A DNA stretch of 64,000 nucleotides from Cyanobacteriota bacterium (GTDB taxonomy: Bacteria > Cyanobacteriota > Cyanobacteriia > PCC-6307 > Cyanobiaceae): contig JBJOMY010000001.1 of the NCBI GenBank assembly GCA_046052125.1, positions 128,001 through 192,000 on the forward strand. Reading direction: 5' to 3'. Shown piece by piece: positions 1-64,000 of the stretch. Under the pieces are notes generated by a model. The model made no database searches. It saw nothing but the letters and a program-made list of their open reading frames with translations, and was not told the DNA's origin. The translations under genes and the position numbers were made by a program. Each line of letters begins with the position of its first letter. Positions within the stretch are counted from its first letter, which is position 1.

Positions 1-89
1 CCACTCCGACCCGTGATTGCACGCGCTTACAACCCGGCTCCTCAGGCCAAACAGAATCACCGCAGTTGTTCCGTTGCGAGCAACGCTGA

Positions 90-1154
90 TCAAGCGGCGA
101 GGGTTGGGTAGTCGATGTACCCCGCTGGTCCAGCGGTGTAGAAGGTGCTCGGGTCGGCCTCGTTGAGCGGGGCACCTCGGCGTAGACGCTCCGGCAGATC
201 GGGATTCGCCAGGAAGGCTCTGCCGAAGGCCACTGCATCCACGGCGCCGGAGCGGATGGCGGCGTTGGCGTCGTCGGCTTCGTAGCCCAGGTTGGCCACC
301 AGCACACCCTTGAATCGCTCCCGGGTGGGGGTCAACACGTCACCGAACTGCTGGCCGAGTAGATCGGCGCGCATCAGATGCAGGTAGGCGAGGGGAACCT
401 GGTTGAGCTGCTCGGCCAGCCAGCTGTAGAGCCCGATGGGATCGGAATCGCGCATCGCGTTGTAGCTGTTGAGTGGCGACAGGCGAAGACCCATCAGGGA
501 TGTCTCCTGAGACACCGCCTCCAGCACCTCCATCAACAGCCGGGCGCGGTTCTCGCGTGAGCCGCCGTAGGGGCCCTGGCGTTGATTGCTGCCATCGCGC
601 AGAAACGAATCCAACAGATAGCCGTTGGCACCATGCACTTCCACGCCATCAAAGCCAGCGGCCATGGCATGGCGGGCGGCAAGACGGAACCCCTCCACGA
701 TCGCCGGCAGTTCCTGATCTGAGAGTTCCCGCGGCGTCACGTAGGGCTTCTTGCCCTCCGGCGTATGCACCTCATCCCCGGTGACCGCCAGGGGGCTGGG
801 GCCAACGGGTTGACGCCCGCCATTGAGCAGCGGATGGCAGGCGCGTCCGCCATGCCAGATCTGCAGCACGATGCGACCACCAGCGCGATGCACGGCGTCG
901 GTGGTGAGGCGCCAGCCCTCGACCTGGGCTTGGTTGTAGATCCCTGGTTCGTGCCAGAAGGCGGAGTTGCCTTCGATCACCATCGTGGCTTCGGCCACGA
1001 TCAGCCCTGCGCTGGCGCGTTGGCTGTAGTACTGCGCCATCAGCGCACCGGGCACATGCTCGCCTTCGGTGCGGCAGCGCGTGAGTGGAGCCATCCAGAT
1101 GCGATTTGGCAGCTCCAGGGCTCCCAGGCGCAGAGGGGAGAACAGATCAGCCAT
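90..1154 (-). CDS. Old yellow enzyme family alkene reductase (NemA/XenB-like)
   Basis: NRIWMAPLTR, HGANGYLLD and GRAFLANPDL motifs of OYE flavin reductases. Confidence 0.93.
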   Translation of the reverse strand: MADLFSPLRLGALELPNRIWMAPLTRCRTEGEHVPGALMAQYYSQRASAGLIVAEATMVIEGNSAFWHEPGIYNQAQVEGWRLTTDAVHRAGGRIVLQIWHGGRACHPLLNGGRQPVGPSPLAVTGDEVHTPEGKKPYVTPRELSDQELPAIVEGFRLAARHAMAAGFDGVEVHGANGYLLDSFLRDGSNQRQGPYGGSRENRARLLMEVLEAVSQETSLMGLRLSPLNSYNAMRDSDPIGLYSWLAEQLNQVPLAYLHLMRADLLGQQFGDVLTPTRERFKGVLVANLGYEADDANAAIRSGAVDAVAFGRAFLANPDLPERLRRGAPLNEADPSTFYTAGPAGYIDYPTLAA

Positions 1155-1198
1155 CCCTCGATTCTGGCGAGCTCCTCTAGCTCTGCACGCGCTTGAGC

Positions 1199-2059
1199 TC
1201 AGGTCATCGGTTCTTCTTCTCTGCGTCCACCCAGCAGTTGTTCAACAAACAACTTGAGCAAAAGCGACACAATGCCAACACCACCCAGGATCAACGCCGC
1301 GCCGTAAGCCAGCTCGGTGTCGTACTGCTTGTAGGCATCTTCCACAAACAGGGGCAAGGTTTGCGTCTGGCCAGCGATGTTGCCGCTCACCACTGCTACC
1401 GCACCGAACTCACCCAGTGCGCGGGCGGTGGTGAGAATCAAGCCGTACACCACGGCCCAACGCACAGAGGGAAGCGTGACCTTCCAGAACACCTGCCAGT
1501 TGCTGGCACCGAGGGTGCGCGCGGCTTCTTCCTGATCCCAGCCCTCCTCCTCCAGCAGCGGAATCACCTCGCGAGCCATGAAGGGGAAAGTGACAATGAT
1601 CGTGGCCAGGGCCATCCCCGGCCAGGAGAAAATGATCTTCCAGCCCAAGCTGCTCACAATGCCGCCCAAGAGGCCATTGGTGGGGCTGTAGAGCAGCACC
1701 AGCATCAGGCCCACCACCACCGGTGAGATCGAGAAGGGCAGGTCGATCACGCTGAGAAGGAGGGCTTTGCCAGGGAACTGACGCCGGGCAATGGCCGTGG
1801 CAGCAGCCAGACCAAAGATCGTGTTGGCCGGTACGGCGATCAGGGTGCAACGCAAGGTGAGCATCACAGCCGAGCGCAATTCCTCGGATTGCAAGTTCTC
1901 AATGAAGGGCGTCAGTCCTTTGGCAAAGGCTCCTGCCACCACCACCAGAGCCGGCAACAGAATGATCACCACCACATACAGGCAGGCGATCAGGGGAATC
2001 AACACAGAGGCGCTTGGACGGGGAAGCGCCTTGACGGCAGAACGCAACAGGGATGGCAT
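1199..2059 (-). CDS. cysW: Sulfate ABC transporter permease CysW
   Basis: DLPFSISPVVVG, EEAARTLGA, ARALGEFGAV, TQTLPL; downstream of cysT. Confidence 0.93.
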   Translation of the reverse strand: MPSLLRSAVKALPRPSASVLIPLIACLYVVVIILLPALVVVAGAFAKGLTPFIENLQSEELRSAVMLTLRCTLIAVPANTIFGLAAATAIARRQFPGKALLLSVIDLPFSISPVVVGLMLVLLYSPTNGLLGGIVSSLGWKIIFSWPGMALATIIVTFPFMAREVIPLLEEEGWDQEEAARTLGASNWQVFWKVTLPSVRWAVVYGLILTTARALGEFGAVAVVSGNIAGQTQTLPLFVEDAYKQYDTELAYGAALILGGVGIVSLLLKLFVEQLLGGRREEEPMT

Positions 2060-2110
2060 GGAATCAGCGGCTCAAGGTGATGACGAAAAGCGTGGATTGG
2101 CCTTGATGGA

Positions 2111-2980
2111 TCAGGCGCTCTGTACCGGATTGGCTTCCCAGTTGCGGCCCCATACCTGCAGGCCGTTGATCACCAGCAGACTCAGCAACGAGAAGAGCAA
2201 CATCACCATGCCGATCACCGTGGCGGAGGCGAAGTCGTATTCCTCCAGCTTCTGAATGATCAGTGTGGGAGCGATCAGATCCTTGAACGGCACGTTCGAA
2301 GAAATCATCACCACCGAGCCGTATTCACCCACCGCGCGGCTGTAGCCCTGGGCCACGCCCGCAAGGATCGCTGGCATCAGCTGCGGGAGCACCACTTTCG
2401 TGAGGGTTTGCCGTGGGCTGGCCCCCAGGCACCAGGCCGCTTCCTCCTGATCACGCTCCAACGCCTCAAGCACGGGTTCAACGCTGCGCACCACAAACGG
2501 CAGGGAGATGAACACCATCGCGATGGCGACACCCAGCCAGGTGAAGGACACTTTCAGGCCGAACAAGGCATACACCGGTGCGCCCAGCCAGCCATTGGTG
2601 CTGTAGATCGCCGCCAGAGCCAGGCCAGCAACGGCGGTGGGCAAGGCGAAGGGCAGATCGATCAGGGCATCGAGCAGGCGCCGGCCGGGAAAGCTGCAGC
2701 GCACCAGCGCCCAGGCGATCACCACCCCGAACACACCGTTGAGCAGCGCCGCGGCCAGTGCCAACCCGAAGCTGACCCGATAGGTGGCCAACGCTTCAGG
2801 AGTGGTGGCGAGTTCCCAGAACTGCGATGGGCCCACAGCTGCCGCTTTGAGCGCCATCGCTCCGAGGGGCAGAAACAGCACCAGGGCCAGATAAATCCAG
2901 GTGATGCGCCAGGGCCAACTCAGCTGCAGCCAGGCCGGCCAGGAGAAACCCCGGCGCCGAGCCGGTTGTGCAGACGCCAT
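2111..2980 (-). CDS. cysT: Sulfate ABC transporter permease CysT
   Basis: [30 protein letters not shown] motifs. Confidence 0.93.
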
Positions 2981-3100
2981 GGGTCTACGGATCGAGATCG
3001 GCGGACCGTATCACCGCTTGGCGCTTTATACAACGGTTCGCCGGTGGAGAACTGCGTGTATGGGCTAGTCTCATCTGCACTCGTTCTCGTCGCGGTCGTC

Positions 3101-4105
3101 ATGGGGATCCGTGTTGCTGGCGTCACCAAGGAATTCGGGGCCTTCAAGGCGGTCGATGACGTGAACCTCGACATCGACAGCGGCTCGCTGGTTGCCCTAC
3201 TCGGCCCTTCGGGCTCGGGCAAGAGCACGTTGTTGCGCCTGATCGCCGGCCTCGAAGAATCCGATGCCGGTCGCATCTGGATCACCGGTGAAGAGGCCAC
3301 CACTCGCTCCGTTCAGGAACGGGAGGTGGGTTTTGTGTTTCAGCACTTCGCGCTGTTCAAGCACCGCACCGTTCGCCAGAACGTGGGTTTTGGTCTGGAG
3401 TTGCGCGGCTGGAAACACGACGCCATTCGCCGGCGTGTGGATGAGCTGCTTGAGCTGGTGCAGTTGAGGGGATTTGGCAACCGCTATCCCTCCCAGTTAT
3501 CGGGTGGACAACGGCAGCGGGTGGCCTTGGCTCGGGCCCTGGCCGTGCAACCCAGGGTGTTGCTCCTCGATGAACCGTTCAGTGCTCTCGATGCCCAGGT
3601 GCGCAAGGAGCTGCGGGCGTGGCTGCGCAACCTGCACGACGAGATGCACGTCACCACGGTGATCGTGACCCACGACCAGGAGGAGGCCATGGAGGTGGCG
3701 GATCGAATCGTGGTGATGAACCAGGGGCGGATCGAGCAGATCGGAACGCCAGCGGAGATTTACGACCACCCCGCCACCCCGTTCGTGATGAGTTTTGTGG
3801 GTGCGGTGAATGTGTTGCCGTCCCATGTTCCGCTCGCCAGTCCAGATCAAGAGGGCGACATCTTCATCCGCCCCCACGATCTGGAACTGCACCGCACCGC
3901 CCAGCCGGGCAGTGTGCCCGCGGTCTTGCGTCGTTTAACCCATATGGGTCGCGATATTCAGGCGGAACTCACCCTGGCGAGCGGTGATGTGGTGATGGCC
4001 CAACTGCCGCGTGAGCGCATCGATTACCACGATTTGAAAGCTGGTGATGCTTTGCATATCACCAGCCGTGAAGCACGCACGTTCGTTCCAGACTTTGTGA
4101 TCTGA
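3101..4105 (+). CDS. cysA: Sulfate ABC transporter ATPase CysA
   Basis: GPSGSGKS Walker A, LSGGQRQR signature, LLLDEPF; start moved to ATG 3101 (MGIRV). Confidence 0.93.
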
Positions 4106-4207
4106 GAACCTCGTGACCCCTCGATCAGGTGTTCACAGCGACATCGAACGGCTGGACATCTGAGCGCGTTCACACACAAACTGAATGCTTCATTTCTGCA
4201 AACCAAC

Positions 4208-4843
4208 ATGACTCTGCAACTGGGCGACACCGTCCCCGATTTCACCCAGAACTCCCAGCTGGGTCCGATCAATCTCTACGACTTCGCTGGTGACAGCTGG
4301 GTGGTGCTCTTCTCCCACCCCGCCGACTACACCCCCGTGTGCACCACCGAGCTGGGTGAGGTGTCGCGCCTGCGCAGTGAGTGGGAGAAGCGCAACGTCA
4401 AGACCATCGCCCTGAGCGTGGACTCCGCCGAGAGCCATGGCGGCTGGATCTGCGACATCAACGAAACGCAGAACACCACGGTCGACTACCCGATCCTCGC
4501 CGATGAGGACAAGAAGGTGAGCGATCTCTACGGGATGATCCACCCGAACTCGCTCAACAACCTCACGGTGCGTTCGGTGTTCATCATCGACCCGAACAAA
4601 AAGCTGCGCCTGCAGATCACCTATCCCGCCAGCACCGGCCGGAACTTCCAGGAAATCCTGAGGGTGATCGACTCCCTGCAGCTCACCGACTACCACCAGG
4701 TGGCCACCCCGGTGAACTGGAAAGACGGCGACGACTGCGTCGTGGTGCCCTCGATCCCCACCGACGAAGCCCGCAACAAGTTCCCCAAGGGCGTGACTGA
4801 GATCAAGCCCTACCTGCGCATGACCCCGCAGCCCAACAAGTGA
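4208..4843 (+). CDS. 1-Cys peroxiredoxin (Prx6 type)
   Basis: FSHPADYTPVCTTE active site, YPASTGRNF. Confidence 0.95.
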   Translation: MTLQLGDTVPDFTQNSQLGPINLYDFAGDSWVVLFSHPADYTPVCTTELGEVSRLRSEWEKRNVKTIALSVDSAESHGGWICDINETQNTTVDYPILADEDKKVSDLYGMIHPNSLNNLTVRSVFIIDPNKKLRLQITYPASTGRNFQEILRVIDSLQLTDYHQVATPVNWKDGDDCVVVPSIPTDEARNKFPKGVTEIKPYLRMTPQPNK

Positions 4844-4870
4844 GCCACTGAGGCTCGCCTCAACCCTCAG

Positions 4871-4900
4871 GCCCCCGGAGAATGCCCGGGGGCTTTTTTT
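4871..4900 (+). terminator. Intrinsic terminator
   Basis: GCCCCCGG/CCGGGGGC stem followed by T7. Confidence 0.85.
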
Positions 4901-4906
4901 GTGGCC

Positions 4907-4960
4907 ATGCGGGTGTTGGGTCTGATGAGCGGCACCAGCGCCGATGGCGTGGATGCCGTG
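4907..4960 (+). pseudogene. anmK: 5' fragment of anhydro-N-acetylmuramic acid kinase
   Basis: Translates MRVLGLMSGTSADGVDAV (AnmK N-terminal MSGTSxDGxD motif), then runs into AT-rich R-M DNA and stops. Confidence 0.8.
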
Positions 4961-4970
4961 TTTGTACACA

Positions 4971-5897
4971 TCAAGCAGGGATTGAAAGCAAGGGTAACTG
5001 TGTAATATCGGGCAGCGAATCTATCTTGCACTCAGCATCAAAGTTCGTTATCAACGCTTCAACCACTGGATTCCGATTGCTCTCGCTAGCGCCCACATGA
5101 TAAAAATGGTCTTTTGTGAGGATGGAATATTTAGACCAAAGCGCATCAATAAACTCATTGGAGCGATAATCGTTATGGTGCCATGTACTCAGAACGAACT
5201 TGCTAGGGATGGCGCCAAGCAAGTCAAATAACTTCTTCTCGCAGCTGGCATCCCAGCTATTGAAATAATCTACGTGCCTACCTATGTAAGGTGGGTCACA
5301 ATACACAATGTCGTCTTCGCCTGCAGTCTTTAGTGTCTGTTCAAAGTCTTGACAAATAAATGTATAGTTTCCTTTCTCAATAACCGCTGATACCCATTCA
5401 ATCTGATTGACAATCTTGGTTACGTAAGCCTTCGCGAATCTGGCGGGCTTTTTGCAGAATGGAATATTGAATCGACCTTTGCGATTAAATCTTATCATTC
5501 CATTAAAGCCGGCTCTATTCAGAAAAAGAAAATCAAGTGGCGCATGGCAATCATTAAATCTGTCTCGTACATAGTAATAATGATCTTCCCCTTTGCTCAG
5601 CAGGAGCTCGCCTTCTTGTATTAGATATGCTTTTGCAATAGTCGGAGTAATCTGCTTTGTGGAAATCTGAGTATAGAAGTTGATGAGATGAGGATTTGTA
5701 TCGCAGAGAAGCGCCGAAGACGGGGCGACATTAAATGCAACTACTCCAGTTCCCGTAAAAGGTTCAATCCACTTGACGTTAGAGTCAGATGGGAGAACAC
5801 TCTTAATCCATGGAACCAGCTTGGTTTTGATTCCTTGTGACTTGATGGGTGGTACTTTTATCAGACTACTCATCAGTTTGCGCCTCTTCTTCTGCAA
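4971..5897 (-). CDS. Dam/D12-class N6-adenine DNA methyltransferase (M.EcoRV-like)
   Basis: EPFTGTGVV motif [15 protein letters not shown] motif IV; AT-rich; true start probably at MSSL. Confidence 0.92.
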
Positions 5898-6723
5898 GCT
5901 TGGCTAATGCTTCTGGTGACAGATCGATCCTGTCCATAAATCTGTTCTTGTACTCAAGGTATGAGGTTAGGTTTTTATATGGCCGAGGAACATCATCTTT
6001 CTTTGCCATGTCTTCCGTCAGGTAATACATCCAGTAATCATCAAAGACATCTTCACCTAGCGCGTGAAAAGGCCCGGATCCTGTCTTAAGCTGCTGTATA
6101 TTTGTGCAGCTACCAATATTCTTTGTATTGCCGCTTCCAGGGCTGCCAGTCGCAATTCGGTATTTAGGCTGAACGAAGAAGTCAAAGTCATAGATCACCG
6201 AGCTAATGCTACTGAGCTCTTCAAGCTTGAAGGACTTCCTCTCGTCAGACGCATCTTTGTTCTGACTATAGATTACGCCAAGCACAAAGTGGCCAGAATA
6301 ATCACTGTATGGATATGTTATATTCTTTTCGGATGCTTGTGAGCCATTTCTGTTTCTAAAATAGCCGGTAAAAGCACCAAGAGTCATCATGTTGACAGTG
6401 GTAGCCGTTTTCCGGATGGTCGACTTTATGTCAAGAGCAAACTTCTTGCCATCCCTAGTGATAAATGTTGCATCGGGATAGTGGTTCTGGTATTTGGGAA
6501 GTTCTAGAGTTAGGTTGTGTTTGTCAGCAAAAGCTTCTAGTTGTGGATAAAGCAGTATCTCAAGGACTTTTGATACTACTTTGGTGTCAACTGTAATTGT
6601 ATAGACACGGTGGAAGACATCTATGAACCCTTTGATGATCCAATCACCTTCCTGCGTGGCAATAGTCTGCTTGAAGTTTTCTAACTCTGACTGCAGGCAA
6701 GCCTGAAACTCTTGGTTTATCAA
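5866..6723 (-). CDS. EcoRV-family type II restriction endonuclease
   Basis: [16 protein letters not shown]...ALDIKST (PD-D/ExK), [11 protein letters not shown] and [10 protein letters not shown] parallel EcoRV motifs. Confidence 0.88.
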
Positions 6724-6891
6724 GTTTCCCCGAGGCGCACTATACGCATCTTACCATGGAAACGAAGCATTGCCCCCAGTGTTATCACTGTCTGTCAAGA
6801 GTCTTTGAAGAGTTTTGGCAAATGTTCTATCGGTTGCATCCTCTAAGAACTTGAAGCTACAGCCTCATTCGCCTGAGCTAGCCAATATTAC

Positions 6892-7860
6892 TCAATTTAT
6901 ACAATTACCTTCTGTCAGAAACAGATTGGTGGTCAAGTAGCGCTCACCTGAGTCCGGAAGAATGACCACGATGGTTTTGCCGGCAAAGTCCGCTTCTCGG
7001 GCCACGCGAACAGCCGCTGCGACGGCAGCGCCGCAGGAGATGCCAGCCAGAATGCCTTCCTCTTGGGCGAGGCGTCTGGCCATCGTGATGGCATCTTGAT
7101 CACTCACCCGTTCCACTCTGTCGAGCAAGGAAAGATCAAGGTTGGTGGGCACAAAGCCTGCACCAATGCCTTGAATGCGATGGGGGCCGGGTTGGATGGC
7201 TTCACCAGCCAGGGTTTGGCTGATCACCGGGCTCTGCTCCGGCTCCACAGCCACCGCGATCAATGGTTGACCCAGGGTGCATTTGATGTAACGGCTCACC
7301 CCACTGATGGTGCCGCCGGTTCCCACTCCAGCCACAACAGCGTCCACCTGAGCCTCGGTGTCGGCCCAGATTTCAGGACCGGTGGTGTCGTGATGGATCT
7401 GCGGATTGGCTGGATTGGCGAACTGCTGCAGCAACACATAACGATCGGGCTCACTGATCGTCATCGATTCGGCCATCGCGATCGCTCCGGGCATGCCGTG
7501 GCGCCCTTCGGTGAGCACCAGGCGAGCTCCATAGGCAAGGAGCAATTTGCGCCGCTCTTCACTCATCGTGTCGGGCATCGTCAAGGTAAGCGGAACGCCT
7601 CGGGAGGCGGCTACAAACGCCAACGCGATGCCCGTGTTGCCGCTGGTGGGTTCAATCAGTTCTTTCCCCGGCCCCAATAGGCCATCGCGCTCAGCCTGAG
7701 CCACCATCGCCGCGCCGATGCGGCATTTCACTGAAAAGGCGGGATTGCGCGCTTCGATCTTGGCCAGGATGCGGGCGTTGCAACCTGCGCTGACCCGCTG
7801 CAGCTGCACCAGTGGTGTTCCGCCTGTGGTGAGGCTGTTGTTGGCAAAAATCGCAGGCAT
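6892..7860 (-). CDS. cysK: Cysteine synthase A
   Basis: NPAFSVKCR (PLP Lys), [22 protein letters not shown]. Confidence 0.95.
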
Positions 7861-8112
7861 GGTGGAAGTTGTTCAAGGCAAAGGCCTCCCTGTGTGAGCA
7901 CAAGGAGGCCCGGGGTTATGGATGGGAGCAAGACGGGGTTCGCTTGCGCCGTAGGCGAGGTCCGCTCGCAGGTAGAGGCTTTGGCTGCTGCGGGAGAGCC
8001 GATGCCATCGCTGGTTCGTGAGCCGCGAGTCTCTCGATCACGTCGTGGCGATCGCTCCAGGCGAGCTCACCATCACTGCCCCAGTGCAGGCACCAGGGAG
8101 GAGGGGCCGTCG

Positions 8113-8667
8113 TCATCGCTCCCGCGGAATCAACAGATCGCTCTCGCCAACGGTGAGCAGAACGCCGTCGTGCCGGAAACGACTCAGCAACTTGGTCACG
8201 GTGACCCGCGTGAGACCGCACAAATCAGCGAGACCGCGATGGGTGAGGTTCAGCTCGGCCAGGGAGAGCCTGCAACCATGACGGTTGATCTGACCAAAGG
8301 AGCTCGCGATCCAGGTGAGTAGCGCGAGCAGGCGCCGCTCACCGGAGCGCATGCGCTGGATGGCATGCAACTCGGCCAACATCTGCCGTTCCCGGCGGAT
8401 GTGTTGGAGCTGGGTGTCGTCATCCAGCTCCAGATGTTCCACCACAACCGTGGTGAGGCACTGCAATTCCAGTGGATGCAGAACCGGATCTTCCGAACTG
8501 ATCACATCACCGGGGCCCCACAGTCCCAGGGTGATCGACTCGCCATCGTCATCCATGGTGGCTGAGCGCACATACCCCTCGTGCAATCGCCAGCTCATGT
8601 GCTCAGGCAGCACATCCTGAGGATGAAGCGTGAGTCGCAAGGGCCGTTTCAGGTGTGAGGTGGTCAT
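8113..8667 (-). CDS. Crp/Fnr-family regulator (CysR-like)
   Basis: TLGLWGPG and C-terminal HTH LTHRGLADLCGLTRVTVTKLL; sits in the sulfur cluster. Confidence 0.8.
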   Translation of the reverse strand: MTTSHLKRPLRLTLHPQDVLPEHMSWRLHEGYVRSATMDDDGESITLGLWGPGDVISSEDPVLHPLELQCLTTVVVEHLELDDDTQLQHIRRERQMLAELHAIQRMRSGERRLLALLTWIASSFGQINRHGCRLSLAELNLTHRGLADLCGLTRVTVTKLLSRFRHDGVLLTVGESDLLIPRER

Positions 8668-8831
8668 GGCGTTGGCGGGCGATGGGGCGGGTCATCGAGG
8701 GTGGAGAGCAATCGGAGGCGGGGCATTCGCGCACAACAGGCCATGGGCGTCAGGCATCTGGCGGCAGTATGCACTAATCCCGATAGGGGTACCGGTATTT
8801 CAAGGCACACGGAAGGCCGTTTCCGCGGTGA

Positions 8832-9263
8832 TCAGATGTAGAACATCGGCTGGGGCTGCTTCATCTGGTCGCGCTTCTGAAGCAGTTGCGCCAGGGTCGT
8901 TTCGCTGAGAATCGCGGCCCTGGCTTGCTCAAGGCGATTGCCCAGCTCGCTTAACGCCAGAAATTCGGGGTCCTGTCGTTCACCCTTGCGGGCAGGCGAC
9001 ACCTCACCTTCAAGACAGGACTCCACATCGATGATGCGGATCTGTTCGGGGGGACGCGCCAGCAGAAAACCGCCCCGCGGGCCGCGCACGCTCTTGAGAA
9101 ACCCTCCTTTGCGTAGAGCCGTGAGCATTTGCTCGAGGTAGCGCTCTGGGATGGCATGGCGCCTGCAGATCTCTCCCGTCTGCACCAGATCGCCCGTGGC
9201 ATGGGCCGTTGCCAGGTCCATCAGAGCGACCAGTCCGTATTCCGTCTTGGCGCTGAACGGCAT
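8832..9263 (-). CDS. Rrf2-family regulator (CymR-like, lacks the 3-Cys Fe-S motif)
   Basis: KTEYGL, YLEQML, SVRGPRGGF motifs. Confidence 0.9.
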   Translation of the reverse strand: MPFSAKTEYGLVALMDLATAHATGDLVQTGEICRRHAIPERYLEQMLTALRKGGFLKSVRGPRGGFLLARPPEQIRIIDVESCLEGEVSPARKGERQDPEFLALSELGNRLEQARAAILSETTLAQLLQKRDQMKQPQPMFYI

Positions 9264-9404
9264 GGCTCCACTTGCACAGCGTTCATTGTGTCAGGCAAAG
9301 CACGGCTACTGGGTAGGAAATCAGGGCTCCTACCCGTGTGGTTTGAAGCACATCGGGTCGGCGGCGAGGACCGATAAGTTCCCGTCGTTCCCGACCGAAG
9401 AACC

Positions 9405-10466
9405 GTGGTACCTCCTCTCACTGGGCGCTCCGAGCTGCGCCGCCAAGTGCTGATCACGGGCCTGGCTGTTCTGCCGTTGGCGGCCGCCGCGGCCGCAACC
9501 CTGAACGCACCGATCGTTCAGGCCCAGCAACCCGCCAAACCCCAAACCCTCACGGTGGTGTCTTACGCCGTGACCAAAACCGCCTACGACCAGCTCTTCA
9601 AGCTGTTTGCCGCTGACTGGAAGAAGAAGACAGGTCAAACCGTGAGCTTCAAGGGCAGCTATGGAGGCTCCGGCTCTCAGACACGCGCCGTGATCGATGG
9701 CCTCGAGGCCGATGTGGTGAGCCTGGCCATGGCTGCCGATGTGACCAAGATTCAGCAGGCAGGCCTGATCAAGCCCGGTTGGGAGCGGGAAAACCCCTAC
9801 AACTCCACGCCGATCAACTCAACCGTGGCCGTGTTCGTCCGTCCCGGTAACCCCAAAAAGATCAACAGCTGGAAGGACCTCGACAACAAAGACGTGGATG
9901 TGGTGCTCGCCAACCCCAAAACCTCAGGTGGGGCCCGCTGGAACTTTTTGGCGCTCTGGGGTGCGATCACCCGTAGCGGTGGCACCGAAGCCCAGGCCCG
10001 CAGCTTTATCACCGGTGTTTACAAGAACGCCGATGTGCTGCCGAAGGATGCTCGTGAAGCGACTGATCTCTTCGTGAAACGGCGCCAGGGCGATGTGCTG
10101 CTGAACTGGGAAACCGAGGCGATCCTGGCCCGTCGCAAAGGCGAGTGGACTACGCCTTACAAGCTCTTTAGCCCCAACGTGCTCACCGAGCAGCCCGTCA
10201 CCGTGGTGGACAAGGTGGTGGACCGCCGCGGCACCCGAAAGGTGGCCGAAGCATTTGTGCGTTACCTGTATTCCCCAGCGGCTCAGAAGGTCTTCGCCGA
10301 CAATGGCTTCCGCCCCACCACACCCGAGGGCAAGGCCTATGCGAAAGGGAAATTCCAGAACTTGAGCTTCTTCAAGGTGAGCGACTTCGGGGGCTGGGCC
10401 GGAGTGGACAAGAAGTTCTTCGGTAAAGGCGGGCTCTGGGATCAGATTTTTGCCCGCACGCGCTGA
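9405..10466 (+). CDS. sbp: Sulfate-binding protein (copy 1)
   Basis: VSYAVTK, SYGGSGSQTRAVIDGL, ANPKTSGGARWNFL; start uncertain. Confidence 0.92.
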   Translation: MVPPLTGRSELRRQVLITGLAVLPLAAAAAATLNAPIVQAQQPAKPQTLTVVSYAVTKTAYDQLFKLFAADWKKKTGQTVSFKGSYGGSGSQTRAVIDGLEADVVSLAMAADVTKIQQAGLIKPGWERENPYNSTPINSTVAVFVRPGNPKKINSWKDLDNKDVDVVLANPKTSGGARWNFLALWGAITRSGGTEAQARSFITGVYKNADVLPKDAREATDLFVKRRQGDVLLNWETEAILARRKGEWTTPYKLFSPNVLTEQPVTVVDKVVDRRGTRKVAEAFVRYLYSPAAQKVFADNGFRPTTPEGKAYAKGKFQNLSFFKVSDFGGWAGVDKKFFGKGGLWDQIFARTR

Positions 10467-10512
10467 CCACCACGCCACCAGCCGCTGAACGCAACCCTGC
10501 TTCTGCAGCAAG

Positions 10513-10538
10513 ACCCCGGTTCAGAGCCGGGGTTTTTT
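10513..10538 (+). terminator. Intrinsic terminator
   Basis: ACCCCGG/CCGGGGT stem plus T-run. Confidence 0.8.
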
Positions 10539-10632
10539 CATGGCGTGCTTCCGCCGTCAGCACTGAAGAGCGGAAAGACGACCGAGCTACCGCTGTATGC
10601 TTTGCGCATATTCCCGATCGACTCACGTGACA

Positions 10633-11673
10633 ATGCGCCAACTCCTCTCCCGCGGTTCGCTTCTGGCGCTGAGCAGCTCGATCATGCTCACGGCATGCGG
10701 CACCGCCTCGGGCCCCTCGGCTGAGGGCGGCAAGGGCGAGGGCAAGCAGGAGCTGCTGCTCGTGAGCTACGCCGTGACCAAAGGTGCCTACGACAAGATC
10801 CTTCCCAAGTTCGCCGCTGATTGGAAGGCCAAGACCGGCCAGGAGATCAAGATCCGCACCAGCTACGGCGGATCAGGCACCCAAACCCGGGCGGTGATCG
10901 ATGGCCTGGATGCCGATGTCACCACCCTGGCCCTCTCGGCCGATGTGCTCAAGCTGCAGGACGCCGGTCTGATCCAGCCGGGCTGGGAGAAGGAGCTGCC
11001 CAGCGAGAGCATCATCACCAACTCAGCGGTGGCCTTCCTGACCCGCGCCGGCAATCCCAAGGGTGTGCGCACCTGGAAGGATCTGGTGAAGCCTGGGGTG
11101 ACGGTGGTGACCGCCAACCCCAAGACCTCCGGTGGTGCACGCTGGAACTTCCTTGGGCTCTGGGGCTCGGTGAGCCAGACCGGTGGTGATCAGAAGCAGG
11201 CGGAGGCCTACGTCACCAACGTGTACAAGAACGTCGACAACCTGCCGAAGGATGCCCGTGAAGCATCCGACGTGTTCCTGAAGCGCGATCAGGGCGACGT
11301 GCTGTTGAACTACGAGAATGAGGCGATCCTGGCCACCCGCACGGGTGATCTCAAGGCGCCGTTCGTGGTACCCGAGGTGAACATCCGCATCGAGGGCCCT
11401 GTGGCGGTGGTGGACAAGGTGGTGGATCGCAAGGGCACCCGCAAAGCCGCTGAAGCCCTGGCCGCCTACCTCTTCACCGAAGAGGCCCAACAGATCTTTG
11501 CCGAGGAAGGTTTCCGACCCACGAACCCAACGGTGTGGCAACGCGTGAAGGATCGCTTCGCTCCGGTGAAGACCTTCTTCTCGGTGAAGGACTTTGGTGG
11601 CTGGGAGGCTGTCAACAAAACCTTCTTTGACAACGGCGGTCTCTGGGATCGCCTGTTCGCCCAATCGCGCTGA
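10633..11673 (+). CDS. sbp: Sulfate-binding lipoprotein (copy 2)
   Basis: Same Sbp motifs; lipobox LTAC. Confidence 0.92.
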   Translation: MRQLLSRGSLLALSSSIMLTACGTASGPSAEGGKGEGKQELLLVSYAVTKGAYDKILPKFAADWKAKTGQEIKIRTSYGGSGTQTRAVIDGLDADVTTLALSADVLKLQDAGLIQPGWEKELPSESIITNSAVAFLTRAGNPKGVRTWKDLVKPGVTVVTANPKTSGGARWNFLGLWGSVSQTGGDQKQAEAYVTNVYKNVDNLPKDAREASDVFLKRDQGDVLLNYENEAILATRTGDLKAPFVVPEVNIRIEGPVAVVDKVVDRKGTRKAAEALAAYLFTEEAQQIFAEEGFRPTNPTVWQRVKDRFAPVKTFFSVKDFGGWEAVNKTFFDNGGLWDRLFAQSR

Positions 11674-11678
11674 CGCCT

Positions 11679-12461
11679 GTGTGTGAACTGCTTGCCCTCA
11701 ACGCCAACACGCCCACCGACATGGCGTTCTCCTTCCGCGGCCTCAGCCGCCGCGGCGGGGCCGTTGGTGAACATGCCGATGGCTGGGGGCTCGCCAGTTT
11801 CACGCCGGATGGCTCAGGTCTCGATCTGATTCGAGAAGACGCACCAGCGGCCTTTTCCCAGCTGGCTGATCAGCTGGCGGAGCGCTCGCCCAAAGCGTTG
11901 GTGTCGATTGCCCACATCCGCAAGGCCACCCAGGGGCTGGTGGCGCTGGAGAACTGCCATCCCTTTGCCCGCAGCTGGAAGGGGCAGACCTGGGTGTTTG
12001 CCCACAACGGCAACCTCGATGGAGCGATACCCAGCGGGGACACCTACCGCCCGTTTGGTTCCACCGACAGCGAAGCAGCCTTCTGCTGGATCCTTGAGCA
12101 ACTCGAGCAGGAGGGCGTGGATCCCGAGAATCCCGAGCAGATCTCAACCCAGCTGCACGCCTACGCCACGGAACTGGCCCGCATGGGCACCTTTAACGCC
12201 CTGATCTCTAACGGCCAGTGGCTGTTCGCCACCGCCACAACCCGCCTGCATTGGCTCACGCGACGGGCACCGTTCACCACGGCCACCCTTGCCGATCCGC
12301 CCCTGCAGATCGATTTCGCGCCGCTCACCTCCAGCTCCGATGTGGTGACGATCCTGAGCACCGAACCGCTCACCACCGATGAAGCCTGGACAGCGGTGGA
12401 GTCCGGCTCCTCAATGCTCTGGATGAACGGCGAGTGCCTGCACCTGCACCACAAGCCATGA
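11679..12461 (+). CDS. Class II glutamine amidotransferase (YafJ-like)
   Basis: N-terminal MCELL, HADGWG, NCHPF, HNG, TDSE. Confidence 0.9.
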   Translation: MCELLALNANTPTDMAFSFRGLSRRGGAVGEHADGWGLASFTPDGSGLDLIREDAPAAFSQLADQLAERSPKALVSIAHIRKATQGLVALENCHPFARSWKGQTWVFAHNGNLDGAIPSGDTYRPFGSTDSEAAFCWILEQLEQEGVDPENPEQISTQLHAYATELARMGTFNALISNGQWLFATATTRLHWLTRRAPFTTATLADPPLQIDFAPLTSSSDVVTILSTEPLTTDEAWTAVESGSSMLWMNGECLHLHHKP

Positions 12462-13789
12462 CCACCACGACGCAGCCGGTGACCCTGGCGGAGGCCTCGC
12501 GCTTTTGGTTCAAGCTCGGCTGGGTGAGCTTCGGTGGGCCAGCCGGGCAGATCGCCTTGTTGCAGCGCGAGTTGGTGGAGCGGCGCCGATGGCTCTCGGA
12601 GCGTCGCTATCTGCATGCCCTCAACTACTGCATGTTGTTGCCCGGGCCGGAGGCCATGCAACTGGCCACCTATCTGGGCTGGCTGATGCATGGGGTGCCA
12701 GGTGGACTGATCGCTGGTGGGTTGTTTGTCATCCCCTCGGTGTTCGTGCTCACGGCGCTTTCGAGTGTCTACGCCCTTTGGGGGCAGCTGCCCGTTCTGG
12801 CCTCTGTGTTTGCCGTGCTCAAGCCGGCCGTGTTGGCGATCGTGTTGATGGCGGCCTGGCGCATCGGGCGCCGCACCCTGCGGACTCCGTTGCTGGTGGC
12901 TTTAGCCGTGGCCGGATTCCTGGCCATGGTGCTGTTGAACCTTCCTTATCCGCTCGTGGTGATCACCGCCGGGGTGATCGGCCTGGTGGTGGCCCGTTGG
13001 CGCCCGGCTCTCTTGGTGTCTGGCGCCCATGGAGCTGGTTCTGCCCCAGGCAGTGCGGATCTGCCTGAAGCGTTGCACGACGATCACACCGCCAGCCCAG
13101 AGCACGCCCGTTTCTCGAAGCGCAAGTTGGCGCTCACCTTGTTGATCTGGGCGTTGGCGTTGGTGGTTCCCCTGACTGCTGTGGTGGCGATCGGCGGTTG
13201 GAACGGCACCTTGGCCGTGATGGCCCGCTTCTTCACGCGGGTGGCGCTGCTCAGCTTTGGCGGCGCCTATGCCGTGTTGCCCTACGTGGCCCAGGGGGCG
13301 GTGGAGCAGTTCGGTTGGCTGTCGGCGGGTCAGATGCTCGATGGCTTGGCCCTGGGGGAAACCACGCCCGGCCCGCTGATCATGGTGGTGGCCTTCGTGG
13401 GCTTCATGGGCGGCTGGAATCAGGCCCTGGCGGCAGCACTCTCGCCCTGGCCGCTGGCTCTTGCGGCGGTGGCTGTCACCGTGTGGTTCACCTTCCTGCC
13501 CTCCTTTGGCTTCATCCTGGCGGGTGCGCCGTTGGTGGAGGCCTCACGAGGCGATCTGCGTTTTGGTGCCCCGCTCAGCGCCATCACTGCTGTGGTGGTG
13601 GGGGTGATCGCCAGCCTGGCGCTGTTCTTTGCCGGACCGGTGCTGTTCAGCGATGGTGCGTTTCAGCCCTTGGCTGCCCTCGTGGTGATCGCGGCCTTGA
13701 TTGCGCAACTGAAGTGGCGTTGGAGTGTGCTCCGCGTGATCGGCGTTGCAGCGGTTGTTGGCGTGGCGGCCGGTTTGCTCGTGCGTTGA
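12458..13789 (+). CDS. chrA: Chromate efflux transporter
   Basis: Duplicated SFGG motifs, LPGPEA, ETTPGPL. Confidence 0.92.
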   Translation: MTTTTQPVTLAEASRFWFKLGWVSFGGPAGQIALLQRELVERRRWLSERRYLHALNYCMLLPGPEAMQLATYLGWLMHGVPGGLIAGGLFVIPSVFVLTALSSVYALWGQLPVLASVFAVLKPAVLAIVLMAAWRIGRRTLRTPLLVALAVAGFLAMVLLNLPYPLVVITAGVIGLVVARWRPALLVSGAHGAGSAPGSADLPEALHDDHTASPEHARFSKRKLALTLLIWALALVVPLTAVVAIGGWNGTLAVMARFFTRVALLSFGGAYAVLPYVAQGAVEQFGWLSAGQMLDGLALGETTPGPLIMVVAFVGFMGGWNQALAAALSPWPLALAAVAVTVWFTFLPSFGFILAGAPLVEASRGDLRFGAPLSAITAVVVGVIASLALFFAGPVLFSDGAFQPLAALVVIAALIAQLKWRWSVLRVIGVAAVVGVAAGLLVR

Positions 13790-13833
13790 CCCCCGATCCC
13801 ATTCCTAGGCTCAGCTCTCGCTCCCGGGCTGTG

Positions 13834-14262
13834 ATGCAGCGCAAGAGTTGGTATGAGGACGTCTCACGACTCACGGCGCGGCTGGCGGGAAAAGCGGCCA
13901 CCTTCACCCTGGCCTGCTCAGTGGTGCTGCTCTGGTTGCTGACCGGCCCGCTCTTTGGCTACAGCGACACCTGGCAACTGGCCATCAACACCGCCACCAC
14001 CATCGTGACGTTTCTGATGGTGTTTCTGATCCAGCACACCCAGAACGTGGATACCGAAGCGCTGCAGATCAAGCTCGATGAATTGATCCGCGCCACCCAG
14101 GGGGCGCACAACGCCCTGCTCGATCTGGAGGAGATGACCGACCGCCAGCTCGATCAATTCCGCGATCGCTACGAAGCCTTGGCCCAGGCGGCGCGACAAC
14201 GCCTCGGATCCGATGAGATCACCCTGGGCACCCCAGCGATCACCCTCGACGACAACGACTAG
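13834..14262 (+). CDS. Low-affinity iron permease family protein
   Basis: SDTWQLAINTATTIVTFLMVFLIQHTQN, KLDELIRA. Confidence 0.88.
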   Translation: MQRKSWYEDVSRLTARLAGKAATFTLACSVVLLWLLTGPLFGYSDTWQLAINTATTIVTFLMVFLIQHTQNVDTEALQIKLDELIRATQGAHNALLDLEEMTDRQLDQFRDRYEALAQAARQRLGSDEITLGTPAITLDDND

Positions 14263-14449
14263 CGCTGGCTGGCTTCTTCGCTGGTGTCCGAGCCGTTCTG
14301 GTGACCGTTGAGGTGCTTCTCGCAGGCGGAGGCGTTCAGACCACTCAGCAGAGCCGCTGAGGCGAGAACAAACAGCAGCAGGCGCTTCATCGAGATGCCA
14401 CAACTGGGCGAAGCCTATGCATGGCCAAGCGGCTTTGCAGCTCGGATTT

Positions 14450-14878
14450 CTATTTCGTGGTGTTCTCCAGTTGTTCCAGGCCCTTGCGCAGTAACTGCTG
14501 GCCCCCCTCGATCAGCCGTTGTTGATCCGCTTTGAACTGGCAGCTGGCGGTGCGGTACTGAATGGTTTTGCTCATCGGTACGTACCAGAGCGCATCGATT
14601 TTGCAGAAGTTGCGGCCCTTCTTGGCGGGCTGATCCTGCAGGAGTTCGCCGTTGAGGCAGCGGTAACCGCTGCGCTCTTTGCCTTCGCGCAGGCAGCTGC
14701 CGAGGTTGCGCACGAAGATCGCTTCACCGTTGCGCTTGAACACCTGGTTGGCGTATCCGGCAAACGACACCGGGTCGTAGCTGAACGGTGCGGCTTGGGC
14801 GCTGCCTGCCAGCGCAGCCAACAGCAGAAGCGGGTGGAAACGACGAAACACCGGTGGAACGTGAAACCAGACACCCAT
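14450..14878 (-). CDS. Hypothetical secreted protein
   Basis: Signal-peptide-like segment ending AQA, four Cys; start uncertain. Confidence 0.65.
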   Translation of the reverse strand: MGVWFHVPPVFRRFHPLLLLAALAGSAQAAPFSYDPVSFAGYANQVFKRNGEAIFVRNLGSCLREGKERSGYRCLNGELLQDQPAKKGRNFCKIDALWYVPMSKTIQYRTASCQFKADQQRLIEGGQQLLRKGLEQLENTTK

Positions 14879-14940
14879 CATCAAAGCTGGCCGAAGCCTG
14901 CAGTTCTGTAAGGATCGAGTCATCCGTTGCCTCTGGCGCG

Positions 14941-16056
14941 TTGTCGATCGCAAAGCTGCGGGCTGCTGTGATCGGGCTGATCCTGGCGGGGGCGCCCGCT
15001 CAGGCTGCTCCCGTGTTGCGGGTGGGCGTGGCCGATGGTGCCCAACCCTGCAGCTACCGGCAACAGGGCAGCTGGAGCGGGATGGCCGTGGAGCTCTGGC
15101 AGCGCGTGGCCGATGAGGAACAGCTTCCTTATGTATTGGTGCCGGGGCAGAGCGCCGCAACGCTCTTGGCCGCCACCCAGCGCGGTGACCTGGATGTGGC
15201 GATCGGCTGCATCACCGTGTCGCCGGAGCGGTTGCGCAGCAATCGCTTCTCGCTGCCCTTCCAGGAAACGGGCCTCGGCGTGATGACGCGGCGCACCCGC
15301 TTGGATCTGGGGGTGTCGCTGTTGCAGTCGCTGCTGTCGCCCGATCTGATTCGGCTGCTTCTGGCTTATGTGGGCCTGATCGGGGTGTTGAGCGTGGCGG
15401 TGTGGCGGGTGGAGCGCGCCGGCAGCAAACCGGCGGAGTGGCCGGTGGGCAAGCGTCGCGGCTTCGCTTTGATCTTCCAGGTGCTTGCCACAGGGCCTGG
15501 CACCAACACGGTGGTGGTGACCTCGCGGGGCCATTCCCTGGTGTTTCTGGCCTACCTGGTGCGCATCGTGAGCGCGTCGCTGTTGGTGAGCTTCGTGACG
15601 ATCAACGTGGTGCGCGGCAGCGAGGACGCCTCCGGCAACGCCCTGCGCAGCCTGCGCGATCTGGCAGGACATCGGGTGGGTGTGCGGCAGGGCAGCGTGA
15701 GCGAACAGCTGCTGCAGCGCTTGAACCAAGGCGGGCTGAAGCCCACGATTCGGCTGCGGGAGCTGAAACAGGTGCTTGATGCCGATGAACTGCTCAGCGC
15801 CGGCGCCGTGGATGCGGTGATGGCCGATGAGATCCAGTTCGAATATCTGATGCATCAGCTGGCCGATCCCCGCTATGGCCTAGCGCTGCGCAACCTGCAC
15901 CCCCAATCGCAGGCGTTTGCCTTCTCGCCAACCCTGGATGAGGCCACCGCCAACAAGATCGATATGGCCCTGGGCCGGCTCAAGCGCGATGGGGTGGTGA
16001 GCCAGCTGCGCCGGCAGGCGATCTACGGGCCGCCGGATCAAGGGCAGGTTGAGTGA
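14941..16056 (+). CDS. Substrate-binding-domain membrane protein (GluR0-like ligand-gated channel architecture)
   Basis: SBP family 3 lobe (DVAIGCITVSPER), two TM helices, second lobe; start uncertain. Confidence 0.75.
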   Translation: MSIAKLRAAVIGLILAGAPAQAAPVLRVGVADGAQPCSYRQQGSWSGMAVELWQRVADEEQLPYVLVPGQSAATLLAATQRGDLDVAIGCITVSPERLRSNRFSLPFQETGLGVMTRRTRLDLGVSLLQSLLSPDLIRLLLAYVGLIGVLSVAVWRVERAGSKPAEWPVGKRRGFALIFQVLATGPGTNTVVVTSRGHSLVFLAYLVRIVSASLLVSFVTINVVRGSEDASGNALRSLRDLAGHRVGVRQGSVSEQLLQRLNQGGLKPTIRLRELKQVLDADELLSAGAVDAVMADEIQFEYLMHQLADPRYGLALRNLHPQSQAFAFSPTLDEATANKIDMALGRLKRDGVVSQLRRQAIYGPPDQGQVE

Positions 16057-17351
16057 TCCATCAGCGCCTTGCTCTGCTGCTCGTTCCAGCCCTCACCCCG
16101 CAGCGGTGCTGCCAGGGCCTCGCTCACAGCGCTCACCAAGAGCAGCACCGGGAACAGCTGTGGATCGCCTTGCAGCGTGAACACGAACACCGCACAGAAG
16201 ATCGGTGTTCCATTGGCGCCGGCAAACAGGGCCGTCGCTCCCACGGCCGCCAGTTGAGCCAGGGCAGCACCAGACAACTGCGCCAGCGGCGGTAGCCACG
16301 CCAGGGCGCCTGGCAGGAGGGAGCCAAGGGTCATCACGTCGTGCATCAGGCCACCGGGTGCCCCTGCCGCGATGCTCAACAGAGAGGCCAGCCATCGCCA
16401 GAGCAAGGTGAACGGCGGGCCGCCACTGCTCCCTTGCAGGGCAGCGCCAAGCGAGAGGCTTCCGTCGTTGAGGCTCAAGCCCCCGCTGATCAGTGCCAAC
16501 AGGCTCAAGCACGTTGCGATCGCGAGCGTGACCGCAACCCGGCGCCGTTTGATTCCGCGCTGCACGACGGCGGCCAGGGCAATCAGCAGCCGCACGAACA
16601 CCCCGCCGAGCACGGCGCCAATCAGCGTGATCACCACGATCCAGGGCCAGAGCGTCGCTTCTATGGAGCCAAGCTGAAGGCCTGGTAAGCGAGCTGGCTG
16701 ACCCAATCGGCTGTTCACCAGGGCACCGGTTCCCGCCATCAACAACGCCGGCACCACCAGCGGTAGCCCGGAGCGCCGGCCTAATTCCTCAACGCCATAC
16801 ACCACACCCAGCAACGGCGAGCGAAAGGCTGCACCAAGACCGGCGGCACCACCAATCACCCCCACCAGGGGCAGGGGCATCGCTGCCAGGGGAGACCACT
16901 GAGGCCAGCGCCGCCGGATCGCCAACAACACGCTGGCGCCCAGCGCCGCCGATGGTGATTCCACGCCAACGCTTAGGCCACCGAGATGGGTGAGCACCAC
17001 GAGCGGCAAGCGGATGAGCTGGCTGCGCAGGCTGAGCTTTCCGAGCCATTGCGTTTCACGGCTCTCCTCCAGCGCAGCAGCACTGCGATCCAGAGCGATC
17101 ACCGGCGCGACACCGCCACCACGGCCAGGTGACAGCGGCCCCCATGCCAGGACGAGACACGCAACGGTGGATGCGAAGACAACGACAACGCCACGCCATG
17201 GCGACGTGTCTTGTGCTGTTGCCACCCCAGGCAGAGGCCAGAGAGCCCGTTGGAGCGCAAAGCCCAGCTCAGAGAGGGCCTGGTACGGCCACTCCACCAG
17301 CCCGATCAACAGGCCGAACGACAACAACCACAGCAGATTTACTCGGCTCAA
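16038..17351 (-). CDS. ClC chloride channel family protein (divergent)
   Basis: GRGGGV, SVGVESPS, AAGLGAAFRSPL, GAPGGL. Confidence 0.8.
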   Translation of the reverse strand: MSRVNLLWLLSFGLLIGLVEWPYQALSELGFALQRALWPLPGVATAQDTSPWRGVVVVFASTVACLVLAWGPLSPGRGGGVAPVIALDRSAAALEESRETQWLGKLSLRSQLIRLPLVVLTHLGGLSVGVESPSAALGASVLLAIRRRWPQWSPLAAMPLPLVGVIGGAAGLGAAFRSPLLGVVYGVEELGRRSGLPLVVPALLMAGTGALVNSRLGQPARLPGLQLGSIEATLWPWIVVITLIGAVLGGVFVRLLIALAAVVQRGIKRRRVAVTLAIATCLSLLALISGGLSLNDGSLSLGAALQGSSGGPPFTLLWRWLASLLSIAAGAPGGLMHDVMTLGSLLPGALAWLPPLAQLSGAALAQLAAVGATALFAGANGTPIFCAVFVFTLQGDPQLFPVLLLVSAVSEALAAPLRGEGWNEQQSKALMDHSTCP

Positions 17352-17408
17352 GCGGGTGTAGATCGCGTAGGGACATTTCCAGCACCATCCATAGGCGGAA
17401 CTATGTAA

Positions 17409-17597
17409 TTAAGGATTGGGTTGTGCGCTGAGGCGATCGGCTAACGCCAGACAGTGGTCCATTTCCTCCCACAACAACTGGCGCCGTTCGGCTGTCACCG
17501 AAAAGGAGCGGTGATGGAGATCGCGGCCCAGGTAGCGCAGGGCATCACAGATGCGTCGCCAATCTTCGGGGCTGAGTGGTTCGGTGCTGAGAGTCAT
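17409..17597 (-). CDS. Small hypothetical protein
   Basis: ORF starting MTLSTEPLSPEDWRRIC with host-like codon usage. Confidence 0.5.
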   Translation of the reverse strand: MTLSTEPLSPEDWRRICDALRYLGRDLHHRSFSVTAERRQLLWEEMDHCLALADRLSAQPNP

Positions 17598-17658
17598 GGC
17601 GCAATCCTGCCTGGGCTGCCGCTCCTGCGCATGATGGGGTGACCAAGCCCTCGTTCTG

Positions 17659-18363
17659 ATGCCAGCGGCCGCGATGGGCCCAGCACTGTTGTTCGTGATC
17701 ACGAGCGAATCGGCTCTGCCGGATCACCCCTGCAGCCTTGAGGAGCTGCGTGATGCACAACAACTCGGGCCCCATTCGGGGTTTGCACTGCGCTTGTTCA
17801 GCTCTGGTCCGCAGGCCATGGAGGAGTTATCCACCTTCCCGCTGGATGGACGACTGACCGGCGCCGGGAAGCGGATGCCGGATGGTCCTCAACTGATCTG
17901 TGACGCGTTGCTGCCTCGCTACGAGCCGGAGCGCCATTGGCTCGGCGTCTACGCCGCGGATTCAGTCGATGCATCGACCTTCACCTGCCTTGATCGCTTT
18001 GCCCTCAAGGACGCCAACAATGAGACCTGCTGGTTTTATCCCACCCACGACGGCACCTTTCTGAGCTGGGAGCGGGATCTCCAACTCGCCCTACAGCCTG
18101 GATCTGTTGTTGATCCTTCACTCGAGCTGCTGAGCGCGCCTTACGAGCGCGGGCGCATCTCCCTGCTCTGGAGCCTGCTGAAAGACGACGACAGCCTCAC
18201 CAGCGTTGGGATCACCTATGGCGGGCAACGGTTGGAATGGCAACCGCAGATCCTTAAGGCCGAACCGCAAGCCGCCTGGAGCTGCTTTCAGGTGGATAGC
18301 TCAAGCACACCCAGCCTTGTGGTGGCTGCCAGTGAGGTTGTTCGAGAAGCGATCGATCCCTGA
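17659..18363 (+). CDS. Hypothetical protein
   Basis: 234-aa ORF with plausible composition; no family recognised. Confidence 0.65.
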   Translation: MPAAAMGPALLFVITSESALPDHPCSLEELRDAQQLGPHSGFALRLFSSGPQAMEELSTFPLDGRLTGAGKRMPDGPQLICDALLPRYEPERHWLGVYAADSVDASTFTCLDRFALKDANNETCWFYPTHDGTFLSWERDLQLALQPGSVVDPSLELLSAPYERGRISLLWSLLKDDDSLTSVGITYGGQRLEWQPQILKAEPQAAWSCFQVDSSSTPSLVVAASEVVREAIDP

Positions 18364-18580
18364 GTGAAGACGCCCTTGATGAATTCCACCGTGGTTGATC
18401 AGGTGCTCAGGCCTCGACAGGGGCCGATGCTGTGGTTGAATCAATGCACTGCAGAAGATGACACCTGCACGCAGGAGGGGGTCTGAGGAGGCCTCCTTTT
18501 TTGTGTAAAGCAAATCTTCCATGCGATCTAGCGATCATCACCAGCAAGCGTTACGCTCGCAATAGATTTCCACTCACTAC

Positions 18581-18946
18581 ATGCTCACAGGTTCTGAATT
18601 GCTCGCCAAGGTGAAAGACCTCGGCGATGTTTCCAAATCTGATCTGGTGCGCAGCTGCGGCTACGTGAGCACCAAAAAAGATGGTGGCGAACGGCTGAAC
18701 TTCACCGCCTTCTACGAAGCCCTGTTGGAGGCCAAAGGCCTGAGCCTGGGCAATGACGGTGCGGGTCGCGGCAAGGCGGGCCGCAAACTCAGCTATGTGG
18801 CCACCGTGCAAGGCAACGGCAATCTCCTGGTGGGCAAGGCCTACACCGCCATGCTCGATCTCAAGCCTGGCGATGAGTTTGAAATCAAGCTGGGCCGCAA
18901 GCAGGTGCGGCTGATTCCGGTGGGCGGTGTGGACGAAGAGGAGTGA
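18581..18946 (+). CDS. Cyanobacterial AbrB-like transcription factor (cyAbrB)
   Basis: MLTGSELLAKVK, FYEALLEAKG, VQGNGNLLVGKAYT. Confidence 0.93.
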   Translation: MLTGSELLAKVKDLGDVSKSDLVRSCGYVSTKKDGGERLNFTAFYEALLEAKGLSLGNDGAGRGKAGRKLSYVATVQGNGNLLVGKAYTAMLDLKPGDEFEIKLGRKQVRLIPVGGVDEEE

Positions 18947-19739
18947 GGCTGGGCGCTCGATCCGAGTGCTGGCTTCCCGCTGAACCAACCCCTGCTGAGG
19001 CCGGGGTTTTTTAGTGGCGCAGAGTATTCGTCACTGGATCAGCAACAGGAACGCGCCTTCAACACAGAGAGTGTGAGCCGCGAGATCGAGACCATCACCG
19101 ATCTGGGATCAGAGAAACGCGCTGCATTGCTGCGTGTTTGCAGCAGTACGGGAACAGGAACCTCCAAGCACTCATCACTGAGCGCCAATCGGCGTAACTT
19201 GAAATTGAGGGAAGGGACGGGAGCAAACCCAACCTTCACCCCCAACAGAGTCCGGCCAGGGATCACCCGAGCCGGTGCGCACAACGGAGGTGCGCTCGAT
19301 ATGCGTGAAACCCACGGTGAACTCGGTGATGTGGCGAGCACATCACCCCGTAGCCGCAACAGCGATACGCCACTGCGAATCCCACGATTGTTGATCCCCC
19401 GGGCTGCATAACCCGGGCCGCGATCACCACTGATGAGGTCAAGCCCCGAGCATCTCTCACCAGAGCCGTGATCGTTCTCCTTGCCTGCCAGGCCCCAGAC
19501 AGGTGAATCGTGATTCCACCAGACACCCGACCAAGTCGACCGCAAAATGCCAGCGGTGAACCTTGCAACCGGTGCTAAGGCGCCCCACACGGGGCGCCTT
19601 GTTTTGAGGCGGCTTCGGCCTGATGGTGCTCAATCGGCTGTGTCGCGATCCCAACGATCAGCCGCCATGATCGGCATTCGAAAGGTCTGATTTTGCTTTC
19701 ACCCCATCACCCGCGTGGCAACACCTTCTGGAAATCGCG

Positions 19740-20504
19740 ATGAGCAGTGAACCCGCTCAGCCGCTGAAGGTGCTGATCGCCGACGACGAGGACAACATTC
19801 GCCGGGTCCTGGAGACCCGCCTCAAGTTGCATGGCTATGCAGTGGCTGGAGCGGAGAACGGTGTGAAGGCGATGGAGCTCTTCCATGCCTTTCGCCCCGA
19901 CCTCGCGGTGCTCGACGTGATGATGCCCGGGCTGGATGGCTTTGCGGTGACGGAGCAGATCCGCGCTCAGTCGGAGATCCCGATCATCCTGCTAACGGCG
20001 CTGAGCGATTTAGCCAATCGAATCACCGGTCTGCAGCTCGGCGCCGATGACTACATGGTGAAGCCCTTCAGCCCCAAGGAGTTGGAGGCGAGGATCCGCA
20101 GCGTCATGCGCCGCGTCGAGCATGGATCAGGGCACAGCCCTGGGGCACCTGGCCTGGGCGGCGTGTTGCAGGTGGGTGAGCTCTCGATCGATTTCAACCG
20201 CCGGGCGGTGTTCAGGGGTGAGGCGCGCGTTCGCCTCACGGGCATGGAATTCAGCATGCTCGAACTGCTGGTGCGCCGTTCAGGCGAAGCGATTTCGCGC
20301 CTGGAGTTGCTGGAGGCCGTGTGGGGCTACCGGCCGGAACGTGCCAGCGACAGCCGGGTGGTGGATGTGCACGTGTCCCGCTTACGTTCCAAGCTGGAGG
20401 ACGACGCCGATCAACCGAGCCTGATCCTCACGGCCCGGGGAACCGGCTACATGTTTGCGCGGCTATCAGCCCCCGAAGAGAAAAGGGTGGGCTTCACGCC
20501 TTAA
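19740..20504 (+). CDS. OmpR-family response regulator, RpaB-like paralog
   Basis: IRRVLETRL, LDVMMP, KPFSPKELEARIRSV, RLTGMEFS, VVDVHVSRLR, LILTARGTGY. Confidence 0.9.
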   Translation: MSSEPAQPLKVLIADDEDNIRRVLETRLKLHGYAVAGAENGVKAMELFHAFRPDLAVLDVMMPGLDGFAVTEQIRAQSEIPIILLTALSDLANRITGLQLGADDYMVKPFSPKELEARIRSVMRRVEHGSGHSPGAPGLGGVLQVGELSIDFNRRAVFRGEARVRLTGMEFSMLELLVRRSGEAISRLELLEAVWGYRPERASDSRVVDVHVSRLRSKLEDDADQPSLILTARGTGYMFARLSAPEEKRVGFTP

Positions 20505-20772
20505 AGCATTCGCGGGATTGAAGTCTCACGCTCAGACCTGAGAGACCTTTGCAATTCGTAAGACGTTCCTCGAGGCGGGCTCCGGCTTGCCTTTTTTTAT
20601 GTCCAATCGAGGAGTCGGTCGCCCAACGGAGCGGCAGAACCTTTAGACAATCTGTATCTCCAAACGGCGCTCACCTTGCTGAAGAGTTTGTCGTTGCTCG
20701 CGGGGTGTTCACTCCTCGGCTTCGCCTTGATCCAGCTCACTTTCACCTGGCTCACCTGAGGCGCCCAAGGCC

Positions 20773-21924
20773 TCAGTAATAGAACGCACCATCGGTTGGA
20801 TTGCGCCGCACGGCAGCACAGCGCGTCGCGATCCGCCACAGGGCTTGATGAATGGGCGTGGCGTCGTAGCGAATCAGATCCGGGTAGCGCTGCCGCAGCA
20901 GGGCAGTGCCCCGCCAGGCGTTGTAGTGGGGGATGCGTGCATTGATGTGATGGCACACGTGGGTGGAGCCGATGCCGTGGTGCAGCCAATTGAGCAGCGG
21001 TCCGTAGGGGCGGTCAACGGTTTGGAGGGCACCTTTGGCCCAGGTCCATTGGTCGGATGCGAAATGCGGAATAGTCAGATCGGAGTGCTGCAGCCAGGTG
21101 TAGGTGATCAACCAGACATTCACCACGAGGTAGGGGAGCCCATACACGCACAGCACCCTCGCCAGTGAGAACTGAACAGCGAGAGCTCCGAGCACCAGCA
21201 GAACAACCAGAATGCCGACGTTTGAGCGCAGCATCCGGCGGCGGAATGCTCTCGGGAAGAGGGATCGTTTTCCCCTGTCGTAGAAGTCGCCGTTCCAGAA
21301 GTGGGAGGTTGGGCGGCCGTAGTCTTCACCACCGGTGGCGCCAACGAAGAGATAAAGAGGCCAGCCCAGGATCAGGTGGCTGAAGAGCGACACCCAACCA
21401 AACAAGCGCAAGCCAAGGCGCTGGCGCAACTGCTCCGTGATCCGCCCAGAAACCGAATCCTCTCTTGGCGGTACGTGCGTTTCACCCTGTTCGAGGTGAT
21501 TGCAATGGGCGTGGTGCACCGCATGGCTGCGGGCCCAGCTGTGATATGGAACCAGCATCAGGCTGTGGAGCATGAAGCCCACACAGCTCTCGATCCGGCG
21601 GTTCGGGTGAAAGGCGCGGTGGCCACATTCGTGCGCAATCACCCAACAGCCCATGGCCACAGTGCCTGTGATCACTCCATAGAGAAGCCACAGCGGCGCA
21701 GCCCACAACTCGAGCGGAATCGGAGTGCCGGCGGCATAGGCCATCAGCGACAACCCCAAAGACATGCCAAGGCTTCCCCAAGCCTTGAGCGGGTTGAACT
21801 GCGTTAACGCATGGGGCAGAGCCTGCAGCAGCTCTGCTTTGTTGGGATAGATGCGTTGGCTGGTGGGTTGAGGGGGACTGATCGGGCGCGCGATGAGGCA
21901 GACAGGAGGGGTCAAACGCTGCAC
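20773..21924 (-). CDS. Delta-12-type fatty acid desaturase
   Basis: Three His boxes HECGH, HAVHH, HVCHH; start uncertain. Confidence 0.88.
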   Translation of the reverse strand: MQRLTPPVCLIARPISPPQPTSQRIYPNKAELLQALPHALTQFNPLKAWGSLGMSLGLSLMAYAAGTPIPLELWAAPLWLLYGVITGTVAMGCWVIAHECGHRAFHPNRRIESCVGFMLHSLMLVPYHSWARSHAVHHAHCNHLEQGETHVPPREDSVSGRITEQLRQRLGLRLFGWVSLFSHLILGWPLYLFVGATGGEDYGRPTSHFWNGDFYDRGKRSLFPRAFRRRMLRSNVGILVVLLVLGALAVQFSLARVLCVYGLPYLVVNVWLITYTWLQHSDLTIPHFASDQWTWAKGALQTVDRPYGPLLNWLHHGIGSTHVCHHINARIPHYNAWRGTALLRQRYPDLIRYDATPIHQALWRIATRCAAVRRNPTDGAFYY

Positions 21925-22280
21925 CGCATCAAGTCAACCTTTCAGTTTTAGGAATGCTTAAGACTCTATCGGTCGCTGGGCTGAGGCGGCTCGTGTGAAG
22001 CGCTTGAAGACCCAGACCGGCGAGTGCCTGGTTGGGTTCATCACTAGAAGTGATCAATGATCTGGAGGTTCAAGGCAGCCAGCCATTCCAGATCCACGGG
22101 CAGGAGCAGGATGTGCCTGCGTTGCTCAACGCAAGGTTGTATTGGAAAGGGATTAAGGCTTCACCTCAGCGCCCTGATTCATCCAGCTGTGAGCCCCATC
22201 AAGACGGCGCTTGAACGGATCACGAACGACGCCGATCACCGTGCGTTTGCCTCGCCGATCTGCGTGGCTGACCGCCCGGG

Positions 22281-22379
22281 CAGCTCTACCAGCGACTGCT
22301 ACAGATCAGTGACCAGCAGGGCCGCTCCCTCTCGAATCTGGCCTGCCACTGGCTCGAGAGGCAGTCAGCCGACGGCTAA
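22281..22379 (+). pseudogene. Fragment paralogous to the small RHH-like gene at 35177-35371
   Basis: Reads QLYQRLLQISDQQGRSLSNLACHWLERQS; in-frame TGA at 22269-22271 upstream. Confidence 0.65.
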
Positions 22380-22454
22380 GCACATCCACTCTTGTGGTGG
22401 GTGTCCGGGCTGGTTTAGAGCGAACTTGGACCAGCGTTGAACCGGAGGGCTCCA

Positions 22455-22759
22455 TGAGCATCAGGGACGAACGGAGAGCCGAGCCCCGAACCGAGTTGCA
22501 TCGGCTCTGGACGGTCAGCGTTGAATCCGATCGGTTGGGCCAGCGCCGCGCTCAGGTGCTGGATTACAGCGCATCAGGGATCAAGCTCGCTCTTGATGGA
22601 GTCTGCGATCTACGCCCTGGGGCCTCGCTGGAGATTCACTACCCCGGCACGGGCTGGTCGTATCAAGCAACGATCGCCTGGACAAAGCAAGACGACACAG
22701 AGACCATCCTTGGCGCTCGGCTTTTAGAAGCGGCTTGTTCGTTGCGTCAGGCCTGTTAG
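22455..22759 (+). CDS. PilZ domain protein
   Basis: RRAEPR (RxxxR) and DYSASG (DxSxxG) motifs. Confidence 0.8.
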
Positions 22760-22833
22760 CGGCCAGCGAGGCCTGTCTTTGCTGGCGATTCGGCCAGTAC
22801 AACAGTGAATCGTTTGAACGTGGAGTGGTCTGG

Positions 22834-22863
22834 ACAGTTTCGGCCTCAACAGTTTCGGCCTCA
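22834..22863. repeat. 15-bp tandem duplication
   Basis: ACAGTTTCGGCCTCA twice. Confidence 0.9.
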
Positions 22864-23440
22864 ACCGCCGATGACTGATGGATCACTCACAATCTCGTGA
22901 ATGACGTAACTGACGTGGGCCTCTAGCAATCGGATTGAAAAGCCAGGAGCACAGAATGATGACCATTGCCTCTGAGTAGAACGTTCATTCACTTCTACGA
23001 GTCGGGGGCCACGTTTGCCGCAGCAGCAATGAAGAAGCAGATGGGCTGACCATCGGCAGGTCTGGATGGCCATGGATAGATTATCGATGGTTTACCGCAA
23101 CCCTGGGCGCCACATTGGGAAACTGCGAGTCATGTCTGCATTACTCGCCGCCTGTCGGCCCCCAGGGTCTCTGCACGGTTTGGCAAAAGAGCATGACAGC
23201 AGCAGAAGCTGCGATCCACACCTGTCCGATGTGGGAGAAGCGTCGGCGACCCACGTCAACCGATGAAGTCTTCACACGAAGAAAATGAGCCAATAGTCTG
23301 CGCATCGCAGGGCATTGGCATCATTTGCTGGTTTTTCCGTTTGGTCACCATGCGTTGTTGAATGACACCCATCCCGAACTTAAGCACGAGGCTCAGTATG
23401 GGTTCAGGTTGAAGAACTGAACGTTGCAAACACAACAACC

Positions 23441-23466
23441 AAAAACCCCCGAGCAGCGCCCGAGGG
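23441..23466 (-). terminator. Intrinsic terminator (second copy at 47095-47120)
   Basis: Minus strand CCCTCGGG-cgctg-CTCGGGGG followed by T5. Confidence 0.7.
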
Positions 23467-23873
23467 TCATGGGTCAATCACGAACACTCCAATGGCTTGT
23501 GGTCGTTGAAGCTGCTGGCGTTGGCACCTTGAGCCGAACGTTCCAGGTGTGGGTTGGTTGGTTCTCCTGGGGCACCTGAGGCGGTGCAAACGGAGTGTCG
23601 ATCAGTCAGGCGCACGAGGTGAGAACAAGCTCAAGGGCTGTTCTCTTGCCCGGCTGAACGACCCGCCCACGGTTGGGTGAAGACTGTTGGAGCAGGGGCC
23701 TGCAGTCAGCGATGCTTCTCGATCTGCTGCTCGGGTGGGGTATCAGCCATCGGTGGCGCCTCCCTGGGTTGGTGATCACAGATTCGCTCCGGCGAGCGCG
23801 CTGAGCAATCCGTTTTTTCACGCATTGCCTTGCCCGCAGAACAGGAGCAGCGTGGTTGGTTTGGCCTTGTTGT

Positions 23874-24164
23874 TCAGCGCCAAAGCACCATCCGCGGCGG
23901 CTGTGGTGGCTGCCATTGCGGGGCGCACGGTCTCCAGCCCTCAGCCCTGCATTGCCGCCACAGCTCAACGGCCTTCTCGCGGCTGAGCCGCTGGCGCCGC
24001 TTGAGTAACGGTGCTGTTTGGTCCCTCAGCCACTCACCACTGGTCACCTCCAACTCCTGCTGCGAACGCCGCCAGATCACCGGCTTGAAATGGAGCACCT
24101 TGCGGCCATCACTGAGCCAGGCTTCCGCTGGACGTGCAGATCGAGTTGTCAGCGATGCATCCAC
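23874..24164 (-). CDS. DUF1651-like protein, copy A (N-terminus differs from copy B)
   Basis: AWLSDGRKVLHFKP, PLLKRRQRLSREKAVELW, GWRPCAPQW. Confidence 0.75.
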   Translation of the reverse strand: MDASLTTRSARPAEAWLSDGRKVLHFKPVIWRRSQQELEVTSGEWLRDQTAPLLKRRQRLSREKAVELWRQCRAEGWRPCAPQWQPPQPPRMVLWR

Positions 24165-24242
24165 AGTGATCAGACCAGTGTCATCTCAGATCGACTTGAT
24201 CTCAGCCAAGGCCGAAAGTTGCGCCTGCTGCAAGCACACCAG

Positions 24243-25331
24243 CTACAGGAGCCCTGGGGGCTGGACATGAAACAGTTCAGCAGATGAGAGCGCTCCACCC
24301 GCATCTGCTCCACCAGCGATCAGAACCGTGCCGTTCTGCAACGGTGTGGCGGTGTGGCGATAGCGCGGGGTGTTCATCGACCCAACCTCCTGAAAGGTTT
24401 GGCGGGCGATGTTGTAGATCTCGGCCGAAGCAAGAGGCACCACTCCGTCATAGCCACCGGCCATCAGCATGGTGTTGCGGTTCAGGTTGGTGGCTGTATG
24501 ACGGGCTCTCGCCGCATGCATTGTGCCGGCCTTCAGAAAACGTCCGGCTCCCGTCAGCCATGACCAACCGCTGCGCACGAAGCGTTCGCTGGAACGCTGA
24601 ACATCACCAGTTGCTGTAGCAAAGCCCCCAGCCATCAAGACACTTCCATCTGGCAACAGGCTCGCTGTTGGATAGCGCCTTGGCGTTGACATCTCCGCTG
24701 CAGAGCTAAAGCTGTTCGATTTCGGGTTGAAGAGCTCGGGTGAATTGACAGCCTCACCGTTGTATCCCCCTGCTACCAGAACAGTGCCATCTCGTAGCAA
24801 TGTGGCCGTTGCGTTCCGGCGCGCCGTCTGCATCGAACCCGCCTCCACAAAACGACCGGCCTTGGGTTTGTAGATCTCTGCAGAAGCCAGGGGGGTGCCA
24901 TGGCTTGTGCCTTCATAGCCCCCAGCCACAAGCACTCGTCCATTGCCGAGCAGGGTGACGGTTGGGTTGATCCGAGCCGTGAGCAACGAACCAGTCGGTG
25001 AGAAGGTTCCGGTGATCGGGTCAAACAGCTCCACTGAGGCAAGGGCATTGCCGCTGGCGTCTTGTCCCCCCACCATCAGAATCTTCCCGTTGCGGAGCTG
25101 CGTGGCTTCCGCCGCTACACGAGCTGCGCCCATGGATCCAGTCGGGGTAAACAGACCGGTAAACGGGTCGTAAATCTCAGCCGACGCCAGCGTCGCCAGC
25201 GTTGTGTCGTAGCCCCCAGCGATCAATACATCCCCATTGGCCAGTTCAGTTGCTGTGTGCAACGATCGAGCGCTGCTCATCTCTCCAGTGGGGGTGAAAT
25301 ACCCCTTCCCCGTGGTTGCTGAAGCGGCCAT
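24243..25331 (-). CDS. Kelch-repeat beta-propeller protein
   Basis: About seven repeats of TGxMxxxRxxHTATxLxNGxVLxAGG...SAE(I/L)(Y/F). Confidence 0.92.
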   Translation of the reverse strand: MAASATTGKGYFTPTGEMSSARSLHTATELANGDVLIAGGYDTTLATLASAEIYDPFTGLFTPTGSMGAARVAAEATQLRNGKILMVGGQDASGNALASVELFDPITGTFSPTGSLLTARINPTVTLLGNGRVLVAGGYEGTSHGTPLASAEIYKPKAGRFVEAGSMQTARRNATATLLRDGTVLVAGGYNGEAVNSPELFNPKSNSFSSAAEMSTPRRYPTASLLPDGSVLMAGGFATATGDVQRSSERFVRSGWSWLTGAGRFLKAGTMHAARARHTATNLNRNTMLMAGGYDGVVPLASAEIYNIARQTFQEVGSMNTPRYRHTATPLQNGTVLIAGGADAGGALSSAELFHVQPPGLL

Positions 25332-25448
25332 AGGGGATCAAAGAAGTCGATTGCCTGTATGGGAGCAGGCCACTACGGACTCACCGTAGGTGCCTGATTT
25401 GCTCTGTCATCTGGGCGGGCTGAGTTCCTATCCCTGAATCCAGACATC

Positions 25449-25742
25449 TCAGCCCGCCTCCGGCGCCCAACCCCGCTTGCGGGCCATGTCATCAGTCCAG
25501 CCCTGACAGCGGTTCAACAGGTGATCGCCCTGGGCAATCAGTCCCTGGTGCAGCTGGCAGGTGAGCAAAGGAATGCACTGCGGCCCGGCGTGATGGCGAA
25601 ACCAGTGGCAGGTCATGCAGACCTTGCGGCTACGGCTGGGGCGCAACAGGTCGCCATCGAGATAGGGCCAGGCCTCGCAGTCGCCTGCGGCCTCATCCGC
25701 AGCCGTCATTGAGCGGGCTGACCTTGAACGGGAGAGCGCCAT
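25449..25742 (-). CDS. Small Cys/His-rich putative metal-binding protein, copy A
   Basis: CMTCHWF...C...CQLH...H...C...WAPE; near-identical paralog at 50110-50403. Confidence 0.8.
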   Translation of the reverse strand: MALSRSRSARSMTAADEAAGDCEAWPYLDGDLLRPSRSRKVCMTCHWFRHHAGPQCIPLLTCQLHQGLIAQGDHLLNRCQGWTDDMARKRGWAPEAG

Positions 25743-25759
25743 CACCAAACCCTTGCATG

Positions 25760-25774
25760 CGTACACCCGTACTA
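25760..25774. promoter_or_regulatory. Putative LexA (SOS) box
   Basis: cGTAC-ACCC-GTACTA, 17 nt upstream of the ATG at 25742; fits the cyanobacterial AGTAC-N4-GTACT consensus. Confidence 0.7.
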
Positions 25775-26126
25775 GCAGGGATTGGGTGGGTTGGCGCGGT
25801 CGCTGAGCAGCGCCTTTCACAAAAGAACCCCGGGCCATGGGCGCCCGGGGCCTTTGAGCCAGCGGGACCTTGGCTGCCCGCTTCTCCATGGTTATGGCTC
25901 ACTATTGATGCCAAGCGCAAGCGACGAGCGGTCTCGGTTGGGCGTGTTGCTGAAGGCTCCACCTCCGTTTGTTGTTGCCGGCGCTGATCGGATCGCTCCT
26001 TCGTGCAGCCATGGCTGTGGGATTCAGCTGGCTGCATGGGTTATCAGAGCTCTATCTGCAGAGGTGGCGCTGAGGCTCTCCTCCGCGAGTAGCCAGTCCT
26101 AGGTTGAATCCATTGGCAGGTCAGCG

Positions 26127-26510
26127 ATGACAAAGAAACAAACCTGGTTGGTGATTGGACTTTCAGCGGTCCTCTCAGCTGCAGCAACTCCTCTGATGGC
26201 CAGTGCCGCGCCTGGCAACCGCGTGGGCTCTTGTTCAGAAGCAACGGTGGTCGAGCGTCATTACGGCCCAACCCAGCCCTCTGGCTCCGGCGCCGCTGTG
26301 AAAGAGGTGTACCTGAGCCTCAGTGATGGGGAACATCTCGACGGTCCAGCCGAGCTGGGCACCACCGGCTTCTTCTGGGACTACACCCCGGGCAACAAGG
26401 TGGGTGTCTGTGTGGAAGCCCTCCACCCCAGCCGCCTGCGCGTCGATGACCGCATGACGGGCGCCAGTTTTGTGGCACATCCGAGCTCTGCCGCACCGGC
26501 AGGTAGCTGA
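26127..26510 (+). CDS. Hypothetical secreted protein
   Basis: N-terminal signal peptide, two Cys. Confidence 0.7.
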   Translation: MTKKQTWLVIGLSAVLSAAATPLMASAAPGNRVGSCSEATVVERHYGPTQPSGSGAAVKEVYLSLSDGEHLDGPAELGTTGFFWDYTPGNKVGVCVEALHPSRLRVDDRMTGASFVAHPSSAAPAGS

Positions 26511-26611
26511 TCCGGTCGCTGCGCCACCAGCCCAGCCTGATCTAGCGGCTGCGGACGCTAGTTCTTGACAGCTGCATCACCTGAGGGCTGCGGCGATGCT
26601 CCTGTTGCTGG

Positions 26612-27040
26612 CTACGACGCGGAGCAGCTCGCCTGCCGTGCCTTGATCAGCGCATCGGCCTGGCGAGCCAGACGGGCGCCGTCAGTGGTGAGAAAAGGAA
26701 AGCCGGCGCTGTTCCGGTAGAGCACAGGACGGGTGGCTGTGAGCTGCATCTCGGCCTGCTCGCGGCAGAGGATGTAGGCGCCGTAATCGAGCTGTTCTGG
26801 CGGCTCCGCGCTCGAGTCGTTGGTCTTGCCGTCTGCTGTGGCGAGAGCCTCCAGCCGCGGGCAGACCCTTTGGCGCTCAGCGTGCACCAAGACCAACTCA
26901 GCTGCCATGGCACGGCGCGCCAGCTGATCACGCTGCTCGTGCAGTTGCCGGCAATCCACGGCCCAGCTGGGGTCAACGAATCCAAACGCCAGTGGGAGCG
27001 CCAGCGCCCTGCGAACACATGTATACATTCGCTGTGACAT
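26612..27040 (-). CDS. Hypothetical secreted protein
   Basis: Hydrophobic N-region then DCRQLHEQRDQLAR; start uncertain. Confidence 0.55.
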   Translation of the reverse strand: MSQRMYTCVRRALALPLAFGFVDPSWAVDCRQLHEQRDQLARRAMAAELVLVHAERQRVCPRLEALATADGKTNDSSAEPPEQLDYGAYILCREQAEMQLTATRPVLYRNSAGFPFLTTDGARLARQADALIKARQASCSAS

Positions 27041-27053
27041 CAGCGATCGCTCA

Positions 27054-27245
27054 GTGGCCACCAAGCGTTGCACCTCAAGCCGGGACGGCAAGGTGTTGCT
27101 CTCCTGCTGGATCACGCCCGAGTTGCGGATGGAGCTCGATCGGGTCTGGGCAGCCAAGGGATACCGCCCCCACGGCCGAACCCAACAGGGCATGAACGAG
27201 ATGATCGCCGCCTACCTGGCGGCTCAGGCGGAGGGCTGGCGATGA
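27054..27245 (+). CDS. Small hypothetical protein coupled to the CDF transporter
   Basis: Stop overlaps the next start (ATGA). Confidence 0.55.
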   Translation: MATKRCTSSRDGKVLLSCWITPELRMELDRVWAAKGYRPHGRTQQGMNEMIAAYLAAQAEGWR

Positions 27246-28135
27246 GCGCTGGACACGACCATCACCACGGCCACGACCATGGGCAGCGCACAGCCGGTGC
27301 AGCCTTCCGCTTGAGCATCGCGCTCAACAGCGGCCTCACCGCTCTGCAGCTGGCGATTGGTTTTGGCTTTGGCTCCCTGGCCCTGATCGGGGATGCCCTC
27401 CACAACCTCGGCGATGTGATCGGCCTGGTGCTCGGCTGGGGCGCTGAACGCCTCAGCCTGCGGCCGCCAAAGGGCCGTTTCACCTATGGCTACGGGCGCA
27501 GCACCCAGATGGCCTCGCTGATCAACGGGCTGTTGATCTTCTCCGCCGGAGTTGTGGTGGTGGTGGAAGCCATTCAACGGCTTGCCAACCCCGTGCCCCT
27601 GATTGCCGGGCCTGTGGTCTGGGCTGCTGCTGCGGGCATCGTGATCAACTTGCTCTCAGCTCGGTTGTTCGGGCACGACCACCACCACGACCTGAACCAA
27701 CGGGCGGCGGTGCTGCATCTGCTCACGGATGCAGCGGTTTCGGTGGCGGTGTTAATCAGCGCAGTGGTTGTTGGCCTCACCGGCTGGCTCTGGCTCGATG
27801 CCCTCACTGCGATCGGTGTCGGCGCCGCAGTGATCTGGAGCGCAACGGGACTGCTGCGTGAGGCGATTGCGCTCAATCTCGATGCGGCACCACGCGGTGT
27901 GGATCTGGGCGCTGTTGAATCCCTGCTCCAACAACTACCTGGCGTGGCAGCTGTGGAGGAGCTGCATGTCTGGGGGATCAGTACTTCGAGAACGGCGCTG
28001 ACCGCTCACCTACAGATCAACTCGGATCAGTTGAGCAGCCATGGGTGGAGCCGGGAACAGCTGCTGACAGAGGCGAGGGAGCACCTGGCACGGCTCGGCA
28101 TTCGCAAGTGCACGATCGAGCTCACAGCGATTTGA
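27242..28135 (+). CDS. Cation diffusion facilitator (CzcD/ZitB-like)
   Basis: His-rich N-terminus, SLALIGDALHNLGD, HLLTD, LHVW. Confidence 0.93.
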   Translation: MSAGHDHHHGHDHGQRTAGAAFRLSIALNSGLTALQLAIGFGFGSLALIGDALHNLGDVIGLVLGWGAERLSLRPPKGRFTYGYGRSTQMASLINGLLIFSAGVVVVVEAIQRLANPVPLIAGPVVWAAAAGIVINLLSARLFGHDHHHDLNQRAAVLHLLTDAAVSVAVLISAVVVGLTGWLWLDALTAIGVGAAVIWSATGLLREAIALNLDAAPRGVDLGAVESLLQQLPGVAAVEELHVWGISTSRTALTAHLQINSDQLSSHGWSREQLLTEAREHLARLGIRKCTIELTAI

Positions 28136-28220
28136 GTTGCCTCCTGAATGCCCCCATTTGGGGGCATCAGTCCGGTATCCGCGGGAGGAAACTGAACCCA
28201 ACGAGAGATCGGAGGGCCCG

Positions 28221-28403
28221 ATGACGCACTCCACCAAGACCACCACGATTCCTGCTGTCGACGCCAGTGCCTGCTTGGGCCGCACCTGCCTGAAGTGGCG
28301 GGCCGATGGCGAGCTCACCGAACTCGACCTCAGCCTTGTGCTGGCACGCCTGGCTTTGGTCGATCAGCAACTAAGCGACCCAGCTCCGCAGCACTCCGCC
28401 TGA
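28221..28403 (+). CDS. Small hypothetical protein
   Basis: GGAGG RBS; ACLGRTCLKWRADGEL. Confidence 0.6.
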   Translation: MTHSTKTTTIPAVDASACLGRTCLKWRADGELTELDLSLVLARLALVDQQLSDPAPQHSA

Positions 28404-28789
28404 TTCGCGCTGATACCGGGTATCTGCAGGGTGAGTGGGACGGATCGATTGCGTCGCACACAAGTGAATGCTGAATTGGCCGAACGGATTCACCAATAAC
28501 GATTCCAGCCAGTTCTGCTCGCAGGCAGTTTCACAGGGCTGATCGCTCTGCCATCATTGCCCAGCACACAAAACAAGTTGCACGCCAGCAAGACCGAGCA
28601 AAGCGGTCATGGCAAAAAGAGAGGCCGAACGCAGCGCAGCTCGCACGTTGTCTCTCCGGAGAGCCGTTGATTGTTGATCTTGTGCCAGTACAGCGCTACC
28701 ACCAAATGGCGGCATTGACCTTGCGCGGGTGCAAGCTGGGGTCCACCGCAAGAGCCAGAAGTGCCTGGAAGCAGATTTACGACAGATGC

Positions 28790-29060
28790 TCAGCTAATAA
28801 ATGACCGAGGCCAAAACCGACGCTTCAGCGGGCACAGTCCGATACATTCCCCAGCATCTGGATCGACATGGTCGATCGCCAGCTTGGCCTGAGCTGTTGT
28901 AACGCCGGGGAAGATCTCCACAAATTCATGCGATGAAATGCTGCCCCGGAGGTTCTCAAACAGCGCCGTTTCCGGAACACGCGTGTCGCGGAACAGCCAA
29001 ACGCCGCTGAGGCGCTTGGGATCTCGTTCGACAGCAGGCCAATCAACCCAGTTGATCGAG
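28790..29060 (-). pseudogene. Degenerate DUF433 antitoxin gene
   Basis: Reads WVDWPAVERDPKRLSGVWLFRDTRVPETALFENL...EIFPGV, paralogous to 31636-31875; no start codon, no partner toxin. Confidence 0.7.
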
Positions 29061-29083
29061 GTTGAGCAACCGTTGCTGGGTTT

Positions 29084-29482
29084 TCAGGCCCAGTTTTCAT
29101 AGAGCAAACCATCGACCCGCTCAAATTCCCGCAGGTTGTTGCTGACCAGAGTGAGCCCTTCACTGCGCGCCTGGGCAGCGATGTGCAGGTCATTCACACC
29201 AATCGGTGTTCGGCGTCGCTTGAGGGCACTGAGGATCTGCCCGTAATGCTGAGCTGCTTTGGCTCCATAATCGAGCACATCGAGCCGGCTGCAGAAATCC
29301 TCCACAACAGAAAGTGTGCGTTGTGGTTGCGAACATTTCTCAGCCCCGTGCAGTAGTTCTCCCAATGTGATGGCAGAGATCGCGAGGTGAGAGGCATTCT
29401 CGTTGAAGCGATCCAGGAGTGCCTCAGGCCTGCGCTTAATCACGTCAATGTAGATATTGGTATCCAGCAGATAACTCAACAT
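29084..29482 (-). CDS. vapC: PIN-domain toxin VapC
   Basis: YLLDTN, ELLHG, IGVNDLHIAA, VSNNLREF. Confidence 0.9.
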   Translation of the reverse strand: MLSYLLDTNIYIDVIKRRPEALLDRFNENASHLAISAITLGELLHGAEKCSQPQRTLSVVEDFCSRLDVLDYGAKAAQHYGQILSALKRRRTPIGVNDLHIAAQARSEGLTLVSNNLREFERVDGLLYENWA

Positions 29483-29490
29483 CACTACAC

Positions 29491-29727
29491 TCAGAACGAT
29501 TCGCGCTCGGGCTGCTCCTGGCTGGATCGTTCGACCATGAAGTCATCTGGTACCGCCGGGCTGTCATGGAAAAAGCTGTCCCAGCGTTGGCCAACGGAAG
29601 AGATGATCCGCTCCTGGCCGCAGGCACGCACCTCAACAGATTTGACGGAATCAGGTAGGCGCAGGTGAGCAGGGATCCGTACCGCCTGGCTGCGATTGCT
29701 CAGAAACAGCTTGGTGAAGCTGGGCAC
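29491..29727 (-). CDS. vapB: AbrB-type antitoxin VapB
   Basis: KLFLSNRSQAVRIP, WDSFF, ERESF. Confidence 0.9.
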   Translation of the reverse strand: MPSFTKLFLSNRSQAVRIPAHLRLPDSVKSVEVRACGQERIISSVGQRWDSFFHDSPAVPDDFMVERSSQEQPERESF

Positions 29728-29988
29728 AGCAAACCCCTCAAGGGATATACCGGCCGTCTATCCCGCTCAGGTGCGAACGGCTCGTGCCTCCAGTGCATCG
29801 AGATCATCAGCTTTCAGCAGTGGGCACGCTGGGAGGGTCCACGCCGCTTCCATGGCACGCGCCGCCGCGGCTGTGTGGTGAGCCGAGCGCTAGTGCGGAC
29901 CATCAGGGGAGGGGATCGAGGCCGGCGGGTGTGAGCGGATCTCCAGAGGGATGACGACAGTGCAGCCAGAAGCCGCGATGATGGGCAG

Positions 29989-30228
29989 ATGGTTCCGGCA
30001 TCGCCACCAACTCTGGACGAGCTTCGCCGGTTGGCTCCGGCGCTGCACAGCCTCACGGCGGCTCATGGTGCCCTAGAGCTGCAGGTGTTCGGCTCAGTGG
30101 TCTGGGGTTCCGCGCGGCCGGGCAGTGACCTGGATCTGCTGAGCGTTCCCGTAGACCTGCTGACCCGCCGAGGTCTGCGGGCTGAGCTGCGTCAACGGAT
30201 TGAAGAGGAGGCCATCCCTCTTGCATGA
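29989..30228 (+). pseudogene. Minimal nucleotidyltransferase (MNT antitoxin-like), apparently internally shortened
   Basis: VFGS...SDLDLL joins directly to VPVDL; no HEPN partner seen. Confidence 0.6.
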
Positions 30229-30289
30229 GCACCTGCTTGGTGCGGCACCAACGGTAGGATTTCGTGCAGAGAGAATTCGATGTACAGCC

Positions 30290-30571
30290 ATGGCTGCAGC
30301 GGTCCATCCACCTGCTCTCAAGCTTGTTGGCAGCAACGGGCAGATCTCACTGGGTAAGCAATACGCCGGCCGCCACGTGCTGGTGGAAGAGAGCGAGCCG
30401 GGTGTCTGGATTGTGCGCACCGCCACCGTGATTCCCGACAATGAGCGCTGGCTCCATGAACCAGGAGCAGCCGCAGACCTTCAGGCTGCGATGAGCTGGT
30501 CTGCAAGCCATCCACCCACCGATGCCGAGGTTGTAGACACCCTCAAGCGCCTGGGTGATGACGCAGCCTGA
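30290..30571 (+). CDS. Putative antitoxin (AbrB-like N-terminus)
   Basis: KLVGSNGQISLGK; overlaps the downstream small gene. Confidence 0.65.
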   Translation: MAAAVHPPALKLVGSNGQISLGKQYAGRHVLVEESEPGVWIVRTATVIPDNERWLHEPGAAADLQAAMSWSASHPPTDAEVVDTLKRLGDDAA

Positions 30572-30878
30572 GCCAACGATCAGGTTGGATCTGAACAACC
30601 CGGTGTTTCAGGAGCAATTGCTGACGCTGCAGAAGCCTGAGCGCCATGCAGCACTCGACACCCTCAACAAAATCCGGCAGCTGACCTGGAATCAGCTCTA
30701 CCGAGATCCAGGGCTCAAGTGGGAAAAGATCACGAGCGTCAGACCGCCCGTTGGGATCGACGCTGTGTATTCCCTGAGGATCAGCCGATCACGTCGCGCT
30801 ACGGCCCACCGTGATGGCGAGTTCATGCGGTTGCTGACCATCGCACCGGATCACGACGCTACCTACGGGAAGAAATAA
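30558..30878 (+). CDS. Putative RelE/ParE-like toxin
   Basis: GLKWEKI, YSLRISRSRRA, C-terminal HDATY; TA-like overlapping pair. Confidence 0.6.
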   Translation: MTQPEPTIRLDLNNPVFQEQLLTLQKPERHAALDTLNKIRQLTWNQLYRDPGLKWEKITSVRPPVGIDAVYSLRISRSRRATAHRDGEFMRLLTIAPDHDATYGKK

Positions 30879-30945
30879 GCGCACCACCAGGTGTTACATC
30901 AGCACCCCGCCAGAAGCACCCCACCAGCTCAAGACGCACCGCAAG

Positions 30946-31266
30946 ATGTGCCGCGCCGGGCACCTCCAGGATCGCCCCTTGACTGGCGGATATGGCTACT
31001 CATGTTTGGGATATGGCCCCGAGGATCCCGTTGGTCTGGTGGAGTCCTGCTAGGGGGCTGCGGAGTGGATCCTTGCCACCCACGCCGCCAAGGGTGTCTT
31101 AATCCCGAGGCCTTGGATCGATCACCCCTATGGGGAGGAAGAGATCACCCTGCTCGAGGAGGAGCTGTTGCCAGCGATGGCGGTGTTCCTCGCCCGGGTT
31201 GATGCGATTGATCGGGCGATTGAGGCCGATCAGGAGCTGGAGGTGGCTGCCCATCAGGTCCGCTGA
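30946..31266 (+). pseudogene. Hypothetical gene with one premature stop
   Basis: Frame MCRAGH...VESC*GAAEWIL...HQVR* broken only by TAG at 31051-31053. Confidence 0.5.
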
Positions 31267-31315
31267 GGGCCAGGCCGGCGCTGGCCGGCCTTTTCTGCTG
31301 CTCCCGTTGGGCGCG

Positions 31316-31636
31316 TTAGGGAATACGGAGCTCGCAGTAATCCCCGGGCGCCAGATCAGCCACCACATCCACCACCTGATCGGCTGCTGCTTTGATCCGC
31401 GGCCAGCTGGTGGTGGAGAGCACCAGGATTGCGATGGTGCGGGATTGCAGATTCTGCTGATAGCGCAGGTTGGTGTCGGTGGTGATCAGCAGTTCGTAGC
31501 CCTGTTGCTCAGCCAGGCGAATCAGATCGCCGTTGGTCACGGTTGACCAGCCCTGCTCGTAAGCGGTGCTGACCTGATGGGCACTCAGCCATCGCCGCAG
31601 AGGAGCTGGTGTCCCCTGATCAAACAGGATGCGCAC
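31316..31636 (-). CDS. DUF5615 PIN-like toxin (VapC45-like)
   Basis: VRILFDQG, GWSTVTNGDL, LITTDTNLRYQQN. Confidence 0.85.
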   Translation of the reverse strand: MRILFDQGTPAPLRRWLSAHQVSTAYEQGWSTVTNGDLIRLAEQQGYELLITTDTNLRYQQNLQSRTIAILVLSTTSWPRIKAAADQVVDVVADLAPGDYCELRIP

Positions 31637-31875
31637 TACGCCAGGGCCACGGCCGTACTTCTGGCGGCGTGCTCGAGCACTTGGCGAGCCTGTGCTGCGC
31701 TCACCCCAGGGAAGAGTTCTACGAACTCCACCAGGGAAACGCCGTCCTCCAGGTTCTCGAACAGCGCCGCCACGGGAATCCGGGTGCCGCGGAACACCCA
31801 GGCGCCGCTGACGCGCTGCGGATCTTGTTCCACAGCCGGGCAATCGGCCCAATCCAGATGGCTTGGTGTCGGCAT
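31636..31875 (-). CDS. DUF433 antitoxin
   Basis: DPQRVSGAWVFRGTRIPV, EFVELFPGV. Confidence 0.88.
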   Translation of the reverse strand: MPTPSHLDWADCPAVEQDPQRVSGAWVFRGTRIPVAALFENLEDGVSLVEFVELFPGVSAAQARQVLEHAARSTAVALA

Positions 31876-31920
31876 GGCAGAAACCCTGTCGCCATGCCAA
31901 CAGTAGGCAGATTCCATGGA

Positions 31921-32841
31921 TCAGGCGGAAGCCGCCTCCTCCAGGAAGCCTTCAATCCAGCGCTGATGGCGGCTAGTGGTGATCAACCCCGCCAGGGATG
32001 GCACGGCATCGGGCACCTGGAAGGCAGCGCGAAAGCCCTTCGAGAAGGCCTCGAGTTGAACAGGGGGCAGTGCCTTGATCTGCTCCTGTAGCCGGGTGAT
32101 GGCAACGGGCTGGAGAGGAGCATCGGCTATCCCAGAACTGGGATGGTTGGCTCCGTTGGCTACGGGTGCCGGGGTGGTGGCAGCAGCTGCGCTGCTCACC
32201 TGGCGTTGCTGCTTGTCGTAGAGCGCCAGGCCAAAGGGATTCCCGAAGGTCATCAGCGCCCGCTTGGTGGCATCGGTTTCGGCTTCCTTGAGCGCCGATT
32301 CATGGGCAAGGCCGAGATCGGCATCGATGCCATGGCCGGCGCCGGAGCCCTCACGGATCAGGGTGCGATTGCCGGCGGTGATCGTGATGCGCACGCGGGC
32401 GATGTAGGTCACGCCCCAGCCGCTTTTGCGATCACGGCCCGCGCCCTTGGCGCCGATCTGGCGCTCGTGTTCGGCCACGCAGCGGCTGATCAAGGTGGAG
32501 CGTTCCCAGCCGTCAAAACCAAAGATGCGGTTGGCTTCTGCAATCACCTGCCAGCCCTCGAGGTAGCTCACGCGGCTGCGGCCCTGTTCCCGTTGGCGCA
32601 CATTGGCGCGATCGAGGGGAGCAGAAAGAGCTGTGATCTGTCGGGCAGTGAATCCAGCTACGGAGCACAAGGCGCCGTCGTCGTTGGGCGTTGTTTGTGG
32701 AGGCGAAGGTGGAGCAGCGGCCTGCTCCTGGCTCAGGGTTTCCCTGAGCAGCTGAAGCGTGGAAGGTGGCCGATTGGATGCGCTGCGTCGAACCACCGGG
32801 GTGGCGTGATTGGTGGCTGTTGCTGTGGATGTGATGGCCAT
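31921..32841 (-). CDS. Rad52/Rad22-family single-strand annealing protein (Sak-like)
   Basis: SYLEGWQVIAEANRIFGFDGW, REGSGAG, KEAETDATKRALMTFGNPFGLALY. Confidence 0.92.
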   Translation of the reverse strand: MAITSTATATNHATPVVRRSASNRPPSTLQLLRETLSQEQAAAPPSPPQTTPNDDGALCSVAGFTARQITALSAPLDRANVRQREQGRSRVSYLEGWQVIAEANRIFGFDGWERSTLISRCVAEHERQIGAKGAGRDRKSGWGVTYIARVRITITAGNRTLIREGSGAGHGIDADLGLAHESALKEAETDATKRALMTFGNPFGLALYDKQQRQVSSAAAATTPAPVANGANHPSSGIADAPLQPVAITRLQEQIKALPPVQLEAFSKGFRAAFQVPDAVPSLAGLITTSRHQRWIEGFLEEAASA

Positions 32842-32924
32842 GGTGAGGAAAAAGAGTGTGTGTGGAGTGAGAAGGACGTGGGGCCCGCCACTGCAAAACC
32901 CCCTATCGAGGCCCCCTGTGGGGG

Positions 32925-33578
32925 CTAGGTGATTGACCAGTGGCGGCGTTTGATGAGGCGTGCACCGGGGACGGCGGTTGAGGAGAGGGAGAAGGCGAGG
33001 TGAGCGGCTTCTGCTTTGGGGAGGCCTGAGGTGGCGGTAGAGATCAAGGAGCGAATGCGGGCCTTGATGGAGGTTTTGTTGGGCGTGGTGGTCGTTTGGG
33101 TGGTCAGCAGATCTGGGGGGAGAAGATCGGGGTCATCGATCTCGATGGCTTCTGTGCTGCGGGAGGAGAGGTGGTGATCGGTGAGGTGATGGGACGTGGC
33201 GGATGGATCGAGGCGGGAGAGCAGGTGGATGAGGGTGGATTCGAGGGCGTCAGCGCGGTTGTCTTCTCGCTTGGCCAGGGCTGAGAAGCGCTTGGATTGC
33301 GAGGAGTGGTAATTGGCTTCTGCGCGGAGGCGCTCAATTACCCAGCAGGTGGCATCGGCCTTGCGGATGAAGGCCTCACGTTTGTTGTCTTCCAGGGCCA
33401 GAGATTCCTCGAGATCGGCGATGGCGAGGGCACGTTCGTCGTCGTCCTCGGTATCGAGGCGTTCGGAGAGGCAAGCAATCCAATGGGTTTCGGCCTGGAG
33501 ATCAGTGCCGAGCTCCCAGAGAGTGGGCAACTGCGGGGTGGAATCCGGGGCGGTGGTGACAGGAATGGCAACAGACAT
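32925..33578 (-). CDS. Siphovirus Gp157-like protein
   Basis: Coiled coil (KADATCWVIERLRAEA), IEIDDPDLLP, PNKTSIK, VPGARL...WSI. Confidence 0.75.
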   Translation of the reverse strand: MSVAIPVTTAPDSTPQLPTLWELGTDLQAETHWIACLSERLDTEDDDERALAIADLEESLALEDNKREAFIRKADATCWVIERLRAEANYHSSQSKRFSALAKREDNRADALESTLIHLLSRLDPSATSHHLTDHHLSSRSTEAIEIDDPDLLPPDLLTTQTTTTPNKTSIKARIRSLISTATSGLPKAEAAHLAFSLSSTAVPGARLIKRRHWSIT

Positions 33579-33647
33579 GGTTGTGCGGAGGATGAGTGGA
33601 TTGGAAGGTGGGGCCCCGGCGAGCGAGCAGAGCCCCATCGCAAGCGG

Positions 33648-34142
33648 CTACGCCGCTGCCGCTGCCGCGATCTCGATCACTTCGATCGGGATGGCTGAAC
33701 GCCGGCTGAGGCGGCGGGCCTGATCCACCAGGGAGGCGGTGCCGCGAGAACCGGGGAAGGCGACAACGAGCAGGCCAGCGCCCAGGGGGAGAGCAGCGGT
33801 GAGATCGAGGGAGCGCTCGAGCATCTGGCGATTGCGGATTGGGCCTGCGGCGCGGCCGTGCTGCTGCCAGGCCGCGGGGCAGGCGATCTGCGGCCAGCCG
33901 AGCTGATCGGCAGCTGAGGCAATGGCCTGATCAGCCCCGCGGGCGCCGCCATGGAAGAGCGATTGCACCAAGCGGCCATGGGAGGCGCTCAGCAAGTGGG
34001 CGGCGATCAGCTCGGAGGGCCAAGTGAGATCACGGCCACCACCGGCCACGATCACCAGCTGGCCACTGCCAGGGAGAAACAGCGAGCTGAATAAAGAAGC
34101 AGCAGGCGGCGCCAATGCGGCGGCCTGGGTGAGTGAAAGCAT
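33648..34142 (-). CDS. SLOG superfamily protein (DUF2493/YspA-like)
   Basis: VAGGGRD, HGGARGAD, AGPIRNRQML, AFPGSRGT. Confidence 0.88.
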   Translation of the reverse strand: MLSLTQAAALAPPAASLFSSLFLPGSGQLVIVAGGGRDLTWPSELIAAHLLSASHGRLVQSLFHGGARGADQAIASAADQLGWPQIACPAAWQQHGRAAGPIRNRQMLERSLDLTAALPLGAGLLVVAFPGSRGTASLVDQARRLSRRSAIPIEVIEIAAAAAA

Positions 34143-34227
34143 GGAAAGAAAAAAGAGCGCAGAAGGATTTCTTTCAAGGGCTCCGGCAACAGCGGAGGCC
34201 ATCCCTTGATCACCTCTTCATTGTATC

Positions 34228-34242
34228 AGTACGGACGTACTA
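34228..34242. promoter_or_regulatory. Putative LexA box abutting an extended -10 on the minus strand
   Basis: AGTAC-GGAC-GTACTA; minus strand reads TAGTACGTCCGTAC-TGATACAAT. Confidence 0.8.
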
Positions 34243-34460
34243 TGCCCAGGTGAGACGGCGCCATGGGCGCCCTCTTCTTGAATCTTTACGGCGCTAGTTC
34301 TGGGTGCCTGTGGTATCAGCAGTGCGGCAACTCTTCTAAGTGCCGAGCTTTCATTGAGTGCCCGTAACGCAGCTACCACAGCCGCTTCCAGGAGCTTGCG
34401 GCAGGCCCCAAAGCGCTGGGCCACCGCGGCCGCGGGAGGACGCTGTGCGTAACGAACCAA

Positions 34461-34594
34461 CGCCACACTTCCCGGCGGCGGCAAGGACACAAGAGATCAC
34501 GCGAGCGCCAGGGCCGGTGTCCGCGCAGCGGCTACACCGGCTCGCGAAGCCCTGGCGCCGTGTGACATCCTGAATTCCCTGCCGCCGGGTGGCG
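34461..34594. other. Long nested inverted repeat (rod-like hairpin)
   Basis: CGCCAC/GTGGCG, CCCGGCGGC/GCCGCCGGG, GCGCCAGGGC/GCCCTGGCGC, CGGTGT/ACACCG, CCGC-GCA-GCGG. Confidence 0.85.
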
Positions 34595-34699
34595 ACTTAA
34601 CCACAACGCATCGCCCGATCAACTCAGTCAGCAATCACCGACAGTGATCAGAACAAGACGGTCTGTGTGAGAAGGTCGCACTAACGGTGCTCTCCTGAC

Positions 34700-34903
34700 T
34701 TGCCTGCCCTTGTTGCTTCCGCCGCGTGGCCATTGCAGTTCTTTGCACTGTTTATCGTGCTCACGATCTATGGCGCCATGTGGAAAGGCGCTCAAGACCA
34801 AGGGCAACGCGGTTGGGTGGTTGCTCTGATCTGGGCCGTTGCTTTCCAGCTCGGGCTACAAGCCCTGAAAGAACTCAATCTCCTGCTCTATCACAGCCAC
34901 TAA
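34700..34903 (+). CDS. Small two-TM membrane protein
   Basis: Two hydrophobic segments. Confidence 0.5.
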   Translation: MPALVASAAWPLQFFALFIVLTIYGAMWKGAQDQGQRGWVVALIWAVAFQLGLQALKELNLLLYHSH

Positions 34904-35176
34904 GAGCAGAACGATTTGATTCCGGCAAAGATCATGAAGAAGCCTGTAGCCAGGCTGCTGCACTCCGCTGCAGATCAGCCACGGCGGTAAGGGCTTGATT
35001 GATACCACTCGCGACGAAGCACCGAGCTCAACTAGCAACGGGGCAATGAGTCTTGCCAAGACAGCCCTAAGACAGCGAGGCATGAGTGGTCGGTGAACCT
35101 CAAAAGAGTGATCAAGGAGGACTAGCGCACCCCCCCCCGGCGACTTAATAATTTCTTCTCCTTTTGCGAGTGTCCC

Positions 35177-35371
35177 TTGAACAGCACTCCCTCGTTCCCT
35201 GCAGACCGGCAGAGCGCAACGCCAAGGCCATGCACACGGCGCCCGCAACGCATCACGATCACTGTCCCCTGGCAGCTGTACCAACGCCTTGTGGAGATCA
35301 GTGATCAGCAGGGCCGCTCCCTCTCGAATCTCGCCTGCTACTGGCTGGAGCGGCAGTCAGGGAATAGCTGA
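35177..35371 (+). CDS. Small ribbon-helix-helix-like DNA-binding protein
   Basis: QRITITVP...SDQQGRSLSNLACYWLE. Confidence 0.7.
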   Translation: MNSTPSFPADRQSATPRPCTRRPQRITITVPWQLYQRLVEISDQQGRSLSNLACYWLERQSGNS

Positions 35372-35742
35372 TTCGACAGAAGCAGCCAGAAGCGAAGCGT
35401 TGAGCAAGGCCGATTTCTTTGCTCAACGCTCGCTTACTGGAGGCAACGCAGATCGTTCAGAAGTGTCCGCATGAGCGCCTATGGCTGCCTGGCCCCACTC
35501 CAACAACTGCCATGCAATCACTGAACATGAAAAAGCAGGGCTGCCGGCCCTGCCTGATCTCCCATGGAGCCATGACCCTCGATCACAGGCTATCGAGATC
35601 TTGTGCATCGAACATCCAGACGAACATGTCCTGTAAGAATCTTCAGGCCAGGTGTCGGATGATGACGCAAAACTGAAGAAACGTCCCGCATCCAAAAGCA
35701 ATCTAGATTCCGCATCAGACTGAAGCCAGAGAGGAGCATCCA

Positions 35743-36255
35743 ATGCTTCACTTGGCTCATCACCTCCATCCACTCGAGACCTTCGACGAACATCGGATTG
35801 TTCTCAGTGTCATCCATTACTTCTCTGAACACTTCTCCGCACCAATCACGATCCCTTCCCTGAGCGGGCAGTTGGGGATTTCGTTACTGCATATCGAGAC
35901 CGCCTTTGATCTCTACAAAGGCACGACCGCCAACGAAGCTCTTCTGGAATACCGCCTCAATCGCTTATGTGATGTGATGTCTAGGGATCCATCACGGGAG
36001 ATCGGCAAGCAGATCAACGAGTGTGGCCTGGCATTTGGCTCCGCTCCCGCCCGGATAGCGTTTTGCCGTACCAACCAGCAATTCATTGATCACTTTGGGA
36101 TCGACCTTGTCGAGTATCACCAGCAATGCTTCCTGGCAGAAGCTGCTCGCTTGAGCAGGCAGTCAGTGCCAGGGGATGAGGCACTGAACTCAGAAGTCTT
36201 TGGAGACGATCCCCGCAGGAATGTGCATCCCACTCGATTTCACAGGCAACACTGA
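35743..36255 (+). CDS. AraC-type HTH protein
   Basis: YFSEHFSAPITIPSLSGQLGIS...EYRLNR; paralog of 51031-51480. Confidence 0.65.
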   Translation: MLHLAHHLHPLETFDEHRIVLSVIHYFSEHFSAPITIPSLSGQLGISLLHIETAFDLYKGTTANEALLEYRLNRLCDVMSRDPSREIGKQINECGLAFGSAPARIAFCRTNQQFIDHFGIDLVEYHQQCFLAEAARLSRQSVPGDEALNSEVFGDDPRRNVHPTRFHRQH

Positions 36256-36592
36256 ACGGCGTACAGCCCCAAGACAACCTCCAGCAGTTCATCGGGCACT
36301 ACCGCCACGCGCTGCAACTCAGGCACTCAGCTGCGCCCCTCCGCGATGGCGTGCTCAGGGTCCATCGCCCGCACGGGCTGAATTCTGCAGCGCTCCTGAT
36401 CGCAGAAGAACATGGAAAACGCTGCCATGCCTGGGCTCTAGAGGAGAAATGGGGTGGGCTGCGGTGTGAGGAGTGCAGCCCAGTGCATCGCTGTGATGAC
36501 GGCCAGGGGGTGATGACCTCTCCTGACGCGTGAAGCGAGCACCGCTCGGTCATGGCCCAGGTGGCGGGTCAAGCGCAAGAGCGATCAGAGCA

Positions 36593-38263
36593 TCAGTGCT
36601 GCTCAATCGGGCTGATCGGCTCGAGCACCTCCAACAGCGCCTGCAATTCCGCCTGAGGATCACGCTGCAAAAGCGCGACCACATCCGGTCCGGGCTCTAC
36701 GGCTTGTGCGATGGCCCCGCCCACAGGTCCCGGTAGTTCCCCCACCAGCTGCAACGCCATCGAGGCAATGGAGCCATCCACGGCCATCAGCGCCAGGCTG
36801 CTCAGCCACTCCAACGCCAAACGGCACGCGGGATCCTGCAGGGCGAGGCAGCCGAGCAGGTCACGGCACTCGGGTGCATGAATGAACAACCGCAGGGCAC
36901 GGCGCTCGGCCCGTTGCTGAGCGCTCGCATCACTCGGCACAAACACATCTGCGGCCGTGATGCATTGACGCTCAGCTGGTGTTCCGGGCTTGCCCTGCAA
37001 GGCCTGCTCCAGCCGTTGTTCTGCTGAGCGCCGCAACACGCCTTCAGGCAGCTGCTCGAGCAAGGCATAACCCTCGAGCTCCACCGCTTGCAAGGTCTCG
37101 AGCGCGGGCGAACCGGCAGTGATCAGGAGCGGAGCTACTAGACGCTCCAACCGCCATTCCAGCCAATGCCGAGCTGAGGTGATCAAACCCTCCACAGCCG
37201 TTGGCCCCTGAGCCCGGAGCAAGCCGTCGGCGTCCTGGCCCTCTGGCAACTGCACCACCGAGGCACTCAACCCACCGGCCACCAGCTGTGGCTGCAACTG
37301 TTCAAGCAGCTTCTCCGTAGCGGCCTGCCCCGCGCCATCGCCGTCGAGGGCAATCAACAGGTGCTTCATCCCATGGCGCCTGAGGAGCTGGAGCTGCAGT
37401 TCCGACACGCTCGTGCCCAGGCAGGCCACCGCATGGGTGAAACCAGCCTGGTGAAGCTGGATCACATCCAGCGGGCCTTCCACCAGCAACGCTGTGCCTT
37501 GCTTGCGGATCGCCTCTGCGGCTTGATCCAGGCCAAACACCAACCCATTGCGTTGGAACAGCAGGTCTCCTGAGCTGTTGCGGTATTTGGGTACCTGGTT
37601 GCCCATAGCCCGGCCGCAAAAGCCCACGGTCTGGCCGGATGGATCGTTCAGTGGGATCGTCAGCCGGCCGCCGGCAAATCCCAGTTGCCACGTGCGCGCC
37701 GTCTCTGGGCTGATGCCACGGGTCTGGAGGTAATCCGCTCCCTCGCCGCCTTGCTCCAGTTCCTGCATCAGAGCCTGATGAAACTGCTGACGCTGCTCCG
37801 TGCGCTGCGCCATCAACTGGCGTCGTTCGCGCCACTCCTGCTCAAAGCGCGCCTGCGCCTCGGGATCACCCTCCGCCACGCTCACGCCGGTGCGGCGCGC
37901 CAGCTCGAGCACCGCTTCTTGAAAGCTCAGGCCCTGCCGGTCCTGCAGCCAGCCGATGGCGTCGGTGCCCTTTCCGCACACAAAGCAATGCACGCGGTTA
38001 CGCATTGGGCTGACGGATAGCGACGGATGGCGATCGTCATGCCAGGGGCAACGGGCCACAAACTCCCGCCCCGCCTTTTTGAGCTCCGAGGGCCCAAAGA
38101 GATCCGTGATCTGGGCCCGCTCGCGCACGCTCTCGAGCACCGCCGGCGTGAGCAGCCCAGCCGGGCGCCCCGAAGGGTGCCCACTGGGTGTGCGGTGGGT
38201 CGCGCCAGCAAACACCCGATGAAAAGCGGCCGTGCCGCTGGCTTTGCCGTTGCTCATAGGCAC
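36593..38263 (-). CDS. DnaG-like primase
   Basis: CHC2 zinc finger CPWH...HCFVC, KYRNS, Toprim VEGPLD and DGDGAG. Confidence 0.93.
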   Translation of the reverse strand: MPMSNGKASGTAAFHRVFAGATHRTPSGHPSGRPAGLLTPAVLESVRERAQITDLFGPSELKKAGREFVARCPWHDDRHPSLSVSPMRNRVHCFVCGKGTDAIGWLQDRQGLSFQEAVLELARRTGVSVAEGDPEAQARFEQEWRERRQLMAQRTEQRQQFHQALMQELEQGGEGADYLQTRGISPETARTWQLGFAGGRLTIPLNDPSGQTVGFCGRAMGNQVPKYRNSSGDLLFQRNGLVFGLDQAAEAIRKQGTALLVEGPLDVIQLHQAGFTHAVACLGTSVSELQLQLLRRHGMKHLLIALDGDGAGQAATEKLLEQLQPQLVAGGLSASVVQLPEGQDADGLLRAQGPTAVEGLITSARHWLEWRLERLVAPLLITAGSPALETLQAVELEGYALLEQLPEGVLRRSAEQRLEQALQGKPGTPAERQCITAADVFVPSDASAQQRAERRALRLFIHAPECRDLLGCLALQDPACRLALEWLSSLALMAVDGSIASMALQLVGELPGPVGGAIAQAVEPGPDVVALLQRDPQAELQALLEVLEPISPIEQH

Positions 38264-39954
38264 TCCACCCCCGGATAGAGATCGCTGCCGATGAACAACT
38301 TGCGGGCGTTATCGGCCTCCAAGTAGCAGTGGCCGCGGTCCATGCGGATCATGGTCTTGCTGAAGTCGTTCTCGCCGGTGGTCTGGCCGTGACGACATTT
38401 GCCGTGGTGCACCTCCAACACGCCGGGTTGGGGTTGGCTGAATTCATCCACCTTGGGCCTATCGATCAGCCACACCGCTGAGGCATAACGCTCGAGCTCA
38501 GAGGTCCCCGCCAGGTGGGAGACATCCGGGCCGGTGGGATTGCCGTAGGCACCGCGGTTGAGCTGCGCGATGACGAACACGTCGAGTTCACAGCAGCCGG
38601 CGATGGCTTTGATGGCTGTGGCCCGGGCGGCCAGCTCTGCGGTGGTGTTACTCCCGAAACCCGCGGTGGGCCCCATGGCGTGGAAGTGATCCAGAAACAC
38701 CGCCGAGAGGTTGGGGTTGGCGCTCTTGCAGTCCTCCACCATCGCCGCCAGCTCTTCCACCGTGGCGGCGAATTGGCTCTCGTAGAGCACCTTGCCCATG
38801 CGCTCGCCATTGGGGGCAATGCCGGCGGAGAACTGCGCCTCAAGCTGCTGGAGACGCTCCAGATCACGGCCCTCGATCACCTCACCACGGCCCTCCAGTT
38901 CGTTAGCGGAGTAACGGGATGAGAACACCCCACTGGCCTTGCGGCAGTAATTAGCGAGCAGCCGTGCACCGATCGCTCGGCGGCTCAATTCGCACGACAG
39001 CACAAGCACCGAGGCGCCGTTAAAGGCCAGGCCCATCGCCGCTGCAATGCCCACGGTGGTTTTGCCCACACCCGATCGAGCGGCCAACACCCAGGTGCTG
39101 TCGCCAGTCCCAGGGATCACGCCACCGCGCATGTCGATATCCAGCGAGGGAATCCCCGTTGAGATCGGCTTGGGGCGTTGGTCGGCGGGCAGAGAAGCCA
39201 GCGCGAGGCATTCGCGGCCGGCATCGCTCGCCGTGCACACCTGGAAGCTCCGGCGGTGTCGGCCGGCCGTGATCGCCGTGGCCTCGTTCAACAGTTGGCG
39301 GCAGCTCTCGAGTTCGCCATCGATGCCGCAGTCGATCTGCTCGCGCGCCAGGAGCTTGCGCAGCCCTGGATAGAACAGCGCCCTGGCCTTGGCGCTCTGA
39401 AAAAGACGGCAGGCGATTTTGAAGTCCAGCTCCGGGTGGATCAGCCCGTCATCTCCCCAGGCGATCACCTCAGACAGCGCCTCCTCCATCTGGAGAAGTG
39501 AGCCGCGGAAGCGTCCCTCAAAGGCACGCTGGCGCAGATCCTCACGGATGGCGTTGGCGTTGAGCACATCAATGTCACGCCGGCCGCGGAACAACTCATC
39601 GATTTCCAACGCGAGAGCGCGCAGGCCCGGCTGGGTCCAGATCGAGCCCGGCACCACCTCGTCGAAGCGCAGGCCGATGGCGCGGCGGAATGTTCCCCAG
39701 CGTTCGCGTTGATCGTCGGTGCCCACCAGGACGGCAGCCAGGAGGTTCTTCTCGTGCTCGGCGAGTGAGTGATCAGCAGGCACCGTTGGCACCTCAGCCG
39801 CCATCAGTCCTGCTGCGGTCTCGATGAACAGCCCCTGATCGATCATCCGCTGGATCAGCGCCGGGTCAAACGCGCCGGGGATGGTGGTCTTGAGCTCCTC
39901 GTTGCCGGGGTCGTTGTTGCCGGCACCGGTATTGGCGTTGGGGTTGGTGGTCAT
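38254..39954 (-). CDS. DnaB-like replicative helicase
   Basis: AARSGVGKT Walker A, VFLDH Walker B, AQLNR, KCRHG. Confidence 0.9.
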   Translation of the reverse strand: MTTNPNANTGAGNNDPGNEELKTTIPGAFDPALIQRMIDQGLFIETAAGLMAAEVPTVPADHSLAEHEKNLLAAVLVGTDDQRERWGTFRRAIGLRFDEVVPGSIWTQPGLRALALEIDELFRGRRDIDVLNANAIREDLRQRAFEGRFRGSLLQMEEALSEVIAWGDDGLIHPELDFKIACRLFQSAKARALFYPGLRKLLAREQIDCGIDGELESCRQLLNEATAITAGRHRRSFQVCTASDAGRECLALASLPADQRPKPISTGIPSLDIDMRGGVIPGTGDSTWVLAARSGVGKTTVGIAAAMGLAFNGASVLVLSCELSRRAIGARLLANYCRKASGVFSSRYSANELEGRGEVIEGRDLERLQQLEAQFSAGIAPNGERMGKVLYESQFAATVEELAAMVEDCKSANPNLSAVFLDHFHAMGPTAGFGSNTTAELAARATAIKAIAGCCELDVFVIAQLNRGAYGNPTGPDVSHLAGTSELERYASAVWLIDRPKVDEFSQPQPGVLEVHHGKCRHGQTTGENDFSKTMIRMDRGHCYLEADNARKLFIGSDLYPGVECL

Positions 39955-39989
39955 GGCCTGAACAGCGATGGGACGTGTGGGCCCTGGAT

Positions 39990-41057
39990 TCAGCGCCTGG
40001 CCTCCTGGGCGAACTGCTCAGCGGCGCGGCCTGGCTCGCCGAGTCCGGCGGCTTCCAGAAGTTCCGCCAGCCGTTGCTTCTCAGATGTGGGGAGGTCAAA
40101 GGCCTCCATGCCCTGACAACGCCAGGCGTGATCCCCCCAGACCAGGAGCTTGCGAGCGCGAACAAAGTCCGGGTGGTGGATGGCAGCCAGGTGGCCGCTG
40201 CCCACGTTTGGAGTGTTCCCCCCGATGCCGCCGTTGAGCCGCCCGGTGTATGGCGCCGTTGCAACAGACGTCTGGCTCTGGCTGCCCCAACAGAAGACAT
40301 GCCAGAACTCCGCCCCCAGGCCCGCGGCTTTGCGATCAGCGCTCAGCAGTGCCATGGCGCAATCAGCGCCGCTGCGGCCCTGGGGATACTTGTCGCGCCA
40401 GAACTCAGGCATCGAGCGCAGTGCCTGGATCAACACCGACCAGAACGACTCAGCGCTACCGGCGTGGCGGATCGCGTTGTTTAACCGCCCTGCGAGGGCC
40501 GTACCCGTGGGCTTGTAGCCAGGCCAGCTCTGCGGTTTGTGCTGGTTGTAGGTGGCAGTGAACTGGGCAATCAATGGGCTCTGCACCGGCGCACGCTTGG
40601 GCTCTGCTGAGGGTTCCGACACCACCTCGGCAATCGCTCGCGGCTGGACAACGGCGTTGGCTGGCTCGAGGGACCTGCTCGGGATTGGCTCAACAGAGCT
40701 GTCATCCACGGCCTCGAGATCAGCGCGCTCATGGCTTGGCTCCAGGCGCTCACCCGGTTCATTCAGGCGAATGGAGAGCCCCAGCGGGCCACTCGTGTAG
40801 CTCAACCAACCGATGGCTTCTAGATCCTGCAGATCAGCCCTGAGTTCACGGGTTTGCACATGCCAGGCATTGGCCAGATCACGGCAACTCAGCTGGATGG
40901 TGTGTCCATCACGGGCCCGACATTGCAGATGCCCGTAGAGCGTGGCCACCCGCAAAGCACGGCTTGCACGGCCTGAACCCTTACGCCCCTGATCGAGTTT
41001 CTGCAGGGCTTGATGGGTGAGCTCAATGGCCTCAGTGCGTACGGCGTAAAAGCGCAT
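39990..41057 (-). CDS. Putative replication initiator (N-terminal winged-helix-like domain)
   Basis: LSCRDLANAWHVQTRELRADLQDLEAIGWL HTH-like segment; first gene of the helicase-primase operon; adjacent to iterons. Confidence 0.6.
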   Translation of the reverse strand: MRFYAVRTEAIELTHQALQKLDQGRKGSGRASRALRVATLYGHLQCRARDGHTIQLSCRDLANAWHVQTRELRADLQDLEAIGWLSYTSGPLGLSIRLNEPGERLEPSHERADLEAVDDSSVEPIPSRSLEPANAVVQPRAIAEVVSEPSAEPKRAPVQSPLIAQFTATYNQHKPQSWPGYKPTGTALAGRLNNAIRHAGSAESFWSVLIQALRSMPEFWRDKYPQGRSGADCAMALLSADRKAAGLGAEFWHVFCWGSQSQTSVATAPYTGRLNGGIGGNTPNVGSGHLAAIHHPDFVRARKLLVWGDHAWRCQGMEAFDLPTSEKQRLAELLEAAGLGEPGRAAEQFAQEARR

Positions 41058-41253
41058 GGGCGATGCAGTTCGACTGCGCTCGGTGGTGATTAGAGGCTAT
41101 GGACCCTGCCCCTGACACCAGTGCTGGCCTTGGTTTGCTCCGCTCAGCTGCTCAATTGCTTGCCTTCTCCCATCCATCCACACCCCAGAGGGCCTGGCTT
41201 TGGCTGTTGTTTTTGGTGTTCTTCTCTAAGACTTTTTAGAGATATAGATGGTG

Positions 41254-41402
41254 GTGCAATACGCCCTCACCCCTGAGTGCAAGTTGCCCTCACCCCTGAG
41301 GTCAATACGCCCTCACCCGTGGGTGCAAAACGTCTTCACCCGTGAGTGCAAGTTGCCCTCACCCAGTACGGGACTCGAGGCCGAGGTGAGGGCAACTTGC
41401 AC
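41254..41402. repeat. Iteron-like array: five direct repeats at 23-bp period plus one inverted copy (putative origin)
   Basis: Units start at 41254, 41277, 41300, 41323, 41346 (GTGCAAnnnGCCCTCACCC); inverted GGTGAGGGCAACTTGCAC at 41385-41402. Confidence 0.9.
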
Positions 41403-41491
41403 CCACCTCACGGCAACCATTCAGGAACAACCGTCCGAGGCACCGCCATAACCCAGTTCGATCGGTCGGCGCAACCGTGGAAACCCGGGGA

Positions 41492-42451
41492 ATGCTCGCG
41501 GCAGTTGCGCCATTCCCCATGCCCCCTCGTCATGCTCCCGTTGCTTCCACCGTTCACACCTGGCTGAACACCAGCTCGGCCCATCGCCCCTTGTGCGAGC
41601 GCACGGTGATGGAACTCTCCCGCCGCATTCAGCGCTGGCAAACGCATCCCGATGGTCCGGCCCATGCCCCCAAACCCATCCGCCGCAGTGCCCTGCGGGC
41701 CCGGGAGCAGCTGGTGCGCCACAACCTCGGCCTGGTGGCTCTCACCTGGAATCGCCATCGGTGCAGCCTCCCGGCTCATGACGACACCACCGCCGATGCC
41801 CTGCAGGAAGGAGCACTGAATCTGATGCGCGCCGCCGAGAAATTTGATGCCAGCAAGGGCTATTGCTTCTCCACCTACGCCGTGTTCTGGGTGCGGCGCG
41901 GCTTTGCGGAGTTCGAGCAACGCTTTAAGCGCGCGATTCGTTTCCCGGCGGAGAAAGCAGCGGTGGTGATCAAGGCGCTGCGCCTCAGCCAGGAGCATCT
42001 AGCCAACACAGGGGCCGAGCCTGATCTGGAGTGGCTGGCAGCGCAGCTGACGTTCAAGCGCAAACCACTCAGCCCCGAGAAGTTGGCGGAGTTCATCCGT
42101 CAGTGGGAGGCCACCCGCACCGGTTCTCTGGAGAGCGCCAACGACCACCAAGACGGGCCCTGCAGCATCAATCGCCTGGATCAGGCCTCACTGCGCCAGG
42201 CAGAAGAACAACAACAAACAGAAACGGCCGATCCACAACACGCCGCCCTGCCGCAGTTGATGGACTGCCTGGAGGAGCGTGAATACCGCCTGATTCGCAA
42301 CCGTTACCTGCGCCGGCCGCCTCTGAGCCCCTCTCAGCTCAGCCGCTCCATGGGCGGCATGACACCGGAGCAACTCATGCAGCTGGAAGCACAGGCCCTC
42401 GAGAAGATGCGTTTGGCCGCCGATCAGCTCGGCGACGAGTTCGCGGCCTGA
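41492..42451 (+). CDS. Divergent RpoD-like sigma-70 factor
   Basis: AREQLVRHNLGLV, LQEGALNLMRAAEKFDASKGYCFSTYAVFW; degenerate region 4; start uncertain. Confidence 0.88.
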   Translation: MLAAVAPFPMPPRHAPVASTVHTWLNTSSAHRPLCERTVMELSRRIQRWQTHPDGPAHAPKPIRRSALRAREQLVRHNLGLVALTWNRHRCSLPAHDDTTADALQEGALNLMRAAEKFDASKGYCFSTYAVFWVRRGFAEFEQRFKRAIRFPAEKAAVVIKALRLSQEHLANTGAEPDLEWLAAQLTFKRKPLSPEKLAEFIRQWEATRTGSLESANDHQDGPCSINRLDQASLRQAEEQQQTETADPQHAALPQLMDCLEEREYRLIRNRYLRRPPLSPSQLSRSMGGMTPEQLMQLEAQALEKMRLAADQLGDEFAA

Positions 42452-42571
42452 ATCATCACCAGCGCACTCAGCCCAACACAACGCCCAGGGGCAACTCACC
42501 TCTGAGCGTTTGTGCTGTTGTGGTGCAACTCGTCTGCGCGTTGCTACAGCGAGGAAGCGCCGATTCGCGGC

Positions 42572-43354
42572 ATGACACCCAACGAGATCCGCACCACGCT
42601 GCTCAGCCAGAAGCAGCGAGTTGCCGAGGCCTGCCAGGGCTGGACGGTGGTGAGCTGCAGTCCCGACAACGAACTCACGGCGATGGCGGCACTGCTGGTG
42701 CCCAACTGCAGCCTGGCCAGTGGATCCATTGCAGAACTGCTCGCGGAATTACCCCAGGAGCTCGAGCAGCTCTTGGTGATTTGCGATGACGCACTCCCCG
42801 ATGGGGGCGTGGTGGAGCTGATGCGCCAACTCAGAGAAGCCCGGCCTCAAGCCACCTGCCGGTTTCTGGTCTATCTCCCCAAAAGCACGGCCCAGCCAAG
42901 GCTCGAGCAACTGCTGGCCCATGGAGCCGATGCGCTCTGTTGCCGCAGCAGCGGCGGAAGTGGCGCGGTACTCAGCGCCTTAGTGCAAGCCCTCAATGGC
43001 ATGCAGAGCGTGGATGGAGCCTTCCGGCAACGCCTGAAACGATCACACCGTTGCACGGAACAGCCAGCGCTCAGCTCTAAGGAACTGGAGCTCATTCACC
43101 TACTGGCAAGGGGCCACAACGGCCCCCAGATCGCTGCCCTGCGGCGCAAGCGCTGCGACAGCATTCGCCATCAGCTCAGCCTGATCTACCGAAAGACTGG
43201 TGTGAAGGGGCAACGCGGACTGATCGCCTGGGCCCTCGCCCATGGTGTGATCAGGCCGCTGGATCTTGAGCCATCAGCTCCTGGACAGGAGCCAGGCGAA
43301 CAGCTCTCCGCGGCAGGTGGCAGGAAGCACCGGAACCAGCCAACACATCACTGA
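42572..43354 (+). CDS. LuxR-type HTH regulator with degenerate receiver domain
   Basis: LSSKELELIHLLARGHNGPQIA...IYRKTGV. Confidence 0.78.
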   Translation: MTPNEIRTTLLSQKQRVAEACQGWTVVSCSPDNELTAMAALLVPNCSLASGSIAELLAELPQELEQLLVICDDALPDGGVVELMRQLREARPQATCRFLVYLPKSTAQPRLEQLLAHGADALCCRSSGGSGAVLSALVQALNGMQSVDGAFRQRLKRSHRCTEQPALSSKELELIHLLARGHNGPQIAALRRKRCDSIRHQLSLIYRKTGVKGQRGLIAWALAHGVIRPLDLEPSAPGQEPGEQLSAAGGRKHRNQPTHH

Positions 43355-43706
43355 GTCGTTCTGCGCCCAGGAGTGCATCGAGCTCAACGATCTGCACCGC
43401 CTCCCGCTGACGGGGCAGCCAACCGGCGAGCAAGCGCCGATCACCCAGGGGCAGTGGCTGGGGCAGCTCGAGCCGGTGGCCAAGGAACGGCAACCAACGC
43501 CCGATGCCATCGCTCTCGCGCCAGGGCTCAAAGCTGGCCACCTCCACCAGCTGCGTGAGGGTGGTTTCGCCGTAGCTGAGGGAGGTGAGATACATCACGT
43601 CCTTGAGTTGCTCGGCCTCGAGCGGCAGCGGCATCCAGAAGCCGCGGTCGGCGGCGTTCACGATGGCGTCACGGTGGTGGTGGGTGAGCAGAACCTTGGT
43701 GGTCAT
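43251..43706 (-). CDS. Hypothetical protein
   Basis: 151-aa ORF with host-like codons; 3' end overlaps the LuxR gene tail. Confidence 0.6.
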   Translation of the reverse strand: MTTKVLLTHHHRDAIVNAADRGFWMPLPLEAEQLKDVMYLTSLSYGETTLTQLVEVASFEPWRESDGIGRWLPFLGHRLELPQPLPLGDRRLLAGWLPRQREAVQIVELDALLGAERLSDVLAGSGASCHLPRRAVRLAPVQELMAQDPAA

Positions 43707-43759
43707 GGCGGTGAGGAATCACTGCACCGTTTCTGGCTTTGAGGACCCCGCTGGCACCA

Positions 43760-43818
43760 CCCACAGATGTGGGCTCACCTACCCCACAGGTGTGGGATCA
43801 ACGCGCCACGGGTGTGGG
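43760..43818. promoter_or_regulatory. Three palindromic operator-like sites
   Basis: CCCACAgaTGTGGG (43760), CCCACAggTGTGGG (43783), gCCACgggTGTGGG (43805). Confidence 0.75.
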
Positions 43819-44003
43819 CTTCTTCCCACGGCCAGGATCTCGGATTCGTAGTGCCGTTAGTGATTCCACGGCCGCCGTTAGGTACGGCTCGCCTCAATCC
43901 CTCACCCTTTCTTCCAGCACCAAACCGTCCAACGCAGCCCCAATCCCACCGAAAAGGGGGCTCTGCCCCCCCTCGGAACCCTTTGGGGAGTTGCCTGACA
44001 TTC

Positions 44004-44222
44004 ATGTCTGATGTTGTTCGTGCTGGAGCCATCGGCGCTCTGATGGCGGTGGCCGTGCAGGCGTGTGGGCCGACACCGATTGGAGCGGTGATGCGCGCGG
44101 CGGTTGAGGTTCCGGTTTATGCCGCCAAATCGATCGCGGCAACGAGGATTCAGAGCAACGCCGGTAGCCTCCCGCACCTGCAAAACACTGCATGCCAAGA
44201 TGCTGCCTGCGGCGGCCGATGA
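44004..44222 (+). CDS. Small hypothetical protein
   Basis: Stop overlaps the sigma start (ATGA); hydrophobic N-terminus ending VQAC. Confidence 0.5.
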   Translation: MSDVVRAGAIGALMAVAVQACGPTPIGAVMRAAVEVPVYAAKSIAATRIQSNAGSLPHLQNTACQDAACGGR

Positions 44223-44632
44223 CGAGTGCTCAGCGGGCGTTTGCCTGCGAGCACCTGGGCCTGGCGCATCAACAGGCGCACCGCTTTGCCCGCCGTTGGT
44301 CGATGGCGGTTGATGACTTGATCGGCCCTGCCTACGAGGGCCTGTGCAAAGGAGCGATTGGCTTTGATCCAACGCTGGGTCATCGCCCGTCCAGCTATCT
44401 CGTCCCGAAGGTGAAGGGCGAATTGCTGCACCACCTGCGCGATACGGGCTTCTCGCTGCGCATCAGCCACCGGCTGCGGGAGCTGTGGATCAAAGCCCGC
44501 AGATACGTCGCTCAGGGATTAACCGATCAGCAGATCTCAGAAGCGCTCGAAGTACCGCTGGAGCGCTGGCTGGATTGTCGCCGCGCCTGCGGACAACGGC
44601 CACTGCCATTGCACGAAGTCGAGCGCGATTGA
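44219..44632 (+). CDS. Short SigF/FliA-like sigma factor (regions 2-3 only)
   Basis: HLGLAH, DDLIGPAYEGLCKG, FDPTLGHRPSSY, KGELLHHLRD. Confidence 0.82.
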   Translation: MTSAQRAFACEHLGLAHQQAHRFARRWSMAVDDLIGPAYEGLCKGAIGFDPTLGHRPSSYLVPKVKGELLHHLRDTGFSLRISHRLRELWIKARRYVAQGLTDQQISEALEVPLERWLDCRRACGQRPLPLHEVERD

Positions 44633-44733
44633 GCGCAGACGGTGTTGTCCATGTCGGAACCCTTAGGGGTCCAAACAATCACCGCCCAGTTTTCACAGGC
44701 ACCGCCAGTAGCCTCCCGCACCTGCACTGTTTT

Positions 44734-45906
44734 ATGGGTTCAGCCAAACACCGCCAGCCACCATCCCGCCATCTCCCCGGCCGGGGGCACGTACCGGCTA
44801 CGAACAACGACCAAGACCGCGAACTGCTGCAGTTCAATGTGCGTCTGGCGAAGGCCCGCCAGGCCCAGGCCGACACCAACCGGATTGAGCGCAAGGCCTT
44901 CCGCGAGCACGCCCGCGTGGAGAACGCCGTTGCCGCCTACACCCGCGAGCTGTGTTCCCTCCTGGATCAGCGCGGCTTTACCCGAGGCGTCACCCTCAGC
45001 CGGATCCCGGAGGGTGGTGATTCGGTGTTGATCGTGCAGCTCAGTGATCTGCACTTTAACGAGCGTGTTGAACTCCCCTCGAACCGCTACGACTTCACCG
45101 TTGCCTCGCAACGGTTGCGCAAGCTCGCTCAGCGCGTGAAGCAACTGGGGCAGAGCTACGGCGCCCGCAAGGTGGTGGTGGCCTGTCTGGGGGATTTCCT
45201 CAACAGCGATCGCCGCCTCGATGAGCTGCTCAGCAACAGCACCAATCGCTCGCAAGCCACGCTTCTGGCAGTGGACATCATGAGAGCGTTTCTGCTTGAT
45301 CTGCGGGAGCAGTTTGAGGTTGAGGTCTACGGCATCACCGGTAATGAAAGCCGCGTGAACAAAGAGCTCGGCTGGAGCGATGAACTCGCCACCGACAGCT
45401 ACGACCTGATGATCTACGAGATCCTCAAGCGCGGCTTTGCCGGCACAGGTGGCATCGCCTTCTGCGGCTTCCGGGCCAATGAACTGCTCTTTGAGGTGAT
45501 GGGCCGCACCTTCCTGTGTCTGCACGGCCACCAAATCGGCTCGAAGGTGCAGAAGTCGGTGCAGGAAATCGCCGGGAAGTACGCCGCCCAGGGCATCACG
45601 GTGGACTACACCCTTTTTGGCCACCTGCACGCCAGCGAAGTGGGCGACTACCACGCCCGTAATGCCTCCCTGGTGGGCAGCAACGCCTACTCAGAAGCAG
45701 GGCTCAACTTCTGCAGCAAGGCCGCTCAGAACGTCCACATCGTCTCTGGCGCCAAGGGGGCCGGAACGATTGATGGGCTCAAGGTCGACCTACAGGACGT
45801 GAGCGGCATCGAGCCCTACGCGTTCAACCGCGAATGGGAGGCCTACAGCCCCAAGAGCGAACGCAAACTCCACACCACCTCTGTCGTTTATCAGGTTGTT
45901 GTCTGA
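44734..45906 (+). CDS. Calcineurin-like metallophosphoesterase
   Basis: SDLH, LGD, GNE, HGH, GHLH motifs. Confidence 0.85.
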   Translation: MGSAKHRQPPSRHLPGRGHVPATNNDQDRELLQFNVRLAKARQAQADTNRIERKAFREHARVENAVAAYTRELCSLLDQRGFTRGVTLSRIPEGGDSVLIVQLSDLHFNERVELPSNRYDFTVASQRLRKLAQRVKQLGQSYGARKVVVACLGDFLNSDRRLDELLSNSTNRSQATLLAVDIMRAFLLDLREQFEVEVYGITGNESRVNKELGWSDELATDSYDLMIYEILKRGFAGTGGIAFCGFRANELLFEVMGRTFLCLHGHQIGSKVQKSVQEIAGKYAAQGITVDYTLFGHLHASEVGDYHARNASLVGSNAYSEAGLNFCSKAAQNVHIVSGAKGAGTIDGLKVDLQDVSGIEPYAFNREWEAYSPKSERKLHTTSVVYQVVV

Positions 45907-46268
45907 TGTGTCTTTCCACTCCCAGCTGCAGCGCCCAGCAGAGCGCTGAGATCCAAACCGCGCTGCTCCAAGCGATTACTGGGCTCACTCAACTGGTGAG
46001 TCAGCTGGCGACGCAGTTCCCCACCAAACCAGCCGCCGCGGATGCAGAGCCCTGGATGGAAGAGCGCGAACCCGAAGTGGCTCAAAGCACGGCCGCGACC
46101 TGCACGCCCAACCTCACCACCCTCTGGGATGAGCTCTCGGTGAAAGAACTGCGGTCCTTCCTGCGCAGCTTCCCGATTGATCGCAGTTCCCTGCCCGCCG
46201 CCATCGAGCGCCTACGCCGCTCCGAGCTGATCGAAGCCCTCAACCAAATCCAAGCCCTGGACCGCTGA
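45906..46268 (+). CDS. Hypothetical protein with C-terminal HeH/Rho-N-like motif
   Basis: LSVKELRSFLR...LRRSELIEAL; overlaps the upstream stop. Confidence 0.6.
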   Translation: MCLSTPSCSAQQSAEIQTALLQAITGLTQLVSQLATQFPTKPAAADAEPWMEEREPEVAQSTAATCTPNLTTLWDELSVKELRSFLRSFPIDRSSLPAAIERLRRSELIEALNQIQALDR

Positions 46269-46311
46269 GGCGCCAGCCGCCTTGGCACAGCAAACCCAAT
46301 CACTCCCGCCT

Positions 46312-46788
46312 ATGACCACAACCGTCACCACCACCAATCCCACCGCCCTTGGCGAACCCACCCCCGGATCCCCGGAAGCCCTTTTGCTCCTGGCCAACGC
46401 TGGAGTGCTCCCCGCCAGTGCCGGCACAGAAGACCCACGCTTCTCCGCTGACGCCATCACAAGCTGCGTCTCCCGCCTGCTCGAGGTGAAGCAACAACAG
46501 GAGCTGCTGGCCAATGAGCAGAAGGAACTGAACGAACAGCTGCGCCTCGCTCACCTACGCGGTGATCTGCTGTCCCTCCTGCATGCCGGTAAAGACGGCA
46601 ACGGCTACCAGATCACTCCGGATCTCGTACTCAACCGGCGCCCTGGCCGTAAGCAGTGGACCTATTCGATCGACTGCAAAGAGATCGAATGCCAGCTCAA
46701 GTCACGCCAGAGCTATGAGCAGCAGAGCGGTGTGGCCAGCTACAGCGTGGGTGCGGCGTTCTGGGAGGTGCGGACTGGGAAGGGCTGA
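46312..46788 (+). CDS. Hypothetical protein
   Basis: Coiled coil followed by KQWTYS and FWEVR. Confidence 0.65.
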   Translation: MTTTVTTTNPTALGEPTPGSPEALLLLANAGVLPASAGTEDPRFSADAITSCVSRLLEVKQQQELLANEQKELNEQLRLAHLRGDLLSLLHAGKDGNGYQITPDLVLNRRPGRKQWTYSIDCKEIECQLKSRQSYEQQSGVASYSVGAAFWEVRTGKG

Positions 46789-46915
46789 CGCCCGCTGAAG
46801 AAGGAATCAACGAGCATCCCTGGGTCACGGCCCGGGGCTTTTTGCTGCAAGCCAACAGCGAGAGGTCGTTGATGACCTGGTCGATGGCTACGACCCGGAA
46901 AGCAACTCAATTGCA

Positions 46916-47077
46916 ATGGGCCTGCTCTACGAACTGATCGTCGACACCGAGGCCGGTACCACCACCGTTCAACTCGAAGCCAACAGCAAGCAAGAAGCTC
47001 TCGAGAGTGCTCAGGAGCTTTATCCCGGTTGCCGATTGGCGCTGGTGAGCCCGGAGCCGGGAGAGCAGAAGGGCTGA
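46916..47077 (+). CDS. Small hypothetical protein (53 aa)
   Basis: MGLLYELIVDTEAG...AQELYPG; below the ORF-track cutoff. Confidence 0.5.
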   Translation: MGLLYELIVDTEAGTTTVQLEANSKQEALESAQELYPGCRLALVSPEPGEQKG

Positions 47078-47197
47078 GCAATCACCGCCCAACCAAAACC
47101 CCCCGAGCAGAGCCCGAGGGTGATGGATCAATCACGCTGCAAGTCCATGGACTGAAGCGGCTGGCGTTGGCGCCTGGGGTCACGTCACCTCAGCGAG

Positions 47198-48289
47198 CTA
47201 AGGCCCATCCCTGGTGAAACAACGACTCACAAAGGGGGATGTCATGGCTCGCAACAGGGCGCTGTAGCTGAGCTGGTAGCGCTGTTCATCACCTACCTGT
47301 GGCTTCACGCCCAGGCATCCCACGACCAGATGATCACTGGAGGCGCCGCGGATAACGACACCATTTGGTGGGCTTAACCCTTGTGGATCAACATCTTGTT
47401 CACCCAGCGCTAGCAGCACTCGATATTCAGAACCTGGCGCGGTTGAGGTTGGCTGTGGCTCTGGCTTTGGGATTGCTGAGGCAAAGCTTGTGCGTTGGCG
47501 CTCTCCCCAGGGTTGGCTTGGTTTCAACTTGGCCTCGATCACTTCAGCCACCAACGTGATGGCATTGGTGAATAGGCCAGGGATAGCTGTGCGCCTCAGG
47601 GGCTCTCGGCCGAGCAGTAGGGCCTCCCCCAAGCGCAAGTGATTGAGGCGCCCGGGCTCTCCTCCGGCGGCCAACCAGGGCAAATTTGCAGAATTCCCGC
47701 CAGAGCACCAAGGCAAACGCACACCAAAGCGACGCTCCAAGGCGTTCGTAAGCCGTGAGAGCTCAGCCATGTTCAGCGCATCGGGGACAACCCCGTGCTG
47801 ACAGCCCAGATTGGCGCCGATTCCCATCAAGCGCAGATTGGGGAGGGCCAGGGTTTGTTGCGCCAGCGCCTCGAGATCCATTGCCAGGATTCCTTCACGC
47901 AAGTCGCCCAGCTCCACCATCAACAACACCCCATGGCAAATTCCTTGCCGCTGGGCCGCTGCAGACAATGCCCGCAACACACTCAGTTCGCTGTTGCAGC
48001 TGATGGCTGCGTGGGTAACCACGCGTTCAACCTGAGTGAGCATTGGGGAGCGAATCAAGAGCATGGGTACGCCAACCCCAGCCGCTGCAAGGGCTTCGAT
48101 GCTCTCGATTCGGGATTCACCGATCGAGGCCACCCCGGCATCCACCCAGGTGTGCACGATTTCGGGAAGGCCCAGCGTCGCCTTGCTCACACCCGTCACG
48201 GCAATCCCCTGCAGGGCCAGACGTCCCACAAGGGTTTTGGCGTTGTGGTGCAGTCGCCCGAGGTGGATCTCGAGCCGCGGTGCACTCAC
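47198..48289 (-). CDS. PLP-dependent alanine/ornithine racemase family protein
   Basis: VTGVSKA (PLP Lys), ELGDLREG, SGGNS, HLRLGE, GASSDH. Confidence 0.88.
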   Translation of the reverse strand: MSAPRLEIHLGRLHHNAKTLVGRLALQGIAVTGVSKATLGLPEIVHTWVDAGVASIGESRIESIEALAAAGVGVPMLLIRSPMLTQVERVVTHAAISCNSELSVLRALSAAAQRQGICHGVLLMVELGDLREGILAMDLEALAQQTLALPNLRLMGIGANLGCQHGVVPDALNMAELSRLTNALERRFGVRLPWCSGGNSANLPWLAAGGEPGRLNHLRLGEALLLGREPLRRTAIPGLFTNAITLVAEVIEAKLKPSQPWGERQRTSFASAIPKPEPQPTSTAPGSEYRVLLALGEQDVDPQGLSPPNGVVIRGASSDHLVVGCLGVKPQVGDEQRYQLSYSALLRAMTSPFVSRCFTRDGP

Positions 48290-49431
48290 GTGCTCAGGAG
48301 TCGTTCAACGCTGAGTTCCGGGAAGGCACGCACCACCATCGCCACCAGGCTTGATCCGGGGCGGCTGACTGCATCGGTGACCGGAATGTCGAGCTCGGCC
48401 TCGTAGAGGGCGATGGCAGCCGTGAGCTCAGCATCATTCATCCCTTCATGGTTGATGGTCAGACCGATCACACGGGTGGGCGCAAAGGCCTCAATGAGCC
48501 GAATTTCACTGGCTGGCGAGGGCATCGGCAGAAAGGGAAAATCACTGAGACAGCGTCGAGCCGGCGCATGCTGCAGGATCACGGCCTGCGGCTGGCAGCC
48601 GCGCAGGATGAAACTTGAGGAGAGATAGGCGGGGTGGCTGAGGGCACCCTGGCCTTCGATCACGATCACGTCGGGCTGCTCACTCTCGTAGGCCTCCACA
48701 ACCGCCGCCTCAACTTCGCCAGAGCAAAACTGCGATGGGATGGCATCCAGGGGAACGCCAAAGCGCCCACCCTGGATCAGCCCTGTCTGGCCTGTGTTCA
48801 CAAGCACCGCCTTGATGCCGTGGGCCTGAAGCGCCTGCACCAGCAGGGTTGCAGTGGTTCGTTTCCCGATCGCTCCATCAGTACCCAGCACAGCGATGCG
48901 CAGGCAGCGCGCCCGGCTGATTGATCCATCGAACAGCTTCAGATCCTTGAGGGGGGCCGGTCGTCGCACATCGCGGATCGTGACCTGATGGCGGGCAGCC
49001 ACTGCCAAGAATTCCGGATCGTCAGTCAGAAATTCGCGCATGCCACTCACGAGATTGAGGCCTGCGGCCATCGCATGTCGCAACACCTGCCGGTCCTCCA
49101 CACGGAAGAGACCATCGGCAGGGGCCATCCCGTAAATGAAGGTGTCTGGAACGGCGCCGGGCAGATCTTTGCCTTCTTCCAGGCTACAGACAATTGGAAT
49201 GCCCCTGAATACGCCATCAAGCACCATGCCGGCATCCATACCGGCGCACTCACTGTCAATCACAGCGCTGATTGTGTAGGCCTCACAGTGACGAACCAAC
49301 CCGTGAGCTGTTTTACCGTCGGGACCAGCGAAATGACCTTCGCAGTAAACAATGGCCGTTGATCGCACGGTTGGAATCAACCGGTGCATGGCGGCGGAAT
49401 TCAGATCAATGATCTGAGTTGGAAATGACAA
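48286..49431 (-). CDS. DUF1611 family P-loop protein
   Basis: GKTAHGL, GTDGAIGKRTT, TGQTG, IEGQGALSHP; start uncertain. Confidence 0.9.
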   Translation of the reverse strand: MSFPTQIIDLNSAAMHRLIPTVRSTAIVYCEGHFAGPDGKTAHGLVRHCEAYTISAVIDSECAGMDAGMVLDGVFRGIPIVCSLEEGKDLPGAVPDTFIYGMAPADGLFRVEDRQVLRHAMAAGLNLVSGMREFLTDDPEFLAVAARHQVTIRDVRRPAPLKDLKLFDGSISRARCLRIAVLGTDGAIGKRTTATLLVQALQAHGIKAVLVNTGQTGLIQGGRFGVPLDAIPSQFCSGEVEAAVVEAYESEQPDVIVIEGQGALSHPAYLSSSFILRGCQPQAVILQHAPARRCLSDFPFLPMPSPASEIRLIEAFAPTRVIGLTINHEGMNDAELTAAIALYEAELDIPVTDAVSRPGSSLVAMVVRAFPELSVERLLST

Positions 49432-49797
49432 AAAAGCCAGGCCAATCCCGCAGCACAGTTGTGGCGGCTGGGTGACATGGGTGCCTTCACTCTAGGCAGG
49501 GTTGGCCACAGAAGGGGGTGTCGATCAGTCAGGCGCACGAGGTGAGAACAAGCTGAAGGGCTGATCTCTTGCCCCGCTGAACGACCCCGCCCACGGTTGA
49601 GTGAAGACTGTTGGAGCAGGGGCCTGCAGTCAGCGGTGCTTCTAGATCTGCTGCTGGGGTGGGGTATCTGCCATGGGTGGCGCCTCCCTGGGTTGGTGAT
49701 CACAGATTCGCTCCGGCCAGTGCGCTGAGCAATCCGTTTTTTCACGCATTGCCTTGCCCGCAGAACAGGAGCAGCGTGGTTGGTTTGGCCTTGTTGT

Positions 49798-50106
49798 TCA
49801 GCGCCAAAGCACCATCCGCGGGGGCTGGGGTGGATGCCATTGCGGGGCGCAGGGTGCCCAGCCGTCAGCCCTGCGTTGACGCCACAACTCAATGGCCTTC
49901 TCACGGCTGAGTCGTTGGCGCCGCTTGAGCAACGGCGCGGTTTGGTCGCTCAGCCACTCACCACTGGTGACCTCGAGCTCCTGCTGCGAACGTCTCCAGA
50001 TCACCGGCTTGAAATGGAGCACCTGGCGGCCGTCACTCAACCAGGCCTCAGCCGGGTTGGAAGGGATTCGCTGCCCTTGATCTTGTTGGGCATTGGGCAC
50101 CCACAC
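49798..50106 (-). CDS. DUF1651-like protein, copy B
   Basis: AWLSDGRQVLHFKP, PLLKRRQRLSREKAIELW. Confidence 0.78.
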   Translation of the reverse strand: MWVPNAQQDQGQRIPSNPAEAWLSDGRQVLHFKPVIWRRSQQELEVTSGEWLSDQTAPLLKRRQRLSREKAIELWRQRRADGWAPCAPQWHPPQPPRMVLWR

Positions 50107-50109
50107 GCG

Positions 50110-50403
50110 TCAGCCCACCTCCGGCGCCCAACCCCGCTGGCGGGTCATGTCGTCGGTCCAGCCCTGGCAGCGGCTCAGGAGGTGATCACCATGAGCAATC
50201 AGGCCCTGATGCAGCTGGCAAGTGAGCAGCGGAATGCACTGCGCTCCGGCGTGGTGCCTGAACCAATGGCAGGTCATGCAGACCTTGCGACTACGACTGG
50301 CTACCAGCACGTCGCCATCGAGGTAAGGCCAGCCCTCGCAGTCGGCTGCGGCCTCAACCGCAGCCGTCACTGAGCGGACTGACCTTGGACGGGAGAGCGC
50401 CAT
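50110..50403 (-). CDS. Small Cys/His-rich putative metal-binding protein, copy B
   Basis: CMTCHWF...CQLH...WAPE; same length as copy A. Confidence 0.8.
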   Translation of the reverse strand: MALSRPRSVRSVTAAVEAAADCEGWPYLDGDVLVASRSRKVCMTCHWFRHHAGAQCIPLLTCQLHQGLIAHGDHLLSRCQGWTDDMTRQRGWAPEVG

Positions 50404-50420
50404 CACCAAACTCCTGCAGT

Positions 50421-50435
50421 CGTACACCTGTACTA
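50421..50435. promoter_or_regulatory. Putative LexA (SOS) box
   Basis: cGTAC-ACCT-GTACTA (minus strand TAGTACAGGTGTACG). Confidence 0.75.
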
Positions 50436-50619
50436 GCAGGGATTGGGTGAGTTGGCTCGGTCGCTGAGCAGCGCCTTTCACAAAAGAACCCCGGGCCATG
50501 GGCGCCCGGGGCCTTTGAGCCAGCGGGTCCTTGGCTGCCCGCTTCTCCACGGTCATGGCTTAGGCGAATGCTCCATGGCAAGGGGTGTCGGAACCCTTTG
50601 AGGCCTCACGCCAACTCCT

Positions 50620-50946
50620 TTGCTCGCCTTCTTTCAACGCATCACTTCCTTCATCCGTTCGCTGGTCCAGCGGGAGGCCAATTGCTCCTCAGATCTCCGC
50701 GGCCTGCCCTACCAACAGGACCATGCCCTGGCTGCCTTTGAGCAGGGTGACTGGCTCGCTGAACTGGAGCTTCTCCAGCTCGCCAACGCCCTGCAGCGCA
50801 GCGCGATCAGCCGTGGCGGCTATGACGGCCGCGCGTTTGATCTGATGGTCGCCATCGCCGATGCTCTCGAGGCTGATCACGGCTGGAGTTTTGAGCAAGC
50901 CGATGGCTGGCTCGAGCGAATGGGGCTCTGGGACGAGGAGTTCTGA
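50620..50946 (+). CDS. Hypothetical protein
   Basis: 108-aa acidic ORF with host-like codons. Confidence 0.6.
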   Translation: MLAFFQRITSFIRSLVQREANCSSDLRGLPYQQDHALAAFEQGDWLAELELLQLANALQRSAISRGGYDGRAFDLMVAIADALEADHGWSFEQADGWLERMGLWDEEF

Positions 50947-51030
50947 GCGCACCGGATGCCAAATGGAGCGACCATTTCGTCCGGTTTGATCCGCACCCTG
51001 CTCTACGCGCCCCTGGCGCGTTTCACCAGG

Positions 51031-51480
51031 TCATGCTGAGAGCACTAATGCTTCAGCAGTGGGATGATCTTTGCGAAACAAGCGATCATCGGCTGCGCGT
51101 CGGCAGGTCCGCATGAACAGTGGCATCTCAATGCCAAACGCCTGCTCAAAAAGAGCTACAACGCCTGCGGTCTGGCTCAGGCCACAGGCCGCAATGGCAT
51201 GCCCGAGCCCCTGCCGGGGCTGATCGGTGAGTGCGGCAAACAGCTTGTTGAGGCGGTGCTCCTGCAGGGCTTGCGTCAGGCTGATGCCACGCACTTGCTC
51301 AAAACTGAGATCAAGGCATTGTTTGCTGATGCCTAACAGAGCGGGCAGTTGACCGAGATCGATCGACTCTTGAAAGTGGAGCGCAAAGTACTGACGCACT
51401 GCTGCAATAATCTGCATTGGGCTCTCGCAAGCCAGGGGAACTACAGATGCACCTTGGCCTAAAGATCGCTCAATGATCAT
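51031..51480 (-). CDS. AraC-type HTH protein
   Basis: YFALHFQESIDLGQLPALLGIS...EHRLNK. Confidence 0.65.
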   Translation of the reverse strand: MIIERSLGQGASVVPLACESPMQIIAAVRQYFALHFQESIDLGQLPALLGISKQCLDLSFEQVRGISLTQALQEHRLNKLFAALTDQPRQGLGHAIAACGLSQTAGVVALFEQAFGIEMPLFMRTCRRAADDRLFRKDHPTAEALVLSA

Positions 51481-51980
51481 TCACGTCTCCTGCACCGCAG
51501 GGAGCGATGCGACCGAAGCCCATGCTGATGAGCTGGATATCAAGACGCTAAGCCATTGTTGAAATCGCCGCATTCCTCATCACAAGTTCATCTAGCGACA
51601 TCTTGCGACACATACCAACCCAAACACGGTAAATCTGTGGTGATTCAGTGCGTTACTGGCTGCAGATCCCTACACCACCATGATGGCCTTGGTCGCCTGC
51701 GGCTTCTGTTGGGCGTACCGAGGGGCATGAGGCGTCGCCAAAGCGACGCTTTTTTCGTGACCGGTTTCCAACCCAACGAGTGGCCTCCGCTCAGGCCGGT
51801 GGACGATCCAGTAGGCGTCCACCCGCTGGTGTAGAGTGAATTCGATTCAACGACCTCTCTCAGGCGGGTTTCTCTTTCAAGCGGCGAGTCTCTCGAGCTT
51901 CTGGCTTCGGTATTTCTCCACTCGACCAGTCACTTTCTTCAGGGCTATCAGCGAATCGGCTACATAATTCTGCTTATTGA

Positions 51981-52253
51981 ATGACAATTTACGTTGGCAA
52001 CCTCTCCTTCGATGCCGAAGTGGAGGACCTTCAACACCTCTTTGCTGAGTACGGCTCCGTCAGCAAGTGCAGTCTGCCGCTCGATCGCGAAACAGGTCGC
52101 AAGCGTGGCTTCGCCTTTGTCGACATGGCCGACGCCAACGCGGAAAGCAAAGCCATTGCTGACCTTCAGGACGTGGAGTGGATGGGCCGCTCGATCCGGG
52201 TCAATAAGGCCGAGCCTCGCCCCGCACCTGCATTCGCCAACAGCCGCTGGTGA
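51981..52253 (+). CDS. rbp: RRM RNA-binding protein (cyanobacterial Rbp)
   Basis: RNP2 IYVGNL, RNP1 RGFAFV. Confidence 0.95.
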   Translation: MTIYVGNLSFDAEVEDLQHLFAEYGSVSKCSLPLDRETGRKRGFAFVDMADANAESKAIADLQDVEWMGRSIRVNKAEPRPAPAFANSRW

Positions 52254-52442
52254 ACTCGTTCCCAACAGCTGCAGCGCTGTTGCGCTCCAATGGCCGGCCC
52301 TGCGGGTTCGCTGTGTGGAGCTCAGCCAGGGATGTCAGCGGTGGCAATGCCCAGCCTGAGGACAACACAACACCGATGGGCGAACCGTCACCGGCGCCCT
52401 CAGGACATGACCCTCAATGGATTCCAACACTCTGAACAACAC

Positions 52443-52586
52443 ATGACTCAATCTTCCGGACGCTTTGGTTTTGTTGAATTCGCAGAAACCTGGAATGGCC
52501 GCCTCGCCATGCTCGGTTTCGTGATCGGCCTCGGCACTGAGCTGCTCACTGGCCAGGGAATCCTGTCCCAGATCGGCCTCGGCTGA
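52443..52586 (+). CDS. hli: High-light-inducible protein
   Basis: AETWNGRLAMLGF chlorophyll-binding motif, 47 aa. Confidence 0.95.
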   Translation: MTQSSGRFGFVEFAETWNGRLAMLGFVIGLGTELLTGQGILSQIGLG

Positions 52587-52685
52587 AGCGGCGAGCAACT
52601 CTCCCCCCGAAGAGGTGTTCAAGAGCGTTGAGCTCTTGAACGCGTGCGTTTGCGACCGGACGATCTCCGGGATTTGAATCTTCAG

Positions 52686-52716
52686 ACCCCTGGGCATTGC
52701 TCAGGGGTTTTGTTTT
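52686..52716 (+). terminator. Intrinsic terminator between convergent hli and integrase
   Basis: ACCCCTGGG/CTCAGGGGT stem plus T-rich tail. Confidence 0.7.
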
Positions 52717-52741
52717 GGTTGTTTTGGTGGCATGGCTTGCT

Positions 52742-54082
52742 TCAACCAAGGCCTGCTGCCTTGAGCTTCATCGCCATCTCCAGCAGTTCCGGTGTGATGC
52801 CTTCCGGTAGCGCAGGAGGTGTCGAGAACACAGACGGAGCCTGCTCAAAGGGCTGTATCCGGTTCGCAGCAACGCCACCACCGCTCCGACGCCGCTGCAG
52901 CGACTCCTTCCGGCGGCTTGAGCTCAGCCAGCGCAGGTAAATCCGGCGGTGCACATCGAGCCCATGGCCCATCCAACAGGCCATGTCGTCGTCGAAGGCA
53001 TCAGCGGTTTCAGATGAGGTGGCGCAGCGAATCGCATAGGCGTGCCTGAGGTCATAAGGACGCACCCAGTCCATGCCGTCACCGTCCGCCACTGGGGCCC
53101 AAAGCTTCTGCAGGCCCTTCCGCTGAAACTCCTTGTAGAGGGAGTTGGAGACAGCCACGTTGTTCACGGCGATCTTCACGCCGGACACTTCCGCAAAGCG
53201 CACCTTCCAGCGGGCATTGAGCTGACCGTGGAACTGCTCCCAGTTCGCCCGCAGGCCATAGCGCTCCACCCAGTCGTCCGGAACGGCCGGTGCGAAGTGC
53301 TCGCCGGTCTTGGTCTTCATGTCACCGGGGATGCTGATCCAGCCCTGGCTGTCGATCCCCTCGGCATGCCACAGCTCATGAGGCCTGAGGCCATAGGTGG
53401 CGATGCAGCCAAACACCCACTGGTGAAACGGCTCTAGGCGGTCGAGCCAGTGCTGGAGATCCTCGTCGGATGGAATGACGCGTACCCGCATCGAGGAGGC
53501 CTTGCGGATCTTCTCGGCCGCCCCTTTCGGGCGCATGTCGCGCAAGCGTTGCAGTACAGCGGTGAGATCCATCAGGCCGCTGCGATGGATCTGGGAAAGG
53601 GTCTCGATCCGCCGGTTGAAGCTCTTGAGCTGAAGGCGTGGATCGTGCTCCAGGACCCATGCCTGCAGCTTCTTCGGATCCACAGGCCCTCGGAACCGGG
53701 CGATCCGTTTGTTCAGGTCGTTAATCACGTGGGCACGACTGCCCTCCTTGCAGATCCTGAGCTTGATGTCGCCGATACAGGCTTCGGCAAGGGCAGACCA
53801 GTCGCTGCCTGGAAGAGCCGGTTGCTCTGATGGCGCAGCAGGCCAGCGTCCCTGGCGGTGGCCGTGGATGCATAGGTCCCGCGCCTCCTCGATGTCATCC
53901 CGATTGCACCAACGCATCGGTTTGAGCGAAAACTCACCGAGCTTTCTGCCTTCCTCCATCTCGCGCACGTAGATGAACGGGCTACCTGGATGGCGCCTGA
54001 TCCGAAATCGGGAGTGCCGGACTTTGAGCTCATGCACACACTGGTCCCAGAACGGCAGGCTTGGAGGACGGCTCTCAGGCAT
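52742..54082 (-). CDS. Tyrosine recombinase (integrase)
   Basis: YGLRPHE (R), KTKTG (K), YDLRH, MGH, HRRIY (Y); next to the tRNA 3' end. Confidence 0.92.
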   Translation of the reverse strand: MPESRPPSLPFWDQCVHELKVRHSRFRIRRHPGSPFIYVREMEEGRKLGEFSLKPMRWCNRDDIEEARDLCIHGHRQGRWPAAPSEQPALPGSDWSALAEACIGDIKLRICKEGSRAHVINDLNKRIARFRGPVDPKKLQAWVLEHDPRLQLKSFNRRIETLSQIHRSGLMDLTAVLQRLRDMRPKGAAEKIRKASSMRVRVIPSDEDLQHWLDRLEPFHQWVFGCIATYGLRPHELWHAEGIDSQGWISIPGDMKTKTGEHFAPAVPDDWVERYGLRANWEQFHGQLNARWKVRFAEVSGVKIAVNNVAVSNSLYKEFQRKGLQKLWAPVADGDGMDWVRPYDLRHAYAIRCATSSETADAFDDDMACWMGHGLDVHRRIYLRWLSSSRRKESLQRRRSGGGVAANRIQPFEQAPSVFSTPPALPEGITPELLEMAMKLKAAGLG

Positions 54083-54120
54083 GGGATCCGTGCGACGCAG
54101 GACCCAGTGAGTGTTCCCCA

Positions 54121-54148
54121 AAAACGTGCAAAGTGCTTTGCACGTTTT
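54121..54148. promoter_or_regulatory. Perfect 13-bp inverted repeat upstream of the integrase
   Basis: AAAACGTGCAAAG-tg-CTTTGCACGTTTT. Confidence 0.75.
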
Positions 54149-54262
54149 GGCTACAAGCAGCCTCAAGTCGTCACAAGTGGCTCACACTGGTCCCGGCTTT
54201 GGAATCCCTGAAAACCCAGGCCCAGACAGCAAAAAGCCCCGCCGAAGCAGGGCACAGAGCAA

Positions 54263-54336
54263 TGGCTCGGGGGAGACTTGAACTCCCGACCTTGGGGTTA
54301 TGAATCCCACGCTCTAACCAGCTGAGCTACCGAGCC
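54263..54336 (-). tRNA. tRNA-Met (CAT), elongator type
   Basis: GGCTCGG acceptor stem, D arm TAGCTCAGCTGGTTAGAGC, anticodon loop TTCATAA, T arm GTTCAAG. Confidence 0.95.
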
Positions 54337-54390
54337 GCGGTGTTTTGATTGTAGAGGATCGTGCCCACGGATCCCTGTGTTGCTGCGGGT

Positions 54391-55446
54391 TCAGGCACGA
54401 GCCGGTAGGAACTGGAGCGGGTTCACTGCACCGCGACCGGCCGGGCGAATCTCGAAGTGGAGATGCGGGCCGGTGCTACGGCCGGTGCTGCCCATCTGAG
54501 AGATAGGTGTGCCCTGGGCCACCTGCTGCCCGACGCGCACCAAGATGCGGCTGTTGTGGGCGTACCGACTGATGGAGCCATCGACATGGCGCAGCTCCAC
54601 CAGATAGCCGTAGCCGCCGTCGTTCCAACCAGCAGACACCACGACGCCCGCACGAGCTGCGTGAATGGGCGTGCCTACGTTGTTGGCGATGTCGATGCCT
54701 TGGTGCATCCGGCCCCAACGCCAGCCATAACCGGAGGAGAAAATCCCTTTGGTGGGCCAAATCCAACCGGTATCGGAAAACTCAGCCGCGGGATCGCTAC
54801 CGCCCAGGCCGAAATCAGGCTGATCAGGCCAGCTCAGACCGCCGGAGGCAGAAGGCTTGAGGCCCAACACCATGCGACTGCGGCCTGGGGTGGAATTGGC
54901 CACGTGGATCTGGGTGCCAACCACCAGGCGGGCGGCCTGCAGACCGGGGTTCAGGCGTAGGAGCTCGCCAATGCTCAGGTTGTAGCGAGAGGCGATCTTG
55001 GCGAGGCTGTCGCCGAAGCGAATCCGAGGCGCTTCCTGGGGCTCCGGAGGAGCCGCCAGGGGTGGAGTGCGGCGCAGATCGCTGGTGTCGATCGCGGCGA
55101 GCTGCTTCACTTTCTTGCTGCTCTGGCTGGGCAGCACCAGCCAGTCACCGCTGGTGAATTGGTGGTCTTCGTTGACGTCGTTGAGGTTGGCGAGCTTGGT
55201 TTCGTCTTGGGCAAGCTTCTCGGCCAGCTCTTCGATGCTGATCGGGGTGCGCACCTTCACCCAGAGGCGATCGGTGGTGGCAGGCAGGGCTGCGATTAGG
55301 AGCTGATCAGAGCCGGGGAGTTCAGAAAAGGAGGAAGCCGAATACTGGGGGCGCGAATCAGCCAGTGACGGGATGACAACACTGCCAGCGACGCCAATGG
55401 CGCTAGTACTGGCAATGGTGGTCAATAAGAACTGATAAGGCTTCAT
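54391..55446 (-). CDS. LysM + M23 peptidase
   Basis: GDSLAKIASRYNLS LysM; HQGID, YAH, HLHFE. Confidence 0.92.
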   Translation of the reverse strand: MKPYQFLLTTIASTSAIGVAGSVVIPSLADSRPQYSASSFSELPGSDQLLIAALPATTDRLWVKVRTPISIEELAEKLAQDETKLANLNDVNEDHQFTSGDWLVLPSQSSKKVKQLAAIDTSDLRRTPPLAAPPEPQEAPRIRFGDSLAKIASRYNLSIGELLRLNPGLQAARLVVGTQIHVANSTPGRSRMVLGLKPSASGGLSWPDQPDFGLGGSDPAAEFSDTGWIWPTKGIFSSGYGWRWGRMHQGIDIANNVGTPIHAARAGVVVSAGWNDGGYGYLVELRHVDGSISRYAHNSRILVRVGQQVAQGTPISQMGSTGRSTGPHLHFEIRPAGRGAVNPLQFLPARA

Positions 55447-55591
55447 GCAAATTGGCCAGAGGTCAAAGCCCGTCGGAGAAGCCAACATCCGGGAGCTGCG
55501 GGGAGAGTAACGGCTCGAACACAACGGCGCAAGTGCGCGTGGTCACTCTTTTGGTTGACCAAAGGATAAAAAGCTGTGCTAGCGGGGGATC

Positions 55592-56068
55592 TCAGCCCTC
55601 TCCGTTCAACTGACGCAGGGCCTCAAACAGCACCACGCCGGCGGCCGTGGCGAGGTTGAGGCTGCGTACGCCGCCGCCGTGCTCAATTGAGCCGGGCATC
55701 GGGATCGCTAGGCAGCCATCCGCCTCAGCCACCACCTCAGCGGGCAAACCGCTGGTTTCACGGCCGAACAGGAGCCAGTCGTCGCTGCGGTAGCGCAGTT
55801 GCGTGTAGGGATGGCTGCCGTTGCGGCTCAGGGCCAGTAAACGGCCGCCATGGGCCAGCTGATGGGCGCGAAAGGCGTCCCAGTCCGGGTGACGATGCAA
55901 TTGCACCCAAGGCCAGTAGTCGAGCCCGGCGCGCTTGAGGGTGCGATCGCTGATTTCGAAGCCCAGCGGTTCAATTAAATGCAACTCCGTGCAGGTGGCG
56001 GCGCAGGTGCGGGCCACATTGCCGGTGTTGGGCGGTATTTCGGGCTGGTAGAGCACCAGGCGGGGCAT
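55592..56068 (-). CDS. trmL: tRNA (cytidine(34)-2'-O)-methyltransferase
   Basis: PEIPPNTGN, RAGLDYW, FGRETSGL, RSLNL. Confidence 0.93.
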   Translation of the reverse strand: MPRLVLYQPEIPPNTGNVARTCAATCTELHLIEPLGFEISDRTLKRAGLDYWPWVQLHRHPDWDAFRAHQLAHGGRLLALSRNGSHPYTQLRYRSDDWLLFGRETSGLPAEVVAEADGCLAIPMPGSIEHGGGVRSLNLATAAGVVLFEALRQLNGEG

Positions 56069-56070
56069 CG

Positions 56071-56655
56071 CTAGCTGGGGGGAACGGGAAGGCTGTGCTC
56101 CATCAGATTGAGCGCCCGCCCCGCCACCACCAGCCAGGCGCTGTGGCAGTGCTGCATGAGCACCTGTTGCAGGGATCCGAGCCGATCGCGGAACAAGCCG
56201 CCCACGGCGGTGGCAGGCACCACGCCCCAGCCGGTCTCCTCCACCACGAGCACCACAGGTGCGCGCTGAGCGAGCAAGCCCTGGATCAAGTGGTCACAGC
56301 GCTCCTTCCATTGCTCAGTGGTGTCGTCGAGATGCCAGGCCAGCCAGGTGCCGAGCGAATCGATCAAGAGCAAGGGCGCCGAAGCGGACTCAGCCGCCAA
56401 GGCCTGCAGCTGCTCGCTGAGTTCAGCTCCCACCTCCAGAGCCCGCCAGCCATCCGGCCGCCGCTGTTGATGCAGGGCCACCCGCTCACTCCAGCCGGGA
56501 TCACTGCCAGCGGCGGGCCCAGTGGCGAGGTACAGCACCGGACCCTGCCAGCGTTGGGCCAGATGCTCGGCCCAGGCGCTTTTGCCGCCCCGGCTGGGGC
56601 CGCTCACCAGCATCAGTCCGCGCTCAGGCAGCTCAAGCCGGGGCTCAACCACCAT
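56071..56655 (-). CDS. cobU: Adenosylcobinamide kinase/guanylyltransferase
   Basis: GPSRGGKS, YLAT, HQQRRP, EETGWGVVP, FRDRLG. Confidence 0.9.
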   Translation of the reverse strand: MVVEPRLELPERGLMLVSGPSRGGKSAWAEHLAQRWQGPVLYLATGPAAGSDPGWSERVALHQQRRPDGWRALEVGAELSEQLQALAAESASAPLLLIDSLGTWLAWHLDDTTEQWKERCDHLIQGLLAQRAPVVLVVEETGWGVVPATAVGGLFRDRLGSLQQVLMQHCHSAWLVVAGRALNLMEHSLPVPPS

Positions 56656-57784
56656 CCATGCCACGCAGGGTGGCAACGGCAGAAGGCGAAACGCGGTTGA
56701 GGTAGCGGAAGATCCAGTACTTGAAGATCGTGGCGAGCACCACCGGGAAGGTGGCAATGAACAGCAGGATGAAGTTCTCCTCCGCCGGCAAGCCCAGGTG
56801 GTGGGCGATGCCATCCAGGAGCACCGTCCAGCCCTCGGGGCTGTGGAAGCCCACGAAGATGTCGGTGAACAGGATGATCGCGAAGGCTTTGGCGCTGTCG
56901 CTCAGGCCGTACACCGCCTCATCGAGGAAGCCGCGCAGCACCTGCAGGTCGCGCTGACCGAACACACACACCAGGGTGAAGCCCACCAGAGCTGCCAGGT
57001 CGGCGAGCACGTTTTTGGTGGCTTCGAGGCTTTCACCATCGGCCTCTTCCTTGAGCTCGCTCGCCCGGCTCATCAGGGCCGTCTGGATTTCTTCGCGCGT
57101 TGGTGGTGTCTTGCCCTCGAGCAGCGCCTCAAATTCCAGCTCCTGCTGGTAGATCCGCAGCTTGTTCACCGCCTTCTCTTGAAGGTGCGGCTTGGTGTAG
57201 CTGAGGAAGGGGATGTCGGGCGCGAACTGATCCAACAGCGGTGAGATCACCAGGCTGCGGGAGGTTTGCTGCACGATCAACGGCACCAGGATCAACAGCA
57301 AGAAGATCCGCAGCGACACCAGCGTGGAGCTGCGCCGGCGCCGGAATCCCTCGAGCATCGCCGTTTCGGCGTCGGGATCGAGCTGGCGGCGCACGCCGTC
57401 GAACACTCCCAGGAGGCTGCGGGGCAGCAGCTCAGGGCTGCGGGAGAGGCTGGTGCTGCCGCTGCGGCGCTCGTAGCGCGACAACACCGATTGGATTAGC
57501 TGCAGCTGGCGCAGCTCCTGGCTGTCGAGTTCGCTGCGGTGGCTCTGCAGGCCGGGAATCACCTCCTGGCACACCTGCAACGCCGCCCGGAAGCGGCGCA
57601 GCATCTGGGCCTGCGCCTGCTTGGGGATGCTCAGCTGCAGCTCAGGCCGCACCGGCCGGTCGTTGTAGTACTCGAGCTCAAGGCTCTGGATCAACAGCGC
57701 GGCTTCATAGGCGCGCTCGAGATTCAGGCTCAGGTCGCTAGTGCTGGCGCGATCGAAGGCGCCCATCCAGTCGGTCAACCCCAT
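56645..57784 (-). CDS. pxcA: Proton extrusion protein PxcA (CemA)
   Basis: LSDSAKAF, DIFVGFHSPEGW, FKYWIFRYLNRVSPS. Confidence 0.95.
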   Translation of the reverse strand: MGLTDWMGAFDRASTSDLSLNLERAYEAALLIQSLELEYYNDRPVRPELQLSIPKQAQAQMLRRFRAALQVCQEVIPGLQSHRSELDSQELRQLQLIQSVLSRYERRSGSTSLSRSPELLPRSLLGVFDGVRRQLDPDAETAMLEGFRRRRSSTLVSLRIFLLLILVPLIVQQTSRSLVISPLLDQFAPDIPFLSYTKPHLQEKAVNKLRIYQQELEFEALLEGKTPPTREEIQTALMSRASELKEEADGESLEATKNVLADLAALVGFTLVCVFGQRDLQVLRGFLDEAVYGLSDSAKAFAIILFTDIFVGFHSPEGWTVLLDGIAHHLGLPAEENFILLFIATFPVVLATIFKYWIFRYLNRVSPSAVATLRGMDGG

Positions 57785-57791
57785 GGCCGGT

Positions 57792-58475
57792 TCAGCGGGA
57801 GAAGACCCACCAAGTGATCATCGGCACCAGTGTGCCAACCACGAGCAACACCACAACCCACATGAAGGCATTGCTGGACTGCGTTTCCTCACGGGTGGGG
57901 ATATTCGTTTCCAGCGGCAGGCGTTCGGCCAGCTGGGGCGGACCGGGATCTTCGCCGCCATCGAGGACCACCGCTAGGCGATCGAGGGCATCGAGGCTGG
58001 CCTGGCGGTAGCGGGCGCCTTCACGCAGGGGCAGCCCCATGGTGCTGATGGCGGTGCTCGAGAGCAGCTCCGAAGGCAGCTGGCCGCTCAGATCCGCTGA
58101 GGCCACCACAGCGGCGCTGTTGTTCTGCGATTCGATCAACAGCAGCAACAGGCCGCTGTCGCCCTGTTGCGCGCTCCAACGCTCCAGTAGCTGTTCGCCG
58201 AGGGCATCAAGGCTGAGGCCGTAATCGAGGCGGCGCAGCGTGACCAGGCGGGCATCGATGTGATCACCGCCGAACTCCTGCAGGCGGCGATCGAGTTCGG
58301 TATCGGCCGCGCGGCTGAGCAGATCGGCCTGATCGAGCACGTGGCTGGCGGGCAGCTCGGCGGGGAACTCAGCCAGACCAGAGGCCCAGGCAGCTGCCGG
58401 CAGGGTGAGGCCGGCCACCAACAGCACGGCACTCATCAGAGCAGCCCACAGACGAGCGCGAATCACGGGCCCCAC
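57792..58475 (-). CDS. psb32: TPM-domain photosystem II repair protein Psb32
   Basis: VLDQADLLSR, RRLDYG, GEDPGPP, C-terminal TM. Confidence 0.85.
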   Translation of the reverse strand: MGPVIRARLWAALMSAVLLVAGLTLPAAAWASGLAEFPAELPASHVLDQADLLSRAADTELDRRLQEFGGDHIDARLVTLRRLDYGLSLDALGEQLLERWSAQQGDSGLLLLLIESQNNSAAVVASADLSGQLPSELLSSTAISTMGLPLREGARYRQASLDALDRLAVVLDGGEDPGPPQLAERLPLETNIPTREETQSSNAFMWVVVLLVVGTLVPMITWWVFSR

Positions 58476-58507
58476 AGAATCGTCGATCGGATCGCCACAG
58501 TCTGCCG

Positions 58508-58942
58508 TCAGCTGGCCAGGCTGTCGCGGTTGAGGATGGCCACCACCTCAACAATCACGCGGGCCCGCTCCGGCTCCACGGCCAGTGCGTCGCTGAGGGT
58601 GTGCAGGAAGGTCACCTCTGCGCTGGATTCCACGTGGTCGGCCTGGGTGAGGGCGGCGGCCACCGCCAGGGCGGTTTCGGCCTGTTGGGTGTTGAGCAGC
58701 GGTGCGGCCTGGGCCACCAGCGCTTCCCAGCCCTGCAGGCGCAGGAGCTGAAGCAAGTGGTCGAGCAAGGCACCCATGGCCTGGTCACCCAGCTCACAGA
58801 AGGGCTGGCGGTATTCCAGCTGTTGGCGCAGGCTGCGCGCTTCGAGGGTGGAGAGCTCGCCATCGCAGGCCACGGCCGCCAGAGCCACGGCGGCAAAGGC
58901 CTGGGCCGCTGTGCTGATCGGGGTCGGATCCGGATGGCCCAT
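58508..58942 (-). CDS. TerB-family protein
   Basis: AAVACDGEL, ADHVESSAE. Confidence 0.75.
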   Translation of the reverse strand: MGHPDPTPISTAAQAFAAVALAAVACDGELSTLEARSLRQQLEYRQPFCELGDQAMGALLDHLLQLLRLQGWEALVAQAAPLLNTQQAETALAVAAALTQADHVESSAEVTFLHTLSDALAVEPERARVIVEVVAILNRDSLAS

Positions 58943-59051
58943 GGAACGGTTTGCGCTCGGCGATGCCTCCATTGCAGCGTCCATTGCCCCCGGCGCCAAC
59001 GCGGGATCCGGCGGTTGTGAGAGGGTGCACACCAGCTCAGCTGTTGCCGCA

Positions 59052-59714
59052 ATGGGTCTCGCTGCCCGCCTCTGCCTGGGTGCCGGGATCACCGGCCTCG
59101 GCCTGTGTGTGGTCAACCAGCTCACGGCGCCGGAGCTCACGCCCGCCCTGGAGCGCGCCGGCGTGTTGGCCAGTTTTCTGGCGGTGGGCTTGATGCTCGT
59201 GTCGATCCTCTGGACCCGGGCCACTCCGGTGGCGCCGGAACGGGTGGCCTTGGGGGGCGAGCAGGGCCTGCAGATGGCGGACGATCTGCCGGAGTCCCTG
59301 CGCCAGGAATTGGCCTGGGGAAGTCAGATGCTGCTCACCGCCACCCCAGCGGCCACGGTGCTGCTCTTCTGGCGCGGGCGCACCGTGCTGCAACGCGGTG
59401 TGCTCGGCCCGGGAGGCTTTGTGCCAGGTGCGATCACCGAGCGGGCCTGGACTACCGAGAAGGCGATCGGGTTGGTGAACCTGAAGCTCTATCCCGGCCG
59501 GGATGAATTCAAGGCCCTACCCGAAGGCATCCCGGCACTGATCGTGCAGCCGATCGGTCGCGAAGGGGTGATGCTGTTGGCGGGATGGTCGCCGCGCTGC
59601 TTCAGCCGCAGCGATGAGGCCTGGCTGGAGGGCTGGAGCCTCAAGCTCAGAAGCGCACTGCAGGGGTGGAGCGAGCCGGCTTCGGCTGACCCTTCTGTTT
59701 CGGCGGCAGGGTGA
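59052..59714 (+). CDS. Cofactor assembly of complex C subunit B (CCB4-like)
   Basis: ELAWGSQMLLTAT, LVNLKLYPGRDEF, RCFSRSDEAW. Confidence 0.82.
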   Translation: MGLAARLCLGAGITGLGLCVVNQLTAPELTPALERAGVLASFLAVGLMLVSILWTRATPVAPERVALGGEQGLQMADDLPESLRQELAWGSQMLLTATPAATVLLFWRGRTVLQRGVLGPGGFVPGAITERAWTTEKAIGLVNLKLYPGRDEFKALPEGIPALIVQPIGREGVMLLAGWSPRCFSRSDEAWLEGWSLKLRSALQGWSEPASADPSVSAAG

Positions 59715-60828
59715 ACTGGGAGTTCACGCGCGAGCCAGGAGCGGTGAACACCGCTGTCCCGTCGTTGCCGATCGTGCCCCGCAGCTGACTGGCGCGGGTG
59801 ATCTGTTTGTAACTCTTGCGGCGCAGCTCCACGTTGCCCTGGGCTTCAAAGCGACCCGTGGGCCAGTTCCATTGGCAGCGCTCGGCGTTGAGCTGTTCAC
59901 CCGGCTGGCGCAGGGCGCAGCCCTGGGGGATGAATACGGTGCTGGTGGCGAGATTCACGCTGAAACGCTCACCCTGCCCCTGCATCTTCTTGAACGCCCC
60001 CTGGAACGGTTGATCGCTGCTGAGCCGTTGGTCGTTGATCAGCCAGCGGGTTTGCTGGGCGTTGAGCCAGCCGCTCCGCTTGGGATCACGCACCTGCACC
60101 GGTGCGAGCAGGTCCACAAAGCCAGCGCGCAGGTTGCCCTGCAGGGCTTTGGCCGTGAGGTTCATCAGCGAACCCTTCTCGCGGCGCGTTCCGCGCACCA
60201 GCTCGGGCGCCCTGAGATCGCCCTGCTCTGGCCGCCAATCCACGGCGGCAGTTTGGACCCGCAGCGGCGCTGAACCTGGCGTGCGCTTCCTGGCGCCCTT
60301 GCCATCCCACTGCTCCAACAGCGGCTGGCCGCGCAGTTCCACCAGATCGCGGTCGAGGTAGTAGGTGGCGAGCTGGGCGCTGAGGCGTGAGCGGCGATCC
60401 AGGGCAACGGGTTGCCGATCGATCAGCATCAGCGAGCGCGAGGGGATCCAGCGGGCCTGTTGGCCCGTGATCCGCACCGGGTTCTTGCCGAGCAGCGTGA
60501 TCAACACATCGCCCTCCAGCTGGATCGCCTGGCCATCGCCGATCACCGTGGCGCTGCGGGCGCTCACGGTGATGTTGGCCTTGCCACGCTTGAAGATTGT
60601 TCCTCGGGGCTCACGCGCCTGAGCAACTTGGCGGCTGATGTCGTAGCGGGCTTCCGGACTGCGCAGTTCCCAGGCGGCACGGCCCTTGGCGTCCTGCTGT
60701 TCCAGATCCAGCGACTTGAACACAAACGGCTCCGCCGGAGGCGGAACACGCGTCTTGCTCGCACAGCCCACCAACAACAGCGCCGCCGCTGCGGCGGGCG
60801 CCACACGCTTCACCAAGCCGTTGCTCAC
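59647..60828 (-). CDS. LPS export LptC-like lipoprotein
   Basis: Lipobox LVGC, LEQQDAKGRAAWEL, beta-jellyroll-like repeats; follows metG. Confidence 0.75.
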   Translation of the reverse strand: MSNGLVKRVAPAAAAALLLVGCASKTRVPPPAEPFVFKSLDLEQQDAKGRAAWELRSPEARYDISRQVAQAREPRGTIFKRGKANITVSARSATVIGDGQAIQLEGDVLITLLGKNPVRITGQQARWIPSRSLMLIDRQPVALDRRSRLSAQLATYYLDRDLVELRGQPLLEQWDGKGARKRTPGSAPLRVQTAAVDWRPEQGDLRAPELVRGTRREKGSLMNLTAKALQGNLRAGFVDLLAPVQVRDPKRSGWLNAQQTRWLINDQRLSSDQPFQGAFKKMQGQGERFSVNLATSTVFIPQGCALRQPGEQLNAERCQWNWPTGRFEAQGNVELRRKSYKQITRASQLRGTIGNDGTAVFTAPGSRVNSQFTLPPKQKGQPKPARSTPAVRF

Positions 60829-62393
60829 AGGGGATCGTCCAGCTCGAGCCGCGCCATCACGGGCGATGGTTCCGGCAACACTGCCCCGGCCTCAAGCCCG
60901 CCCCAGGCGAGTTGCTGCAGCCAGGCGCCATCCACCGCTGCATCGGCGCCCGACTGAGGAACGTTCTGGCCCAGTTGCACGAGCATCCGCTCACTGAGAT
61001 CCGGAAGCAGGGGCGCCATCAGCAACGCCACGATCCGGGCGGCTTCGAGCACGGCGTAGAGATCATCCGCCACCTGCTCACGCGTGCCCTCCTGCTTCAT
61101 GCGGCTCCAGGGCGCCTGCTCATTGAGGAAGCCATTGGCGGCGATCGCTAGCTGCAGCGTGGCCTCGGCGGCGGAGCGGAATTCCAGCTGCTCCAGGGCC
61201 GAAAGCACCGTGCTGCGGGCTGTCTCAGCCGCCTGGGCGAGCGGATGGGACCCATCACGGGCGGTGCTGGCCGGCGGCACGCAATCCTCAAACCATCGGC
61301 GCGCCATCGAGCTCGTGCGGTTGAGCAGGTTGCCGATCGTGTTGGCCAGATCGTTGTTCACCAGATCGGTGAAGCGTTGCTGCTGGAAGTCGCCGTCGTC
61401 GCCGAAGGGGATATCGCGCAGCAGATACCAACGCACCGCATCGCGGCCGCAACGCTCAAGCAGCTCCCCTGGATCGAGCACGTTGCCCAGGGATTTGCCC
61501 ATCTTCTGGCCCTCGCGTGTGAGGAAGCCATGGCCAAACACCTTGGCCGGCAAGGGAAGCCCGGCGGACAGCAACATCGCCGGCCAGTACACGGCGTGGA
61601 AGCGCAGGATGTCCTTGCCGATCACGTGCACCGAAGCGGGCCAGCCCCGGCTGAGGGCGGTGTCGAGATCCGGTGCGTCGCTTGCCTCGAGCAAGGCGGT
61701 GATGTAGCCGAGCAGCGCGTCGAACCACACATAAAAAGTGTGGCCCTCATGGCCGGGCACGGGGATCCCCCAGGGGAGATTCACGCGGGAGATCGAGAAA
61801 TCACGCAGCCCCTGCTTCACGAAGTTCTCCACCTCGTTGCGGCGGCTGGCGGGCTGGATGAAGCCCGGCTGGGTGATCAGCGCCTCGATCTGCTCCTGAT
61901 AGCGCGAGAGCCGGAAGAACAGGTTCAGCTCATCGCGCCATTCCAGCGGCCGCCGGTGGGTGGGGCATTCAGGGTCCTGCGCTTCGTGGGGGTCGTCTTT
62001 GAACTCCTCGCAGGCCACGCAGTACCAGCCCTGCTGGCGCCCTTCGACGATGTCGCCGTTGGCCTCCACCCGCGCGAAGAACTGCTCCACGATCTGGCGG
62101 TGGCGCGGATCGGTGGTGCGGATCAGGCGGTTGTTGCTGATCTGCCAGCGCTGCCACAGCTCGCGGTATTGGGCGCTGACGCCATCGCAGTGGGCCTGAG
62201 GGCTGAGCCCAGCCGCTTCAGCGGTGCGTTGAATCTTCTGACCGTGCTCATCGCAACCGGTGATGAACAGCACCGGTTCACCCTTCAGCCGCTGAAACCG
62301 CGCCAAGGCATCGCAGGCCAGCGTGGTGTAAGCGCTGCCCAGATGCGGCTTGTCGTTGACGTAGTAGAGCGGGGTGGTGAGGGTGTAAGTCAT
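60825..62393 (-). CDS. metG: Methionine--tRNA ligase
   Basis: TTPLYYVN, HLGS, DEHGQK, GKDILRFH, KMGKS. Confidence 0.96.
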   Translation of the reverse strand: MTYTLTTPLYYVNDKPHLGSAYTTLACDALARFQRLKGEPVLFITGCDEHGQKIQRTAEAAGLSPQAHCDGVSAQYRELWQRWQISNNRLIRTTDPRHRQIVEQFFARVEANGDIVEGRQQGWYCVACEEFKDDPHEAQDPECPTHRRPLEWRDELNLFFRLSRYQEQIEALITQPGFIQPASRRNEVENFVKQGLRDFSISRVNLPWGIPVPGHEGHTFYVWFDALLGYITALLEASDAPDLDTALSRGWPASVHVIGKDILRFHAVYWPAMLLSAGLPLPAKVFGHGFLTREGQKMGKSLGNVLDPGELLERCGRDAVRWYLLRDIPFGDDGDFQQQRFTDLVNNDLANTIGNLLNRTSSMARRWFEDCVPPASTARDGSHPLAQAAETARSTVLSALEQLEFRSAAEATLQLAIAANGFLNEQAPWSRMKQEGTREQVADDLYAVLEAARIVALLMAPLLPDLSERMLVQLGQNVPQSGADAAVDGAWLQQLAWGGLEAGAVLPEPSPVMARLELDDPL

Positions 62394-62476
62394 CGGCGGG
62401 ATCCTACGGAGCTGCACCGATGGCGTCAGCGCCGCTGGGCTGGCAGGCTCGGCTCCACTCCTGAACGCTGCGATCC

Positions 62477-64000
62477 ATGACCCCAGCCATCGATGCGGTG
62501 GATGTGTTGGTGTGGGGCGGCGGCGCCGGCGGTGTGGCCGCCGCGATTCAGGCCGCCCGCAGCGGAGCCTCAACCCTTCTGCTCACACCGGGCTCCTGGC
62601 TCGGTGGCATGGTGAGCGCCGCCGGGGTGTGCTGCCCCGATGGCAATGAACTCACCCCCTGGCAAACGGGCCTCTGGGGCTCCTTCCTGCGGGCTCTAGA
62701 ACAGGCGGAACCCACGGGGCTCGATCACAACTGGGTGAGCTGTTTCGGCTATCGGCCAGCCACGGCCGAGGCGATCCTGCAGGGCTGGGTGCAGGAGTTG
62801 CCAACCCTGCAGTGGTGGCCGCGTTGCCGCTTGCTGGAGGTGGATCGCCAGGGGAGCCGGATCAAATCGGTGCGCGTGGAGGCCGCTGGCGCGGTGCATC
62901 AGGTGCGCTGCAGCGTGGTGATTGATGGCAGTGATCGCGGCGAATTGTTGCCGCTGGCAGGTGCGGCGTATCGGCTGGGCTGGGAACCCCAGGAGCAGTG
63001 GGGGGAACCGAGCGCTCCAGCTCAGGCACGCCTGGAGAGCGAGGCGTTCTTCCAGCAGCAACCGGTGCAGTCGCCCACCTGGGTGGTGATGGCGCAACTG
63101 CAGAGCGATCGGTTCGCTCCGGAGCCAAGCCGTGGGATCGATCCCTCGGCTCCCACTCCATTGGCAACGCCCTTTGAGCGGGCTTGCGAGGCCTTTGGCC
63201 TTGAGCGCACGATCACCTATGGGCGATTGCCCGGTGGCCTGGTGATGCTCAATTGGCCGCTGCACGGCAACGACTGGGATCACGGCCTGGAGCGTGCCTT
63301 CAGCGCTGATACCCAAGAGCAAGAGGCTCTGGCATCTGATATGCAGGCCCACAGCCTCCGATTCGCCGAGGCAATGAAGGAGGCCAGCGGTGGTTGGCTG
63401 CAGTTGGGAGAGGCTTTTCCTACTGCTGCCAGCACCCCGGCGCCCTGGCTGGCGGCGATGCCCTACTGGCGTGAAGGCCGGCGGATGCTCGGTCGCCACA
63501 CCGTGATCGAGCAGGAGCTGTTGCCGGTGGGCAGCGGTGAGTCAGTGGGTCCGCTGCCGCTGGATGGCGCAGGCGCGCTGCAATCGATCGCAGTGGGCAA
63601 CTACGCCAACGACCACCACTACCCAGGCCCCGACTGGCCCCTGGCACCGAAGAGCATCCGCTGGGGCGGGCGTTGGAGCGGCACCCCCTTTTGCATTCCC
63701 TACGGCGCGTTGGTGAGCGCCGAGATAGACAACCTGTTGGCGGCGGATAAGGCCTTCAGCACCAGCCACATGGCCAATGGGGCAACCCGCCTGCAGCCGC
63801 TGATCCTGAATGTGGGCCAGGCCGCCGGTGCCGCCGCCGCTCTCGCCGTGCGCAGCGGCGTTCCGCCGGCGGAGCTACCGGTGCGTGCGCTGCAGGAGTG
63901 TCTGATCAACGACGAACGCGCGCCCTCCGCCGTGGCTCCGCTCTGGGACGTGCCCTGGCATCACCCCCAGTGGCGCGAGCGGCAGCTGGCCGCCCTCAAC
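62477..64000 (+). CDS. FAD-dependent oxidoreductase (runs off the window)
   Basis: MTPAIDAVDVLVWGGGAGGVAAA Rossmann motif; PYWREGRR; NGATRLQP. Confidence 0.88.
   Translation, partial: MTPAIDAVDVLVWGGGAGGVAAAIQAARSGASTLLLTPGSWLGGMVSAAGVCCPDGNELTPWQTGLWGSFLRALEQAEPTGLDHNWVSCFGYRPATAEAILQGWVQELPTLQWWPRCRLLEVDRQGSRIKSVRVEAAGAVHQVRCSVVIDGSDRGELLPLAGAAYRLGWEPQEQWGEPSAPAQARLESEAFFQQQPVQSPTWVVMAQLQSDRFAPEPSRGIDPSAPTPLATPFERACEAFGLERTITYGRLPGGLVMLNWPLHGNDWDHGLERAFSADTQEQEALASDMQAHSLRFAEAMKEASGGWLQLGEAFPTAASTPAPWLAAMPYWREGRRMLGRHTVIEQELLPVGSGESVGPLPLDGAGALQSIAVGNYANDHHYPGPDWPLAPKSIRWGGRWSGTPFCIPYGALVSAEIDNLLAADKAFSTSHMANGATRLQPLILNVGQAAGAAAALAVRSGVPPAELPVRALQECLINDERAPSAVAPLWDVPWHHPQWRERQLAALN

Follow-up and report, generated by a model that had tools for sequence, protein, structure and literature searches.

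Copies of a module of two small genes and a Yfr103-type RNA gene have probably gained different cargo in a freshwater-type picocyanobacterium

Integrons encode a tyrosine recombinase, IntI, beside their cassettes, and the junctions lie at one fixed site in the repeat. Tycheposons and tRNA-targeting islands have an integrase and are bordered by repeats of the 3' portion of a tRNA gene.

Yfr103 has been described from marine Synechococcus and from low-light Prochlorococcus as a multi-copy non-coding RNA with an enigmatic function. It is the most abundant transcript of marine Synechococcus, its secondary structure is strongly conserved, the transcripts have lengths of 290-328 nt, and a conserved imperfect palindrome precedes the start at positions -29 to -58 (Hou et al. 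2016, PMC5069720, citing Voigt et al. 2014 in its account of Yfr103). Within the literature searched, the name Yfr103 was found only in that paper. Genes of another family, DUF1651, are induced by phage infection in marine strains (Fedida & Lindell 2017, PMC5490813).

The window analysed here is a stretch of 64,000 nt of contig JBJOMY010000001.1 from a bacterium of the Cyanobiaceae. A first-pass annotation had proposed that it contains a duplicated scaffold of three homologous blocks with shared order and orientation, and a comparison of the window with itself by blastn recovered this arrangement (E 0 to 4e-15; all matches plus/plus, with the order kept) between copy A (23436-25899) and copy B (47090-50560). 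Block 1 pairs 23436-23529 with 47090-47175 (78.7% identity over 94 nt, E = 4e-15), block 2 pairs 23589-24131 with 49512-50055 (91.9% over 544 nt, E = 0), and block 3 pairs 25449-25899 with 50110-50560 (88.9% over 451 nt, E = 2e-170). The proposed difference in gene content was likewise confirmed. Blocks 1 and 2 are separated by 59 nt in copy A and by 2336 nt in copy B, the latter containing a DUF1611 gene (48286-49431, minus strand) and the gene of an Ala_racemase_N protein (47198-48289, minus strand); blocks 2 and 3 are separated by 54 nt in copy B and by 1317 nt in copy A, which contain a Kelch protein gene (24243-25331, minus strand). Every gene of both copies is on the minus strand and an intrinsic terminator closes each of them (23468-23444 in A, 47120-47100 in B), so that the cargo indeed points the same way as the blocks and precedes a conserved terminator.

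The scaffold is most probably one of several paralogous three-part modules on the minus strand, composed of a small gene termed b3, a DUF1651 gene and a Yfr103 RNA gene, with cargo having been gained in copies A and B. Block 3 is the b3 gene, block 2 is the DUF1651 gene minus its first approximately 11 codons together with the promoter and the 5' half of Yfr103, and block 1 contains the terminator together with the 3' end of Yfr103. The "65 bp" that had been noted between blocks 1 and 2 of copy A is the middle of the Yfr103 gene.

The longest open reading frame of b3 in copy A (25449-25889, minus strand) encodes 146 aa, and the true start is likely near 25742, which would yield a protein of about 97 aa; the paralogue of copy B (50110-50556, minus strand) has an open reading frame for 148 aa. 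The 465 homologues, which are from picocyanobacteria and mostly about 95 aa long, define a small Cys/His-rich protein with the invariant pattern CxxCH...H...C...C...H...C. No family match was found in Pfam, NCBIfam or Atlas, fusions are rare (two longer proteins), and AlphaFold2, run on 38 sequences, reached a mean pLDDT of 50.4. The name "galactose oxidase", which is attached to 95-aa proteins, is probably wrong. The DUF1651 genes encode 96 aa in copy A (23874-24164, minus strand; PF07864 E 5.6e-11) and 102 aa in copy B (49798-50106, minus strand; E 2.7e-11), with scores of 43-44 bits against a gathering cut-off of 22. The first approximately 11 codons of the copy A gene differ, because its homology to copies B and C begins only at 24131. 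These genes resemble the marine host-response genes in Pfam family, small size, multiple copies and location in variable regions; in contrast to the latter, they are linked to Yfr103, which is not mentioned in the accessible part of that report, and phage induction was described there for marine strains (PMC5490813).

The RNA gene of the window family is identified as Yfr103 by its homology to seven mapped paralogues. Table S2 of PMC5069720 lists seven Yfr103 starts in NC_007516.1 (520624-, 523498-, 745088+, 946997+, 1038850+, 1437033+ and 2396316-), and in genome G305, which was equated with the genome of that study by coordinate identity, the first base of the main match coincides with the listed start for all seven. 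The G305 copies match the profile of the window family (E 8e-38 and 3.6e-36) and align with copy A, and an exact 47-nt string of one of them had no match in the genome contig collection. The starts at 23773 (copy A) and 49697 (copy B) were transferred by alignment to two mapped starts of the marine genome. With its start placed in this way, the gene of copy A (23436-23773, minus strand) extends over about 338 nt to the end of the terminator T-run. An imperfect palindrome, GGCAAT...ATTGC, lies at 23805-23829 (minus strand) in copy A; GGCAATGCG...GGATTGC occupies -56 to -32 relative to the base that corresponds to the start in copies A and B, fits the published Yfr103 palindrome and is also conserved in A2/A3. 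It had been considered as an RNA hairpin (GGCAAT...ATTGCC), a reading that was rejected since the mapped starts put it upstream of the transcript. In copy B the gene is split. Its 5' part (49512-49753, minus strand), 95.1% identical to copy A, comprises the palindrome (49753-49729), the start, a mini-ORF (49674-49642) and the first approximately 185 nt of the RNA, and is cut after an internal hairpin; the 3' end (47090-47175, minus strand) retains the last approximately 86 nt with the 3' strands of the closing helices and the terminator.

Searches of Rfam found only tRNA-Met in the whole window at gathering thresholds and only noise in 23350-24000 at E up to 10 (best E 1.4), and a 15-nt core motif was not mentioned in the literature searched. 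A 22-nt core string was present in 88 stretches of the genome contig collection, including Synechococcus WH7803 and Prochlorococcus MIT 0707 and MIT 0603. A few matches to this string fell in MAGs labelled non-cyanobacterial, which are presumably binning errors.

The 5' end of Yfr103 carries a conserved Shine-Dalgarno motif and a mini-ORF of 13-14 codons, M(T)ADTPPEQ..., which in copy A reads MADTPPEQQIEKHR (23706-23750, minus strand) and follows GGGAGG (23764-23759). Among the windows that contain the family anchor (162 distinct ones), a Shine-Dalgarno motif with ATG is present in 135 and D[TD]PP in 105. A coding reading of the 400-nt unit beyond the mini-ORF was rejected, as the lengths of indels between copies are not divisible by three and 50 nt show no variation at any position. 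The conserved mini-ORF sets the family apart from the published account, the accessible part of which contains no statement on a Yfr103 peptide or small protein (PMC5069720).

The RNA is clearly structured. In an alignment of 47 sequences, 88.1% of the cells are paired, compared with 30-42% when the partners are slid, and 23 pairs have changed on both sides; the observed score was reached by none of 500 shuffles. The closing helix is 99.6% paired, with AU replaced by GC in five sequences and CG by UA in one. Over 23488-23769 of copy A, depths of 234-480,017 were observed in four RNA runs from four studies of freshwater and riverine metatranscriptomes, with 10^4-10^5 over the RNA core. These values come from contigs matched with a minimum identity of 88%, which combine paralogues with relatives and do not show RNA ends or strand. 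The depth was at most 6 over the Kelch, DUF1651 and b3 genes, with the exception of two bins within b3 that reached 21-34 in run X16. The contigs lack the 5' end and the tail of Yfr103, but these vary between copies, and thus the missing coverage says nothing about the transcript ends. Yfr103 is among the most abundant transcripts in these four metatranscriptomes, which does not refer to the present strain. The gene family shares with the published Yfr103 its homology to the seven paralogues, the multiple copies, a predicted length of about 300 nt, the palindrome at about -30 to -58, the extreme abundance in environmental RNA and, as judged by the published description, the conserved secondary structure (PMC5069720). 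It differs in that the host is a freshwater-type picocyanobacterium, the gene is coupled to b3 and DUF1651, and one copy is split by an operon.

The two copies had been thought to have accreted in tandem. However, they are 24 kb apart and are only two of at least 11 dispersed full or partial members of the family in this genome, i.e. three full modules (A, B and C) and at least eight partial ones. Copy C (contig 3, 43790-45191) is uninterrupted; in copy D, cupin and SBF genes stand where DUF1651 would be; copy E is a solo Yfr103 beside OCP; and copy F is a 3' fragment of Yfr103. Three further b3 copies, with or without DUF1651, are all devoid of Yfr103, and three copies represent a divergent Yfr103 subtype. 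In total, the genome has seven full-length Yfr103 genes, one split gene and one fragment. Contiguous b3-DUF1651-Yfr103 was found in copy C and at eight loci in relatives, and the uninterrupted module is the common form. Of 24 further genomes of the genus, 22 contain the module family, with up to 10 matches in one genome (G008). The coupling of b3 and DUF1651 to Yfr103 was seen in this genus and at none of the marine loci examined. The family's occurrence in 168 of the 301 genomes of the bacterial family searched, together with E-values of 0 to 4e-15 and a divergence of 8-21%, makes chance similarity or an assembly artefact virtually inconceivable; an artefact, which had already been deemed unlikely, is ruled out by the divergence of the copies.

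The Kelch gene of copy A encodes a protein of 362 aa (Kelch_1/4/6, E 1e-34 to 1e-39). Copy A would have gained it at the expense of the spacer between b3 and DUF1651 and of the first part of the latter gene. In none of the 21 relatives searched is there synteny of the desaturase and cation efflux genes that flank locus A, which are located far from each other or on separate contigs, and no pair of filled and empty sites was found for this locus among these genomes; therefore, we infer insertion rather than loss from the nine uninterrupted modules.

In copy B, a cassette of 2.33 kb (47186-49519, minus strand) with the DUF1611 gene and the gene of an ornithine-racemase-type PLP racemase (Pfam, NCBIfam) stands in place of about 61 nt from the central part of Yfr103, and both joints have only a few bases of microhomology. 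The more specific NCBIfam assignments were not reached (DgcN, 151 bits, and Orr, 290 bits, both against a cut-off of 480); only the Pfam thresholds of DUF1611 and Ala_racemase_N were. The cassette is 89.9% identical over 2334 nt to a region of G008 (L050:3736-6069), where it is located outside Yfr103, 1.6 kb beyond an intact copy of that gene and near a b3-DUF1651-Yfr103 module, and therefore its position inside Yfr103 in copy B is derived. Copy B would thus have gained the cassette by illegitimate, microhomology-level joining; its Yfr103 RNA is destroyed. As the cassette replaced the middle of the gene, it lies between the Yfr103 promoter and terminator, and the operon is for that reason probably transcribed from the Yfr103 promoter. 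From the Yfr103 start to the terminator, copy B contains one weak 5-pair stem, in DUF1611, compared with 2.0 terminator-like sites expected from shuffles. The cassette also includes 88 nt from upstream of the operon and may contain a promoter of its own. The earlier idea of an "expression slot" hence fits copy B, where an operon lacks a convincing internal terminator between promoter and terminator, as a matter of gene arrangement only.

The idea of dedicated recombination slots fared less well. If the flanks were recognition sites of integron- or tycheposon-like site-specific machinery that swaps cargo at two slots, one would understand why the same blocks enclose different cargo in A, B and D, why the b3 stop codon forms the left edge of the inserted DNA in A as well as in D, why the cargo is co-oriented with the blocks, and why a tRNA-Met gene (54263-54336) lies 3.7 kb from copy B. 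The flanks are, however, ordinary genes, and what would be the site is an RNA gene that is expressed and has a promoter of its own; neither an integrase nor a transposase was found among 26 ORFs scanned around both copies. The junctions of foreign DNA with Yfr103 vary among copies, lying at about 1-10, 45, 155 and 174 of the 5' part and at 23, 51 and 60 of the 3' part, and the joints of copy B share just a few bases. Borders at gene ends are what selection leaves after random joining. Such machinery is therefore very unlikely. The likeness to integrons and attC sites is confined to co-oriented cargo that is each time followed by a conserved structured element, whereas the element here is a ~340-nt RNA gene that is expressed, and its copies are dispersed rather than arrayed. 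With the borders of tRNA, tmRNA and small-RNA islands, including Prochlorococcus tycheposons, the locus shares a highly expressed RNA gene that edges variable blocks, but no partial-gene direct repeat was seen, and the RNA of copy B is cut in mid-gene and not duplicated at its 3' end. The accessible part of a tycheposon preprint (bioRxiv 10.1101/2020.12.28.424599) does not mention "PRE1" or "repeat element". Differential loss from an ancestral b3-Kelch-DUF1651-Yfr103 with a DUF1611-racemase operon, duplicated and then losing another part in each copy, would agree with the recurrence of the b3-Kelch-DUF1651 order in G021 (L186) and with the proximity of the cassette to a module in G008. It is nevertheless highly improbable in view of the nine uninterrupted modules, the position of the G008 cassette outside an intact Yfr103, and the rarity of the Kelch gene (4 of 44 other genomes of the genus) and of a close DUF1611 orthologue (1 of 44).

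Recombination among the paralogous modules, as opposed to a slot mechanism, is supported. In its 5' half, the Yfr103 gene of copy A shares 95.1% identity with that of B but 85.8% with that of C; at the 3' end it is closer to C (95.7%) than to B (78.7%). Module copies would thus trade segments by homologous recombination or gene conversion. This mosaic, with its breakpoint within Yfr103, also speaks for a more far-reaching exchange, in which the Yfr103 copies and, in this genus, those of b3 and DUF1651 serve as portable homology. Cassettes enclosed by two direct copies would loop out and re-enter at other copies through normal homologous recombination, which would make the module a general landing pad that needs no dedicated enzyme. 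At the loci examined, direct Yfr103 pairs enclose accessory regions of 2-7 kb, e.g. an OCP-CrtW-FRP cluster in G344, G160 and G203, in the last with 100% identity of the two copies over 318 nt, and ZnuA with a gene for 324-330 aa in G008, G007 and G021, and further pairs were found in G236, G314, G305 and G085. Gene conversion, however, explains identical flanking copies equally well, the insert of copy B was joined without homology, and the bracketing frequency has no control because the loci were picked for containing Yfr103. No empty site was found for locus A or for the OCP locus of G203, whose two flanks are separated by 36-40 kb in congeneric genomes. This exchange is therefore a tentative possibility, and gain of cargo by individual modules remains the preferred reading.

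A still broader proposal, which we regard as rather unlikely, is that Yfr103 genes are a common landing pad and expression platform for accessory cassettes in picocyanobacterial islands, and that the RNA may not be purely non-coding. Near-identical copies would supply homology for cassette gain, loss and shuffling, a strong promoter and terminator could be captured by cargo as in copy B, and the di-proline of the mini-ORF could stall ribosomes.

The Yfr103 family extends to freshwater-type picocyanobacteria and is equally dominant in four freshwater and riverine metatranscriptomes. One genus couples it to two small genes, one of them from a phage-induced family, and its copies border accessory genes for OCP photoprotection and for transporters of zinc, copper and other ions. 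For annotation, a recurrent 400-nt repeat that is absent from Rfam is now explained. Copy B offers a natural case of an operon behind the Yfr103 promoter, and the mini-ORF, if translated, would bear on the role of the most abundant picocyanobacterial transcript.

The comparison of the window with itself returned three matches, 23436-23529 versus 47090-47175 (78.7% over 94 nt), 23589-24131 versus 49512-50055 (91.9% over 544 nt) and 25449-25899 versus 50110-50560 (88.9% over 451 nt), confirming the report in the first-pass annotation that three co-linear, same-strand blocks (1 to 3) are present in duplicate, as copies A and B. The gap sizes and the differing cargo also match that description: copy A has 59 nt between blocks 1 and 2 where copy B has 2336 nt, and 1317 nt between blocks 2 and 3 where B has 54 nt, and the extra gene of copy A encodes a Kelch-repeat protein, those of copy B a DUF1611 protein and a PLP racemase. 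All genes of both copies lie on the minus strand, and both copies are closed by an intrinsic terminator. Block 3 is a small protein gene, b3. Block 2 starts inside a DUF1651 gene (PF07864) and runs into about 285 nt of non-coding DNA, which is conserved better than the rest (95% between A and B), and block 1 is the remainder of the non-coding unit, up to the terminator.

A and B had been taken for a tandem pair, which they are not, because they lie 24 kb apart; nor are they a mere pair, since a search of the whole genome (2.64 Mb, with the window at contig 1, 128001-192000) revealed additional copies. In copy C (contig 3, 43790-45191) the three blocks are contiguous and free of inserts. In copy D (contig 1, ~732.9-735.9 kb) block 3 is followed by a ChrR-cupin gene and an SBF transporter gene, then by block 2 (its non-coding part only) and block 1, and copy E (contig 4, ~331.5 kb) is the non-coding part alone, between the genes for a GDT1 transporter and the orange carotenoid protein (OCP). 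Fragments also occur in the genome, as does a more divergent subtype in three copies (contig 1, 367541-367808 and 638836-639095, both minus strand; contig 3, 98049-98322, plus strand), in which the closing helix is GGAGC...GCUCC and the region upstream of the core differs.

Several further features of the window were noted. A 94-nt direct repeat (86% identity) occupies 22275-22368, at the end of an ORF at 22057-22440, and 35267-35360; two adjacent paralogous genes (353 and 358 aa, DNA identity 67%) lie at 9564-10467 and 10768-11674; and the stretch 5001-7000, with minus-strand ORFs at 4971-5897 and 5866-6723, has a G+C content of 0.42-0.44 versus about 0.62 elsewhere and looks foreign. At 41253-41406, a 43-nt unit is repeated in tandem (41253-41295 and 41322-41364, 91%) and a stretch of 65 nt (41342-41406) is self-complementary, and a tRNA-Met gene (54263-54336, minus strand) is located 3.7 kb from copy B.

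Synechococcus CC9605 has been described to carry seven paralogues of a non-coding RNA, Yfr103, 290-328 nt in length, which together accounted for 55.2% of the reads of this organism in a start-site-enriched library; they have homologues in other marine Synechococcus and low-light Prochlorococcus, a conserved structure, an imperfect palindrome at -29 to -58 and a function termed "enigmatic" (Hou et al. 2016, PMC5069720). Table S2 of that study lists seven start coordinates, and in genome G305 all seven main matches to one Yfr103 copy start exactly there. These copies align jointly with those of the window, and the non-coding unit of the window can, from its sequence, be identified as a Yfr103 gene. 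Transfer of two mapped starts through the alignment places the starts at 23773 (copy A) and 49697 (copy B), and in both copies the palindrome GGCAATGCG...GGATTGC lies at -56 to -32 from the inferred start. The "scaffold" therefore terminates in a Yfr103 gene that has a promoter of its own, and the "conserved terminator" of the earlier description, present in both copies, is the terminator of this gene. A 22-nt core string is shared with Synechococcus WH7803 and Prochlorococcus MIT 0707 and MIT 0603. The exact core also occurs in MAG sequences (L087, L103, L125, L127, L146 and L163) labelled Salipiger, Flavobacteriia or proteobacterium, which are probably misbinned picocyanobacterial contigs.

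Of 24 other genomes of the genus, 22 contain the unit of about 400 nt, at up to ten matches each, and it was found in none of 16 genomes from other families of the class; within the family its core is present in 168 of 301 genomes, representing 34 of 64 genera, and the unit had no match in Rfam. Forty-seven copies taken from freshwater-type, marine and low-GC genomes were aligned, and the alignment was folded with RNAalifold and then counted. In the resulting fold 88.1% of the cells are paired, versus 30-42% after shifting the partners by 1-3 columns, both-sided changes occur at 23 pairs, and none of 500 shuffles reached the observed covariation score. A long-range helix, GAAGC...GCUUC, closes about 210 nt and is paired in 99.6%, with AU replaced by GC in five sequences and CG by UA in one. 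Contigs from four metatranscriptome runs (X15, X16, X17 and X19, four studies) were placed on 23300-26100, and the summed word depth, which is contig-based, pools paralogues and relatives of at least 88% identity and leaves RNA ends and strand unreadable, was 15,000-35,000, 234-692, 74,000-89,000 and 322,000-480,000, respectively, at 23488-23769, and at most 6 outside it, two b3 bins of X16 (21-34) excepted. The contigs cover about 23508-23719, the part inside the closing helix.

Directly after the Yfr103 start, a Shine-Dalgarno site and an ATG, the start of a mini-ORF of 13-14 codons, are conserved across the family (site plus mini-ORF at 23706-23764 and 49642-49688 in the window, minus strand); the mini-ORF has the di-proline-containing sequence M(T)ADTPPEQ.... 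Among 162 distinct sequence windows with the family anchor, 135 have the Shine-Dalgarno site and ATG, in 105 the motif D[TD]PP is encoded close to the start, and in 104 the peptide is 13-14 aa long, MTADTPPEQIAEAD being typical of marine copies and MADTPPEQQIEKHR present in copy A. The codons for Asp, Thr and Pro vary at synonymous positions, and the third base of one Thr codon shows covariation with a base flanking the Shine-Dalgarno site (pair 145:165: GC 16, AU 12, CG 12), and thus an RNA helix and translation may together constrain this stretch. The available part of the Yfr103 study (PMC5069720) makes no mention of a mini-ORF.

Neither Pfam nor NCBIfam has a family matching the protein encoded by b3. 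Its 465 homologues come from picocyanobacteria and mostly measure about 95 aa, and fused long forms are rare among them (two found); the structure prediction was unsuccessful, with a pLDDT of 50, and the invariant Cys/His pattern of the family suggests metal binding. Homologues of about 95 aa are labelled "galactose oxidase" in NCBI and UniRef records without having a Kelch or galactose-oxidase domain, and the label may have spread from a neighbouring Kelch gene such as that of copy A.

The uninterrupted order b3-DUF1651-Yfr103 is found in copy C and at eight loci in relatives, and from the number of such modules we infer the direction of events, that is, gain by an uninterrupted module. In copy A, the Kelch gene takes the place of the ~11 codons that begin DUF1651 and of the spacer between them and the b3 stop codon; the same b3-Kelch-DUF1651 order occurs in genome G021 (81% protein identity), and the Kelch gene in four of 44 other genomes of the genus. 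The cassette of copy B (47186-49519) has 89.9% identity over 2334 nt to one in genome G008, where an intact Yfr103, preceded by b3 and DUF1651, is situated 1.6 kb upstream of the cassette. A close DUF1611 orthologue is present in one of the 44 genomes; the others have a 31-37% paralogue, also present on contig 5 of the own genome. In copy B, the cassette displaces about 61 nt of Yfr103, between the internal hairpin and the 3' strands of the closing helices, with only a few bases shared at each junction, and the RNA of this copy is thus broken. The promoter, mini-ORF and 5' half are situated upstream of the operon and the terminator downstream, with a single weak terminator-like stem in between, fewer than in shuffles; it is reasonable to suppose that the operon is transcribed from the Yfr103 promoter.

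Elsewhere, Yfr103 is located downstream of, and on the same strand as, diverse accessory genes, encoding a sodium:alanine symporter, a heavy-metal ATPase, a multicopper oxidase and DUF305 protein, ZnuA and a 324-330-aa protein, SBF and chromate transporters, P450 and YkuD, or NUDIX, DoxX and PhzF proteins. Direct Yfr103 pairs flank an OCP-CrtW-FRP cluster in genomes G203, G344 and G160 and a ZnuA pair in three genomes, and in other genomes the OCP locus falls within a variable region of 36-40 kb. Five copies in both orientations lie within 38 kb in G008 (contig 1, ~275.9-314.1 kb; L047-L049). The surroundings there and in G271 (L083) are metal-homeostasis genes; these loci contain a P-type ATPase with MerR, a multicopper oxidase, DUF305, an RND pump (L083) and one weak integrase-like ORF (E 2.9e-5, below the cut-off).

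In its 5' half, Yfr103 of copy A is closer to B (95.1% identity) than to C (85.8%), whereas at the 3' end it is closer to C (95.7%) than to B (78.7%). Such a mosaic requires recombination or gene conversion, with the breakpoint lying within Yfr103. The scan of ORF families detected no recombinase near either copy in the window, and no filled and empty pair of one site was found in the 21 relatives searched, in which the flanks of locus A are scattered. The conserved flanks had been proposed to serve as slots; the positions at which unrelated DNA joins Yfr103 differ from copy to copy, which, by the reasoning of the first-pass annotation itself, counts against defined slots.

None of the marine loci examined has b3 and DUF1651 adjacent to Yfr103; the coupling of the three is characteristic of this genus and close relatives. 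Most of the anatomy of the locus is explicable with known parts. The repeat is a known but uncharacterised, unusually important RNA gene, encountered here in a new lineage and a new genomic setting, and one of its copies forms a natural frame around an operon.

Follow-up and report, generated by a model that had tools for sequence, protein, structure and literature searches.

The locus raises the question of whether a run of replication, sigma factor and recombination genes beside a tRNA-Met gene is a mobile element in its own right or what is left of a prophage. The window analysed (64,000 nucleotides of contig JBJOMY010000001.1, from a Cyanobacteriota bacterium) contains an element that spans ~29.8 kb to 54.3 kb, with its right edge at the tRNA-Met gene (Table 1). 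This 29.8-54.3 kb segment is probably a member of a multi-copy, phage-derived family of integrative elements, which has the lysogeny/early half of a cyanosiphovirus without the particle half. The evidence supports a conserved, capsid-less integrative family with a putative origin, an initiator, a helicase, a primase, two sigma factors and a recombination operon of its own; its hosts are Vulcanococcus/Cyanobium-type picocyanobacteria from freshwater and estuarine habitats. The original prediction had placed the element at 31921..54262. Segments shared with sister copies (87-92% identity, blastn) start at ~29817, and the element therefore begins to the left of 31921, so that the left edge had to be moved to ~29.8 kb or beyond.

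Gene modules of the window copy

Table 1. Features of the element in the window (coordinates are positions in the window)
Feature	Coordinates	Strand	Basis or remark
Left-hand shared segments	29817-29950, 30901-30981, 30991-31307		blastn against sister copies
138-aa ORF, left-hand shared region	31130-31546	+	blastn against sister copies
DUF433 gene, left-hand region	31636-31917	-	Pfam
Rad52-family annealing protein	31921-32841	-	Pfam (8e-40), PHROG match
Gp157, with Gam-like PHROG match	32925-33638	-	Pfam (9e-14), PHROG
SLOG/YAcAr	33648-34202	-	Pfam (3e-9), PHROG match
Variable slot between recombination and replication operons	34218-36553		Pfam families
Doubtful 90-aa ORF, variable slot	34218-34490
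LexA-type box AGTACGGACGTACT	34228-34241		~25 nt upstream of SLOG start codon
Ribbon-helix-helix gene, variable slot	35177-35371	+	Pfam
AraC-like HTH gene, variable slot	35743-36255	+	Pfam
Conserved 84-aa ORF, variable slot	36299-36553	-
DnaG primase	36593-38263	-	Pfam, PHROGs
DnaB-like helicase	38254-39954	-	Pfam, PHROGs
Putative initiator, 355 aa	39990-41057	-	Position, weak P-SS2 gp107 match, model
Putative origin	41200-41410		Between initiator and sigma genes
AT-rich 40-mer, 27.5% G+C	41207-41246
Five 23-bp direct-repeat iterons	41253-41364
One inverted iteron copy	~41388-41406
Sig324, full-length sigma factor	41477-42451	+	Pfam, PHROGs, NCBIfam
280-aa protein, weak LuxR-type HTH	42512-43354	+	Family search
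151-aa ORF	43767-44222	+
Sig146, short SigF-like sigma	44192-44632	+	Family search
Calcineurin-type phosphoesterase	ORF 44485-45906; phage homology from ~44692	+
Conserved unknown, 144 aa	45834-46268	+
Conserved unknown, 168 aa	46282-46788	+
Small ORF, cargo 46907..49431	46907-47131	-
Alanine-racemase-like gene	47198-48289	-	Pfam
DUF1611 gene	48286-49431	-	Pfam
Right-end module, conserved	49401-50946		Includes 167-aa ORF
DUF1651, right-end module	49798-50106	-
148-aa ORF, right-end module	50110-50556	-
108-aa ORF, right-end module	50620-50946	+
Integrase-side cargo block	51031-52700		Includes 92-aa ORF
AraC-like HTH gene, integrase-side cargo	51031-51480	-	Pfam
RRM RNA-binding protein	51981-52253	+	Pfam
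hli	~52446-52586	+
Tyrosine integrase, P-SS2 type	52742-54166, likelier start 54082 (446 aa)	-	Fold search
attR region: element-side arm and tRNA-Met	54196-54336	-	Alignment, ARAGORN, Rfam
tRNA-Met	54263-54336	-	ARAGORN and Rfam

The SLOG-Gp157-Rad52 operon, predicted to lie behind a LexA-type box, is indeed preceded by such a box, which was found in all ten loci bearing the SLOG module; read along the minus strand, a -10-like hexamer (TACAAT) comes after it. The strict motif AGTACN4GTACT occurs four times in the 2.64-Mb genome, three of these at the SLOG-upstream spot in the three full copies; the upstream region of the host recA carries CGTACGCCTGTACT. The median dN/dS of this operon is 0.18-0.19 (8 loci). 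The 90-aa ORF at the start of the neighbouring slot is probably leader or promoter DNA, since its dN/dS is 0.74 and the box lies within it; the cargo of the slot differs in other copies.

The predicted operon of an initiator-like gene, a DnaB-like helicase and DnaG beside iterons is likewise present, the initiator remaining putative. Identity of the helicase to P-SS2 gp108 and of the primase to gp109 is 34-36%. The 355-aa protein has no family match in Pfam, PHROGs or NCBIfam, and its identity as an initiator rests on (i) its position, (ii) a weak match of its N-terminus to P-SS2 gp107 (E 5e-5, 69 residues), (iii) a low-confidence model (pLDDT 54.8) with a winged-helix-like N-terminal domain, and (iv) its nearest ESM Atlas clusters, which are viral HTH_36 proteins and serve as a language-model lead only. 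The AT-rich box is present in 9/9 loci and the iterons in 6/9 (TRF), with an iteron sequence that varies with the initiator variant.

The two sigma genes, the LuxR gene (its HTH being weak) and the phosphoesterase operon were all found, in a module (41477..46788) with dN/dS of 0.13-0.51. Identity to phage proteins is 47-50% for the phosphoesterase (S-CBS2/S-CRES protein) and 34% for Sig146 (S-CRES2 gp23); in Sig146 Pfam recognises only region 2, and the protein might not work as a sigma factor. The best NCBIfam match of Sig324 is MzaA (MZA anti-phage sigma), far under the model cut-off. This match would suit a resident defence or regulatory island, in which the sigma factors, Gp157 and a nuclease act against infecting phages and the replication genes serve amplification upon infection, as would the link of Gp157 to phage resistance discussed in PMC6157547, the toxin-antitoxin pairs (DUF433/DUF5615, PIN, BrnT) in or beside several copies, and the large helicase- or methylase-like PHROG proteins of sister copy B, which resemble defence genes. 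Such an island is highly improbable, the closest relatives of the core genes being phage replication and early genes rather than defence genes. A defensive role is compatible with a phage-derived integrative element, because satellites commonly interfere with phages.

An integrase at tRNA-Met had been predicted, and the two do adjoin. The protein has no match in Pfam, PHROGs or NCBIfam, and structure prediction nevertheless recovered a tyrosine-recombinase fold (pLDDT 83.7; fold matches to Tn1549 Int, XerA, lambda Int and Cre). With P-SS2 gp101 it shares 34.6% identity over 454 aa, its homologues are 436-446 aa long, and its invariant residues include R261, K286, R374, H375, H406 and Y410. Furthermore, the segment 54196-54303 is homologous to the P-SS2 int-attP region including the tRNA 3' half (local alignment score 74). 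No partial copy of tRNA-Met was found anywhere in the genome, and the window copy has therefore no recognisable attL; the best candidate, a 13/14 match at 29716-29729, is at chance level. Lacking a detectable attL, the window copy, which keeps an intact core, may be stranded, that is, no longer able to excise.

Sister copies, relatives and particle genes

The same genome carries three full paralogous copies, namely the window copy and sister copies B and C, which have a common virion-less gene set and order and three different integrase/att modules. Copy B (46.5 kb) is flanked by 44-45 nt tRNA-Lys repeats and copy C (33.3 kb) by 42-43 nt tRNA-Pro repeats, which correspond to the 3' half of the tRNA; each copy has its own integrase, one of them of a different, phrog_1 type. 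Relatives in the genus have the gene order of the window element. Of nine further regions, eight contain the replication and sigma/phosphoesterase core and seven the Rad52 module, and in a search of genome contigs the Rep and DnaB genes were adjacent in 16 of 17 loci, four of which are probably duplicates of loci counted before.

No virion, relaxase or T4SS match was obtained among 41 ORFs at 31.6-57.8 kb of the window (Pfam; 37 also by PHROGs), in line with the prediction that capsid, terminase, portal, tail, relaxase and T4SS genes are lacking in the window copy. Homologues of terL, terS, portal, scaffold, MCP, major-tail and TMP proteins were found in 0/17 loci and 0/10 regions; no structural Pfam match occurred in 140 ORFs of variable regions, in the ORFs specific to copies B and C or in their surroundings. 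Head and packaging matches were confined to P1 and P2 (PHROGs). Capsid-encoding elements stand in tandem with the sister copies, within which an endolysin, a prophage-like trait, is the only particle- or lysis-related match (PHROGs). In a collection of viral contigs, no relative of Rep355 or DnaB was found and the phosphoesterase relatives were all at most 53% identical; the element is therefore not seen in virus fractions or predicted proviruses.

These observations bear on whether the locus is a decayed prophage, i.e., the remnant of a S-CBS2/P-SS2-like temperate siphovirus that lost its structural genes and has no life of its own. Every recognisable core gene has a cyanosiphovirus homologue, the window copy is without attL, the sister copies retain the endolysin, and copies that occupy this tRNA-Met site in other genomes are partly deleted (e.g. 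G007, G008, G036), so that decay does occur. Comparable islands at tRNA-Met and tRNA-Ser genes of Synechococcus RS9917 bear a P-SS2-like integrase, RAD52-family proteins, a sigma factor and IS elements; a terminase, a lysozyme and a structural gene were also reported from them, and they were interpreted as relic prophages in decay (Sullivan et al. 2009, PMC2784084). They resemble the element in tRNA site, RAD52, sigma factor and integrase; the present family differs in being devoid of head genes and in its conservation as one block. Random decay is quite unlikely, as the original prediction had supposed in preferring an element: the same virion-less set and order recurs in three copies with three integrase/att modules and in relatives, whereas independent decay would not delete the identical half every time; two copies (33 and 46 kb) are still flanked by intact att repeats; and identities to known phages of only 26-50% point to an old split. 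Moreover, relaxed selection on the core genes, which decay would entail, is contradicted by median dN/dS values of 0.13-0.34 for Rad52, Gp157, SLOG, DnaG, DnaB, Rep, Sig324, Sig146, Exo, h168, h148 and h108, which show that these genes are under purifying selection.

Phages, satellites and tycheposons

P-SS2 shares with the element a homologous integrase with an attP arm carrying the 3' half of tRNA-Met, and its genes int, gp107, dnaB, primase and sigma stand in the same order. S-CBS2 and S-CRES phages likewise have the phosphoesterase beside a SigF-like sigma gene. The original prediction had regarded DnaB with DnaG, two sigma factors and Rad52 as an unfamiliar set, but the annotation of the cyanosiphovirus S-CRES2 includes a helicase, a replication protein, a Rad52 recombinase, two sigma factors, a primase and a phosphoesterase, with a divergent helicase/replication-protein unit that faces the Rad52 and sigma genes as in the element; no similarity between the two Rad52 proteins was detectable by BLAST. 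Unlike cyanosiphoviruses, the element lacks terminase, portal, capsid, tail and tape-measure genes and bears host-type cargo. Of the 80 viral loci kept, 30 have a large-terminase homologue no more than 10 kb from the phosphoesterase, and the loci listed have the order terS-terL-sigma-primase-phosphoesterase. The predicted distinct class thus stands as a discrete, conserved family and falls as a clearly separate class, since the S-CRES2 gene set and the P-SS2 order place it with tycheposons and satellites as a phage-derived variant.

PICIs and P4-like satellites carry an integrase at one end, have their own initiator and an iteron origin, lack particle genes, use a helper capsid and measure about 10-15 kb. 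The element shares these traits apart from size, the helper capsid being presumed, but is larger (25-46 kb) and has no known helper phage; neither a fused primase-helicase nor a terS gene was recognised in it, nor any gene for capsid size or packaging redirection, and its control motif is a LexA-type box in place of the helper-sensing repressor of these satellites.

The element could also be a large, cargo-carrying tycheposon, a member of the described tRNA-targeting family of picocyanobacteria and nothing new in kind. As described by Hackl et al. (10.1101/2020.12.28.424599), tycheposons use an inward-facing tyrosine recombinase missed by Pfam to integrate beside tRNA genes, carry replication genes including a DnaB-type helicase and niche cargo, form tandem arrays in tRNA-flanked islands and are linked to DNA damage, traits that the element shares, its own link to DNA damage being putative. 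Moreover, the integrase profile weakly matches a ~390-aa ORF in 149/151 genomes of the host family, which fits the core-gene recombinase grouped with tycheposon recombinases, and the mitomycin C response of the hallmark genes agrees with the LexA-type box (10.1101/2020.12.28.424599). The tycheposon reading is unlikely all the same. The replication module is described there as 'optional, small', the DNA moved is put at 2-10 kb in a later paper (PMC8995045), and the conserved core here is ~15 kb, in elements of 25-46 kb. The core is much larger, with separate initiator, DnaB and DnaG genes and an iteron origin, two sigma factors, the Rad52/Gp157/SLOG operon and the phosphoesterase; sigma factors and Rad52 receive no mention in the main text of 10.1101/2020.12.28.424599, and one sister copy uses the phrog_1-type integrase. 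The described hosts are Prochlorococcus, those of the element high-GC freshwater and estuarine picocyanobacteria. This separation is one by description.

Proposed working and cargo

From its sequence, the phage-derived element is best read as self-replicating, SOS-linked and cargo-carrying, and we infer its excision, replication and transfer. By homology, the P-SS2-type integrase would recombine attP, with its tRNA 3' half, with the chromosomal tRNA gene, leaving the integrase beside the rebuilt tRNA-Met. The conserved motif suggests that DNA damage would lift LexA off the SLOG-upstream box and switch on the recombination operon. The anatomy of the origin and the co-variation of iterons and initiator are consistent with the iterons beside the AT-rich box being bound by the 355-aa, putatively winged-helix protein, which would load the DnaB-type helicase, with DnaG priming and the host polymerase elongating. 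Both sigma factors, together with the LuxR-HTH protein, could steer host RNA polymerase to promoters of the element and possibly of a helper phage. Because packaging and particle genes are absent, spread must rely on other means, probably the capsid of another phage; helper phages, the tandem capsid-encoding elements, vesicles or vertical descent may serve.

The predicted rbp, hli and racemase cargo is all present, and cargo occupies at least three slots that vary among copies. The integrase-side block lies at the opposite end of the element in G007, in reversed orientation. In copy B, G017 and G012 the integrase is preceded by most of the right-end module, pieces of which come after the core in the majority of other loci; a duplicate remnant of the module lies at 23436-25900 of the window. 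The racemase-DUF1611 pair is absent from copies B and C; a homologous pair occupies the tRNA-Met site of G008 (73-90% identity, tblastx segments), and metagenome contig depth is lower across this cargo than across the core.

Gene content and putative replication origin

Because the G+C content of the window is high (~0.6-0.65), open reading frames (ORFs) were chosen by third-position G+C and scanned against Pfam, PHROGs and NCBIfam. All the gene classes named in the original prediction are encoded in the window element (copy A, ~29.8-54.3 kb), the integrase being recognised by its fold. The predicted lack of capsid and transfer genes was likewise borne out, as no virion, relaxase or secretion match was obtained in the 41 window ORFs scanned: Pfam gave no match to a relaxase, a coupling protein or type IV secretion genes, no terminase, portal, major capsid, tail or tape measure gene was matched in the element, and no window ORF matched a small terminase subunit (terS) or another packaging gene.

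Features of the window element (window coordinates)
Feature	Position	Strand	Evidence
Rad52	31921-32841	-	family match
Gp157	32925-33638	-	family match
SLOG/YAcAr protein	33648-34202	-	family match
LexA-type box	34228-34241		palindromic motif
DnaG	36593-38263	-	family match
DnaB-like helicase	38254-39954	-	family match
Rep355, 355-aa protein	39990-41057	-	no family match
Five 23-bp direct repeats	41253-41364		
Sig324, full-length sigma factor	41477-42451	+	family match
280-aa protein	42512-43354	+	weak LuxR-type HTH
Sig146, 146-aa SigF-like sigma factor	44192-44632	+	region 2 only
Exo473, calcineurin-type phosphoesterase	44485-45906	+	
Alanine-racemase-like gene and DUF1611 (cargo)	47198-49431		
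RRM protein (cargo)	51981-52253		
hli (cargo)	~52446-52586		
tRNA-Met	54263-54336	-	

Homology of the Exo473 ORF to phage proteins starts near residue 70; a sigma region 4 that might be hidden in its first 115 residues was sought, and Pfam gave no match at E values up to 1. Structure prediction identified the fold of the integrase and gave a poor model for Rep355, the putative initiator. This protein has no match in Pfam, PHROGs or NCBIfam and no tblastn match in phage records, its N-terminus matches gp107 of the temperate cyanosiphovirus P-SS2, and its identity as an initiator is tentative.

The region between the initiator and sigma genes holds an AT-rich 40-mer, the five direct repeats and one inverted copy of the repeat. 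An AT-rich box (TTGTTTTTGG...TCTCTAAGAC...TTAGAGATATA) is present between these two genes in 9/9 loci, with iterons of 23-24 bp beside it in six of the nine (Tandem Repeats Finder, TRF), both adjoining the putative initiator gene. The iteron sequence tracks the initiator variant: one type accompanies the window-type initiator (89% identity in the related genome G007), another a group of 52-55%-identical initiators, and a third is found in genome G030. Three loci (G000B 29826-29885, C1:729826-729885, in sister copy B; G027 25032-25089, C1:2257032-2257089; G017 24560-24620, C24:239560-239620) carry a further 23-bp tandem repeat (~2.7 copies, consensus CCACAGGTGTGGCATCAACAGCG or a variant) upstream of a 151-aa ORF and the short-sigma gene. 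This repeat may be an operator and was not detected by TRF in the window copy.

The palindromic LexA-type box of the table, AGTACGGACGTACT, is located just upstream of a TACAAT hexamer and of the SLOG start codon. Of the four occurrences of the strict motif AGTACN4GTACT in the 2.64-Mb genome, three mark the equivalent position in the three full copies of the element. Upstream of SLOG, the motif is found in 10/10 loci that carry the SLOG module and in 0/6 loci without the module. The upstream region of the host recA gene carries CGTACGCCTGTACT and that of lexA a looser version. Given this resemblance, and the similarity of the motif to cyanobacterial LexA boxes, it is presumably a LexA site.

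Conservation of the element family

The helicase is present in three copies in its own genome, the paralogues being 90% and 87% identical to the window copy, and close relatives occur in 10/36 other genomes sampled from the genus. DNA and protein comparison revealed three full paralogous elements, namely copy A, copy B (C1:~707-738 kb, beside a tRNA-Lys) and copy C (C3:~25-47 kb), on contigs C1 and C3 of the same genome, together with partial copies. The rep-dnaB-dnaG-iteron-sigma-Rad52 synteny, which the original prediction had put forward as the feature to look for, was found to be conserved in paralogues and relatives. Indeed, the order is kept throughout: Rad52-Gp157-SLOG, a variable slot, DnaG-DnaB-initiator and the origin, followed by the sigma factor, the LuxR-HTH protein, the short sigma factor, the phosphoesterase, a 144-aa ORF and a 168-aa ORF, then a cargo slot and, at the right end, a 167-aa ORF, DUF1651, a 148-aa ORF, a 108-aa ORF and the integrase. 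Among nine further regions from seven genomes, eight hold the replication and sigma/phosphoesterase core and seven the Rad52 module; the one region without the core, in G007, is truncated and occupies the tRNA-Met site that is also used by the window copy. A scan of one genome per species yielded 17 loci, four of which probably repeat loci already counted, with initiator-DnaB adjacency in 16 of them; a divergent sigma gene is encoded in all nine loci longer than 13 kb. The source records of the 17 loci are labelled Vulcanococcus, Synechococcus sp., Cyanobium and Prochlorococcaceae MAGs. Three loci (L051, L064 and L066) clearly carry the cyanobacterial element and are labelled Asaia bogorensis or Chitinophaga pinensis, labels that look wrong.

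Cores lying mostly inside full prophages or conjugative elements, as would be expected if the original prediction were mistaken, were not encountered. Queries comprising terL, portal, scaffold and major capsid genes from the head-gene elements of the same genome, and terS, terL, portal, capsid, major tail and tape measure genes from the temperate cyanosiphovirus S-CRES2, matched in 0/17 loci and 0/10 regions of 40 kb (divergent tail genes could escape such searches), and no homologue of the S-CRES2 terS was found in the loci and regions searched. In six related loci, Pfam matched neither structural nor conjugation genes among 140 ORFs of the variable and flanking parts, where it recognised transporters, metal-homeostasis genes, response regulators, toxin-antitoxin pairs and insertion sequences. 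Within and near copies B and C, 27 ORFs had no Pfam match to conjugation genes and the copy-specific ORFs none to structural genes; PHROGs recognised an endolysin in the left part of each and no head, tail or packaging protein.

Relaxed selection on the core genes, which would also tell against the prediction, was not seen, the median dN/dS being 0.13-0.34 for most of them (median of pairwise Nei-Gojobori estimates, 5-10 loci per gene). In detail, values were 0.13 for Sig146 and the 168-aa ORF, 0.14 for DnaB, 0.18-0.19 for DnaG, Gp157, SLOG and Rad52, 0.21-0.23 for the phosphoesterase, Sig324 and the 108-aa ORF, 0.25 for the 148-aa ORF, 0.34 for the initiator, 0.40 for the 144-aa ORF and 0.51 for the LuxR-HTH protein. 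A 90-aa ORF upstream of SLOG (0.74) is read as promoter or leader DNA and not as a gene, because the LexA-type box lies inside it. Judged by these substitution patterns, the element family does not appear to be decaying.

Cargo across the copies examined includes metal/ion transporters, the racemase/DUF1611 pair, hli, an RNA-binding protein and toxin-antitoxin pairs, to which copy B adds large defence-like genes; this variety makes the elements plausible vehicles of niche genes.

Integrases, attachment sites and the surrounding island

The 474-aa ORF adjoining the tRNA has no match in the Pfam, PHROG and NCBIfam profile libraries, and neither its single sequence nor a profile matched PDB entries by sequence. 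In an alignment of 21 homologues, however, the R, K, R-H, H and Y positions are invariant, and its AlphaFold model (pLDDT 83.7) matches the Tn1549 integrase, XerA, lambda integrase and Cre in a fold search; by its modelled fold it is a tyrosine integrase, with a start at 54082 suggested by homologue lengths. The gene runs on the minus strand from beside the tRNA into the element. Its product shares 34.6% identity over 454 residues with the P-SS2 integrase, and positions 54196-54303 (108 nt, comprising the arm that links integrase and tRNA and the 3' half of the tRNA) align with the P-SS2 region that holds its published 53-bp attachment site, which the accessible text of PMC2784084 places at a tRNA-Met locus.

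Copy A abuts the tRNA-Met, but a partial copy of this tRNA that would bound its other end is missing from the genome: searches by exact k-mers, fuzzy matching, Smith-Waterman alignment and blastn-short in the window, the 18 kb upstream and the whole genome gave only chance-level matches. A 15-nt inverted match (54227-54241 versus 46833-46847) was discarded as an att repeat, as it resembles a terminator stem. Copies B and C do lie between a full and a partial tRNA. The 3' end of the tRNA-Lys (44-45 nt) recurs at C1:619348-619391 and 691728-691772, and that of the tRNA-Pro (42-43 nt) at C3:14549-14591 and 47919-47960, which delimits copy B to C1:691773-738247 (46.5 kb) and copy C to C3:14592-47918 (33.3 kb). 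The integrase of copy B is at the tRNA-proximal end and 30% identical to that of copy A; that of copy C, at the distal end, belongs to another, phrog_1-type family, its relative being a different integrase. Since the three copies each differ in integrase and site, one core is associated with three different integrase/att modules. In one relative (L064 10001-17311), a distant integrase (30% identity) and a tRNA-Lys directly follow DnaG with no Rad52 module between them, an arrangement indicating that the integrase/att module can sit on either side of the core.

Chromosomal synteny with relatives ends near C1:126.4 kb, so that positions 1-54262 of the window are flexible island throughout; homology of copy A to B and C starts at 29817, which sets its minimum left edge. 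A single inversion does not convert the position of the block 51031-52700 in G007 into that in the window, and no simple rearrangement fits. Several other features of the island were noted. Positions 22275-25900 hold the remnant of a second element's right end, with an 86%-identical copy of a ribbon-helix-helix gene (22275-22368) and 89-92%-identical copies of the 167-aa ORF/DUF1651 (23589-24131) and of the 148-aa ORF (25449-25899); it fits tandem accretion at the tRNA-Met. Positions 5000-7000 have a G+C content of 0.42-0.44 against ~0.62 around them, with no ORF passing the filter at 4843-6892, and could represent a recent insertion of foreign DNA. Within the island, two neighbouring sulfate/solute-binding protein genes (9405-11673; 67% DNA identity) represent a tandem duplication. 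Finally, a 145-aa ORF (18551-18988, minus strand) without family match is multi-copy in the genome, with copies of 77-94% amino acid identity on C1 (355.3k, 640.6k, 694.9k) and C3 (19.0k, 211.9k), besides a weaker match of 54% at C3:231.2k; the ORF adjoins the endolysin in copies B and C.

Phage homologies, known element types and tandem neighbours

DnaG and DnaB are most similar to the proteins of P-SS2 (34-38%) and of the temperate cyanosiphoviruses S-CBS2 and S-CRES1-3 (26-34%), the phosphoesterase and its S-CBS2/S-CRES counterpart share 47-50% identity, and five element proteins match S-CRES2. As annotated, S-CRES2 has helicase and replication protein genes on one strand, facing Rad52, a sigma factor and ssb on the other, and later in the genome terS, terL, a second sigma factor, a primase and a phosphoesterase; the order in P-SS2 is int, RecT, gp107, dnaB, primase, sigma, ssb. 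Phosphoesterase relatives on viral contigs are at most 53% identical; a large-terminase homologue lies less than 10 kb from the phosphoesterase in 30 of 80 viral loci kept, and the order terS-terL-sigma-primase-phosphoesterase is seen among the viral loci listed. No relatives of DnaB or Rep355 were found in the viral-contig collection, by a search method that gives no proof of their absence from virions.

Considering the observed anatomy, homologies, conservation and selection, and att-bounded sister copies, we favour, with some reservation, the reading that the lysogeny and early half of a temperate cyanosiphovirus has been retained here as a conserved, independent unit that carries cargo. 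The lack of an attL in copy A, the truncation of same-site copies in other genomes and the endolysin kept by copies B and C speak against it. In such a unit, LexA would control the element, the initiator would bind the iterons and the element's own helicase would then be loaded, replication would use the host polymerase, the element's sigma factors would direct transcription, and spread would need a foreign capsid. The early half of temperate cyanosiphoviruses would persist in this way as a conserved multi-copy cargo element in freshwater and estuarine relatives.

The original prediction of a distinct class holds in part. Like PICI-type satellites, the element has a putative initiator of its own with an adjacent iteron origin, but none of their packaging genes was recognised in it; it has the integrase with a tRNA-derived att site of a complete temperate siphovirus prophage, given the int-attP homology with P-SS2, but no recognised virion genes; and the relaxase, coupling protein and type IV secretion genes of integrative conjugative or mobilisable elements were not found in it. 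On the other hand, its parts are cyanosiphovirus-like and it fits in outline the tycheposon as defined in the accessible text of the preprint (10.1101/2020.12.28.424599), with an inward-reading integrase, replication genes and cargo, although its core is much larger. The integrase profile weakly matches a ~390-aa ORF in 149/151 genomes of the family, which agrees, as a profile match and not a recombinase tree, with the remark in that text that tycheposon recombinases group with a core-gene recombinase. Tycheposons explain gene gain by the tRNA-flanked islands of picocyanobacteria only in part. No published description of the element core was found in the literature on tycheposons, cyanosiphoviruses and picocyanobacterial islands or satellites, on which the tycheposon supplements may also bear; the nearest prior report, in the accessible text of PMC2784084, is of RAD52- and sigma-bearing 'relic prophage' islands in Synechococcus RS9917.

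Two larger elements of 65-72 kb, bounded by repeats of the tRNA-Lys or tRNA-Pro 3' half, are in tandem with the sister copies at the same att sites: P1 (C1:619392-691727; L015, L044-L047) with copy B, and P2 (C3:47961-113227; L014, L048-L050, L016) with copy C. Each encodes an integrase, a helicase, a large primase, terL, a sigma factor, a portal, a scaffold and a major capsid protein, as well as large defence-like genes and a second Rad52-Gp157-SLOG module that is divergent. In neither of them was a tape measure or a major tail gene recognised; an endolysin lies within P2, and the one near P1 belongs to copy B. P1 and P2 may be helpers, capsid-forming satellites or tail-less prophage remains, and no similar element was found in the window or less than 20 kb from the core in six other genomes examined. 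It is rather unlikely that the element belongs to a new class of cyanobacterial phage satellites with its own initiator, helicase, primase and sigma factors, in which SOS-triggered excision, replication and transcription takeover would be followed by packaging by S-CBS2/P-SS2-like siphoviruses or by P1/P2. If true, helper, capsid-former and replicator would form a layered system in picocyanobacteria, a group in which the search for inducible prophages has been long and in which, according to the accessible texts of PMC2784084 and PMC6157547, intact ones are hard to find.

The att sites of the family are clear and its origin is readily testable; if excised and replicated after DNA damage, these elements would provide a tractable model for island formation and satellite-helper relations in cyanobacteria. 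The 24 sequencing runs considered are assembled contigs, which cannot show excision, circles or copy number, and four of them were mapped to the window. In these four runs (X1, X3, X6 and X11), contigs over positions 35000-54900 break at module borders. In three metagenomes, from freshwater, estuary and groundwater, the summed contig depth is several-fold higher over the core bins (36.3-46.9 and 49.6-50.9 kb) than over the cargo bins (47.0-49.6 and 50.9-51.6 kb).
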